Source of the DNA: Amoebidium appalachense | Lineage: Eukaryota > Protista > Ichthyosporea | Assembly (NCBI GenBank): GCA_963693365.1 | Contig: CAVNZM010000012.1 | Span: 5,220,889-5,284,888 of the forward strand | Direction of reading: 5' to 3' | Length of the DNA: 64,000 bases | Shown here: piece after piece, positions 1 through 64,000 of the stretch | How the letters are laid out: every line of letters begins with the position of its first letter | Position numbering within the stretch: the first letter of the stretch is position 1 | Position numbers and translations under genes: made by a program | Notes under the pieces: model-generated | The model's database searches: none | Told to the model about the DNA's origin: nothing | What the model saw: only the letters and a program-made list of their open reading frames with translations

Positions 1-501
1 AAGTACGCGAACCTCATCACCAAGTACGATGAGGCACTGCACCAGGCCCTCGCCGTGACCAAGAACCTGTTCCAGGAGCCGTATCCGCAGCGTGCCCTCG
101 CGCTTCCCCCCTACATCATGCCGGACGACAGCTGCGCGGACACCGAGTACGGCCGCACGCTGGTCAAGCACACCATGGACGACATGGCCAAGATCCTGGC
201 GCCGTGGCTCAGGGAGATGGACGTGCCCGACATCCAGCTGCACATTGGCAGGCTGGTGGACATCGACGAGGACATGTGCAGGCGCCTGCGGATCCACCGC
301 AAGACATCCGTGACGTACCTGACGGCCATCTACGGGGCGTGCAAGATCCGCTGGTCGCTGCGCAACGCCACGCACCTGACCTGGCGCCAGTTCTATATGG
401 TAGTGGCGAGGTTCAACGAGCTGGCCTCCGGTGCTGGCACCGAGGTGCTCGAGTCCCGTGCCCGGGACCTGTGCGTGCGGTTTGGGTTTGATAGGGTGTG
501 A
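1..501 (+). CDS. 3' part of an intronless hypothetical protein (open from the window start), possibly viral
   Basis: Frame 1 is open from base 1 to TGA at 499-501 with very strong GC3 codon bias (KYANLITKYDEALHQALAVTKNLFQ...RFGFDRV). No domain recognised. Confidence 0.7.
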   Translation, partial: KYANLITKYDEALHQALAVTKNLFQEPYPQRALALPPYIMPDDSCADTEYGRTLVKHTMDDMAKILAPWLREMDVPDIQLHIGRLVDIDEDMCRRLRIHRKTSVTYLTAIYGACKIRWSLRNATHLTWRQFYMVVARFNELASGAGTEVLESRARDLCVRFGFDRV

Positions 502-998
502 AAGGGGGGGGGGGGGGGGGGGGGGGGGGGTTGATAGTGTTTACTGGAATATGTGTGCTGTTTTATTCTCTCGAAGGAGAGTTGGCGAATGCCAACTTTC
601 CTCCCATTCGCCGACTGGCCTATTTATGAATTTTCAAATAAACGACTATGCCTAACAAGAGAGGCCATTGTTCAAAACGACCGGTGGGTTGGGTGGGTCA
701 CGTGACGAGAAGTTGCATTTGCAACTATTCAAGGGAGATCAAGTAGCATAACCTGGCAATATACCAAGGAAAGCTGCCCCTGGGCAGGATTCCTCCCATT
801 GGTCGACCGAGTATAATGACATCGACAGGTCATGGGAGATCCAATCAGGAAGCGTCGAGCCCAAATGGGCTCCAGGGTCCCCAGGGTCACGTGACATTGA
901 CCCGTGAAGACATGCCCGCAAACAAAAAGGTCCTATTTATGAAGTTCAAATAAACAACAAAGCGGTTTGTGGAGGGACGGACGGAGCGACGTGACCAA

Positions 999-1384
999 TT
1001 AGTACATGCCGCGGGGCATGTCTTGTGCCGTGCCGGCATTCGTCTTTGGCATGCCTAATAAGCGGAACAGCAGATACCCCACGATGGCAAGCACCAAAAT
1101 GACGGCGACGACCTTGAGCATGCCACCGAACGCACCAAACATGCCGGCAAGACCCTCGCTCGACTGTTCGGTAATCTTCTCCAGCTTTGCAGCCGACTCC
1201 TGGACCGCCTTGTCGTTCATGATGTTCTCCGACACGAGCTCGGCCAGCGCTTCGATGGTCTGTACCTGATTGATTTTCTTGATTTTCAGGTTTCTGTCGT
1301 CTTTGATCTCCATCTCCTGCTTCGCGTTCATCACGAGGGTGAGCGAGCTGTCAAACGCGCGTGTTGCATTGAAGGTGAAGTCGT
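999..1384 (-). pseudogene. C-terminal fragment of an NCLDV L1R/myristoylated-membrane-protein-like gene, 5' part lost
   Basis: GC3-biased frame ...LKIKKINQVQTIEALAELVSENIMNDKAVQESAAKLEKITEQSSEGLAGMFGAFGGMLKVVAVILVLAIVGYLLFRLLG...: INQ motif, helical segment, small-residue/Gly linker and C-terminal TM helix, as in large-DNA-virus lipid membrane proteins. Coding character stops abruptly at about 1384, where a repeated non-coding block begins. Confidence 0.55.
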
Positions 1385-1507
1385 GAACCCAAAACGAACA
1401 TCGCGCGAACCCCTGCCAATATCCGGTCAACCCGAACTCGTGTTTGGCGCAAATCTAGTGAACCCAAAACGAACATCGCGCGAACCCCTGCCAATATCCG
1501 GTCAACC
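1383..1507. repeat. 50-bp direct repeat x2 at the breakpoint of the membrane-protein gene
   Basis: GTGAACCCAAAACGAACATCGCGCGAACCCCTGCCAATATCCGGTCAACC occurs at 1383 and 1458. Confidence 0.9.
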
Positions 1508-1616
1508 AACACGAACCCTCAGTCAATATCGTTCGATCCACGGAGCATCCATTTCAATATTGGTCGAATCACGGAGACCACCTTTGAATAATGCTTGAAT
1601 CGTATTCACCCGCTAT

Positions 1617-1732
1617 TCAATCTGATTGGTCGAAACATTAAATCTGATTGTACGAAACCGGTTCAATCTGATTGGTCGAAACATTAAATCTGATTGCACG
1701 AAACCGGTTCAATCTGATTGGTCGAAACCGTT
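1617..1732. repeat. 46-bp tandem repeat (about 2.5 copies) containing CCAAT boxes
   Basis: The unit TCAATCTGATTGGTCGAAACATTAAATCTGATTG(T/C)ACGAAACCGGT is repeated. Confidence 0.85.
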
Positions 1733-1915
1733 TATTGACAGGAGTCCCAATTGTTGGGGATGACCGGCTGGCTACCACCCCAGCACGTGCTTCTCCAGGA
1801 AGCGCACGAGGTACACCTTGACCGGGTGCAGGCAAAGACGTAAAAGATGAAAAATAAATAGAGAAGCCACGGGCAAGAGGGTGGGAAGCCCCCCTCCCCA
1901 AAAAACAAAACAAAG

Positions 1916-2044
1916 AGCGCACGGTCATAGCGCTCATGACACATCTCTCCAAGAACACCTGTGCAAGCGCACGGTGATTGCGCTCATGACCCTACACTCA
2001 CACAACACAGGTGCAAGCATACGCATTGCCCCAACCCCCCCGCC

Positions 2045-2102
<58 letters not shown>

Positions 2103-2372
2103 AAAGCGCCCGGTGATAGCGCTCATGACACATCTCTCCAAGAACACATGTGCAAGCGCACGGTGATTGCGCTCATTAACCTACTCTCAAACAACACAGG
2201 TGCAAGCACACGGTGATAGCGCTCAAGCGCACTGTAATAGCGCTCATGACCCTACTCTCAAACAATACATGTGCAAGCGCACCGTGATAGCGCTCATGCC
2301 CCTACTCTCAAACAACACATGTGCAAGCCCACGGTGATAGCGCTCATGACCCTACTCTCAAACAACACATGT
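1916..2372 (+). repeat. Degenerate array of the 50-bp repeat (about 7 copies), inverted relative to the 5348-5914 array
   Basis: Unit GCAAGCGCACGGTGATAGCGCTCATGACCCTACTCTCAAACAACACAGGT, interrupted by a poly-C/(CA)n tract at about 2030-2103. Confidence 0.9.
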
Positions 2373-3022
2373 GCACACACAAAGGCATTCGGGAACACAC
2401 ATGCACACTTTGCATCCCCCCTCCCCCCCCCCCCCCCCCCACAATCCCCCTCCCCCACACACACACAAAGGCATTCGGGAACACACATGCACACTTTGCA
2501 TCCCCCCTCCCCCCCCCCCTCCCCCCCCCACAATCCCCCTCCCCCACACACACACAAAGGCATTCGGGAACACACATGCACACTTTGCATCCCCCCCCCT
2601 CCCCCCCCCCCCCCCCACAATCCCCCTCCCCCCACACACACACAAAGGCATTCGGGAACACACATGCACACTTTGCATCCCCCCTCCCCCCCCCCCCCCC
2701 CCCCAATCCCCCTCCCCCCACACACACACAAAGGCATTCGGGAACACACATGCACACTTTGCATCCCCCCCTCCCCCCCCCCCCCCCCCAATCCCCCTCC
2801 CCCCCCCCACACACAAAGGCATTCGGGCACACACATGCACACTTTGCATCCCCCCTCCCCCCCCCCCCCCCCAATCCCCCTCCCCCCACACACACACAAA
2901 GGCATTCGGGAACACACATGCACACTTTGCATCCCCCCTCCCCCCCCCCCCCCCACAATCCCCCTCCCCCCCCCACACACAAAGGCATTCGGGCACACAC
3001 ATGCACACTTTGCATCCCCCTC
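2373..3022. repeat. About 85-bp minisatellite with internal poly-C, 8 copies
   Basis: Unit CACACAAAGGCATTCGGGAACACACATGCACACTTTGCATCC(C)nAATCCCCCTCCCC. Confidence 0.92.
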
Positions 3023-3133
3023 CACCCCCTTCGTGAGAATGCACTGAGTGTCACATATTTATAATAAGTTGAATTTTATTGATTGTGAAAAAGCACGAAG
3101 TCGCCTACCCTGCTAGTAATATGGTGATACCGA

Positions 3134-4993
3134 TCAGTCAGGCCATTGATCGTAAAAGAGCACGAAGTCGCCTGGCCTGCTGGTAATATGGTGATACCGA
3201 TCACAGTCAGGCCAAAGTTCATCCCATGTGTTGGTTGCTGCTTCATAATACAACCAGTGGTCGTATGGTTCACCAACTACTTGCACATGGTGATTCCTGA
3301 TGGCATCCTCGAGGGCTATCTGACACGGCAGTTGCGGGTACCAATCCGCACCATCCAAAACCTCGGCGATAGGAACAGCACTCCACAGGGCATCCGCGCT
3401 GGGAGACGTGTCAGGCTGGCCCGTGGTCTTGTTAATACCGATATAGCTGCCGCGCTGTTGTTCCAAATGGTCGGAGGGGGTTTGTACCCAAAATAACTCG
3501 ATGTCTGCCTGCCAGGGGCAGACGCCGTCGGCATCGTTGAGCATGATTTGGTCAAATCCACTCGGGGGGTAGATGACGGCCGCTTGCCGGGTTTCGGTGT
3601 CGTAAGCATACAACCCGTCAACAACGAATGGCAAATCTCTACCTTGCCCCTCCGCTTTGGCTGTTTTGAACTCTTCGCGCTCAACATCTTTCCTGATTGT
3701 GTCAATTAAGTCTCCCCAATCGAAGGGAAGCACAATGACGTGTCGTTTGTTCATGACGTCCACAAGCATCTGCCACGACACGCCCACTTGCAGACGCCGC
3801 ATGTATGTGGAAATTTCGACGGTTTCGATGTCGGTATCGATCTGGCCCAGGGGAACAAACTCGCCTTCTTCCTGCCCTTCCTGAATCTCGTAAGCAAACC
3901 ACCCCGTGCACCGCCCGAATATGTTTTTGCGCTCGGCAGGCCCACCCTCGCTGTAATCCGCCTGGACCCTGCTAACTAAATTCGAAAGCTTTTTGTCCCA
4001 TTCCAGCTTGTGTCTAATGATGTTTGCGTAGTCGTACAGGTGGGCTTGGGTACGGGGTGCAGTTGTAACTGGCGGGTTTGAGGCAGCTTGTGCCAAAATA
4101 TTGGCCTTTTGGGTGGCCATATCTAGTATTATATTCGCATGGACATCGTCGTAGCCGTCGTTGTCGTGGTCCCTCCGGTGGGCATAATGGTCCATCAATC
4201 GCAGCAGCAAACACGTGTTAAACGACTCTAACGTATACGCAGAGCTGTCTAACTTGACAACTCCTGCAGACCCTCGCAACCACGCAGTGCACGGCGGGTA
4301 ATGCCGCAGTTTGCCGTCCCCCGTGTACCCCTCACTGGGGTGTGTCTCTACGATCCTTCTAATAGCATCCTCAGGAAGTAAACCCCACCAGTTCCAGAAC
4401 CTACTATCCTGAAAATCACTGTTATTCTCTATCGCGTATTGGACATCCGCCAAAGTGGAGGTTGCAAAAAACATATCGGCAAAGCTCTCGCTCGTTTTTT
4501 GGTCCAGTTCGGACATTTTTGCCGCAATCTCTGCTGCTGTGGCCTGCATCACCGTCCTAGTTGCAAGGCAACAGCGCCCTTCAGGGTTGTACACGGCCAG
4601 CTTGTCATAGCTTCGGAGGTACACCGCTGTGCATGCACGGAAACCTGCTTTCAACTCTTCCTGCAGTTGCAATAGACTCAACGAGGTGTCTACCTCAAAC
4701 ACAACAAAAGGGTGCAACGTTTCCACTAGAGTGACATCTTCGGGGGTTGAAACCGTGGCAAGGCCGTTGGTGTTTGCAAGAGAAAACACTACAACATCTT
4801 CCCCTACAGGGCCTAACAACAGCGGTGTCTTCGATGGAACGATCCGAACACGCACTGGCATTGAGGGTGCAAGTCCCATTGCTGACAGCGAAATAATAAT
4901 TCTGCCTATACCCTGCATGCCAAATCCTGTTGTGTTTTCGTGCAGCTGAGGTCGGTGTATTTGAAACGATTTGGATATAATAACATCAGTCAT
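3134..4993 (-). CDS. 619-aa intronless hypothetical protein (ORFan)
   Basis: Long, complex-sequence ORF from ATG to TGA with globular-protein composition. No recognisable domain. Confidence 0.8.
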   Translation of the reverse strand: MTDVIISKSFQIHRPQLHENTTGFGMQGIGRIIISLSAMGLAPSMPVRVRIVPSKTPLLLGPVGEDVVVFSLANTNGLATVSTPEDVTLVETLHPFVVFEVDTSLSLLQLQEELKAGFRACTAVYLRSYDKLAVYNPEGRCCLATRTVMQATAAEIAAKMSELDQKTSESFADMFFATSTLADVQYAIENNSDFQDSRFWNWWGLLPEDAIRRIVETHPSEGYTGDGKLRHYPPCTAWLRGSAGVVKLDSSAYTLESFNTCLLLRLMDHYAHRRDHDNDGYDDVHANIILDMATQKANILAQAASNPPVTTAPRTQAHLYDYANIIRHKLEWDKKLSNLVSRVQADYSEGGPAERKNIFGRCTGWFAYEIQEGQEEGEFVPLGQIDTDIETVEISTYMRRLQVGVSWQMLVDVMNKRHVIVLPFDWGDLIDTIRKDVEREEFKTAKAEGQGRDLPFVVDGLYAYDTETRQAAVIYPPSGFDQIMLNDADGVCPWQADIELFWVQTPSDHLEQQRGSYIGINKTTGQPDTSPSADALWSAVPIAEVLDGADWYPQLPCQIALEDAIRNHHVQVVGEPYDHWLYYEAATNTWDELWPDCDRYHHITSRPGDFVLFYDQWPD

Positions 4994-4994
4994 C

Positions 4995-5100
4995 GCGCTG
5001 ATTGGCTAAACGCGGATGACACATCTTTTAACGGATGATTGGTTGGATAAATCTAGTTACCATCGGCTAGCCGCGCTGATTGGCCAAATCCAATTGGTGT
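4995..5100 (-). promoter_or_regulatory. CCAAT-box cluster upstream of the 619-aa ORF
   Basis: Four ATTGG motifs (CCAAT on the minus strand) within 100 bp, two of them in the identical context CGCGCTGATTGGC. Confidence 0.4.
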
Positions 5101-5347
5101 TGCTTCGGCATAACCCGTGCGCAAGCCCGAAAATTCGGATTTGTTTCTTGGTATTTTTTGAAGTCCGGAATATTTTTGCCTGGGGTGTATGGTATTTTTC
5201 ATCCCCAGTTAAAGGGGGTGAAAGGGGGTTCCTATTTTAGCTTACCACGAAATTTGCAGGGGTTTACCATAAACTGAAAATATGATGGTATTTTTGAAAC
5301 GTTTAGGGTATTTTTTACCGTAAAAACGGGGTTATGGTCGGGCCTGC

Positions 5348-5914
5348 CCGTGCGCTTGCACCTGTGTTGCTTGAGAGTAGGGTCATGAGCGCTATCACCG
5401 TGCGCTTGCACCTGTGTTGCTTGAGAGTAGGGTCATGAGCGCTATCACCGTGCGCTTGCACCTGTGTTGTTGGCGAGTAGGGTCATGAGCGCTATCACCG
5501 TGCGCTTGCACCTGTGTTGCTTGAGAGTAGGGTCATGAGCGCTATCACCGTGCGCTTGCACCTGTGTTGCTTGAGAGTAGGGTCATGAGCGCTATCACCG
5601 TGCGCTTGCACCTGTGTTGTTGGCGAGTAGGGTCATGAGCGCTTCACCGTGCGCTTGCACCTGTGTTGCTTGAGAGTAGGGTCATGAGCGCTATCACCGT
5701 GCGCTTGCACCTGTGTTGTTGGCGAGTAGGGTCATGAGCGCTATCACCGTGCGCTTGCACCTGTGTTGTTGGCGAGTAGGGCCATGAGCGCTATCACCGT
5801 GCGCTTGCACCTGTGTTGTTGGCGAGTAGGGTCATGAGCGCTATCACCGTGCGCTTGCACCTGTGTTGTTGGCGAGTAGGGTCATGATCGCTATCACCAT
5901 ACCCTTGCTCATGA
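5348..5914 (-). repeat. Homogeneous 50-bp tandem array, 11 copies, with an imperfect palindromic core
   Basis: CCGTGCGCTTGCACCTGTGTTG(CTTGA/TTGGC)GAGTAGGGTCATGAGCGCTATCA with period 50 (TGCGCTTGCA at 5351, 5401, 5451...). Two interspersed variants. Confidence 0.95.
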
Positions 5915-5995
5915 GCGCCCCCCCCCCCCCCCCCAAACCCTCCTCCCATCTACCCGCACAACCCCAACCCCACATTATATCGTGCACCGGGTAAC

Positions 5996-6388
5996 ATGGA
6001 CGCTGGCGCACCCCTTCCCCCACCCAGCCCATTCGCACCCCCTCCCCCGATCCGCACAAGCCCGCGCAGCACCCCCGGGCCCTCCCCCATCCTACTGGCC
6101 ATCCTGGCCGGCCTGATCCTCTACGTGCTCTGGGACACGTTCAGCCCACGTGTGCGGCGGCGCCTGGCAGTGCTCAAGTGCCAGCGCGCGTGCCCAATGT
6201 GTGCCAGCTGCGGCAGCTGCGTTCCCCGCCGCAAGTGTGCGCACTGCCCCCGCTGCCACGTGTGCGGTGCCAGCCCCACCCGGTGCGCACAGTGCCCCGC
6301 ATGCACGCGCTGCCCGCCCGAGCAGAAGTGCCCGGCGTGCCCCACGTGTGCGCATGCGCCTGCGGTGGTGATCAAGGAGCGCACTTGA
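5996..6388 (+). CDS. Small membrane protein: Pro-rich N-terminus, one TM helix, CxxC/CPxC-repeat domain
   Basis: TM segment ILLAILAGLILYVLW followed by CQRACPMCASCGSC...CAHCPRCHVC...CAQCPACTRC...CPACPTC. GC3-biased and intronless. Confidence 0.75.
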   Translation: MDAGAPLPPPSPFAPPPPIRTSPRSTPGPSPILLAILAGLILYVLWDTFSPRVRRRLAVLKCQRACPMCASCGSCVPRRKCAHCPRCHVCGASPTRCAQCPACTRCPPEQKCPACPTCAHAPAVVIKERT

Positions 6389-6424
6389 AGGGTTGGGTGA
6401 GCAGAGATTTTTGTGGCATAGAGT

Positions 6425-6685
6425 ATGGCGTACCGATGGGAGTACAAGCTGAAGGAGGAGCCCGGCAAGGCACCCGTGGTGCAGGCAACTATTGTGCCGA
6501 CCGAGGCCACCACCCGGCGGACGCAGATGGAGCAACGAGTATATGCACAAGAGCTTGCGGAAAAGGGCTATATAGATCTGCCCGATGAGTTGGCGGAGAA
6601 GTGTGGATTCAAGAAGTGGGTGCCCAAGAATCAACGACAGACAGCAATTGTACTGCAGAAGATGATGGAGCCTGAGGATGCATAG
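6425..6685 (+). CDS. 86-aa hypothetical protein
   Basis: ATG-TAG ORF with coding-like codon usage, 36 bp downstream of the previous gene (virus-like packing). Confidence 0.6.
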   Translation: MAYRWEYKLKEEPGKAPVVQATIVPTEATTRRTQMEQRVYAQELAEKGYIDLPDELAEKCGFKKWVPKNQRQTAIVLQKMMEPEDA

Positions 6686-6879
6686 AGACCTACACACAAA
6701 GGATGAATGGACTTACACCACAAACATGGAAAATGTAAATGACGAGAGAATCTCCACAAACATGGAAAATGTAAATGACGAGAGAATCTGTTGGGATGTT
6801 TAATTTTGATGAGCTGGAGTCTATCTCCCCCCCCCCCCTCCCCTTCACCGTTCAATGAAAACTTGGTAGCATGTGTATC

Positions 6880-6940
<61 letters not shown>

Positions 6941-7217
6941 GTGTGTGTGTGTGTGTGCGTATGTGTGTGTGTGTGTGTGTGTGTGTGACAATGTACGTGC
7001 CAGTGTGCTTGTACACAGATTGAAAAGGAGACTTGGGGTATATTAAATGGAGTCTCTCCCGCTACCACGGGCAAATACATTCAATAATCATTACGGAAAC
7101 TTGGTACTGTTACCGGGCAAATACAATATACATGAAAATTTGGATAAGATTGAAGCAGATCACATTCGAATAAACATTACAGAAAACTTGGTATGAAAAC
7201 TTTGTACCACGTCTTTC

Positions 7218-7460
7218 CTCCACCACACCCACCACAAACCCTAAGTAAGATGTGAATGTGGGGCCTACCCGCCGCCACCACTACAACTACGTTTCCCCCA
7301 CCGCACCCACCACAAACCCTAAGTAAGATGTGAATGTGGGGCCTACCCGCCGCCACCACTACAACTACGTTTCCCCCACCGCACCCACCACAAACCCTAA
7401 GTAATACCCGCCGCCACCACTACAACTACGTTTCCCCCACCGCACCCACCACAAACCCTA
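7218..7460. repeat. About 78-bp tandem repeat (about 3 copies) starting at the KDM4-like stop codon
   Basis: Unit CCACCACAAACCCTAAGTAAGATGTGAATGTGGGGCCTACCCGCCGCCACCACTACAACTACGTTTCCCCCACCGCAC. The third copy is internally deleted. Confidence 0.9.
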
Positions 7461-7784
7461 GGCCACATTCATTTTGGCTTCCTCCTCGAACTCCTTGATG
7501 TCAGCCTTGTACTTCTCTCTCAGCTTTTTCCACTGTGCAGGGGACACCTGTGGGTTGATAGTTGGGTGTAAGTGGTAGTCCAGCCAGGTGATTTGTTTAT
7601 GCAAGGCTCAGACATCACTGTATGCCATTACCTCAAACACACCCACGCACCCACCACTACACCACCATGGCACACACCCACAGAAAACGAACTCCTACGT
7701 GTGGACCAGGTCAAGAAAAACTCTGCAAGGACCCAAAAAACCGTTTTTACGAACCCCTACATGTAATTGTGAATGCTAGGGCAT

Positions 7785-7852
<68 letters not shown>

Positions 7853-7878
7853 GTGTTTGTTTGTTTGTTTTTTTTTTT

Positions 7879-7909
<31 letters not shown>

Positions 7910-10900
7910 GGAGGGGGGGGGAGGGGGGTTACCTTGAAAACGTGTTTCCTGTCAGTGTAGCCACACGTGCATGCCGGGGGGGGCTTCTTGCCAGCGACCA
8001 CAAGCCAGTTGACCGTGGCAAAATTTACCGCCTCGGCCAAGCTGCTACCAGTAGCATACCCAAAGTGGTATGCCCCAGGCAATGTGTAGATGACCTCGCC
8101 GGCCTGCTGAACCGTGTGCTGCACAGGAACACCCTTCTTCATCAAGTAACGGGGGTGGATGAACACAGACTGTCCCACCCACATGTTAGTCATATGAAAA
8201 ACTGGGTGGTCGTTTTTGTAAGTGCTTTTTTGTTTTTTGTTCTTCACGTCATTCACGTCAGTGTCTACCACTCCCTCTCTCTCTCTCTTCTTGTAGTCCT
8301 CTGTTGTGTGTGTGGTCGTTTTTTTTTTTTTTTTTTTTTTTGGGGGGGGGGGGGTGGTGAGGGATTACCTTATGCTGTGTGACTTTCTTGCAGATACCGG
8401 CCCCCGAAAGGCCAAGCCTCTTGTAGATATCCTCGAGGATAGACGTGACCTGTCCATTGTACTCTGCACTGATTATATACCAGCTTTTGTCTCCGGGCCC
8501 ACGGGTCATGATGTTGACACTTCCGAGCAGACCGTCTTCTGTGTGGGGCACAAACGGAGACCCCGTCGTGACACTGCAAGGAGGCATGTGATTGGGGTTA
8601 AAACAATAATTAGTTCCGACTTCGATGTGATCCAATACATTCCGAGAAGACCTGACCCATACACATACACCCAGGATGGTTCTGTGAACAAAAGGGGCAT
8701 TCTGCAAACCTGCCTTTTTTCCCTTTGTTGTTTGTTGTTGTGTTTTTTTTTTTTTGGGGGGGGGGGAAGGGGTGGGGGGGCATACTTATAGAGCATCGGT
8801 GTTGAGATGCCCTCACAGTTCTGGAACTCTCTCGATACAATCGAGCCCAGCGTCTCCAAGCTGAACATGTAGTCGATTTCTTCCCTCACTACCTGTACAC
8901 ACACCACATTGCATCAACACAACATACACTCTCCGCACAAACACACGCACACACCCATGCCTACACAACATGCACTCTCTGCTGCACAAACACACGCACA
9001 CACCCATGCCTACACAACATGCACCCTCTGCTGCACACACACGAATACACCCATGCCTATACAACATGCACCCTCTGCTGCACACACACGAATACACCCA
9101 TGCCTACACAACATGCACCCTCTGCTGCACACACACGAATACACCCATGCCTACACAACATGCACCCTCTGCTGCACACACACGAATACACCAATGCCTA
9201 TACAACATGCACCCTCTGCTGCACACACACGAATACACCCATGCCTACACAACATGCACCCTCTGCTGCACACACACGAATACACCCATGCCTACAGAAT
9301 ACACCCATGCCTTCACAACATGCACCCTCTGCTGCACACACACGAATACACCCATGCCTACAGAATACACCCATGCCTTCACAACATGCACCCTCTGCTG
9401 CACACACACGAATACACCCATGCCTACAGAATACACCCATGCCTTCACAACATGCACCCTCTGCTGCACACACACGAATACACCCATGCCTACACAACAT
9501 GCACCCTCTGCTGCACACACACGAATACACCCATGCCTACAGAATACACCCATGCCTTCACAACATGCACCCTCTGCTGCACACACACGAATACACCCAT
9601 GCCTACAGAATACACCCATGCCTTCACAACATGCACCCTCTGCTGCACACACACGAATACACCCATGCCTACACAACATGCACCCTCTGCTGCACACACA
9701 CGAATACACCCATGCCTACAGAATACACCCATGCCTTCACAACATGCACCCTCTGCTGCACACACACGAATACACCCATGCCTACACAACATGCACCCTC
9801 TGCTGCACACACACGAATACACCCATGCCTTCACAACATGCACCCTCTGCTGCACACACACGAATACACCCATGCCTACACTGTAACATGCACCCTCTGC
9901 TGCACACACACGAATACACCTATGCCTACACAACATGCACCCTCTGCTGCACACACACGAATACACCCATGCCTTCACAACATGCACCCTCTGCTGCACA
10001 CACACGAATACACCCATGCCTACACAACATGCACCCTCTGCTGCACACACACGAATACACCCATGCCTACACAACATGCACCCTCTGCTGCACACACACG
10101 AATACACCCATGCCTTCACAACATGCACCCTCTGCTGCACACACACGAATACACCCATGCCTACACAACATGCACCCTCTGCTGCACACACACGAATACA
10201 CCCATGCCTACACAACATGCACCCTCTGCTGCACACACACGAATACACCCATGCCTTCACAACATGCACCCTCTGCTGCACACACACGAATACACCCATG
10301 CCTTCACAACATGCACCCTCTGCTGCACACACACGAATACACCCATGCCTACACAACATGCACCCTCTGCTGCACACACACGAATACACCCATGCCTACA
10401 CAACATGCACCCTCAGCTGCACACACACGAATACACCCATGCCTACACAACATGCACCCTCTGCTGCACACACACGAATACACCCATGCCTTCACAACAT
10501 GCACCCTCTGCTGCACACACACGAATACACCCATGCCTTCACAACATGCACCCTCTGCTGCACACACACGAATACACCCATGCCTACACAACATGCACCC
10601 TCAGCTGCACACACACGAATACACCCATGCCTACACAACATGCACCCTCTGCACAAACACACGCACATACACACACATGACACACACGTACCTCACTGGG
10701 TGTATGGGTGTTTTTAAGAGGTGTCAGATCCGTTCCGTAAAAGAACATTTTACTGTAAGTTTCCGGTAAGCAGTCCAATTGCCCCCAGAACTCCTCCTCA
10801 TCCAACGGGTCCCCCTGCTCAATCGTGTTAGCTCCTGTTCACGGTAACCATACCCTAATGGTTGCAAATACGCACCTCTGGAATTTGCTCTTTGATGTCG

Positions 10901-12909
10901 TCCCTATAAACGAGGAAGACATCCTTGATGGCGGTAGCCTCCAGACAGATCTTGGTGTAGGATTTTCTCACTGGTGTGGCCCAAGCAGCCTCTTTCAGCC
11001 CCTGCACTACCGGTTCGGGAAGCATGAACTTGACGGCACCAGCTGCCCGAACCTCGTGTCGTTTTTCCATTACCCTAACTATCGTCTCAAATGAGAGCTT
11101 TTCTAACTGCAGTTGGCTGAGATGTTTCACGGGTACCTCGGTGAACCCCACCGACTCCCCTGTCTCCGCCCCCTGCTGTTGCCCCCTATCCGCCTCCTCC
11201 GCTTCTTGCTCTGTGTGTGTGTGTGTGTGTGTGCCATGCGTGTGTGCACGTGTGTGCCGGGTGTGTGTGCATGTTTGTGCCGGGTGTGCGTGTGCATGTG
11301 TGTCGGGGTGGGGGGTAGGATTAGCCAAGGTGGATGCACGTGTGCAGGTGTGTGCTCTCTCTCTCTCTCTGTGTATGTGTGTGGTGGTGGTGGTGGTTGG
11401 GTGTGTGTGGCGGGGACTAGTCGAGGTGCCCAGGTGCATGCATGCGTGCAGACGTGTAATGGCTTGTGTGTTGGGGGGGTGGGGGGAGGGGGGGGGGGGA
11501 TAGCCTGGCAGGTGCATGCGTGCGTGCAGACGTATGATCCCTTCCGTGTGTGTGCGGGGAGAGGGGGGATAGCCCAGGTGCATGCATGCGTGCAGACGTG
11601 TGATCCCTTCCGTGTGTGTGCGGGGAGAGGGGGGATAGCCCAGGTGCATGCATGCGTGCAGACGTGTGATCCCTTCCGTGTGTGTGCGGGGAGAGGGGGG
11701 ATAGCCCAGGTGCATGCATGCGTGCAGACGTGTGATCCCTTCCGTGTGTGTGCGGGGAGAGGGGGGATAGCCCAGGTGCATGCATGCGTGCAGACGTGTA
11801 ATGGCTTGTGTGTTGGGGGGGGGGGGGGGGGGGGAGGGGGGGGGGGAGCGGGGGGATAGCCCAGGTGCATGCGTGCGTGCAGACGTGTGATCCCTTCCGT
11901 GTGTGTGCGGGGAGAGGGGGGATAGCCCAGGTGCATGCATGCGTGCAGACGTGTAATGGCTTGTGTGTTGGGGGGGGGGGGGTTACCCGGCCTGAAATCC
12001 CAAGGAGATGTGTTGCGGGTGTGGCGGTAGCCCTCTGCCCCCCTCTGCCCCTCCCTCTCCTCCCCCATCCCCACCCTCTCCCTCTCCCTCCCCCTCCCCC
12101 CTCTCCCCCCTCCCCACCCCCACCCTCTCCCTCTCCCCTCCCCCTCCCCCCTCTCCCCCCTCCCCACGCCCACCCTCTCCCTCTCCCTCTCCCTCCCCCT
12201 CTCCCCCCTCCCCACCCCCACCCTCTCCCTCTCCCTCCCCCTCTCCCTCCCCCTCTCCCCCCTCCCCACCCCCTCCCTCTCCCCCCTCCACTCTTGCCCG
12301 CTTTCTCGGTCGGTCACTCGTCGGTGCAGGTAGCTTGAAAGCGGGGCTGCCTGGGGGGCTACGTGCAGCCCCATCCCACCACACTTTCCATCCGTGCTTT
12401 TTGAAGATGCGACAAATCTGGAACTCCCCCGGCAAAGTACCCACCACGGCAGGTATGCGACTGTAGTCCTTACTGCCAGGATACAGAGAAATGCGACCGA
12501 GCTTCACCGCCCAACCCTCACTCGAAAACGGATGATAGCTGTGAAGATCATAAATCTTCCATCGAGGACCACCAAATCTGAGAATCCAGGCTACAACTTC
12601 CGGGATGCCCATGTCGTTTTCGAATTCGTGTAGGTTGTAGTTCTTCCTGCAACTAGGACGTCCGTCGTCCAGTTCAATCAAAAAAACATAAACATGTTCT
12701 GAACCCGTTGGCATCACCAAATATATGATCGGTGCGAGTTTTTTTTTTTGAGGATGACGATAAATACTCTGACGTGTGAGTAGCCTTTTACCGGTAAATA
12801 TAACTGACGGATCAACGTCGTTCGAAAGCCTAAATGTGGGTGGGTCGAGTGGTATGCTGCTCGGGAATGCACGAGTGATGAGCGCCAGAATATTGCCGTT
12901 AACAGCCAT
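7458..12909 (-). CDS. Spliced KDM4/JMJD2-like JmjN-JmjC histone lysine demethylase
   Basis: Exons (minus strand): about 12909-11987 (unknown N-terminal domain + G/E-rich linker; linkage uncertain); 11210-about 10875 (JmjN-like PVKHLSQLQLEKLSFETIVRVMEKRHEVRAAGAVKFMLP); 10834-10692 (EEEFW..FYGTD); 8892-8786 (GISTPMLY); 8573-8369 (HTEDGLLGSVN..KSWY..CKKVTQHK); 8169-7933 (QQAGEVIYTLPGAYHFGY..AEAVNFA..W..CTC); 7547-7458. The last four introns are GT-AG and phase-consistent, and one has an ACTAAC branch point. The first two junctions are not cleanly resolved. Confidence 0.88.
8940..10662. repeat. 47-bp minisatellite (roughly 34 copies) filling a 1.8-kb intron of the JmjC gene
   Basis: Unit CACACACGAATACACCCATGCCT(A/T)CACAACATGCACCCTCTGCTGCA, with several internal duplications of about 19 bp. 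It lies between the donor at 10691 and the acceptor at 8893. Confidence 0.95.
11427..11972. repeat. 66-bp minisatellite (about 8 copies, two variants) in the first JmjC intron
   Basis: Unit GATAGCCCAGGTGCATGCATGCGTGCAGACGTGTGATCCCTTCCGTGTGTGTGCGGGGAGAGGGGG at 11568, 11634, 11700... Confidence 0.92.
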
Positions 12910-13024
12910 GTTGCTGTGTGTGTTTTTGTGATGTGTGTAATTGTGAGCACCCTCTGCCTGTAAGACTGTCTGTGAGAGCGCTCTGTCTGTGTGCTTGTGC
13001 CACCGTGTTGTAGCGCTCGTGCTT

Positions 13025-13162
<138 letters not shown>

Positions 13163-13462
13163 AATCGTTCCTAGGAAAGCTCGTGCATGCGCGCGCTATG
13201 TTTTTTGTGTCCAGTCTAACAATGTTTGTGTTTAGCAGAACTCGTTTGTGTGTGTGCTCTGTTTTCGTATCCCAAACAATCTACGATTGTGTGCATAAGC
13301 CTAAAATGTGCCTCGCACAGGGAAACATGAAGGAAATTCTATGTATCTGTATTGGCTAAAAAAGGGGACAACTGATAGCGCGGTGTGCACAGGTTATTAT
13401 AACAAGTTTCTTTGTTGTTTTCGTTCTGTTTTTGGCAATCTAGCCTATTTGTAATTACAATG

Positions 13463-13730
13463 GAAACATGTACAACAGCAGCGCCGGGCGAAAGTGACAC
13501 GAACTGGTGTGGTGCGCTTGATTATGTTTGAAACATGCACAACAGCAGCGCTGGGCGAAAGTGACACGAACTGATGTGGTGCGCCTGATTACGTTTGAAA
13601 CATGCACAACAGCAGCGCTGGGCGAAAGTGACACGAATTGGTGTGGCGCGCTTGGTTATGTTTGAAACATGTACAACAGCAGCGCCGGGCGAAAGTAACA
13701 CGAACTGGTGTGGTGCGCTTGGTTATATTT
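13463..13730. repeat. 67-bp tandem repeat x4
   Basis: GAAACATG(C/T)ACAACAGCAGCGC(C/T)GGGCGAAAGTGACACGAACTGGTGTGGTGCGCTTG(A/G)TTATGTTT at 13463, 13530, 13597 and 13664. Confidence 0.92.
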
Positions 13731-15204
13731 GTTCGTTCGGGAATCAAGATGGACTCTTGTAATTTCTCCGTTGTATATAGAGCGCAAAGAGAGTGTTGAA
13801 CATATATTCTCATTTCGCAAAGCTTGAAGCAAGCAAGAAAATCACGTTTTTGATGACTGGCCAATTAATGTTTTGTTCAGTTTGGCCAATGGAATCACTG
13901 ATTGGCGCGTACGTGATAATAAGCTAATCAGTGAGATCGGCTAATAATAGTTTGGGTAGCAAGGCCAGCCTGCCCAACCAAGACCCTTTTGCGAGTAACA
14001 ATTGTGATTTATTCTAATAGGCAATAAATATTAAAAAAGCATAATTTATTTATGTTTATTTATACTTTACGCGGACACAGACATTTGCTTGGAATTTTGT
14101 TTGGAAAGGGTCCTGTGAATCTGGTCTTCGAAAAGCGTTGCAGCCTTGAGTCACGGTGTATTGACCAACTAGATTGTACCAATGCCGATAAGCGCTTGCC
14201 TAGAGTACCAGTGCCCGATCACGTTGACCCAACCATTATTCACCAATCACCGATTGGTTTTGTTGGCTGGCGCATTTACGTGATGACTGGCCAATGAAAT
14301 TACTTAGTGACTGATAGCAGCACCGACCCTGGAGCGTTTTGACTGAGCAAGGAATAAGGGAAATCCTAAAAGAGGGTTGTATGTTTTATGACATATAAGG
14401 TTCTATAAATAAACAACCATGCGCTTGGGATTTTGGTTGGAAAGCGTTTTGTATTTGCCCAATTTGAATCCGATGCTTCGATTTCGGTCAATCAGAATAC
14501 CCTGAGCATCAGCGCCGCGAATCACGTGGGGCAAGAACCAACCCCTATGCACCAATCAAACGCTTGCACGTAAAAAGGTCCGCGAATAAGATGTTGTGAA
14601 AGCGTATATCCTTCGATGTTTTAAACTAGCGCTCGTTTTGTCCTGTATATTATATTTTTATTTCGTATATTCACCTTTTTTATACAGTTTACCTGTGAAC
14701 CAAACACGATTAGAGATATATTCGCTAACAGCGCCAAAAGGTTCTGTTTTTCTTATGCTTGATTCTCGTAACATAAGATCGTATTTTGCGCAATGGTTTC
14801 ACATAAATTATTGATGACGGTTTTTTTATATCAGTTCACAGCGCTGTCATTTTCTACTTTTCTGATTCTTTTGTTCATGGCTGTGTTTGCACACGACGGT
14901 GTTTGCCTAGAGAAACGTAACACTCTCTTTTTTTTTTCTTTTTCTCTTGTTCACGACTGGGTTTGCACAGGACTGTGTTTGCGCAGAGAAACGTAACACT
15001 CTTTTTTTTACTTTTTCCTTTGTTCACAACAGAGAATCGTATTTGTAGCACTTTCTTTTTTTTTTCCTTTTTCCCTTGTTTTTTTTTTTCCTTTTTCCCT
15101 TGTTCACGACTGGGTTTGCACACGACTGTGTTTGCGCAGAGAAACGTAAGACTTCCTTTCTTTTTTTCCCTTTGTTTATCCTTTTTTTTGTGAAAACTGT
15201 CACG

Positions 15205-16463
15205 ATGGATTATTCCCAGCAAGCTCCCGGGTCGGGGTCATACGAAACCAACATCAGCAAGTCCGCCGACCCCGTCACAACGCAAGCCCCCCCCCCCCAT
15301 CCAACCCCCCCCCCCACACTCCGGCGGCGAAGTCCCCTCCCCAACCAACCCCCCCCACACTCAGGCTCCGGCGGCGACGTCCCCCCCCCCCATCCAACCC
15401 CCCCCCCCCACACTCCGGCGACACTGCTCCCGTCGATCCAAAAATGTTCGAAGAGTACTTGGAGACTGTGTTGCAGTCGAAAGTAGACAGTGCCATTGCC
15501 TCTGCATTGGCAAAGGTCGGTACTGCGGCCACTGCACCCGCTGTCACCACCCCAACCACCGAATTGCAGGAGAAGCTGGAAGCCGCAGAGAAAGAATTAC
15601 AAACGAAGGATCACGACATCCAAATCCTTAAGGGGGAAATTGCCGAGCTAAAATCGGCGGCGGCCAAACAAAAACACTTTGCAGATGCAAAGGAACAGGT
15701 GTTATCGGCAAAGAATCGGGACCTCGAAGGGCAGCTTGTTGGAAAGGTGGCCGATATCCTGGAGCATCAGGCTGAAGGGGAAAGATACCGGGCCGAGATT
15801 ACCAAGCTTCAGTCACACATTGCGACCATGAGGGAATCATACCGTAGAACAATCGACGAGAGCACACAGAAACTTCGTGGGTGGAATGACCCCCAGCCCC
15901 TCCCCGACATTACCGTCCAACACGGTCTCGCCCCCCCCCTCCCCCCCCCTGGTACGACCAATCAAAATCCCACCCCCACCCTCCCCCCGCCCGGTACCAC
16001 TCAGCCCAAAACCCCCCTCAACCTCCCCCTGCCCATTCTCGCCCTCCCCCCACCCGGTTTAGCCTCTGTCATGCCCGTACCCCCCTTCAATCCGTCCCTC
16101 ACCACCGTTACCAGCACTCCTGCACCTTTTTCCCAATCCCGCACTTTTGGTGCCTCCATGATGTCGAACCCCTCTGCATATTCCCAGGGTTCAAAGAGAG
16201 GAGTGTCAGATATTTCTTTCGGTGTGTACAAACGGCACCGCCAGGAAGAGACGGCATTTGAGATGGCAATAGATGAGGAATTGGAGGACATGATGGGTAT
16301 GGGCGAGAAGGTCGAGGGGAAGAAAGGGAAAGAAAGTGGTCGAGCAAAGAAACCAAAACCGAGTCAGAAACCAGCCCCTGCCCGCAGTGGCAGGACACGA
16401 GCAAAGCAAGTTTCAGATATACATGTTATTCACGGGGACAGTGATGAAGACGAACAAGATTAG
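15205..16463 (+). CDS. Coiled-coil / Pro-rich / basic-acidic-tail hypothetical protein
   Basis: ORF 15444-16463 has a heptad-rich segment (ELQEKLEAAEKELQTKDHDIQILKGEIAELK...), a Pro-rich linker and a K/R-rich tail. The likely true start MDYSQQ at 15205 is out of frame across poly-C runs (homopolymer error or real frameshift). Confidence 0.7.
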
Positions 16464-16807
16464 GTTGGGAGTGGTGAGGGGTGTGTTTTGATTTTGTTGT
16501 ATGTGTCAGGGGCTGGGTATGGCCACAGGGGCTGGCTGATGTATTTTAATATATGACTGTTGATACTGGTAGCACCTTACGGTTTCTGTATTTATGTTAA
16601 CGAGCATCTTATGGATCATAGCATGTAGGCATCTTTTTTTTCTGGTTCTGGATGGTTTAGTATCTTGTGGTTATTATATGTGTACAAGTCTTCTGGATGG
16701 TTTAGTATCTTGTGGTTATTATATATGTACAAGTCTTGTTTTGCTGTTTTCAACCGATTAAATATCGATTGTATACAAAGAAGTCCAGGTCCCTTTTGGT
16801 ACACACT

Positions 16808-16834
16808 TGCATGCACGTTCAAAGTCTCCCCCCC

Positions 16835-16865
<31 letters not shown>

Positions 16866-17086
16866 ACACTCCCTCCCCATGCATGCATGCCCGTGTGGCA
16901 CACAGTTTGTGTGCTTTCATAAGTCTATGCACGTTCAAAGTCTCCCCCCCCCCCCCCCCCACCCCCCCCCCCCCCCCCCCCACCCCACACTCCCTCCCCA
17001 TGCATGCATGCCCGTGTGGCACACAGTTTGTGTGCTTTCATAAGTCTATGCACGTTCAAAGTCTCCCCCCCCCCCCCCCCCCCCCC

Positions 17087-17117
<31 letters not shown>

Positions 17118-17303
17118 ACCCCACACTCCCTCCCCATGCATGCATGCCCGTGTGGCACACAGTTTGTGTGCTTTCATAAGTCTATTGCATGCACGTTCAA
17201 AGTCTCCCCCCCCCCCACCCCACACTCCCTCCCCATGCATGCATGCCCGTGTGGCACACAGTTTGTGTGCTTTCATAAGTCTATTGCATGCACGTTCAAA
17301 GTC

Positions 17304-17339
<36 letters not shown>

Positions 17340-17406
17340 ACACACACACACTCCCTCCCCATGAATGCATGCCCGTGTGGCACACAGTCTATGCACGTTC
17401 AAAGTC

Positions 17407-17440
<34 letters not shown>

Positions 17441-17626
17441 ACACACTCCCTCCCCATGCATGCATGCCGGTGTGGCACACAGTCTATGCACGTTCAAAGT
17501 CTCCCCCCCCCCCCCCCCCCCACCCCCCCCCTCCCCCCCCCCACACACTCCCTCCCCATGCATGCATGCCCGTGTGGCACACAGTTTGTGTGCTTTCATA
17601 AGTCTATTGCATGCACGTTCAAAGTC

Positions 17627-17682
<56 letters not shown>

Positions 17683-17795
17683 CCCCCCCCCCCCCCCCCC
17701 CCCCACCCCACACTCCCTCCCCATGCATGCATGCCCGTGTGGCACACAGTTTGTGTGCTTTCATAAGTCTATCGATGTATATTGCATGCACGTTT
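16808..17795. repeat. 90-170-bp minisatellite with a variable poly-C core, 8 copies
   Basis: Unit ATGCACGTTCAAAGTCT(C)nACACTCCCTCCCCATGCATGCATGCCCGTGTGGCACACAGTTTGTGTGCTTTCATAAGTCT. Confidence 0.92.
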
Positions 17796-17958
17796 AAAGT
17801 ATTTATTTCCCCTCTTTTTGCACACACAGCTTTGCACACACAGCAACTGTCTTTTTTTTGTATCCACTTTGGGTATGAAGCGCTGGCGCTGGGTTTGTCG
17901 TATACTCCACTTCGGGTCTTTTTGTATGCAGCGCTGGCGCGGTGACACGTCAATCGGA

Positions 17959-18330
17959 TTAAAAGTCCGAGTGACTTGTTTGTCTCAGAGTGGTGTCGTA
18001 CTCCGCAGCACCCGTCTTCTTATTGAAATAGTATATGACTGCATACATCAATGGTGTAACCAATAAACATGTGAGGACAATAGCAGCGCTGACGTACACC
18101 AGATACATTTTGTTCACTTTCTCTCTAGCATTCGGTTCGGACTTCATTAAATTGTACCAGTGTATATTTGCAACGACACTGCATATAGATATCACATAAA
18201 GAATGCCTGTGGTGACCGTGCTGTCGAACATGTACGTGTACCTCACAAAACTTTCAGTATCCGACGTGTTACACCCCAAAAGTGACCTCTCTGAGATCTT
18301 GCCTGTGGTACAAACTCTTGATGCCGTGTT
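17959..18330 (-). CDS. Putative small two-TM membrane protein (start not defined)
   Basis: Open frame with hydrophobic segments VTTGILYVISICSVVANI and MYLVYVSAAIVLTCLLVTPLMYAVIYYF. Confidence 0.5.
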   Translation of the reverse strand, partial: NTASRVCTTGKISERSLLGCNTSDTESFVRYTYMFDSTVTTGILYVISICSVVANIHWYNLMKSEPNAREKVNKMYLVYVSAAIVLTCLLVTPLMYAVIYYFNKKTGAAEYDTTLRQTSHSDF

Positions 18331-18536
18331 GCTCTTGTGTTTTACCAGTACCCCTCTCTCCAGATGCCGAATTTATATTGGAATTCGTGAATACACCCAT
18401 GTGATTTGGTCAGTGGTTTGGCACCAAGAGATTGATTGATATGCCATCAACCAGTCAACAAAAAGTACTCGCTTTTACTTTTTGTCTCACTTCACCCCAA
18501 TCCAAGAACAGTGCACACCAAAACAAAACACTAGAA

Positions 18537-19019
18537 ATGGGAGACGCACTTTTGCGCCCCGATTCGGTTGACCCCGAACGATGCCCTGCATTTGCACCCT
18601 CAAAAAAAGCCCAGTGCAAAAACAAAAAGAAAACATGCCCATACCACAAGGACGGCTTCAAGCCCTGGGTATGCTTTGCCCCTGCCACCGGTGTCCTCCT
18701 CTACAGCGACAACACCATCAACATCCTCCACACCCACAAGGCCGGGGACTATGCTCATGCAAACCTCCTGTTGGACGACCTCATGGCCGTGTTTACAGTC
18801 GCAGAAATGCAGCGCCCTCGCACCGAGCGCACCGGGGTACCCGCGCTGACTGTGTCCACTCCGGATCCACCCATGGGTGCACCACAGCCACCGGTTGCAG
18901 CTGCAGCGGTGGGTGTGGGCAGGGAAAATGGGTACTGCCAGGGCAAAACCAAGGCTGGCAATCCCTGCAAAAACAGGGTGAAATCTACGACCCATTGCCA
19001 TAAGCACAAGCCCAAATAA
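18537..19019 (+). CDS. 160-aa protein with two C3H zinc-finger motifs of the type common in giant viruses (DUF5763-like)
   Basis: N-terminal CPAFAPSKKAQCKNKKKTCPYH and C-terminal CQGKTKAGNPCKNRVKSTTHCHKH. Intronless, with an A-rich leader before the ATG at 18537. Confidence 0.75.
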   Translation: MGDALLRPDSVDPERCPAFAPSKKAQCKNKKKTCPYHKDGFKPWVCFAPATGVLLYSDNTINILHTHKAGDYAHANLLLDDLMAVFTVAEMQRPRTERTGVPALTVSTPDPPMGAPQPPVAAAAVGVGRENGYCQGKTKAGNPCKNRVKSTTHCHKHKPK

Positions 19020-19679
19020 AAAAACCACCCACACACCCACACGTGCCAACATACACTATCCTCCCCGTGAGTGGCATGCCAGTCTCCCCAGCCCCCCTGC
19101 CCCCCAGCCCCCCTGCCCCCCAGCCCCCCTGCCCCCCTGCTCCCCTGCCCCCCTGCTCCCCTGCCATATGCACACCCACACACTGGGTGCCTCCCCTGCT
19201 CCCCTGCCTGCCGGAACCAGGCCCCCCAGTGGTGGCATTCCAACACGTGCATGCTAGAAGATCGTGCTACATGAACAAATGGTCTTAACTCAGCCATACA
19301 TGGGGGATAGATAGTATCACACAACCATGGTTCCCCCACTCTCCCCAGCCTCCTGTGCACGTGTGCCTCCCCCGACCCCCTGCCTCCCCTGCACGTGTGC
19401 CCCCCCTCCTGCCGGAACCACGGCCCCCAGTGGTGGCAGCCAGTGCCTTACATGCTAATCTATTCTATGGCCACATGACCAGATGGCCAGATTGTTTTGA
19501 CTTCAGGTGGATCCCCCCCCCCCCTGCTCACAGACTGAATTTGATCTGGCCATCTGGCCATCTGGGTATAAACCGTTTTCTGTTCTAATATTGGAGAACT
19601 GTCGATAGTGATAGAAAATGTCATTGGAAGAACAATCGGGAAATCCCGCGGTGTGACAACCAATCAGAATGAAGCAATA

Positions 19680-20069
19680 TTGGGATATTCGGGTTGGTTG
19701 TAAGGTTTTCCGGGTCGAGCCGAAGGCCCTAACGGGCCGCAGGCCCGCCTATTGGGCCGCCAGGCCCTAGGCCGCCAGGCCTGGGGCCCCGGGGACCGGG
19801 GCGCCCGACCCGGCCCGCGAGCCACCCCCGGCCCGGCCCGGCCCGGCCCGCGGGGCCCGGCGCCGGGGTTAGCAGCTGCTGCTAACCCCGGCGCCGGGCC
19901 CCGCGGGCCGGGCCGGGCCGGGGGTGGCTCGCGGGCCGGGTCGGGCGCCCCGGTCCCCGGGGCCCCAGGCCTGGCGGCCTAGGGCCTGGCGGCCCAATAG
20001 GCGGGCCTGCGGCCCGTTAGGGCCTTCGGCCCGACCCGGAAAACCTTACAACCAACCCGAATATCCCAA
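19680..20069. repeat. 390-bp GC-rich near-perfect palindrome (hairpin/cruciform)
   Basis: Arms are 19680-19876 and 19878-20069, centre TTAGCAGC-T-GCTGCTAA (1-nt loop at 19877). I see one mismatch and one extra GGCCC unit in the left arm. Confidence 0.97.
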
Positions 20070-20239
20070 ATCTTGAGCCAAAACGATTTGATGATTGGTC
20101 AATGTCAGAGTCTCGATTCAATCGTCATCTGATGAAAAAGGTTCTTTAATGAAAAAGAAAAAAAACACATATATCCTAATAAAACTTTTTGTAATCGGGC
20201 GTCGCTAACAAACAAATATTACCGCTCGATAAAGCAAAG

Positions 20240-20980
20240 AAATAGCTTTCATTTACTATAGGGTCAAAGGGGTTTCGATTGCTGCGATGGGTCGGAAATT
20301 TATCCAGTTTATTTCTCCCTCTCGCCGAGGTTTACCTCTTCCCTTTGGTCGGCTACTTCAGGCGTTATTTGACCGCACCCATGGGGCTGCCGTTGTGAAT
20401 GGGGTACTGAGTAACGGATTCAATCATACTCGAGGCCTTTTACAGGGCTCACTTTTGAGTCCCCTTCTCTTTGATGTCTTTATTGACGACTTAGCGGTAA
20501 AAATTCAACAATTTCCAGCTGCCGGCGACTCTTGTGTTTCCGGCCTTTTTTTCGCTGATGATATTGTCTTAGTCACTCACAGTCCTTCTATCATGAATAA
20601 CATGCTTTCTCGAGTAGATGACTGCAGTCAGTTTCCGAAATTTCATGAAAATTGGGATTATCATAGATAAATGCCGCACCTTTTCTTCCAATGCACAGTC
20701 AACAGTACACTCTGAACAATCAACTTATCCCAATCGTGTCCTCCTATGACTATTTAGGTATTCCTTTCACCTCTAAGGGTATCTGGTTTGAGCGCCTTTT
20801 GACTTCGCGCATTTCTCGTGCGCGTGGTCGCTTACATATCTATCAAGGAATATTCACAAATATCTCTAATATTCATTCTGCCAATTTGCTCACTCTTTAT
20901 AAAGTTTTTCTTCGTCCATGTTTCGAATATGGCCTCCCGTTACTCTTGTGTGCCCCTCCACGGCAACTTGAACCTGGCAC
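20240..20980 (+). mobile_element. Degenerate non-LTR retrotransposon reverse transcriptase (5' piece)
   Basis: Frameshifted KGFD motif, RGLLQGSLLSPLLFDVFIDDL, LFFADDIV, YDYLGIPF and LYKVFLRPCFEYG. Stops and frameshifts are present. Confidence 0.92.
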
Positions 20981-23232
20981 GTACTGACGGTGCCTGGGCT
21001 GCTTTGAACTTCACGTTCGCCTCACACCCAGGCACGTTGGCTTTTATGATCACTTAAGCAAACGTACCGTGAAACAGCCAATCAAAACGTTGTACAACAG
21101 ATCGGCCAATCAGCGTGTTGTATCACTGTTTAGGGTATGCGGTTCGGCGCGTGCGTCTTGACCCCACCTTGAGGCAACTTTTAAAAAGATTTAAAAGCCA
21201 ATCGTTGGATAGGTACGAAGCGAAGCAAAATCCGAAATATTGCATGATATTGAGGCAATCCAGATAGGGCATCACGTCAGCCGTTTGCGGTCAAATTCAA
21301 ACCTTGGTCAACAGCCGCGACCGTTATCATCCCATGTCTAGTTGTACATGTCGCAAGGCTTTTAAGCGCCGGCACTTCTCGTGCACAGTTTTTGAAACTT
21401 TGTGTGATGTACTGCGCTCGTTTCAATCCGCGTGGTCTACAGTTGCAATATTTTGTATTTTGTCTATAGAACATTTACTAGTAGCTAGGTTGTAGCAGCA
21501 TACTGCGTGCATTGTCTGCTTAATAATCTTTCTTTCATCCCTGCCGCACAGGTACCCTAATTAGTTAAGCCTAGAGTGCATTCATACTCTTTTTCTGCTT
21601 TTCAAAGTTTCTATGTTTATTTAGTATTATGTCAGCCTCCATACACCACAAAGATATCCCTAGTGTGCAACTTGAAAATGGCACTGATTCGCTGTCACAG
21701 TCGGAATCAAGGCTATTCTTTCAGGACTCGGATGATCACCTTGATCCTCTTTATTAATAAACGAGCTTAAGTTTGGCTTACGACACAGGCAATCGCGCGA
21801 TTTCTCTTGGGTCCAAACCTGTTTGCGGGGGATTTAGGGGGGTCGAAGTGTAGTCATGGCAGTGGCAGGCCCCCACTGTTGTGAACCCCCGTCGTCAAAG
21901 GGCCTGGTGCTGAGGCCCCTTGGAGTGGCTGCCCTGGGCCTGGTGTTGAGGCCCTTTGGAGTGGCTGCCCGTAGTGTTGTTGAGTAGTGTTGTGGTGCCC
22001 AGTGCAGCAGTAGGCCTTAGACACACCGCTGGGTAGGGCACGGTTGGGGCGGAGGCATTCCCAAACCACCGGGACCTACGTAGTAGGAGTCTTTGTCGGG
22101 TAGAGGAATGGCCAGCAAGAGAGTCTGGAGGTGTACGTCACATGAGTCTGGAGGTGTTCGTCACGGCATGTTTGGTTGTGTTAGGAATTCTTTGGGGATG
22201 GGGCATGCTGAGTGTGGTTGTATGGATGGTGTCTGTTATCATGTCTGTTGCTATGTTCCACTCGATATAACATTGTGCCAGGGGCATGGGGTTTTGGGTG
22301 CAGATTGTGGACGGGGGCAGAGGTGCATCTACAGGGCAACGTCAGTGGCGGTTCATAATTATCCTTGTTTTGGGGTTGGGTTGGGTATTAACCATGGTGG
22401 GGTGGTGTGTGGATGTATGTATATGTTTTATGTTATATGTTAAATGTTGCTTCCTGCATGGGTAGCGGTAGTTGTAGTCGCTCAGCACATAACTTTATTT
22501 TGTTTTTAGGTAGTTTTTACTGAGGTGGAACTCAGTTATTTTCTGTGCGAGGGGGGAGTTGTCATGTGCTGAGCTGATTCGTATTAGTTTACTTCTATAT
22601 TTTGTGTTTTGGTGAGTTAATTTCGGGGGTTTTCTTGCATAGTGATGCCGGGGTCTAAATGGGGTATGAGGAGATTAATCAGTGGTATGGGGAGAATCTG
22701 ATGCAGCGGCGGCTGATTGTTTGGTGCGCGCGTGCATGCCCCATGCCTCTGCGTACTCTCCATGTTAAATGTTGTATTGCTTCTTGCTGTGTGCGTGGCG
22801 AGACCCATGTTGCCTGCTCGCGTGTGTGTATGCTTATATGTATTGTGAGTAAACGTGTGTACGTGTTGTAGTGCTGTAGGGGTGTCTGAGGTCGCGGTAG
22901 CCAATGGTGTGGAGTGCGTGTAGTCTGTGGGGGAGGGAGTGTTGTGATTGGCTGAATGTCACTGTGGTATTTGTCTGGCCAGTGGGCCGCGTGTCTGTGA
23001 AGTGTCTCGCGGGGTCGCGGGCTTTTGGAAGTTCTTCTCAGAACACAAAAAACTCGCTTCCCACCCAACTCAAAGAAAAGTTTATACGTATACACGGTTT
23101 CGAGCCCCTTTAAGCGTGCAGATAGTTAGAGTAGTTCATATACACACTGTATGTTGCCACGACACCAGGAACCAATAGATGAGGGGCTTTGCTTTCCGAC
23201 CAATCACAGAACTTGATGATGAAAATTTCCTG

Positions 23233-23348
23233 GGTGACTCTATTTTCCCTTACACTCTCGCGACCGCGTGCATGCTTTCTCTCGCGGCGGCTCTACGGTC
23301 CCGAGAGTCCAGTGTTCGCTGTGTGTGTAAGGAAAAATACGAGTCACC
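23233..23348. mobile_element. 116-bp element with about 23-bp imperfect terminal inverted repeats (MITE-like or transposon subterminal hairpin)
   Basis: GGTGACTC-TATTTTCCCTTACAC ... GTGTAAGGAAAAATACGAGTCACC. Confidence 0.55.
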
Positions 23349-23387
23349 TCATTAGGTGACAGCACGGCAACAGCGCGCGACTCTTAG

Positions 23388-24270
23388 GGAATTCGATTCC
23401 TTTCAGCGTGAATTCATCCAGTTTATTTCTCGAACCTCACGTAGGCATCCTTTGGCGGCTCCCTTGCTGAGTACAACTAGTGTTATTGGTCTCCCTCCGG
23501 CGCGCCAGCGTATGAAAGAATTACTGTAGGACGAAGCTTCGCTTTTGTACATGTTTTCATTTGGTTAGGCTTGAAGTTCCTTCTTATCATCCTTTGTTGC
23601 AATTCTTCTAACACCTGTTCCCGGCATTTCTATAATGTTCGTGCGAAATGTCCTCTCCCCAATCTCTCTCCCACTCCGAGATATCCTTTTAAATACTTCA
23701 AGTTAATAATATCTCCTTTATTTTTCTCTTCTACTAGTTATCAGCAGTATGTTACTTGGTTTCATGATACTCAATATCCTTTGCTTCATCGTTGTGATAA
23801 AGAGTATCATGGTAGGGCTCTTGAGCCTGTGCTTCTTTTTATATTAGAGACTCGTCTATTTTCTTTGCAATCGTTGTGTAAATTAGCTACTTATATATTT
23901 ATCCTTCCTCTCGTAAACCTACCACACTTACCGATTTTGCAATTCTACTAGGGCTCCTCCTTGTGACATAGCTTGGAAATGTTTATTTTGGCCATGGCGC
24001 TGTAACCAACCTTTGTTTCCATAAATGTTTGTGCCACTTTTGTGCAGAACCTTTTTCTCGTAAACACTTAGATAGATGTATTTATTTATCTCAGATTATA
24101 ATCCGTTAGAAATTAGTTTTTTCTTTTGACTGGATTTATTCGACGGAAAGATATGAAATTAGAAGACTGGCTTATTTAGATAATCCTGATATTGCGTCTA
24201 TTGACTATCTGTTGAACCACGGTATGTTTAATGAGTTTTCTAGGGTGTATGATTATTTAAGTGAGTGAGT
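23388..24270 (+). mobile_element. 3' piece of the same LINE ORF2 (post-thumb region and CCHC-like motif), degenerate
   Basis: Resumes with FDSFQREFIQFI...IGLPPARQRMKEL, later CLCHFCAEPFSRKHLDRC and YLLNHG. Same T-rich composition as the 5' piece. Confidence 0.65.
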
Positions 24271-24920
24271 GAGGGCTTTTGTATTTTCTCTCCGAGATAT
24301 CGGTGATATCTCGATGGCTTCTATTTTGCTGAGCATATCAATAAAGTCATTATATAAAAATGAAATTAAAAAAATAAAATAAAAAATTACTACGAAAAAC
24401 CAACGATGGCGCTCATTGTTGCCAAGCATGTACATATGTCACTGGCTGCATGTGATTGGCTGCGCTGGAAAACGCAGTAGGCCGTCGAATGTGGCTGGGC
24501 CTCCGGCAGTCCAGTGTCCACGCAATAAAAAGTGTGTAAACCCCAAAGGTGTCTTCTCGTAGAAGGTACATAGCCGCGTGCGTATCTTTGATGTGATTGG
24601 ATGCAACATCCCTGGTCCAGATGACTCCAATACTCAGTGCTATTTTCAGTGCCATCATGATTCATGAAATGTAGTACCATTTATAGTGCTGCTGTATTCA
24701 TAGCCGTGCGGAAAATAAAACTCGGTACATAATGGCTACTTTAGAACAGAAGCTTTTGGCCTCTATCACGTCCCAATGCTGCCGCGGCATGGCCCAGACT
24801 CGCGTTGCCATGCGCAGACCGCCGGCGGCGCGGCTGGCGGCAGTCCCCACTGGAAATTTTTATAAACCCCCCTATCGACTTGAATTTTTTACCGGCCTGA
24901 AAAAAGGATCTTGTGATCTT

Positions 24921-24960
24921 TGGAGGCAGGGCTGTCGCCTCCAGAATGCATGTAACTAGT
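24921..24960 (+). mobile_element. Possible Helitron 3' terminus
   Basis: Hairpin TGGAGGC-n9-GCCTCCA followed 12 nt later by CTAG|T. Confidence 0.35.
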
Positions 24961-27136
24961 TACTGAACGGTTATATGTAATATTGAAACCGGCTTAATTA
25001 AATTCTAACCATATGCCGCTATCGCGGCTACAGCTAGGTTACGGAAGATGACCCTCGAACTTTTTTTTTTTTTTTTTTTTTTTTTTGTGCTTCAAAGTCC
25101 CGACTAAACTGTGGAATCCAGTAAGAGCCAATCACAAGTCACCTCCTAACGGCGCACGTGCCGCAGAGTCTGTGGACTCTTCGCGTGCACCTCGTTTGTT
25201 TTGACTTCCGAAGTCTCAGAAAGTTTTCAAAAAAGTTTGTTTTTCGCTCGAGTCACCGTGACTCTACGTACCGTCTTGTGTATATAGGAGTAGGTCGGCG
25301 CGTCGGACGGAAGAGGACACACACGGAACACACAGACCTACACACACACTCATTCTACGTGCCGCGCACACAACACACCTGTCACTTTGACCTCCGTGCT
25401 GGAGCCTTTTGCACGACCCCTTGGCTGTGGCTTTGGCTGACGTCAGTGGGTCGTGTACGTGCCTGTGAGACTTGTACGTGCACGTAGAAGCTTACATAGT
25501 TTTGGCAAGTGCCGGCCCACTGCCGGGGCGCCGGCGGGCTGTTCCGCCCCGTGGTTTCGAAAAGGGACACGCGGAAGAGGTTGTTTCAACCTGACACGTA
25601 CAAAATGGCTGCCCTGTGTTTCGTGAGCCTTTTGGCCGCGCAAGCGCTCTTTTATGCCCGCCCAAACTGAAACAAAAAGGCCACGGCAGTACAACACCAT
25701 GGCAATATCACTGTCCGTTGAAGCCATGGGATCCGATGATCATCATTGATTACGAAGCCTGATTTCTGAAAATGTTATGAGGCAGCTGGTGATATACCAT
25801 TGCACCGTTCCGAGCGAGTCATCAGCAAGTTGAGTGAGTTACACGCAACGGTCTTATTAATATCAAACCTTTACTAGAATTAGTCAATTATCTGAAATCA
25901 GATGCGTATGCTACCGCCCTCCTACAGGCTGAATCAGATCGACCATGGTCATCACCATTTCTTTTTTCCATATTCAGTCTTTTGGTCACTTTCCACTGCT
26001 GCCTATATCCTACTTTATTCTTCGTTCTCTTGCTTCCAAGATCCTTAGCCTGTCCTTCCATTCACATCCGTCAGCCGATTCTGCATGTTTTTTCCCGCTC
26101 CATCGCTGAGTCTCAAACGACCCTTGAAACTTCAAGTTAGAAGCCTTCCGACCCATAATTGTCAACCCCTGCTACTGGTGCTTGGCCATAGTTGGGCTTG
26201 TTGTTGGGTTTGTTGCCCGCTGCAAGTTGGGAGAGTCTTGGCGGCCACCACTGAAGGTAAGCATCATGGCATCATATCATCATCATGATAGCATCACGTC
26301 CGGGACCCGCGAGATCCCAGGCCGAGTTAGCTTATCACAAATCATTGGTAAATCATTCATTATCACCTATTATAGTAATGTGACTTCTTCTGGTGTAATA
26401 GTGTGTTACGGTGTGCTCAGTGGCGGTGGTTCAGTCACAGTGTGTTGTGTCGCCGATGATCTGGCTCGGCTCGGTACGGTGTGCGAGCCTCAGGTGGCCG
26501 CTGTGTGTATGCGTGTGTGTGCCATGATGTGACACTGTGTGATATGTGTGTATATGTGTGTATATGTGTGCCATGATGACGGTGCATGTATGCATGTACG
26601 GCCATGATGTGTGTATATGTGTGTCTGCACCGGTGCGCCACACTGAGATGCTTGTCTAGAGTGCCACGGCGTGGCCAGACGGGCAATCTGAAAACGGAAA
26701 GCCAAGAATTCATATATAATCCGGCTAGAACTTTAAGTTAATCTTTCCAACTTGCTGCACAATCATGTCTCGCTACATGCACACTGGGACCTCGGACTAC
26801 TGTTGGACTTGGGCCGTGGCACTAATAACTTGCGCCCCCCTGTACACCCTCCCTCCCTCCCCCCCCCCCCCCCCCCCCCCTTCATTCCCCAAACACCCCC
26901 TCTCACCCGCCTCCCCCCCCCCCCCCCCCCCAACCACCACCACCACCACCCCCACCCACAACCATTACCACCACCCGGCAAAACACACAAACACATACGC
27001 GCGCACACAAAAAAAAAAAAAGGAAAAGAGAAAAACAAGCCGTTGCTTTTCCAAAATCTTTCAAACACTGGTACAGATTGCGTGCTGGTTGACTTCCGGC
27101 ACCTGAAAACATAAATCCGACCGCTGGGCCCAAACT

Positions 27137-42247
<15,111 letters not shown>

Positions 42248-42278
42248 GATCGACGTTTCCTGTGCACGCACACAAAGA

Positions 42279-42436
<158 letters not shown>

Positions 42437-42438
42437 AG

Positions 42439-42585
42439 TTCCACGTCCTACACAGGCGCAAGTGCCGGTTGAGTGGATTGGCGATTTGGTGTTTTTGGTC
42501 GATCGGAGGGGCATCATACAGCGTGCCTCCCCTTCCTGTCTGCGTTTCATGGGGGTGTGTTATCCCCCCCTCCCCCCCCCGCCCT

Positions 42586-42622
<37 letters not shown>

Positions 42623-43020
42623 ACCCCCTCCCCCCCAGTCCCCCACAGGACCTCGCCCCTCATTAATATGTCCCTCCCATCCACACACCCATTTTATCAA
42701 CTCGATTTTTAGTTGGCATAGTTTGTTCTTTTACCGATATTCCCTGTGGGTGGTCACAGGTGAATATCGAAATAGACCGGCTAGCACACACTACAAAATG
42801 TCAAAGAAGGAAGGTTTGTAGTCTCCCGTAGGGCATTTTTCTGCACGTGACTCACGACACACAACCCCGGGGTATACATCATTACGGTCCTTTGTGATAT
42901 TCGACCGTGTGAACTGTTTTTTTTTTCCTTTCCCGCTTTCCAAATCCCATTTCCATATTGATTACATGATTGTATGACCTCGTGCCTGTGAACAGGATTC
43001 GTGTCATTTTGCCCCCCCCC

Positions 43021-43057
<37 letters not shown>

Positions 43058-43419
43058 GGATAAGGAAAGAAAAAAGTAGAAGGAAGAACAGGACAACAAC
43101 AAAAAAAAAAAAAAAAAAAAAAGAGAGAAGGGGAAAAAAAAAAAAAGGGAAAAGGAAAAAACAAAGCCTGCCCCATACACCCACGCGCACCCCATACTAC
43201 ATGCAGTCCCCCTCCCCCCCTCCCAACCCCTCCCTTCACCTCTTCCCCGTCCCCTTCTCCCCCCCTCTTTTCCCCTCCTTTTCCACCCAGCACACACACC
43301 CCACTCACCATGTGCTGTTTTCAGGCCCCAGCCAGTCGTCTTACCGGTCGCAGCATGTTGGACTTTGTGCACTGATCTAATGTGCGCCAATTGCAAGATG
43401 CCTTAGCAACAGTAACGAG

Positions 43420-43453
<34 letters not shown>

Positions 43454-43590
43454 CCCCCCCCCCGCCGCCTCCTTGCCTCCTCCCCTCCCACTCTCCACTT
43501 ACCCGCCCGCTCCACCTCCCCCAGCCCCTTCTCCCCCCCCCCTTCACCCCCCCGTCCCCTTCCTTTCCCACGGTTCTGCGGATGACTCCC

Positions 43591-43621
<31 letters not shown>

Positions 43622-45936
43622 ACACAAACACACAAACACACACACAGACACTCTCCCGCCCCACCCCTCTCCCCCCCTCACTGACCATGAGCTCTCAGTG
43701 CATGTGCCTGTCTGTTTCCATGTTTGTGTTTAAGTCGTGAACGTTCATCGACTCTGAACTATGCAGCAAAGAACTACCTCCCCCTTTCCCCTCCTCCTCC
43801 TCTCCCCCCCCCCCCCCCCCCCCCCCCCACCCCCCTCCTCCCCCCAACTGTCCCGACAGCCCCTGTCAATATTTCTGTGCTGCTTCTCTCTGTTGGCTGA
43901 ACGTCTGTGTGTTGACATTTCTCCCGGTTCTTCCATATGGAATCACACAAGTTCTAAAAAAGGGAAATTGCCCACATGTTGGTAAAGCCAATTATTACTC
44001 TGGCGCCAGTATGCCTTGATAACATTTTGACCTCATGTCACTACATTGCGAGGGTAAACTTTATGCTTGAAGGAAAAGAGCACGTGTGAAAAGTTAGAGA
44101 TGACAGGGGAAGGGGGTGGGGAGGGGGGGGGGGGGGGTGTTGATGTTGCTGCTATTTTTCCACTTCTGATCCCTTTTCCGCTTCAGGGGGTTTCCTCCCA
44201 GCAACGAATCGCTTGCCGTATCCGTGGAAAGGTGCCACCCCCCTTCCCCCCCCCCCCCCCACCCCATGGTTTTGCATGTCTTCAGGCCTCTTACGTCCTA
44301 CATAAGCATGCACACTAATAATTTCTTAGACGCACGCAAAGGGTGAGTGGGGGAAGGGGGGGGGGGGGGGGGGGGGGGGAAGGGGGGAAGGGAGAAAGAG
44401 AGAGAGAGAGAGATGCAGATAGAGCAGCGAGAGAAGAGGGAGAAATGTATACCCACACACACACTGACTCCCTGTGACCACCCAGGGGGTCTGTGCGTAC
44501 CCGCCGTGTGTCGCTCATGTACCAGCGCATACAAAACAGTGACGGCACATGGGCAATGGCAAAGACACTCTTCATCCCTTGGTACCCCCCCTCCCCCCAC
44601 CCGCCCCTTCAGTCCTCTCTCTCTCTCTCCCCTCCCCCTCCCCTCCCTCTCTCTCTCTCCCCCCCCCCCCCTCTCTCTCTGCCCCCCCCCCCCCCCCCCC
44701 CCCCCTCGTCCCTGTCCCCAGGCCCACCTCCTCCTTCCCCCGTCCCCCTACCCCCCGGCGCCGTTGGCTTACCTCTCCCACCTTTCATTTGGTCTCCAAT
44801 TCTTGAAGGGCCTTTATACTCCCATCTGTTCTGATCCCCAGAACTCCCCAGAACTGCCCAATCAGACGCGCTCTTTGTAGATCCGTCACCAGGCAACAGC
44901 CAATCATGTGCCAACAACCAACAACCATCCCGCCAGGGGTCGGAGCCACAAGGCCACCTGGGCCTTCTCGAACCTTCCCAGGGCTCCGCCAATGTGTCAC
45001 ACGCACGTGACCTCCTGTCCAAAAAAAGGAGATTCTCGCAGCCGCGACGAGATGACTGGATTTCGTAACGGTGCAGGGGAAGACACTATTTGTGCCAAAG
45101 GTACGGCAAAACCATCTGAAAAAGGCGATGTCACGAATGGGAAAGAGGGCCGGGCGGAAAAGCCTTCAAACAGCGAGGGTGGTCTGGACACTGCGGGCGT
45201 CACGTCGAACCCAACCAATATGCGGAAAAAGAAACAACGGGAAGATACCAGAACGAGCCAGGGGATTGCCGTGGCTCATCACAAACGGTTGCTTCTGTCC
45301 ATCGACGTGAACTCGGGCCCGAATACCTTTGCCGGCCTGTGTGCCGAGGCGACCAATTGCAACGAGTTGTTTGACCGCGCCCTGCCTTCCTATTCGGTGC
45401 AAATCACACCGCGCAACCAACCGTTTTCCCCTGAATACAACGACCTAAACGAAGCTTTCTTTCATCCCGGCGGCCCGCAACCTGCACAGGGCGTTGAAAT
45501 CCCCCCGCGGTCCAATTTGAGGATTTCAAAAGAATATTCGCTGAACGTGTCGATTTCGACCTCCAACCAGAGTTTCAGTTTTTCGAGTCTTTCGAGCGCC
45601 GACCTGGCCCAACTCCTACGGCAGCATATCACGGCCACCAATTAGCTTGGAGCGGCCAACGCAAGATCGAATTTGGGATTAACCCCGCACCCGATCAGCG
45701 GAAATCTAGGACTACCGATCGGATCGCACGAACAGCCCACACGCAGAACGTCGGCGGCACCCAGTGCGAGGTTTCTGCTGCCGCGATCGATCGCAAATGC
45801 ACAGACACGTCCGATCGCAGATTCGATCTTGTCCAATTGCGTAATCGATACTCAGACACGGCAAGTGGCACCGGCATCTAAGGCACTCGGCGGTGTGTCG
45901 GATGGTGCTCTGTCAAGGAGTGGCACGTGTTCGTGA
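42439..45936 (+). pseudogene. Truncated PAS-gene copy B
   Basis: No bHLH exons; TGG>TGA at 43373 in the PAS-A exon; exons 6-8 and 11-12 deleted; TAG at 45643 in the last exon. Confidence 0.88.
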
Positions 45937-45963
45937 AACTTTCGGTTTTTCAGTTTTTTTTGT

Positions 45964-46001
<38 letters not shown>

Positions 46002-46794
46002 GCTTGTTTGTTTTTAGTGTGCGAAGGTCTTTGTTTGTTATCACATTTCCTGCTACAAGGCACCCACTCAATCATTTTCTTTTTTGAATCTTTCTCCCCC
46101 CCCCCCCCCCCCCTCCCCCCCCCCCCCCCTCCCCCAGGCATCTAAGTTTTGTGCCCGTATGCTCAATTCTGTGTTGTTGCTGTGTTCTCTACTTGCCATA
46201 TACGGTATCATTGTTTTCAGTGCGTAAACCCCTTTCAGTTATAATCATTATCCGCGAAACAGGGTATTTAACTCTGAGAGGAAAAGAAAAGAAATAAAGA
46301 GAGGTGGGGGTGGCCGTGGGGGAAGCAAGGAGCAATAGCCACGAGGGCTTAAAGGAGGGGCCGGGAGGGGGTGGGCGACGGTGCGCCCGGCCGCGGGGGT
46401 GGGGCGCGGCTGTGCATATGCATGGTGGGGGTACGGTGGGGTGGGGGGAGGGGGCCACGTGAGTGAGGGGGGGAGGCCTAGGGGGGAGAGGGGGCGGGAG
46501 GACAGCGGGCACAATGGAGGGAGCTGGTGGAGGGTCAGGCCTAGGGAGGAGGAAAGAGGGAGAAAGAGAGCGACAAGAGAGAGAGGTTGGAAAGGGAGGA
46601 GGGCCGGGGGAAAAGAGAAGCAGACGTCGGATATAAAGCCTTGAAGAGAGAGACTGAGAGAGTGAGATCTCTAGAGAGAGAGAAGAAGGGTTGGGGAGAG
46701 AAGGGAAGGGAGGGGAACAGAGAGAGAGAGAGAGAGAGAGAGATGGGGAGGAGGGGGAGTGGGGGAGAGATCTCGGGAGAGAGAGAGAGGGAGT

Positions 46795-46870
<76 letters not shown>

Positions 46871-47221
46871 GTGAGAGTGAGTGAGAGTGAGTGAGAGAGA
46901 GTGAGATCGTATGTTACACTAAAGCGCCGGCAGGACAAAAGCACCATTCCAAGTAAAACTAACTAAAGGCCAGACAAGAATATATTTTGGCAGCAATGCA
47001 CTAGATATCCGATTAATCTTACTATATAGTATAGCACTGGGATTCTAGTGATACGTATAGCACTGGGATTCTAGTGATACGTCTTATAGTCTTTGTCCAC
47101 ATTGGCAGGAGTTATAAATGCGCAAATCTCACTCTCCTACAGGTTGTATCCATTTGCATTTGCGCAGTAACTCAGACAGGCTGAGGTATCCACACCACAC
47201 TCAGCTGCGTTGATATCAGAC

Positions 47222-47262
<41 letters not shown>

Positions 47263-47613
47263 AAAAAAAAAAAAAGGAAGAAGAAAGCGGTGATGTAATA
47301 CCCCCGATCAATGACACGTCATATATACACATGTATATGTACATCTGACAATCACCGCTCGAAACGATACAGTTTGCACAACCTTGAATACATGTATCTT
47401 ACGTTTCCTTCAACCTCCGTACCTGACCGCCTACCACACTCAAACTGTTATTTTTCTGCCCCAACCCTCCTTAAAGCTAACCTTTTCACCCGCGCCTGAG
47501 CTGTGCCCCGCCACCCCGTCATTATTCCGGCCAGTGACGTCACCAACAGCCAATGGGGTGTCCTTGTTGTTGCTCTGTGGACCTGCCTGGTGCTTTGAGG
47601 TGAACTGTTGGCA

Positions 47614-48579
47614 TCACCGCCAATTTTTTGGGTCACATAGGGCATGATGTGGTTGGAAATGTTCGTTGGCAGCGGTATGCGTAACACCATCGGGGCCTTC
47701 GTTTTTGGTTGCTATCGTGTGGTTGAGGATGGTTGGCGGCAGAGGGAGTTCGTACCCGTAGTCGGTCGGGCAGAAGTTTGTTGGGGGCAGAGGGCCGCGT
47801 GGTTCGTTTTGCTGCGCCCATACAGCCAATACTTCTCGATCGTATGCCCGGCCTCCCTCGGTGATTGATGCAAAAATACCTAAATATTTCTGCTGCGAGT
47901 TGCCTAAAACAGTTCTATCAAATCGGTGCACATGGTAGGGTTTGGATAAATGGTATGCGCCTGTAGAGAAAACGACACCTATGCAACCCTCCTGCTCTGC
48001 TTCCGCTCTACTCATGTAATCACTACGAAGAAAAAAGTTTAGGCGCAGGAGTTTCTCTCGTTTTGGAATGTCCAGAGCACGTATCATATCGTCCCTTGCA
48101 AGTGCCGCTTCCACTTCTGTCGCGTAGCTCCCGACGTAATGAAGAACACCATCCTTCCGATACTCCGCTCTCCAAGGCTTTTGGATGTAACGAATAATGT
48201 AGCTTACGCCCTTGTACACTGACGATTTCGCCTTTGTTGCTTTCTTTGCCCACCACTCCTCTGCCCAATCCAAATCATCGGCTGTCGGTTTGAATTTACG
48301 CAAATTCCCGAGGCTAACATTTTTAGAATCCAGGTATCGGTGAGCCAACACCCCCTTCTGCACCAACAAATCAATGGCCAAATCCCGCTGCCGTGCAGCC
48401 GTGCGACTTTTGTCGTAGCAACCGACATACATGCGGCTTCCTATCATTGCAAACCATTTGCCCGCTTTACCACTCCAATATACTCCCCGGTAGTGTTGGC
48501 CTGTGTCTTTCACATTTCGGGTCGCAAATGGGCGAACGGGCCCAAAGAGTGTCTGCCAGCCGCGCGACCTTCCCTGCAT
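47614..48579 (-). CDS. Triple-AP2-domain protein (copy B, 321 aa), intact
   Basis: Full ORF, paralog of 37774-38736 with clustered amino-acid changes and a one-codon indel. Confidence 0.88.
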   Translation of the reverse strand: MQGRSRGWQTLFGPVRPFATRNVKDTGQHYRGVYWSGKAGKWFAMIGSRMYVGCYDKSRTAARQRDLAIDLLVQKGVLAHRYLDSKNVSLGNLRKFKPTADDLDWAEEWWAKKATKAKSSVYKGVSYIIRYIQKPWRAEYRKDGVLHYVGSYATEVEAALARDDMIRALDIPKREKLLRLNFFLRSDYMSRAEAEQEGCIGVVFSTGAYHLSKPYHVHRFDRTVLGNSQQKYLGIFASITEGGRAYDREVLAVWAQQNEPRGPLPPTNFCPTDYGYELPLPPTILNHTIATKNEGPDGVTHTAANEHFQPHHALCDPKNWR

Positions 48580-48698
48580 ATCGTTTTACATCAGAGATGA
48601 GAAAAGTACAGATGTTTATTCTCTTTATTTTAGACTTTACAAAGGCATCGTAAGTGCACTTGCGGCAGCTGAGCTTTGCGATGATCATTTCCTACCTT

Positions 48699-48731
<33 letters not shown>

Positions 48732-48889
48732 CGCCCTTCCCCTGGCCCCCTCTCTCCTTGTAAGCCCTCCCACAAACTTCACATTCGCACAAACGGCACA
48801 CCTTAGGCTGTATACCAATCCCGACACATTTAACTACAGAAATCCCCAATATACAAACATCCACCGTTGGGTGGTTGACAATGTGTTGG

Positions 48890-49700
48890 TGTGGCGTGTC
48901 AATATTCAGTCTGTGTTATGTGGTTGCTGGGGTTTGAATGCTATTGGTGCCACCTTTCATTCATTCATTCTTTCTTCTTTGGTGACAATTTTTGGTGTGG
49001 CGTGTCAATATTCAGTCTGTGTTATGTGGTTGCTGGGGTTTGAATTCTATTGGTGTGACCTTTCATTCATTCATTCTTTCTTCTTTGGTTTTGGGTTTGG
49101 ATGGTGGCACGCATACCTTTCTCCTTTTCCCTTTCTTCCCCCCCACCTTTATATTTATTGATTTTCTTGCGAGTGTGTGTGCTTATGAGTTTGCACACTG
49201 GCTCTAGTGTATGTGTGTGTTTCAAAATGTGTGATTTTGTCTGTGTGCGTGTGTGCGCGCGTGCCACCTTTCATTCATTCATTCTTTCTTCTTTGGTGAC
49301 AATTTTTTGGTGTGGTTTGTCAATATTCAGTCTGTGTTATGTGGTTGCTGGGGTTCGAATGCTATTGGTGCCACCTTTCATTCATTCATTCTTTCTTCTT
49401 TGGTGACAATTTTTGGTGTGGCGTGTCAATATTCAGTCTGTGTTATGTGGTTGCTGGGGTTTGAATGCTATTGGTGCCACCTTTCATTCATTCATTCTTT
49501 CTTCTTTGGTGACAATGTTTTGTGGTGGCGTGTCAATATTCAGTCTGTGTTATGTGGTTGCTGGGGTTTGAATTCTATTGGTGCCACCTTTCATTCATTC
49601 ATTCTTTCTTCTTTGGTGACAATGTTTTGTGGTGGCGTGTCAATATTCAGTCTGTGTTATGTGGTTGCTGGGGTTTGAATTCTATTCTTTCTTCTTTGGT
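48890..49700. repeat. About 105-bp repeat upstream of the AP2 gene, expanded in unit B
   Basis: Unit GTGGCGTGTCAATATTCAGTCTGTGTTATGTGGTTGCTGGGGTTTGAAT(G/T)CTATTGGTGCCACCTTTCATTCATTCATTCTTTCTTCTTTGGTGACAAT. There are 2+4 copies here versus 2 at 39043-39240 and 2 at 62187-62385. Confidence 0.9.
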
Positions 49701-49806
49701 TTTGGGTTTGGATGGTGGCACGCATACCTTTCTCCTTTTCCCTTTCTTTCCCCCCACCTTTTATATTTACTGATTTTCTTGCGAGTGTGTGTGCTTATGC
49801 ATTTGT

Positions 49807-49838
<32 letters not shown>

Positions 49839-50048
49839 TGTGTGTGTGTGTGTGTATGTGTGTGTGTGTGTGTGTGAAGGGGGAGGAGGCGGGAGGAGCG
49901 GGGGGAGCGGGGAAAGGGAGGTAAAGCACAAACTACACGTACCGTTGCCACCATTCCAAAGGGAGACAACCGGCCAAGAGCAGTCTGACCGTTCTGAATG
50001 CCGAACACAGTTTGTTGGGGCCCTGTGCCGACCAGGAGTGAGACTGTA

Positions 50049-50079
<31 letters not shown>

Positions 50080-50312
50080 ATTTCCCACCGCACGTACGTG
50101 GAAAAACGATGTGCGAGCCGTTTGTCAACCTTGTCTGAAACCCAAAATACCCTCTTGTGTTATGTGTCTGCTCTTCTGCTTGGTGTAAATTCAGACATGC
50201 CCGTGTTTGTGTACACACAGGCACGGAACATACCAATTTAGCCCCATTGTTCACTGTGCATTCATAAATGTACCCTCAATCGAGCTGATCAGAAGGGGGA
50301 AAAAATGTGTGC

Positions 50313-50413
<101 letters not shown>

Positions 50414-50678
50414 GTGTGTGTGTGTGCGTGCGTGCATGTGTGTGCGTGCGTGCGTGCATGTGTGCACGCGCGTGTGTGTCTGTGTTATGTGTGGGTGTTT
50501 GTGTGTAGGCAGGAGAGGAGGGGCAGGGAGAGAAAGCAAGCCCTAACGCGTGTGCACTGGCGACCATGTATGTATTCGTGTAGTACACATACATATATTC
50601 CCTTTGCCCCACGAACTCATTGAACCTAATATAACTTTCGTCCAGCCCCCCCCCCTCCCCCCCCCCACACACACACAC

Positions 50679-50716
<38 letters not shown>

Positions 50717-50793
50717 CAACCCCTGGGGCCCTGCCCCATCATGTTCCCCATTAATACATTAAACAGAGCCGTCACAGAGGTGGACAGAGGGAG

Positions 50794-50831
<38 letters not shown>

Positions 50832-51552
50832 AGGGGGAGGGGGAGCAGCAAGTAAACGGTTATCCGAAGAGAGACGAGGCAGACAAAGAACGGTACATCC
50901 TCGGCACCTTTTCTCAATACTGCGGAGCCCCGAGATGTATACTCGAGCCTTCGAAAACAAAATGGGCCCAAAAGTTGAAGTTGAAGCTGCCATGCCAAAC
51001 AGAGACACATCTATCACACCACAACCACACACCTCTCCCTTGGGCCAGAGCATGTAGTGACCGTGTGCCCACCGACAGGAAGGGGTTGAAAGTGACGTAG
51101 CCCATGCATGTGGATTGGTTGCTGGTGACTGCAGCAAACCGTACAGGCTGTAGGTGTACAAGTGAGCAAAGTAAGTAAAGTAAGTAAAGTAAGTAAAGTA
51201 AGTTGAGTAAACCAACTAGGTGCCACAGAGTGTGAGTGAATGGATGAGGGTGGTGCCTTCTGCACAGGCACACACAATTGTCCTGTCAGAGATGTGCGAG
51301 CATAGACCAGCATGAGAGGAACTGCAATTTTGTTCACGTTGCCTTTTCCATGGGGATGGAGCCATGCAGCCATTCTCTCCAAACAAGTGGTTATCATTTC
51401 TGCCCACGAGGCAGGCTGGATATGAGTAATGAAGTGGGAGAAGTGGGGTGCGGGCGGAAACGTAAGGTGTGTGTGTGTGTCTGGGTCTCTCTCTCTCTCT
51501 CTCCTCCCCCCTCCCCCCCCCCCCCCCCCCCCCTCTCCGTCTCTCTTTCGCC

Positions 51553-51583
<31 letters not shown>

Positions 51584-51871
51584 ACCCTCCCTCCCTCTCT
51601 CTCTCTCCCTCCCCTCTCCCTCTCTCTCACACACACACACTCCCCCCCCCCCCTCTTTCCCTCCCCCCCCCCCCCCCCCCCCCCCCCCCCTCTCTCTCTC
51701 TCTTCCCCTCACTCCCACTTCTTTTTTTAGCGGCGTGGGGTGTGGGGGGAGGCGAAAAAGGGGAAGGAGGGAGGCTCTACCTCTCTCTCTCTCTCTCTCT
51801 GTCTCCCCCCCCCTCCTGCCCCCCTCCCTTTCTTTTTTTTAGGGGGTGTGCGGTGGGGGGGGGGGGGGGAA

Positions 51872-51951
<80 letters not shown>

Positions 51952-53480
51952 CTCTCTATCGCGCGCGCTCTCTCTCTTCTTCTTATTCTTATTCTTCTTC
52001 TCCTTTTTTGGGGGGGAGGGGAGTGGGGGGAGGGAGGTGGGCGCGGGGGGGGGGGGGGAGGGGGGAGGAGGGGGCGGCGGCGCGGGGGGAGGGGGGGGGG
52101 GGGGGGGGGGATGGATACCTCTCCCACGAAGGTTGCTGGTATAGTTCCCGAGACAGCCACTCGAACCAACCTCCTGGTCAACATCCTCCCAGACGACAGA
52201 CAAACAAGCAAACAAAGAGTATCTGCTAAAAAGAACAACATATTAGCCACAGACCAAGGGCCTGCCAAAAGTTGTCTTTTACGCAAGTGAGACACCAAGC
52301 CATAGGTGCTGCACGTTGAAATAATTTCCACGGTGTTGCATATTATTCCTCGTAACCTTCTCCTCAGGGTGATACTTATTTCGTCTGGAACCCCCCTTCC
52401 CCCCCTCCCCTCCTCCCCCCCTCCTCGCCTTCCCCCCAACCCTCCCTTCCCTCTCGATCCCAACTCTTTCCCTACCGGCACAACACTAGGTACTTACAAG
52501 GCTCTTCAACATGATGCAACCCCCTCCCCCCCCCCACCCACCCCCTCCTCCTCCCCCTCCCCCCCCCTCCCCCAGTCCCTGCCTACCAACTCTACCCGCG
52601 ACTGCCATCAACGGGCTTGGTTTTGCCTCCACCAGCAAAAAGCAAAATAGCGTGTTCGGACAAGATGCAACACACGAACACCAAGTTCCCAGGGCTAACT
52701 AAAATAGGGCTGGATGATTCTAGCTTTTCGGTGAGAATTGAAATGGAACAAAGAACTGTGCGGGCAATATGATGGCAGAGGCAAAATAATCATGCATGTA
52801 TTGTGTTTGTGGGTGGAAGGAGCGGAAAAAAGCGGGAGTTGGAGAAAGGAGCGGAGGGGTAGGGGAGGGAGAGGACGGAGGGTGTGCAAGGGGGGGGGGA
52901 GAGGGGGAGGACGGGAGGGGGGGGGGGGGGGGGGGGGGAGGGGGGGGGGGGGGGGGGGGAGGGGGGGGGGGGGGGGGGGGGGGGGGCGCAGCAGGCCCTT
53001 ACGGTTCAGTATGTCGAAGCTCACACATGTGGTCACTTGTACAGTACTCTGCTAGGTCAACACAAATAATGCGCTGGTTTTCCGGACTGCCTTGGCAATG
53101 TTTGGGGTTCGGTGGTGATGGCTTATCTAGCGTCATTCCTATTGGTAGAAAGAAAAATGGCGGGAAAATGTGACTCGTGAGCCCTCCTCACGTGTGCACG
53201 GCGGCGAACTTCGAAAGGGCTGGTTCGATCGACTGCAGCCGGACAGACCCGTTTGCTTTGCGCCGTCCGGGTACAGTACAGAACGGAAACATGCATATTC
53301 CAAACGCGTGATCGGTTTGTTTGGCTTGCATATGATAGTTTCAGTTTGAAGGCCAGCTGTGGAAAAACACGGGTTTCAGCAAGCAGGCAACGAGAATGAT
53401 GCATACACAAATATTATGTGACACACAGAATTCGATGAGCAAAAAAAGGTAGAGGCAGGCAGAGGTGGGGCGGGGGGGGG

Positions 53481-53532
<52 letters not shown>

Positions 53533-53758
53533 TGGTTTTCGATGGGAAATTGTGAAAACATTGTTTATGTAATCTAAAACTATCTATGTATTTGCATGGG
53601 TTCGTTCTATCCTCGCACACCCCTTCAAAAAAATGGTTTTGCATGTCTTCAGACCTCTTACGTCCTACATAAGCATGCACACTAATAATTTCTTAGACGC
53701 ACGCAAAGGGTGATCGACGTTTCCTGTGCACGCACACAAAGACCACACACACACACAC

Positions 53759-53853
<95 letters not shown>

Positions 53854-53855
<2 letters not shown>

Positions 53856-54000
53856 CCACGTCCTACACAGGCGCAAGTGCCGGTTGAGTGGATTGGCGAT
53901 TTGGTGTTTTTGGTCGATCGGAGGGGCATCATACAGCGTGCCTCCCCTTCCTGTCTGCGTTTCATGGGGGTGTGTTATCCCCCCCCCCTCCCCCCCGCCT

Positions 54001-54033
<33 letters not shown>

Positions 54034-54427
54034 CCCCCACCCCCACCCTCCCCCCAGTCCCCCACAGGACCTCGCCCCTCATTAATATGTCCCTCCCATC
54101 CACACACCCATTTTATTTACTCGATTTTTAGTTGGCATAGTTTGTTCTTTTACCGATATTCCCTGTGTGTGGTCACAGGTGAATATCGAAATAGACCGGC
54201 TAGCACACACAACAAAATGTCAAAGAAGGAAGGTTTGTAGTCTCCCGTAGGGCATTTTTCTGCACGTGACTCACGACACACAACCCCGGGGTATACATCA
54301 TTACGGTCCTTTGTGATATTCGACCGTGTGAACTGTTTTTTTTTCCTTTCCCGCTTTCCAAATCCCATTTCCATATTGATTACATGATTGTATGACCTCG
54401 TGCCTGTGAACAGGATTCGTGTCATTT

Positions 54428-54463
<36 letters not shown>

Positions 54464-54993
54464 TCGGATAAGGAAAAAAAAAAGTAGAAGGAAGAAACAG
54501 GACAACAAAAAAAAAATAAAATAAAAAAAGAGAGAAGGGGAAGAAAAAAAAAAAGGGAAAAGGAAAAAACCAAGCCTACCCCATACACCCACGCGCACCC
54601 CATACTACATGCAGTCCCCCTCCCCCCCCTCCCAACCCCTCCCTTCACCTCTTCCCCGTCCCCTTCTCCCCCCTCTTTTCCCCTCCTTTTCCACCCAGCA
54701 CACACACCCCACTCACCATGTGCTGTTTTCAGGCCCCAGCCAGTCGTCTTACCGGTCGCAGCATGTTGGACTTTGTGCACTGATCTAATGTGCGCCAACT
54801 GCAAGATGCCTTAGCAACAGTAACGAGACCCCCCCCCCCCCCCCCCCCCCCCTCCTCCCCCCCCCGCCGCCTCCTTGCCTCCTCCCCTCCCACTCTCCAC
54901 TTACCCGCCCGCTCCACCTCCCCCAGCCCCTTCTCCCCCCCCCCTTCACCCCCCCGTCCCCTTCCTTTCCCACGGTGCTGCGGATGACTCCCC

Positions 54994-55024
<31 letters not shown>

Positions 55025-57349
55025 AAACACACAAACACACACACAGACACTCTCCCGCCCCACCCCTCTCCCCCCCTCACTGACCATGGGCTCTCAGTGC
55101 ATGTGCCTGTCTGTTTCCATGTTTGTGTTTAAGTCGTGAACGTTCATCGACTCTGAACTATGCAGCAAAGAACTACCTCCCCCTTTCCCCCTCCTCCTCC
55201 CTCCCTCCCCCCCCCCCCCCCCCCCCCCCCCCCCACCCCCCTCCTCCCCCCAACTGTCCCGACAGCCCCTGTCAATATTTCTGTGCTGCTTCTCTCTGTT
55301 GGCTGAACGTCTGTGTGTTGACATTTCTCCCGGTTCTTCCATATGGAATCACACAAGTTCTAAAAAAGGGAAATTGCCCACATATTGGTAAAGCCAATTA
55401 TTACTCTGGCGCCAGTATGCCTTGATAACATTTTGACCTCATGTCACTAAATTGCAAGGGTAAACTTTATGCTTGAAGGAAAAGAGCACGTGCGAAAAGT
55501 TAAAGATGACAGGGGAAGGGGGTGGGGAGGGGGGGGGGGGGGGGGGGTGTTGATGTTGCTGCTATTTTTCCACTTCTGATCCCTTTTCCGCTTCAGGGGG
55601 TTTCCTCCCAGCAACGAATCGCTTGCCGTATCCGTGGAAAGGTGCCACCCCCCTTCCCCCCACCCCATGCTTTTCGTGTTTTTCATGTCTCTGCTTTCGT
55701 TTTTGGAGCCCTAAAAATCAGCCCCCCTCTCCCCTTCCCCCCTCCTCCCCTCCCCACCCTCCCCCCCCCCCCACTCCGGCGGAAATGGCCTCTGCTTATG
55801 ATTCATAATATTTTGTGTGTGCTTTGCATAGATTGTGTTGTGTTGTCCGTCGTGGTTATGTACCCCGCACTCTGTAACCCACTTTAGCCCTCCCCCCCCA
55901 ACCACCCCACCACCTTTCTCCGCCTCTCTCCCCCCCCTTCCCCCCCCCCCCCCCCCCCCCCTTTTTCTACAGCACTTCTCTCTCCGGCTCTGCTTCGTGT
56001 GACTCGTACAACAAGCATGACAAAGCATACACCAATGGTATATAGAATCTGCCCCCTCCCGTCCTTCCCTGTGCCCTTGGAGCACGTGCACAGTGACGTG
56101 ACCATGTACCCTGTGTGTGTGGACGGGGAGCAGATGACCCTCGTGTTTGCATGGTGCAACACCGACCCACCACCAGCATCCAGTAAGAGTTCACCTTCTC
56201 CCCCCCCCCCTTCCCCCCCCCTCCCCCCCGCCCCCCCCCCCCACCTCCTCCCCCTCCCCCTTCCTCAACCCCCCACCCCACCCCAGCCCTCCCCCCACTC
56301 CCCCTCAACACAGCCAGCACACAAACACACGGAAGTTGTCATCACCACCATCCCTCTTCCTCTTTTCCAGCTCTTCTGACCGTCTAATGTGTAATTATAA
56401 TTATATTATCACACTCGTGCCTTTCCTTCTGTATAAGGCATCGAATGATGCTTCATGGTTGTCTATGGCCGTTGCGGTACTGGCCGGCCGGGAATTTTGG
56501 TTTTTTTTGTTGGGGGTGGGGGGGTGGGGAGTGGGCAAGGATTGCGTAAATTGGACTGGAGGAAATGCCACCCCCTCCCCTCCTCTCCCTCCCCTCCCCC
56601 AACATTTGTTGAAGCTCAAAGGTAAACAGTCTCTTCCATCTCCCCCGCCCTCCCCTCCCGCCCCCTCCCCCCCCCTCCCCACACACACCTAAGGTCGTCT
56701 TTGCCTCTCACCTGAGCGCCCAACCTTGACAACCACACACACACCACCTTACACCCACGCTCACCGAACCCCTCCCCCTCCCCCTCCCCCCGCCCCTCTC
56801 CCCCCTCGCCCACCCCCCCCCCTCTCTCCCCCCCCCCCTCTCCCCCCACACACACATGCATATAGACCCCGTGGGATTGAATGATACGCCCTCAACTACG
56901 CCGCTTCTCCCCCGGCCACCCACCAGCAAGGGATGGTGCATCCACACCCCAGACGGCAGTATCACAGATGTCTACTCGTCAACAAACACAAAAGGTACCG
57001 TCCCCCTTCCAGCACCCCCTCCCCTCCTCCCCCCCCCCTCTCTCCGTTTCTCTCATTTTTTGCCCCCAAGTCGACTCTCTCTCTCTCTCTCTCCTCTCTC
57101 CCTTTCCCCCTCAGCTCCCTCCCCCTTTCTGCATATACACTGTTATACACTATATATTCCTTGCCTCAACCGATCTACCTATTCCACATGCCACATATAC
57201 CCCTTTTTCCGACCTGTTATCTGTTCTGCTCTTACCATCACTCCACCTTTACCTCCCCTTTCCTTGCTATGTTTTCTCTTAAGGTTCTCCAACAACTCAT
57301 GGTTAACCTTACCCTCCGTCCCCCCCCCTCCTCTCCCCCCCCCCCTCCA

Positions 57350-57412
<63 letters not shown>

Positions 57413-57446
57413 ACGCCCCTCTCCTCCCTCCCTTCTCCTTCCTCCC

Positions 57447-57491
<45 letters not shown>

Positions 57492-57778
57492 GCATCAACA
57501 AGAAAACGGATGCAGTGGAGTTCTGCCTATCCACCATTAGTCTAGAGTGTGGAGACACTCAGCCCATGCCATCCCGGGCATCCGAGTGCAGACTACTCGA
57601 AGACAAGAGCCCTTTGGTGTTTGGTGATGTCGAGCAGATACGGTCTTTGTGTGAGAAGGCAGCAAGGAGGGCCGGGTACGTGTGTGTGTGGGGGGGGGGG
57701 AGGGTGAGGGAGGGAGGAAAGGGAGGGAAGGGGGTGGCTGGGTGGCTGGGTGGCTGGGTGTGTGTGTTGGTGGGTGTG

Positions 57779-57821
<43 letters not shown>

Positions 57822-58077
57822 CGTGTGTGTTTGCGTGTTTTTGTGTTTCATTCTGCATTGAACCAACAGTGCACGCTAACCACACAGAAGCATAGCTTAA
57901 CATTCACACCCAAGCTTTTTTTACCAAAGATCAAGCCGCGCGCAGAGCTTTCATTGACAATGACCCCAATCTCCGTCTCCTCCGTCTCCTCCCCTCCCCT
58001 CCCCCCCCCCCCCCCCCCCCCTCTCCCTCCCCCTCTCTTCCCCACCCCCCGCCCTCCCTCTTCCCCGTCTCCTCCCC

Positions 58078-58108
<31 letters not shown>

Positions 58109-58372
58109 ACCCACAGAGAAGATGAGCTTAGTGAAGGTCCCTGGATCACGCAGGACGAAGCATCCGCATTAAACTACGGTAGCGTCCCCCGCCCCTCCCC
58201 TCCCCCCCTCCCCCCTGGCTACCGCCGCCCCGTGCAACCTGCGTGCACCCATCCTTGCTTCTCCAAACGCTTATCTCAGGCTCCCTGCGCCTGAAAATGT
58301 GTCCCGTCCCGATTTCTCCCTTTCTTCCTACACACCCACCCACCCGAGGCTACAGGGTTCGGTCCAATCCGT

Positions 58373-58419
<47 letters not shown>

Positions 58420-59665
58420 GGGGAGGGGGAGGGAGATTATTGGTGCTGGGTGAACGGGACTAAACTTTTAGACCTGGTTTTATGGGTCATATATCATGCA
58501 CTGCAAGCGTGGTTTGCTGATTTCTGACATGCAACCAACCCCTTCCCCCCTTGCAGCGGTCAAATGGATAGACGAAGCAACTGGCCAATCAGACGCGCTC
58601 TTTGTAGATCCGTCACCAGGCAACAGCCAATCACGTGCCAACAACCAACAACCATCCCGCGAGGCGTCGGAGCCACAAGGCTACCTGGGCCTTCTCGAAC
58701 CTTCCCAGGGCTCCGCCAATGTGTCACACGCACGTGACCTCCTGCCCAAAAAAGGAGATTCTCGCAGCCACGACGAGATGACTGGATTTCGTAACGGTGC
58801 AGGGGAAGACACTATTTGCGCCAAAGGTACGGCAAAACCATCTGAAAAAGGCGATGTCACGAATGGGAAAGAGGGCCGGGCGGAAAAGCCTTCAAACGAC
58901 GAGGGTGGTCTGGACACTGCGGGCGTCACGCTGAACCCAACCGATATGCGGAAAAAGAAGCAACGGGAAGATACCAGAACGAGCCAGGGGATTGCCGTGG
59001 CTCATCACAAACGGTTGCTTCTGTCCATCGACGTGAACTCGGGCCCGAATACCTTTGCCGGCCTGTGCGCCGAGGCGACCAATCGCAACGAGTTGTTTGA
59101 CCGCGCCCTGCCTTCCTATTCGGTGCAAATCACACCACGCAACCAACCGTTTTTCCCCGAATACAACGACCTAAACGAAGCTTTCTTTCATCCCGGCGGC
59201 CCGCAACCTGCACAGGGCGTTGAAATCCCCCCGCCACGGTCTAATTTGAGGATTTCAAACGAATATTCGCTGAACGTGTCGATTTCGACCTCCAACCAGA
59301 GTTTCAGTTTTTCGAGTCTTTCGAGCGCCGACCTGGCCCAACTCCTACGGCAGCATATCACGGCCACCAATGAGTTTGCAGCGGCCAACGCAAGATCGAA
59401 TTTGGGATTAACCCCGCACCCGATAAGCGGAAATCTAGGACTACCGATCGGATCGCACGAACAGCCCACACGCAGAACGTCGGCGGCACCCAGTGCGAGG
59501 TTTCTGCTGCCGCGATCGATCGCAAATGCACAGACACGTCCGATCGCAGATTCGATCTTGTCCGATTGCGTAATCGATACTCAGACACGGCAAGTGGTAC
59601 CGGCATCTAAGGCACTCGGCGGTGTGTCGGATGGTGCTCTGTCAAGGAGTGGCACGTGTTCGTGA
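53854..59665 (+). pseudogene. Truncated PAS-gene copy C
   Basis: No bHLH exons; the same TGG>TGA stop (54781); exon-6 acceptor deleted; exons 8-10 deleted. The terminal exon ORF is still open. Confidence 0.88.
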
Positions 59666-59693
59666 AACTTTCGGTTTTCAGTTTTTTTTTTGT

Positions 59694-59724
<31 letters not shown>

Positions 59725-59826
59725 GCGCTTGTTTGTTTTTAGTGTGCGAAGGTCTTTGTTTGTTATCATATTTCCTGCTGCATGCCTTGTTTGCCCACTC
59801 AATCATTTTCTTTTTTGTATCTTTCT

Positions 59827-59858
<32 letters not shown>

Positions 59859-60441
59859 CCCAGGCATCTAAGTTTTGTGCCCGTATGCTCAATTCATTGT
59901 TGTTGCTGTGTTCTCTACTTGCCATATACGGTATCATTGTTTTCAGTGTGTAAACCCCTTTCAGTTTTAATCATTATCCGCGAAACAGGGTATTTAACTC
60001 TGAGAGGAAAAGAAAAGAAATAAAGAGAGGTGGGGGTGGCCGTGGGGGAAGCGAGGAGCAATAGCCACGAGGGCTTAAAGGAGGGGCCGGGAGGGGGTGG
60101 GCGACGGTGCGCCCGGCCGCGGGGGTGGGGCGCGGCTGTGCATATGCATGGTGGGGGTACGGTGGGGTGGGGGGAGGGGGCCACGTGAGTGAGGGGGGGG
60201 TGGCCTAGGGGGGAGAGGGGGCGGGGGGACAGCGGGCACAATGGAGGGAGCTGGTGGAGGGTCAGGGAGGAGGAAAGAGGGAGAAAGAGAGCGACAAGAG
60301 AGAGAGGTCGGAAAGGGAGGAGGGCCGGGGGAAAAGAGAAGCAGACGTCGGATATAAAGCCTTGAAGAGAGAGACTGAGAGAGTGAGATCTCTAGAAAGA
60401 GAGAGAAGAAGAAGGGTCGGGGAGAGAAGGGAAGGGAGGGG

Positions 60442-60487
<46 letters not shown>

Positions 60488-60740
60488 TGGGGAGGGGGGG
60501 AGTGGGGGAGAGATCTCACTCTCTCAAGTAAAACTAACTAAAGGCCAGACAAGAATATATTTTGGCAGTAATGCACTAGATATCCTATTAATCTTACTAT
60601 ATAGTATAGCACTGGGATTCTAGGGATACGTCTTATAGTCTTTGTCCACATTGGCAGGAGTTATAAATGCGCAAATCTCACTCTCCTGCATGTTGTATCC
60701 ATTTGCATTTGCGCAGTATCTCAGACAGGCTGAGGTATCC

Positions 60741-60783
<43 letters not shown>

Positions 60784-61152
60784 AAAAAAAAAAGAAAGAA
60801 AGGAAGGAAGAAAGAAGGTGATGTAATACCCCTGATCAATGACGTCATATATACACGTCATATATACACATGTATATGTACATCTGACAATCACCGCTCG
60901 AAACGATACAGTATGCACAACCTTGAATACATGTATCTTGCGTTTCCTTCAGCCTCCGTACCTGACCGCCTACCACACTCAAACTATTATTTTTCTGCCC
61001 CAACCCTCCTTAAAGCTAACCTTTTCACCCGCGCCTGAGCTGTGCCCCGCCACCCCGTCATTATTCCGGCCAGAGACGTCACCAACAGCCAATGGGGTGT
61101 CCTTGTTGTTGCTCTGTGGCCCTGCCTGTTGCTTTGAGGTGAACTGTTGGTA

Positions 61153-61878
61153 TCACCGCCAATTTTTTGGGTCGCATAGGGGATGATGTGGTTGGGAATG
61201 TTCGTTGGCAGCGGTATGCGTAACACCATTGGGGCCTTCGTTTTTGGTTGCTATCGTGTGGTTGAGGATGGTTGGCGGCAGAGGGAGTTCGTACCCGTAG
61301 TCGGTCGGGCAGAAGTTTGTTGGGGGCAGAGGGCCGCGTGGTTCGTTTTGCTGCGCCCATACAGCCAATACTTCTCGATCGTATGCCCGGCCTCCCTCGG
61401 TGATTGATGCAAACTTACCTATATATTTATGCTGCAAGTTGCCTAAAAAAGTTCTACCCCATCGGTGCACTTGGTAGGGTTTGGATAAACGGTATGCGCA
61501 TGTATAGAAGGTGACACCTATGCAACCCTCCTGCTCTGCTTCCGCTCTACTCATGTAATCGCTACGAAGAAAAAAGTTTAGGCGCAGGAGTTTCTCTCGT
61601 TTTGGAATGTCCAGAGCACGTATCACATCGTCCCTTGCAAGTGCCGCTTCCACTTCTGTCGCGTAGCTCCCGCCGTAATGACAAACACCATCCTTCTGAT
61701 ACGCCGCTATCCAAGGCTTTTGGATGTAACTGTAACTGCCTATCTTTGCATACCATTTGCCCGCTTTACCACTTCAATATACTCCCCGGTAGTGTTGGCC
61801 TGTGTCTTTCACATTTCGGGTCGCAAATGGGCGAACGGGCCCAAAGAGTGTCTGCCAGCCGCGCGACCTTCCCTGCAT
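61153..61878 (-). pseudogene. AP2 gene copy C with a nonsense mutation and an in-frame 240-bp deletion
   Basis: YRGVY-TGA (61776-61774). The deletion fuses domain 1 (GKWYAKIGS) in frame to domain 2 (YSYIQKPWIAAYQKDG). Confidence 0.85.
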
Positions 61879-62577
61879 AGCGTTTTACATCAGAGATGAG
61901 AAAAAGTACAGATGTTTATTCTCTTTATTTTAGACTTTAAAAAGGCATCGTAAGTGCACTTGCGGCAGCTGAGCTTTGCGATGATCTTTGCCTACACCCC
62001 CCCCCCCCCCCCCCCCCCCCCCCCCGCGCGCCCTTCCCCTGGCCCCCTCTCTCCTTGTAAGCCCTCCCACAAACTTCACATTCGCACAAACGGCACACCT
62101 TAGGCTGTATACCAATCCCGACACATTTAACTACAGAAATCCCCAATAAACAAACATCCACCGTTGGGTGGTTGACAATGTGTTGGTGTGGCGTGTCAAT
62201 ATTCAGTCTGTGTTATGTGGTTGCTGGGGTTTGAATGCTATTGGTGCCACCTTTCAATCATTCATTCTTTCTTCTTTGGTGACAATGTTTTGTGGTGGCG
62301 TGTCAATATTCAGTCTGTGTTATGTGGTTGCTGGGGTTTGAATTCTATTGGTGTGACCTTTCATTCATTCATTCATTCTTCTTTGGTTTTGGGTTTGGAT
62401 GGTGGCACGCATACCTTTCTCTTTTTCCCTTTCTTTCCCCCCACCTTTTATATTTATTGATTTTCTTGCGAGTGTGTGTGCTTATGCGTTTGCACACTGG
62501 CTGTAGTGTTATGTGTGTGTTTCAAAATGTGTGATTTTGTCTGTGTGCGTGTGCGCGCGCGTGCGTTTCTCTGTGTG

Positions 62578-62685
<108 letters not shown>

Positions 62686-63146
62686 CCTCCCTCTGTGTGT
62701 GTGTGTGTGTATGTGTGTGTGTGTGTGAAGGGGGAGGAGGCGGGAGGAGCGGGGGGAGCGGGGAAAGGGAGGTAAAGCACAAACTACACATACCGTTGCC
62801 ACCATTCCAAAGGGAGACAACCGGCCAAGAGCAGTCTGACCGTTCTGAATGCCGAACACAGTTTGTTGGGGCCCTGTGCCGACCAGGAGTGAGACTGTAT
62901 CCCCCCCCCCCCCCCAATTCCCACCGCACGTACGTGGAAAAACGTTGTGCGAGCCGTTTGTCAACCTTGTCTGAAACCCACAATACCCTCTTGTGTTATG
63001 TGTCTGCTCTTCTGCTTGGTGTGAATTCAGACATCCCCGTGTTTGTGTACACACAGGCACTGAACATACCAATTTAGCCCCATTGTTCACTGTGCATTCA
63101 TAAATGTACCCTCAATCGAGCTGATCAGAAGGGGGTAAAAAATGTG

Positions 63147-63224
<78 letters not shown>

Positions 63225-63479
63225 CGTGCGTGCATGTGTGTGCGTGCGTGCGTGCGTGCGTGCACGCGTGTGTGTGTCTGTGTTATGTGCGGGTGTTTGT
63301 GTGTAGGCAGGAGAGGAGGGGCAGGGAGAGAAAGCAAGCCCTAACGCGTGTGCACTGGCGACCATGTATGTATTCGTGTAGTACACATACATATATTCCC
63401 TTTGCCCCACGAACTCATTGAACCTAATATGACTTTCGTCCAGCCCTCCCCCCCCTCCCCCCCCCCCCCCCACACACAC

Positions 63480-63523
<44 letters not shown>

Positions 63524-64000
63524 CAACCCCTGGGGCCCTGCCCCATCCTGTTCCCCATTAATACATTAAACAGAGCCGTCACAGAGGTGGACAGAGGGAG
63601 AGGGGGGGGGGGGGGGGGGGGGGGGAAGGGGGAGGGGGAGCAGCAGGTAAACGGTTATCCGAAGAGAGACGAGGCAGACAAAGAACGGTACATCCTCGGC
63701 ACCTTTTCTCAATACAGCGGAGCCCCGAGATGTATACTCGAGCCTTCGAAAACAAAATGGGCCCAAAAGTTGAAGTTGAAGCTGCCATGCCAAACAGAGA
63801 CACATCTATCACACCACAACCACACACCTCTCCCTTGGGCCAGAGCATGTAGTGACCGTGTGCCCACCGACAGGAAGGGGTTGAAAGTGACGTAGCCCAT
63901 GCATGTGGATTGGTTGCTGGTGACTGCAGCAAACCGTACAGGCTGTAGGTGTACAAGTGAGCAAAGTAAGTAAAGTAAGTAAAGTAAGTAAAGTAAGTTG

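Follow-up and report, generated by a model that had tools for sequence, protein, structure and literature searches.

The closest described systems are the giant-virus insertions (GEVEs) of Amoebidium appalachense. Section 8 of PMC11244446 reports multi-exon, JmjC-only KDM4-like genes in 52 of these insertions (39%), in agreement with the statement in an earlier note on this DNA that endogenised giant viruses with KDM4-like JmjC genes have been described in Amoebidium. In the sections of PMC11244446 drawn on here, KDM4-likes are the most enriched GEVE feature, with 'a couple' lying outside insertions, and the insertions are gene-rich and highly divergent from each other; neither particles nor capsid reactivation are reported for Amoebidium. 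According to the same sections, transcribed Amoebidium genes are by default methylated preferentially at mCGC/GmCG. A literature search found no paper that treats copy number, CG-context decay or L1/F9 members among the GEVE genes of Amoebidium.

The window analysed here is a stretch of 64,000 nucleotides, and the segment of interest occupies positions 1–19680. We consider it probable that this segment is the eroded end of an integrated Nucleocytoviricota giant virus of the Amoebidium GEVE type, with a broken gene for a likely virion-membrane protein and a KDM4-like gene. The earlier note had read the whole of 1–19680 as one decaying viral end. At the left end an L1/F9-type fold, GC3s values of 0.76–0.90 and several sequence classes under purifying selection support descent from a nucleocytovirus; this support does not extend to the whole segment as a single viral end, and the viral part may stop closer to 6.7 kb than to 19.7 kb.

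The open reading frames listed in the earlier note were all recovered, at 1–501, 999–1384, 3134–4993, 5996–6388, 6425–6685, 15444–16463 and 18537–19019. Their description as closely spaced was not: the segment is gene-sparse and repeat-rich, with 37% coding DNA and 36% tandem repeat, and seven of the eight spacers between ORFs measure 0.3–2.5 kb (the other is 36 bp). This is not the gene-rich, intron-poor block expected of an Amoebidium-type GEVE and is compatible with one only as an eroded end. As in the earlier note, no capsid, polymerase or packaging ATPase gene was recognised among the window ORFs listed and scanned, and none of the core NCLDV genes MCP, VLTF3, A32, D5 and PolB was recognised within the window. 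An Rfam scan of 1–27000 gave no match, and an exact-sequence look-up of ten window proteins in a protein collection found none of them. The segment is contiguous with intron-rich, microsatellite-rich DNA in the assembly; the stretch is not spanned by any read-derived contig, all of these being short.

Indirect evidence of a viral family was obtained for one of the eight intronless ORFs. What is left of ORF2 (999–1384, minus strand) codes for the C-terminal half of a membrane protein of L1/F9-like (pE248R-like) type; the gene is broken at 1384 and its 5' half is absent from the window. A search of 1.84 billion representatives gave six homologues at E ≤ 0.001, the best with 41% identity (E = 2e-19), and a profile search added a single further homologue (P0009). 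The family proteins are 217–254 residues long, with an N-myristoylation motif and a C-terminal transmembrane segment. An N-terminal MG is present in six of seven full-length homologues and Ser or Thr at position 6 in five of seven, so that the homologues show the myristoylation motif of L1/F9 proteins, which the truncated window copy lacks. As is typical of L1/F9 proteins, a hydrophobic C-terminal segment is found in all six aligned homologues and in the ORF2 fragment itself (Kyte–Doolittle 19-residue maximum of 2.79 at residue 91 of 127). Cysteines number zero in the fragment and one to three in the homologues (family range 0–3), and one is partly conserved. Because conserved intramolecular disulfides are absent, ORF2 was classified as L1/F9-like and not as a member of the family.

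A low-confidence model of one homologue (P0003; pLDDT 57) was compared with BFVD, and among at least 500 matches the first was ASFV pE248R (E = 8.4e-3), followed by the lipid membrane proteins of a marseillevirus (1.2e-2) and a pithovirus (4.9e-2), with iridovirus 118R at rank 8 and the myristoylated 006R of IIV-3 at rank 29; no match reached E = 0.001 and TM-scores were about 0.4. Pfam PF02442 did not match ORF2 or its homologues, and fold searches of the PDB with the family (VIA, Foldseek) returned generic helical bundles only, vaccinia L1 and F9 being absent. The L1R-like fragment of the earlier note is supported by homologues and by the modelled fold, and not by Pfam or the PDB. Profile and structure searches, of the sort that the note had proposed, gave an L1/F9-like fold for the ORF2 family and left the other intronless ORFs as ORFans. 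A match of ORF2 to snRNP-G (E = 0.016) was rejected since the family is helical. ORF2 and its homologues gave no loci in IMG/VR or JGI. The two named homologues are hypothetical proteins in Daphnia assemblies, on contigs of 1 kb and 183 kb. Amoebidium lives on freshwater arthropods, so these sequences could plausibly stem from an epibiont that was assembled along with its host, or from a virus of that epibiont. Taken as a small, cysteine-poor, L1/F9-like group, the family would flag probable viral or epibiont sequence in Daphnia assemblies through its only named members. The homologues and the modelled fold lead us to infer an entry protein of the L1/F9 type for ORF2, and with moderate confidence its family appears to supply a gene of nucleocytovirus family origin, as a GEVE should carry.

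ORF1 (1–501, plus strand) is a 5'-open ORFan of 166 residues in the window, with a GC3s of 0.90; differences from its other copies fall mainly on synonymous positions. No family or fold was found for it in Pfam, in IMG/VR or JGI (no loci) or in the Atlas (matches all below 0.9). A by-eye resemblance to TFIIB/cyclin-like proteins was unsupported, the fold search with a single-sequence model (pLDDT 41) being meaningless. ORF4 (5996–6388, plus strand; GC3s 0.82) encodes 130 residues with one transmembrane segment, 16 cysteines and 11 CxxC motifs, five of them CPxC, in accord with the TM-CPxC protein described earlier; no homologue was found. The one IMG/VR locus (L001) obtained with it was rejected as a chance match of 16 residues in GC-rich DNA, with ORFs that by eye resemble tailed-phage head genes. 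ORF5 (6425–6685, plus strand), an ORFan of 86 residues, begins 36 bp after ORF4.

The break in ORF2 adjoins a probable repeat-bounded insertion. The place of the 5' half is taken by a spacer (1385–1915) made of a duplicated unit of about 50 bp and a CCAAT-containing array of 22–46 bp units, followed by a left array of a 50-bp unit (1916–2375, plus strand) and an array of 83–86-bp units to 3029. The unit of the left array recurs inverted, in 11 copies, at 5348–5913 (minus strand), where it is 83–92% complementary to the left array. Between the inverted arrays lies ORF3 (3134–4993, minus strand), an intronless ORFan of 619 residues with a GC3s of 0.55; when its region was shuffled 1000 times, no frame exceeded 254 residues. 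No relatives were found in IMG/VR, the ESM Atlas or the protein database (lengths 340–1084 only). ORF3 is likely to be a secondary insertion.

The read data suggest that the left end is present in many copies. Positions 1–1610 recovered 509 contigs in run X5 and 272 in run X3, in several sequence classes, and 296 and 179 of these, respectively, are at least 99% alike. Main-class contigs have depths of about 2,000–8,400, and are 30–68 times as deep as the least abundant divergent class of their run. The family is probably present in tens of copies, a figure taken from an internal depth ratio without a single-copy baseline, depth not being copy number. Between classes ORF1 shows 33 listed differences, and 26 of them are synonymous where 24% would be expected (P = 3e-11), which supports purifying selection on the classes as judged from their sequences. 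Loose ends at 1384 occur in runs X3 and X17, and other copies are unbroken at that point. One possible RNA run gave no contigs on 1–1610 and no RNA run was listed for ORF3; neither is evidence of silence.

The depth in the thousands, the selection between classes and the copies unbroken at 1384 would also be expected if free or episomal viral genomes, from persistent or reactivating infection, were present in the cultures and the window were one integrated or mis-joined copy. We regard this as very unlikely: two runs from separate studies give similar class depth ratios (main to third 30–63 and 40–68; second to third 16–18 and 13), which suits fixed chromosomal copies, and the sections of PMC11244446 drawn on here report no particles or capsid reactivation in Amoebidium.

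The mostly near-identical, very deep contigs over 1–1610 also fit a composite non-autonomous mobile element, in which a virus fragment, a host KDM4 paralogue and ORFans would be copied as a unit, the demethylase shielding the copies from heterochromatin; one integration, or a few, would then have been followed by transposition or segmental duplication, which would explain the high copy number. Words of ORF3 are recovered at 0.57–0.87 even in six runs with 1–3 million letters of contigs, as repeats would give, and the inverted arrays around ORF3, a palindrome at the right end and the tandem amplification of the downstream DNA (28–64 kb: a unit of about 10 kb repeated three to four times at 87–97% identity) fit such an element too. 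The loose ends at 1384 tell against it: other copies continue differently from 1384, so the exact mosaic of the window is not the amplified unit. No transposase was found among the window ORFs and no target-site duplication was seen at the palindrome, and we consider a composite element unlikely. The GC-rich palindrome (19680–20069, 390 bp) has arms that are 99–100% complementary around a 1-nt centre. It sits at the right boundary that the earlier note had drawn at 19680.

The KDM4-like JmjC gene (7458–12909, minus strand) was confirmed as having seven exons, GT–AG introns and catalytic motifs. Exons 1–4 lie at 12909–11987, 11210–10876, 10814–10692 and 8892–8786, and exons 5–7 at 8573–8369, 8169–7933 and 7547–7458. 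Exons 2–7 are open over 364 codons without a stop, and exon 1 has a frame change inside a GA-rich tract (12039–12283). Intron 3 is filled by about 38 copies of a 47-bp unit (8917–10672). An exon-3 acceptor at 10834 was dropped for that at 10814, which has a branch point and preserves the frame. The JmjC domain matches PF02373 (E = 3e-12), with the HTE, YH, YGTD and KSW motifs in order, and exons 2–7 carry H-x-E...H, YG-x-D, KSW, C-x5-H and C-x-C, including the zinc site expected of a KDM4; we take H-x-E...H to be the iron ligands and C-x5-H with C-x-C the zinc ligands. PHD and Tudor domains are absent, as in the JmjC-only, multi-exon genes of the GEVEs; JmjN gave no match in a domain scan and was seen by eye only. 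The chains matched by exon 6 are of KDM5 and KDM4 (E values of 6e-12 to 3e-9), with KDM5 scoring slightly above KDM4; alignment as far as and through the C-x-C is confined to chains of KDM4 type. A protein search with exon 6 (43 candidates scored) gave one snail protein with KDM5-type domains, and IMG/VR gave no loci. If expressed, the product is predicted to be an Fe(II)/2-oxoglutarate-dependent H3K9/H3K36 demethylase that would counter silencing.

To the right lie a coiled-coil, proline-rich ORFan of 339 residues (ORF339; 15444–16463, plus strand), which is CGC/GCG-depleted, an AT-rich, hydrophobic ORF of 90 residues (17959–18231, minus strand) that may not be a gene, and a zinc-finger ORF of 160 residues (18537–19019, plus strand). 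The latter has two C-C-C-H fingers, as the double C3H protein of the earlier note should. Its proposed DUF5763 (PF19067) character was not borne out: the second finger scored 10.4 bits against a gathering cutoff of 26.3 (E = 0.48) and the first gave no match. The zinc-finger ORF gave no loci in IMG/VR, and no viral homologue was found for the ORFs right of 6.7 kb.

Base composition divides the segment into two layers. ORFs 1, 2 and 4 are GC3-rich (GC3s 0.90, 0.76 and 0.82, against 0.47–0.64 for the other ORFs of 1–19680) and show no CGC/GCG-specific CG loss, whereas the KDM4-like gene and ORFs to its right are CGC/GCG-depleted. In gene sets picked after GC3 had been seen (12 ORFs tested), the mid-GC3 genes have 85 CG in CGC/GCG context against 130 ± 7 in synonymous shuffles, and 210 other CG against 202 ± 8; the high-GC3 set has 68 against 75 ± 4 (P = 0.12 for the fraction). 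The specific loss was found in exons 2–7 of the KDM4-like gene (P = 0.001), exon 1 (P = 0.005), ORF339 (P < 0.001) and the zinc-finger ORF (P = 0.016). Since CG is missing only in CGC/GCG, the KDM4-like gene appears to have a long history on the host chromosome. The downstream multi-exon gene, lying inside the repeated unit of about 10 kb, is a poor host control; depletion in the downstream repeated genes is marginal (P = 0.047), and the footprint therefore does not mark the window's non-viral DNA in general.

The two layers also suit a viral remnant confined to the left end (1–1.4 kb, perhaps with 6.0–6.7 kb), the KDM4-like gene and the right ORFs being adjoining host or long-domesticated genes. 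The CGC/GCG loss, the lower GC3s, the lack of viral homologues right of 6.7 kb and the introns full of host-type CA, poly-C and minisatellite repeats all agree with this, the footprint and intron repeats suiting a plain host gene equally well, and host-resident KDM4-likes outside GEVEs are described in the sections of PMC11244446 drawn on here. Yet a JmjC-only, multi-exon KDM4-like gene less than 6 kb from a virus-type gene is the top-enriched GEVE feature there (39%), its neighbours are intronless ORFans and not conserved host genes, and the depletion downstream is only marginal. We consider a left-end-only remnant rather unlikely.

Under the preferred reading of an eroded giant-virus end, ORFs 1, 2 and 4 would be virus-born; the classes would have diverged under selection, i.e. 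in replicating viruses, and then have been integrated or copied repeatedly. Decay of the window copy would have followed: the 5' half of ORF2 gave way to a 4.5-kb cassette that is bounded by repeats and contains ORF3, while minisatellites grew. The KDM4-like gene, long on a host chromosome, would either have been captured by the virus or have travelled along with it, and its enzyme, if expressed, would counter silencing as a predicted H3K9/H3K36 demethylase. A bolder proposal, which we think quite unlikely, is that JmjC-rich GEVEs are partly a host–virus chimera spreading as a unit. Its viral arm would be GC3-rich and include an L1/F9 variant free of disulfides; the other arm would consist of a KDM4 paralogue born in the host and of neighbours that keep the CGC/GCG deamination scar typical of transcribed host genes, and the whole would be amplified to tens of near-identical copies under its own anti-silencing enzyme. 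If true, this would be a selfish element of viral descent that carries a chromatin eraser, and KDM4 would have passed from host to virus, a question that the sections of PMC11244446 drawn on here leave undecided. The CG-context test splits virus-born from host-aged genes inside such insertions, and applied genome-wide could decide host capture of KDM4-likes, also left open there.

ORF2 homologues share an MG motif and C-terminal transmembrane segment with the L1/F9 family (vaccinia L1R, ASFV pE248R, iridovirus 118L/R and the marseillevirus and pithovirus lipid membrane proteins). L1/F9 proteins are described as disulfide-bonded in the part of bioRxiv 10.64898/2026.08.29.747986 drawn on here, whereas the ORF2 family is almost cysteine-free, and the window copy, unlike those proteins, lacks its N-terminal half. 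With KDM4/JMJD2 proteins (human KDM4A–D, yeast Rph1) the demethylase gene shares the compact core, H-x-E...H, YG-x-D, KSW and C-x5-H with C-x-C, and AE-x-x-NF as in KDM4D; it differs in lacking PHD and Tudor domains and in an unrelated N-terminal region of about 200 residues. Unlike Amoebidium GEVEs, the window has no recognised core gene (MCP, VLTF3, A32, D5), is gene-sparse and minisatellite-rich, and has mostly near-identical copies where those insertions are highly divergent (PMC11244446, sections drawn on here); it carries an L1/F9-like gene, and none is named among the GEVE genes in those sections. In common with these GEVEs it has virus-type ORFs without introns next to a JmjC-only KDM4-like gene of several exons, as well as secondary insertions and many related copies, and the CGC/GCG-specific footprint of its genes, known from sequence alone, matches the methylation preference of the Amoebidium host. 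The segment is most likely one more eroded giant-virus insertion of the published type. If the host is the Amoebidium reference, the insertion is probably among the 132 already annotated in PMC11244446, judging from the sections drawn on here, and the locus may already be covered by that work.

Positions 1–19680 are probably best explained as a decayed end from a nucleocytovirus family with a history of repeated integration or recopying; the copy in question carries a host-derived KDM4-type enzyme. All of the ORFs named in the earlier note were found at their coordinates. They had been described as closely spaced, which they are not: gene density is low, with 37% coding sequence against 36% tandem repeat, and seven of the eight spacers measure 0.3–2.5 kb. 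The spacer at 531–998, between the convergent ORF1 (1–501, + strand) and ORF2 (999–1384, − strand), contains an AT-rich motif of ~25 bp in two direct copies (620 and 933) and a 10 bp palindrome twice (697 and 886); contigs of the sequencing runs X5 and X3 omit 92–93 bases of it at 670–764. A 67 bp tandem duplication at 3078–3214 straddles the stop codon of ORF3 (3134–4993, − strand).

Searching all 1.84 billion representatives with HMMER returned six homologues of ORF2, 217–254 amino acids in length (E ≤ 0.001). In each, the part that aligns with the fragment is the C-terminal half, at up to 41% identity (E = 2e-19). A profile search found one further homologue (seven in total). Six of the seven start with MG, and their cysteines number only one to three. 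The only two that are named, hypothetical proteins of Daphnia pulex (P0001, 1025 bp contig) and Daphnia sinensis (P0007, 183 kb contig), probably reflect a virus or an epibiont assembled along with the Daphnia DNA; the remainder come from sequencing-run assemblies. A structure model of the homologue P0003 (nine-sequence alignment, pLDDT 57) was compared with BFVD. Ranks 1–3 were ASFV pE248R and the lipid membrane proteins of a marseillevirus and a pithovirus (E = 0.008–0.05, none at 0.001), with iridovirus 118R and 006R further down; PDB searches for the family gave generic bundles only. The L1R-like character first ascribed to ORF2 is supported by the homologues and the fold ranking, whereas Pfam, NCBIfam and PDB searches with ORF2 returned no relevant match. 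We regard a nucleocytovirus protein of L1/F9-like type as moderately supported, one that differs from the L1/F9 family in lacking the disulfides that are a feature of that family.

The N-terminal half of ORF2 is absent from the entire window (tblastn). Contigs of two runs diverge from the window sequence precisely at 1384, and the break is therefore specific to the window copy and not common to all copies. ORF3 is flanked by inverted arrays of one 50 bp unit (1916–2375 and 5348–5913, 83–92% complementary), and its codon usage is unlike that of the flanking ORF2 and ORF4 (5996–6388, + strand). From the arrays and the deviant codon usage we infer that a ~4.5 kb cassette replaced the 5′ half of ORF2. 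Neither a transposase nor a target duplication was found for the cassette. An origin of the segment as a composite mobile element is improbable.

For copy structure, contigs of four runs were compared with window positions 1–1610. X5 contributed 509 contigs (296 at ≥99% identity, 153 at 95–99%, 38 at 90–95% and 22 below) and X3 272 (179, 69, 11 and 13, respectively); X17 contributed seven and X24, a possible RNA run, none. Among the longest pieces listed, depth was 1900–8400 for the main class, 600–2400 for a second class (~88–92% alike) and 44–150 for a third. The main/third ratio was 30–68 and the second/third ratio 13–18, with X5 and X3 similar. Taking the third class as one or two copies would put the main class at tens; depth is not itself copy number, and this estimate comes from ratios within each run. 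Free viral genomes as the source of such depths are very improbable. ORF1 carries 33 of the 40 class differences listed (50 in all). Of these 33, 26 are synonymous, where 24% would be expected (P = 3e-11), or 24 of 26 when a small compensated indel patch is left out; ORF1 is therefore a genuine gene, and its variants were under selection as they diverged. Words of ORF3 occur in 20 of the 24 runs listed, at least half of them in 17 runs; four studies are represented, seven rows naming none. Since six runs of only 1–3 million letters still contain 0.57–0.87 of its words, the data suggest that ORF3 is a repeated sequence.

The KDM4-like gene reported previously was recovered as a seven-exon JmjC gene (Pfam JmjC, E = 3e-12) running from 12909 to 7458 on the − strand, with GT–AG introns of 61–1799 nt. 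Exons 2–7 comprise 364 stop-free codons with the motif order YGTD, HTE, KSW, C-x5-H, YH, AEAVNF, C-x-C. Exon 6 matched KDM5 chains with E = 6e-12 and KDM4 chains with E = 9e-11 to 3e-9; chains of the KDM4 type alone aligned through the C-x-C, and PHD and Tudor domains are both absent from the gene. The first ~200 residues encoded by exon 1 match no family; after them, inside a GA-rich tract, comes a frame change that could stem from a sequencing error, from decay or from an intron that went unrecognised. Between this gene and the divergent 339-residue ORF339 (15444–16463, + strand), positions 13740–15200 are AT-rich and CCAAT-rich, with an 11 bp TATA-like motif in two back-to-back copies (14054, − strand; 14404, + strand), a possible bidirectional promoter candidate.

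GC3s is 0.90 in ORF1, 0.76 in ORF2 and 0.82 in ORF4, against 0.47–0.64 in the remaining ORFs of 1–19680 (the mid-GC3 genes). According to PMC11244446, CG methylation in Amoebidium prefers CGC/GCG, which is the default state of host genes that are transcribed, and silenced insertions are CG methylated in all contexts. CG contexts were evaluated by shuffling synonymous codons 1000 times. In the pooled mid-GC3 genes, CGs in CGC/GCG context number 85 versus 130 ± 7 expected, and other CGs 210 versus 202 ± 8. Depletion was found in KDM exons 2–7 (P = 0.001), KDM exon 1 (0.005), ORF339 (<0.001), the zinc-finger ORF (18537–19019, + strand; 0.016) and the 90-residue ORF (17959–18231, − strand; 0.037); it was not significant in ORF3 (0.18), ORF5 (6425–6685, + strand; 0.30) or ORFs 1, 2 and 4 pooled (0.12). 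Downstream genes were marginally depleted (P = 0.047), and in non-coding stretches the signal was inconsistent. The gene sets were drawn once GC3 had been seen, the tests covered twelve ORFs, and the depletion may stem from a codon-pair bias that arose in another way. Even so, no other feature of the sequence hints at an Amoebidium-like host, and the pattern suggests ageing in host chromosomes for the demethylase and its right-hand neighbours but not for the left-hand genes. A virus that stops by ~6.7 kb, the remainder being host, would assign the depleted genes to the host; this we consider unlikely.

A 390 bp GC-rich palindrome with near-perfect arms (19680–20069), with GGCCC-type repeats inside, starts exactly at the right boundary chosen in the earlier note. 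A target-site duplication was looked for around it and none was found. We favour a foldback/MITE-type element over the hairpin end of a virus, and nothing connects the palindrome with the virus. Positions 20233–20987 hold a broken, AT-rich reverse-transcriptase fragment in two frames (Pfam RVT_1, E = 5e-9), probably of non-LTR type. The downstream multi-exon gene, previously taken as the host contrast, belongs to a unit of ~10 kb that is present in three to four copies at 28000–64000 (partly rearranged, 87–97% identity), and so does not represent a typical single-copy host gene for comparison. The unit contains this gene, with a last exon of ~370 codons, and an intronless ORF of ~290 residues (37777–38742, 47617–48585 and 61156–61773) that matches AP2 weakly (E = 0.03).

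Under the preferred reading, a nucleocytovirus family would integrate or be recopied many times, and the window copy would then decay, losing part of an entry-protein gene and gathering repeats; the host-derived KDM4-type enzyme aboard, if expressed, is a predicted eraser of repressive H3 methylation. This kind of insertion is already published, and the locus may be among the 132 insertions of PMC11244446. The KDM4-like JmjC genes that the earlier note mentions for endogenised viruses of Amoebidium are described in section 8 of that paper, which places them in 52 insertions and a couple outside insertions. As described there they are multi-exon and JmjC only, the same architecture as the gene in the window.

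What the first reader, a model, noticed from the sequence alone, without database searches (positions are those of the whole stretch)
19680..20069. 390-bp GC-rich palindrome at the virus/host boundary: possible unfolded hairpin telomere
Seen: arms of about 195 bp, a 1-nt loop, one mismatch and one 5-bp bulge. The core is extremely GC- and CpG-rich and built from GGCCC units. It sits where virus-like genes end and LINE debris begins. Known: poxviruses, asfarviruses and parvoviruses have hairpin ends with extrahelical bases, and nicking such an end off-centre and unfolding it gives a terminal palindrome. Spacerless palindromes are normally unstable in chromosomes. Inference: this is the preserved terminus of a linear hairpin-ended virus joined to host DNA, which would reveal its genome-end structure and integration route. 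Alternative: a spacerless foldback element with TG...CA ends (19681-20068) and an imperfect 5-bp duplication AATAT/AATCT.
Basis: partly seen in the sequence, partly recalled or inferred. Interest (0 to 1): 0.82.

Follow-up and report, generated by a model that had tools for sequence, protein, structure and literature searches.

The report
Folded-back end of a protist transposon
This 390-base DNA palindrome sits exactly at the end of a repeated mobile element in a protist closely related to Amoebidium; it likely arose when the element's end folded back on itself and was joined into a LINE by the element's own, still unidentified, cutting enzyme, and a regular virus hairpin telomere remains possible but less likely.

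Summary
The palindrome is real: arms of 197 and 192 nt, 1-nt loop, one mismatch, one 5-nt bulge. It is not a lone insertion. There is no target duplication, and other copies of the LINE run on with their own sequence at 20070. Short-read contigs show that the left flank belongs to a family of roughly 30-60 near-identical copies. Its last ~650 nt have twice the interior's depth in 2 of 4 runs. By arithmetic on one run, about 57% of these ends continue TA+arm and 43% stop at 19677. Arms also join other flanks exactly at the arm end. Flank end and arm start are 22-bp imperfect inverted repeats (16/22; 1 of 49,237 positions) abutted across TA, and TA is missing at the host junctions seen, as a transposase or integrase cut would leave it. 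The main arm form in run X9 runs past this centre unmirrored, so the spacerless centre looks derived. No transposase, integrase, recombinase or viral hallmark gene was found. Best reading: fold-back end of a DNA-transposon-like element (0.45). Regular hairpin telomere of a virus-like element: 0.27.

The parts
19680..19876 (+). left (inner) arm, here called A; GC-rich, with GGCCC tract 19827-19848 carrying the extra unit
19877..19877 (.). centre; lies in a CAG-N3-CTG mini-hairpin (19873-19881); the main arm form in X9 has a CAG-N3-CTG motif at the same place and then goes on unmirrored
   Evidence: X9 record 23, loose end before 19899
19878..20069 (-). right (distal) arm A', ending in CAA exactly at the LINE junction
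   Evidence: X1 record 4; LINE paralogues with loose ends before 20070
19656..19701 (.). abutted-end junction: 22-bp imperfect inverted repeats 19656-19677 and 19680-19701 (16 of 22) around TA 19678-19679; core CAATATTG 19675-19682 is a perfect palindrome
19026..19677 (+). long terminal repeat B of the multi-copy element (left limit uncertain, 19026-19206); depth twice the interior in X1 and X4; ends in CAA at 19677
17958..19035 (+). interior of the multi-copy element (near-identical main form in 4 of 4 runs laid; it continues left of 17958, extent unknown)
18441..19019 (+). ORF of 192 aa with two Cys/His knuckle-like motifs; no homologue found; this copy is frameshifted near 18.4 kb against the main family form
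20070..20967 (+). LINE fragment cut at 20070 (target of the insertion); resumes near 23372 after another insertion

Best explanation
The palindrome is the outer end of one copy of a multi-copy, likely DNA-transposon-type element: its GC-rich terminal arm was likely copied back on itself at a 3-bp mini-hairpin, and the copied end was likely cut after CAA and joined into a LINE by the element's own transposase or integrase. Shown: the palindrome; both outer junctions fall on family termini; B end and arm start are 22-bp imperfect inverted repeats abutted across TA. Derived by arithmetic from depth tables: about half of B ends carry TA+arm, the rest stop at 19677. Inferred: one enzyme binds the 22-bp motif and cuts CAA^TATTG on each strand with a 2-nt stagger, so TA is lost at host junctions, as with DDE enzymes. 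Also inferred: the usual copy is B'-interior-B-TA-A-spacer-A' (two long-TIR modules moving as one composite) or a head-to-tail tandem, and this copy lost the spacer by fold-back or template switching. The left end of this copy and the enzyme gene are not in the window.
For: Arm ends meet three flanks of known sequence at the same base: B+TA, the LINE, and a 554-nt flank in X10 record 9; X1 record 2 adds a 708-nt flank whose letters were not shown. LINE paralogues (7 contigs in X1, 6 in X4) continue left of 20070 with one shared sequence, so the join is clean. B ends also meet other DNA: X5 record 27 leaves the window at 19677 for 759 nt; in X9 unlisted contigs of summed depth 255.5 stop at 19677 against 342.5 going on TA+arm. 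B/interior depth 1.96-1.97 (X1) and 2.00-2.04 (X4). End motif 16/22, the only such position among 49,237 tested with a 2-nt spacer. X9 record 23 (depth 111) reads B-TA-arm and then leaves the window's sequence 22 nt before the centre, with no mirror in the 30 of 50 loose letters shown. Both window arms share a 9-nt inner segment that this main form lacks, so one arm was likely copied from the other. B is CpG-poor (o/e 0.30), as expected of a long-resident host repeat.
Against: No transposase or integrase among 149 ORFs scanned in 1-28.5 kb. A target duplication cannot be tested because the other end is absent. The orientation of the second B copy is unknown. The doubling is not seen in X5 (7.45 + 3.22 against 8.44) or X11, and the tool warns that contig depth is not copy number. 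The 57/43 split rests on one run and on contigs not listed in the table. X9 shows no short contigs at the arm's outer end such as it shows at the B end. The unmirrored X9 continuation could be a longer hairpin stem (20 of 50 loose letters hidden). X1 cover at the centre may be up to about 47 (several copies), which would fit a palindromic subfamily.
Confidence: 0.45

Rival explanations
1. Regular hairpin telomere of a linear virus-like element (Polinton-like virus, virophage, or the giant-virus remnant to the left) with B as inverted terminal repeat. An integrase would nick the two-fold symmetric CAA^TATTG site at the hairpin base on either strand: one cut drops the hairpin (B|host), the other unfolds it (B-TA-A-A'|host, as here).
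For: One symmetric site would explain the 57/43 split, the doubled B, the precise CAA ends and the loss of TA with no second event. X1 has cover reaching the centre. Atlas neighbours of the adjacent ORF are mostly Nucleocytoviricota clusters, at 0.79. An L1R/F9L-like lead (0.90) and a multi-exon JmjC gene lie to the left, as described for Amoebidium giant-virus insertions (PMC11244446, sections 7-8). Palindromes at TIR ends next to target duplications are reported for endogenous virophages and PLVs (10.64898/2026.07.28.741278, section 7).
Against: The main arm form in X9 does not mirror at this centre. No capsid, ATPase, polymerase, Rep, resolvase or integrase hit in 149 ORFs; no match in viral or metagenome contigs. 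The 6 kb left of B is gene-poor and full of tandem repeats. B is CpG-depleted. Published Amoebidium giant-virus insertions are described as highly divergent from each other, unlike this homogeneous family.
Confidence: 0.27
2. Tyrosine-recombinase retrotransposon with split direct repeats (A1-ORFs-B1-A2-B2, Ngaro/PAT type). B-TA-A is the internal circle-junction template; the palindrome comes from a later inversion between A1 and A2 or from a folded-back cDNA.
For: Predicts interior:B:B|A:B|host = 1:2:1:1, as measured. The structure is described in PMC4157794, PMC8547959 and PMC6681497. An alternative predecessor of B is seen at 19026 in X5.
Against: Tyrosine recombination is conservative, yet TA is kept at neither kind of host junction seen. 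No RT, RNase H or recombinase left of the palindrome. It needs a second rearrangement, and the mirror-image second palindrome that an inversion predicts is not in the window.
Confidence: 0.11
3. Independent spacerless foldback element (MITE) inserted here by itself, with later loss of one flank.
For: The outer 55-70 nt of the arm are up to three times as deep as B in X4, so free arm-type elements probably exist; arms meet unrelated flanks.
Against: No target duplication; left flank is not LINE. The B-TA-arm join is multi-copy (depth 342.5 in X9, where the LINE flank has no cover) and falls 2 nt from the B terminus.
Confidence: 0.07
4. Assembly or long-read fold-back artefact.
For: No listed contig spans the whole palindrome; the two contigs over the right junction reach only 28 and 13 nt into the arm, under the tool's 31-nt rule; A19718 is seen in no contig.
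Against: The right junction matches without differences in X1 and in X5, a different sample code; the mirror stops exactly at a family terminus; the arms differ by a mismatch and a repeat unit; X1 cover reaches the centre.
Confidence: 0.03

Closest known systems
Long-TIR DNA transposons (MULE/Foldback type) and composite elements; abutted-end junctions of IS3/IS30/IS256-type circles (recalled, no call)
   Same: Long terminal repeats, a short shared terminal motif, precise ends, two ends abutted across a 2-bp spacer that is absent from host junctions, internally deleted palindromic derivatives.
   Different: No transposase found; target duplication untested; an abutted-end junction at about half of all ends of a eukaryotic family is not something I found described.
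Palindrome-flanked endogenous virophages and PLVs of Halocafeteria seosinensis (10.64898/2026.07.28.741278; passages and section 7 read)
   Same: Palindrome at the outer edge of a long terminal repeat of an integrated multi-copy element in a protist; hairpin priming proposed there.
   Different: There 52 nt in subtype 5, present in all complete elements of a subtype, next to target duplications and with capsid and integrase genes; here 390 nt, 78% GC, arms on about 57% of ends, no viral gene found.
Ngaro/PAT/VIPER split-direct-repeat and DIRS1 retrotransposons (PMC4157794, PMC8547959, PMC6681497, PMC3266345, PMC7192593; passages)
   Same: An internal copy of the end-to-end junction; same expected ratios of junction types.
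   Different: Their junction bases are kept on integration (3-bp NTT core in DIRS1); here TA is lost. No RT or recombinase found.
Retroviral 2-LTR circle junction cut by integrase (PMC1905944; abstract only)
   Same: A short palindromic junction between two element ends that a DDE enzyme can cut.
   Different: Joins here fall after CAA, not CA; no LTR-retroelement genes.
Amoebidium giant-virus insertions, adintoviruses and Plavaka giant repeats (PMC11244446; sections 7-8, passages, supplement legends)
   Same: Same host genus; multi-exon JmjC and an L1R-like lead occur to the left.
   Different: No palindromic or hairpin termini are mentioned in that paper's main text; whether this family is one of its three classes is not settled.

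Membership tests
Poxvirus/asfarvirus-type hairpin telomere | terminal palindrome with a few unpaired bases | tested here: met
Poxvirus/asfarvirus-type hairpin telomere | AT-rich hairpin (feature recalled) | tested here: not met
   78% GC
Poxvirus/asfarvirus-type hairpin telomere | flip and flop isomers of the centre | not testable with these tools
   contigs are masked or absent at the centre; no genome held
Poxvirus/asfarvirus-type hairpin telomere | same hairpin on every terminal repeat | tested here: not met
   about 57% of B ends carry the arm and the main arm form passes this centre; one run, by arithmetic
Palindrome-flanked virophage/PLV | long terminal repeat present twice per element, inverted | tested here: inconclusive
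   depth ratio 2.0 in 2 of 4 runs; orientation unknown
Palindrome-flanked virophage/PLV | capsid, packaging ATPase, integrase or replication genes | tested here: not met
   none in 149 ORFs of 1-28.5 kb; this copy may be truncated
Palindrome-flanked virophage/PLV | target-site duplication beside the palindrome | not testable with these tools
   other end not in the window
Free foldback element / MITE | both flanks from one target, with a duplication | tested here: not met
Split-direct-repeat YR retrotransposon | A1...B1-A2-B2 in direct orientation | tested here: inconclusive
   ratios fit; A1 and B2 not in the window
Split-direct-repeat YR retrotransposon | RT, RNase H and tyrosine recombinase genes | tested here: not met
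   (only the LINE RT on the right)
Split-direct-repeat YR retrotransposon | junction bases kept at one host junction | tested here: not met
   TA absent after B (X9 by arithmetic, X5 record 27) and after the arm (LINE, X10)
TIR DNA transposon (DDE), simple or composite | related inverted motifs at precise termini | tested here: met
   16/22, 1 of 49,237 positions; precise ends
TIR DNA transposon (DDE), simple or composite | target-site duplication around whole copies | not testable with these tools
   no whole copy available
TIR DNA transposon (DDE), simple or composite | transposase gene in the family | tested here: inconclusive
   none in this copy; rest of the genome not held

The most novel reading that the evidence does not exclude
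A family of linear, hairpin-ended virus-like elements in Amoebidium integrates by nicking a two-fold symmetric site at the base of its terminal hairpin on either strand. About half of the integrated ends would then lose the hairpin and half preserve it unfolded as a ~400-bp GC-rich palindrome, giving a readable record of both genome-end structure and integration chemistry.
Probability: 0.25. Interest if true: 0.8.

Novelty: new variant of a known kind. Interest (0 to 1): 0.5.

Why it matters
Under the best reading it defines the ends and likely cut site (22-bp motif, CAA^TATTG) of an apparently undescribed, recently expanded element family in a close unicellular relative of animals, in which about half of all ends are fixed end-to-end junctions. 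Under the hairpin reading it would show how hairpin-ended DNA viruses, which have no free ends, enter chromosomes, an open point for endogenous giant viruses and Polinton-like viruses. One pass over a long-read assembly decides between them.

Tried and rejected
No genome is held for the window, so other copies could not be read directly. Arm or centre patterns: 0 matches in viral contigs and 0 in metagenome contigs. Related-locus searches in viral contigs with two ORFs confirmed 0 of 37 and 0 of 1 candidates. Homologue searches: none for 18441-19016, 3137-4993 or 15207-16460. Single-sequence folds were unusable (pLDDT 34 and 35), so no fold search was run. Rfam on 13000-22000: one chance-level match, no ribozyme. 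No RNA holder was listed. In X11 cover falls from 744 to under 7 right after 19035 with an adapter at the contig end; this looks like the 3' end of a transcript, but the library kind is not on record, so I draw nothing from it. Lack of cover over the arms in X5, X10 and X11 is not used as evidence. The X1/X4 loose end at 20055 was first counted as a host flank and then dropped: by eye it resembles arm 19721-19734, suggesting a tandem of the outer ~55 nt. A tRNA-primer-site look-alike in the X9 loose end was set aside, since it would put both precise junctions inside an LTR element. The X1 joint 19791 to 19944 (depth 5, 28 nt on the short side) may be a second, centre-deleted palindrome or a library artefact and was not counted. 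Replitrons (PMC10288648, passages) have short direct terminal repeats and do not fit. The inner continuation of the main arm form and the upstream half of the LINE were not found in the window (0 matches; one 3-mismatch match at 42787, outside any LINE context that I saw, not followed). Earlier scan findings: none.

Full report
Observation. The palindrome is as described. The left arm is 19680-19876 and the right arm 19878-20069, around T19877, with one mismatch (19718/20031) and one extra GGCCC unit on the left. It folds at z = -40 against 100 shuffles, while one arm alone is unremarkable (z = -0.16). There is no other arm in the window. The host is a protist close to Amoebidium: the AP2-domain protein at 37777-38736 is 95% identical to a EukProt protein of Amoebidium parasiticum. 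No genome is held, so evidence on other copies comes from short-read contigs of six coded runs laid in two calls (X1, X4, X5, X11; X1, X4, X9, X10). X1 and X9 are one sample, which may be the window's own source; contig depth is only a rough guide to copy number.

Right flank. It is a LINE fragment (RVT_1, E 7e-9). Seven contigs in X1 and six in X4 match from 20070 on and continue leftwards with one shared sequence unlike the arm, so the LINE is cut cleanly at 20069/20070. The junction itself is matched without differences by X1 record 4 (20042-20150) and X5 record 28 (20057-20189), though only 28 and 13 nt lie in the arm, under the tool's 31-nt rule. X4 shows no contig with the window's base at 20107. 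The left flank is not LINE, and the upstream half of the LINE was not found in the window, so AATAT/AATCT is not a target duplication.

Left flank. 17958-19035 assembles as long, near-identical contigs at depth 582 (X1) and 1323-1336 (X4), against medians of 10 and 22 for 8 and 7 low-copy contigs: about 60 copies, or 30 if those contigs are single alleles. At 19603-19615 depth is 1139-1148 and 2679-2695, a ratio of 2.0 in both runs. X5 gives at most 1.3 and X11 has almost no cover there, so the doubling holds in 2 of 4 runs. I call this last ~650 nt B.

Junction types. In X9, 13 records were laid and 7 are listed. The listed ones account for all depth except 255.5, which starts at 19648-19650 and stops at 19677; 342.5 goes on through TA into the arm. 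So about 57% of B ends carry the arm and 43% turn to other DNA at 19678. This is arithmetic on one run, but X5 record 27 also leaves the window at 19677 for 759 nt, and the left-arm bin is 0.43 and 0.62 of the B bin in X1 and X4. Arm ends in turn meet other flanks at exactly 20069: X10 record 9 (554 nt) and X1 record 2 (708 nt, depth 10.7, letters not shown). Both B and the arm are therefore termini, ending in CAA. The TA between them is absent at the host junctions seen.

The junction is symmetric. The first 22 nt of the arm match the reverse complement of the last 22 nt of B at 16 positions; this is the only one of 49,237 non-low-complexity positions in the window to reach 16 with a 2-nt spacer (binomial P about 1e-5). 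The core CAATATTG is a perfect palindrome. This is the anatomy of two element ends abutted and read by one enzyme that cuts after CAA on each strand (inference; abutted ends of IS30-type elements are recalled, and cutting of a palindromic end-to-end junction by a DDE integrase is in the abstract of PMC1905944).

The centre. The main arm form in X9 (record 23, depth 111) departs from the window 22 nt before the centre, lacks a 9-nt segment that both window arms share, and after the common TTAGCAG goes on unmirrored in the 30 of 50 loose letters shown. It has a CAG-N3-CTG mini-hairpin where the window folds. X1 has cover in the centre bins (10 and 101), which must reach at least the centre, at a depth between 10 and about 47; X4, X9 and X10 have none. 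The spacerless centre is thus real in at least one data set, but looks like a minority form made by copying one arm back on itself.

Genes. Of 151 ORFs of 55 aa or more in 1-28.5 kb, 149 were scanned: 2 had Pfam hits (the LINE RT and a short PGM1_C match). The other two are JmjC exons. 28.5-64 kb was sampled only with two ORFs. No transposase, integrase, recombinase, Rep, capsid or polymerase was found. The ORF next to B has no homologue and only weak virus-leaning Atlas neighbours (0.79). An L1R/F9L-like lead at 1002-1340 (0.90) and the multi-exon JmjC gene suggest a giant-virus remnant at the left, as described for this genus (PMC11244446, sections 7-8).

Mechanism. Three architectures give the measured 1:2:1:1 ratios. 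(a) A transposon-like element with B inverted at both ends and a second long-TIR module A-spacer-A' fixed 2 bp outside one end, or a head-to-tail tandem; this copy lost the spacer by fold-back and its A' end was joined to the LINE. It uses only known processes and fits the unmirrored main form and the excess of outer-arm depth in X4. (b) A hairpin-ended linear element nicked on either strand of the symmetric site. It explains the split and the palindrome at once and has a precedent in virophages and PLVs (10.64898/2026.07.28.741278), but needs a longer hairpin in the main form and lacks viral genes. (c) A split-direct-repeat retrotransposon, which fits the ratios but not the loss of TA, and needs a second rearrangement. 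I put these at 0.45, 0.27 and 0.11; a free MITE at 0.07 and an artefact at 0.03.

Literature seen. PMC11244446: abstract, passages, sections 7-8 and supplement passages (figures not visible; Fig. S4 may show the ends of its repeat classes); its main text has 0 occurrences of 'hairpin', 'palindrom' and 'inverted repeat'. 10.64898/2026.07.28.741278: passages and section 7, supplements not seen. PMC8547959: passages and section 11. PMC4157794, PMC6681497, PMC3266345, PMC7192593, PMC10288648, PMC13236599: passages. PMC1905944: abstract. Searches listed no description of this family or of palindromic ends in Amoebidium; the library lacks most subscription papers, and I did not query Repbase or Dfam.

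Verdict. A real feature and an element terminus, with a newly defined end motif and junction; a new variant of a known kind. It is not shown to be a virus telomere, but that reading stays open at about one in four and is cheap to test. Interest 0.5.

Noticed in passing
window 20968-23362: A 2.4-kb insertion in the same LINE, flanked by a perfect 9-bp duplication (20959-20967 and 23363-23371); an X5 contig runs from 20967 into sequence like the resumed LINE. No clear terminal inverted repeat.
   Followed up: partly
window 1916-5907: A 619-aa ORF (3134-4993, minus) with no homologue lies between inverted arrays of a 50-bp tandem repeat (about 1916-2387 and 5345-5907); it looks like a separate mobile element.
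   Followed up: partly
window 1002-1454 (-): ORF resembling the C-terminal part of L1R/F9L-type membrane proteins of Nucleocytoviricota (Atlas 0.90 and 0.89; PF02442 on 13-19% of cluster members); its 5' side is replaced by a short tandem duplication.
   Followed up: partly
window 7852-8913 (-), probably further to about 13 kb: Multi-exon JmjC gene (PF02373, E 3e-12) beside a 1.75-kb array of a 47-bp unit (8917-10672); resembles the intron-bearing KDM4-like genes reported in Amoebidium giant-virus insertions.
   Followed up: partly
window about 29-64 kb: Three copies of a 10-13-kb segment at 97-99% identity in sampled 300-nt blocks, each with an AP2-domain gene.
   Followed up: no
window 19680-19735: The outer 55-70 nt of the arm are far deeper than the rest in X4 (about 20,000 against 700-2,800), and a variant in X1 and X4 seems to repeat this unit in tandem. 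GC bias may contribute.
   Followed up: partly
window 15207-16463 (+): Intronless 418-aa ORF, coiled-coil then proline-rich, with no hit among 1.84 billion representatives; may or may not belong to the element.
   Followed up: partly
window 19026-19677 against 19680-20069: CpG observed/expected is 0.30 in B but 0.82-0.83 in the arms, suggesting different histories or constraint on the arm.
   Followed up: no
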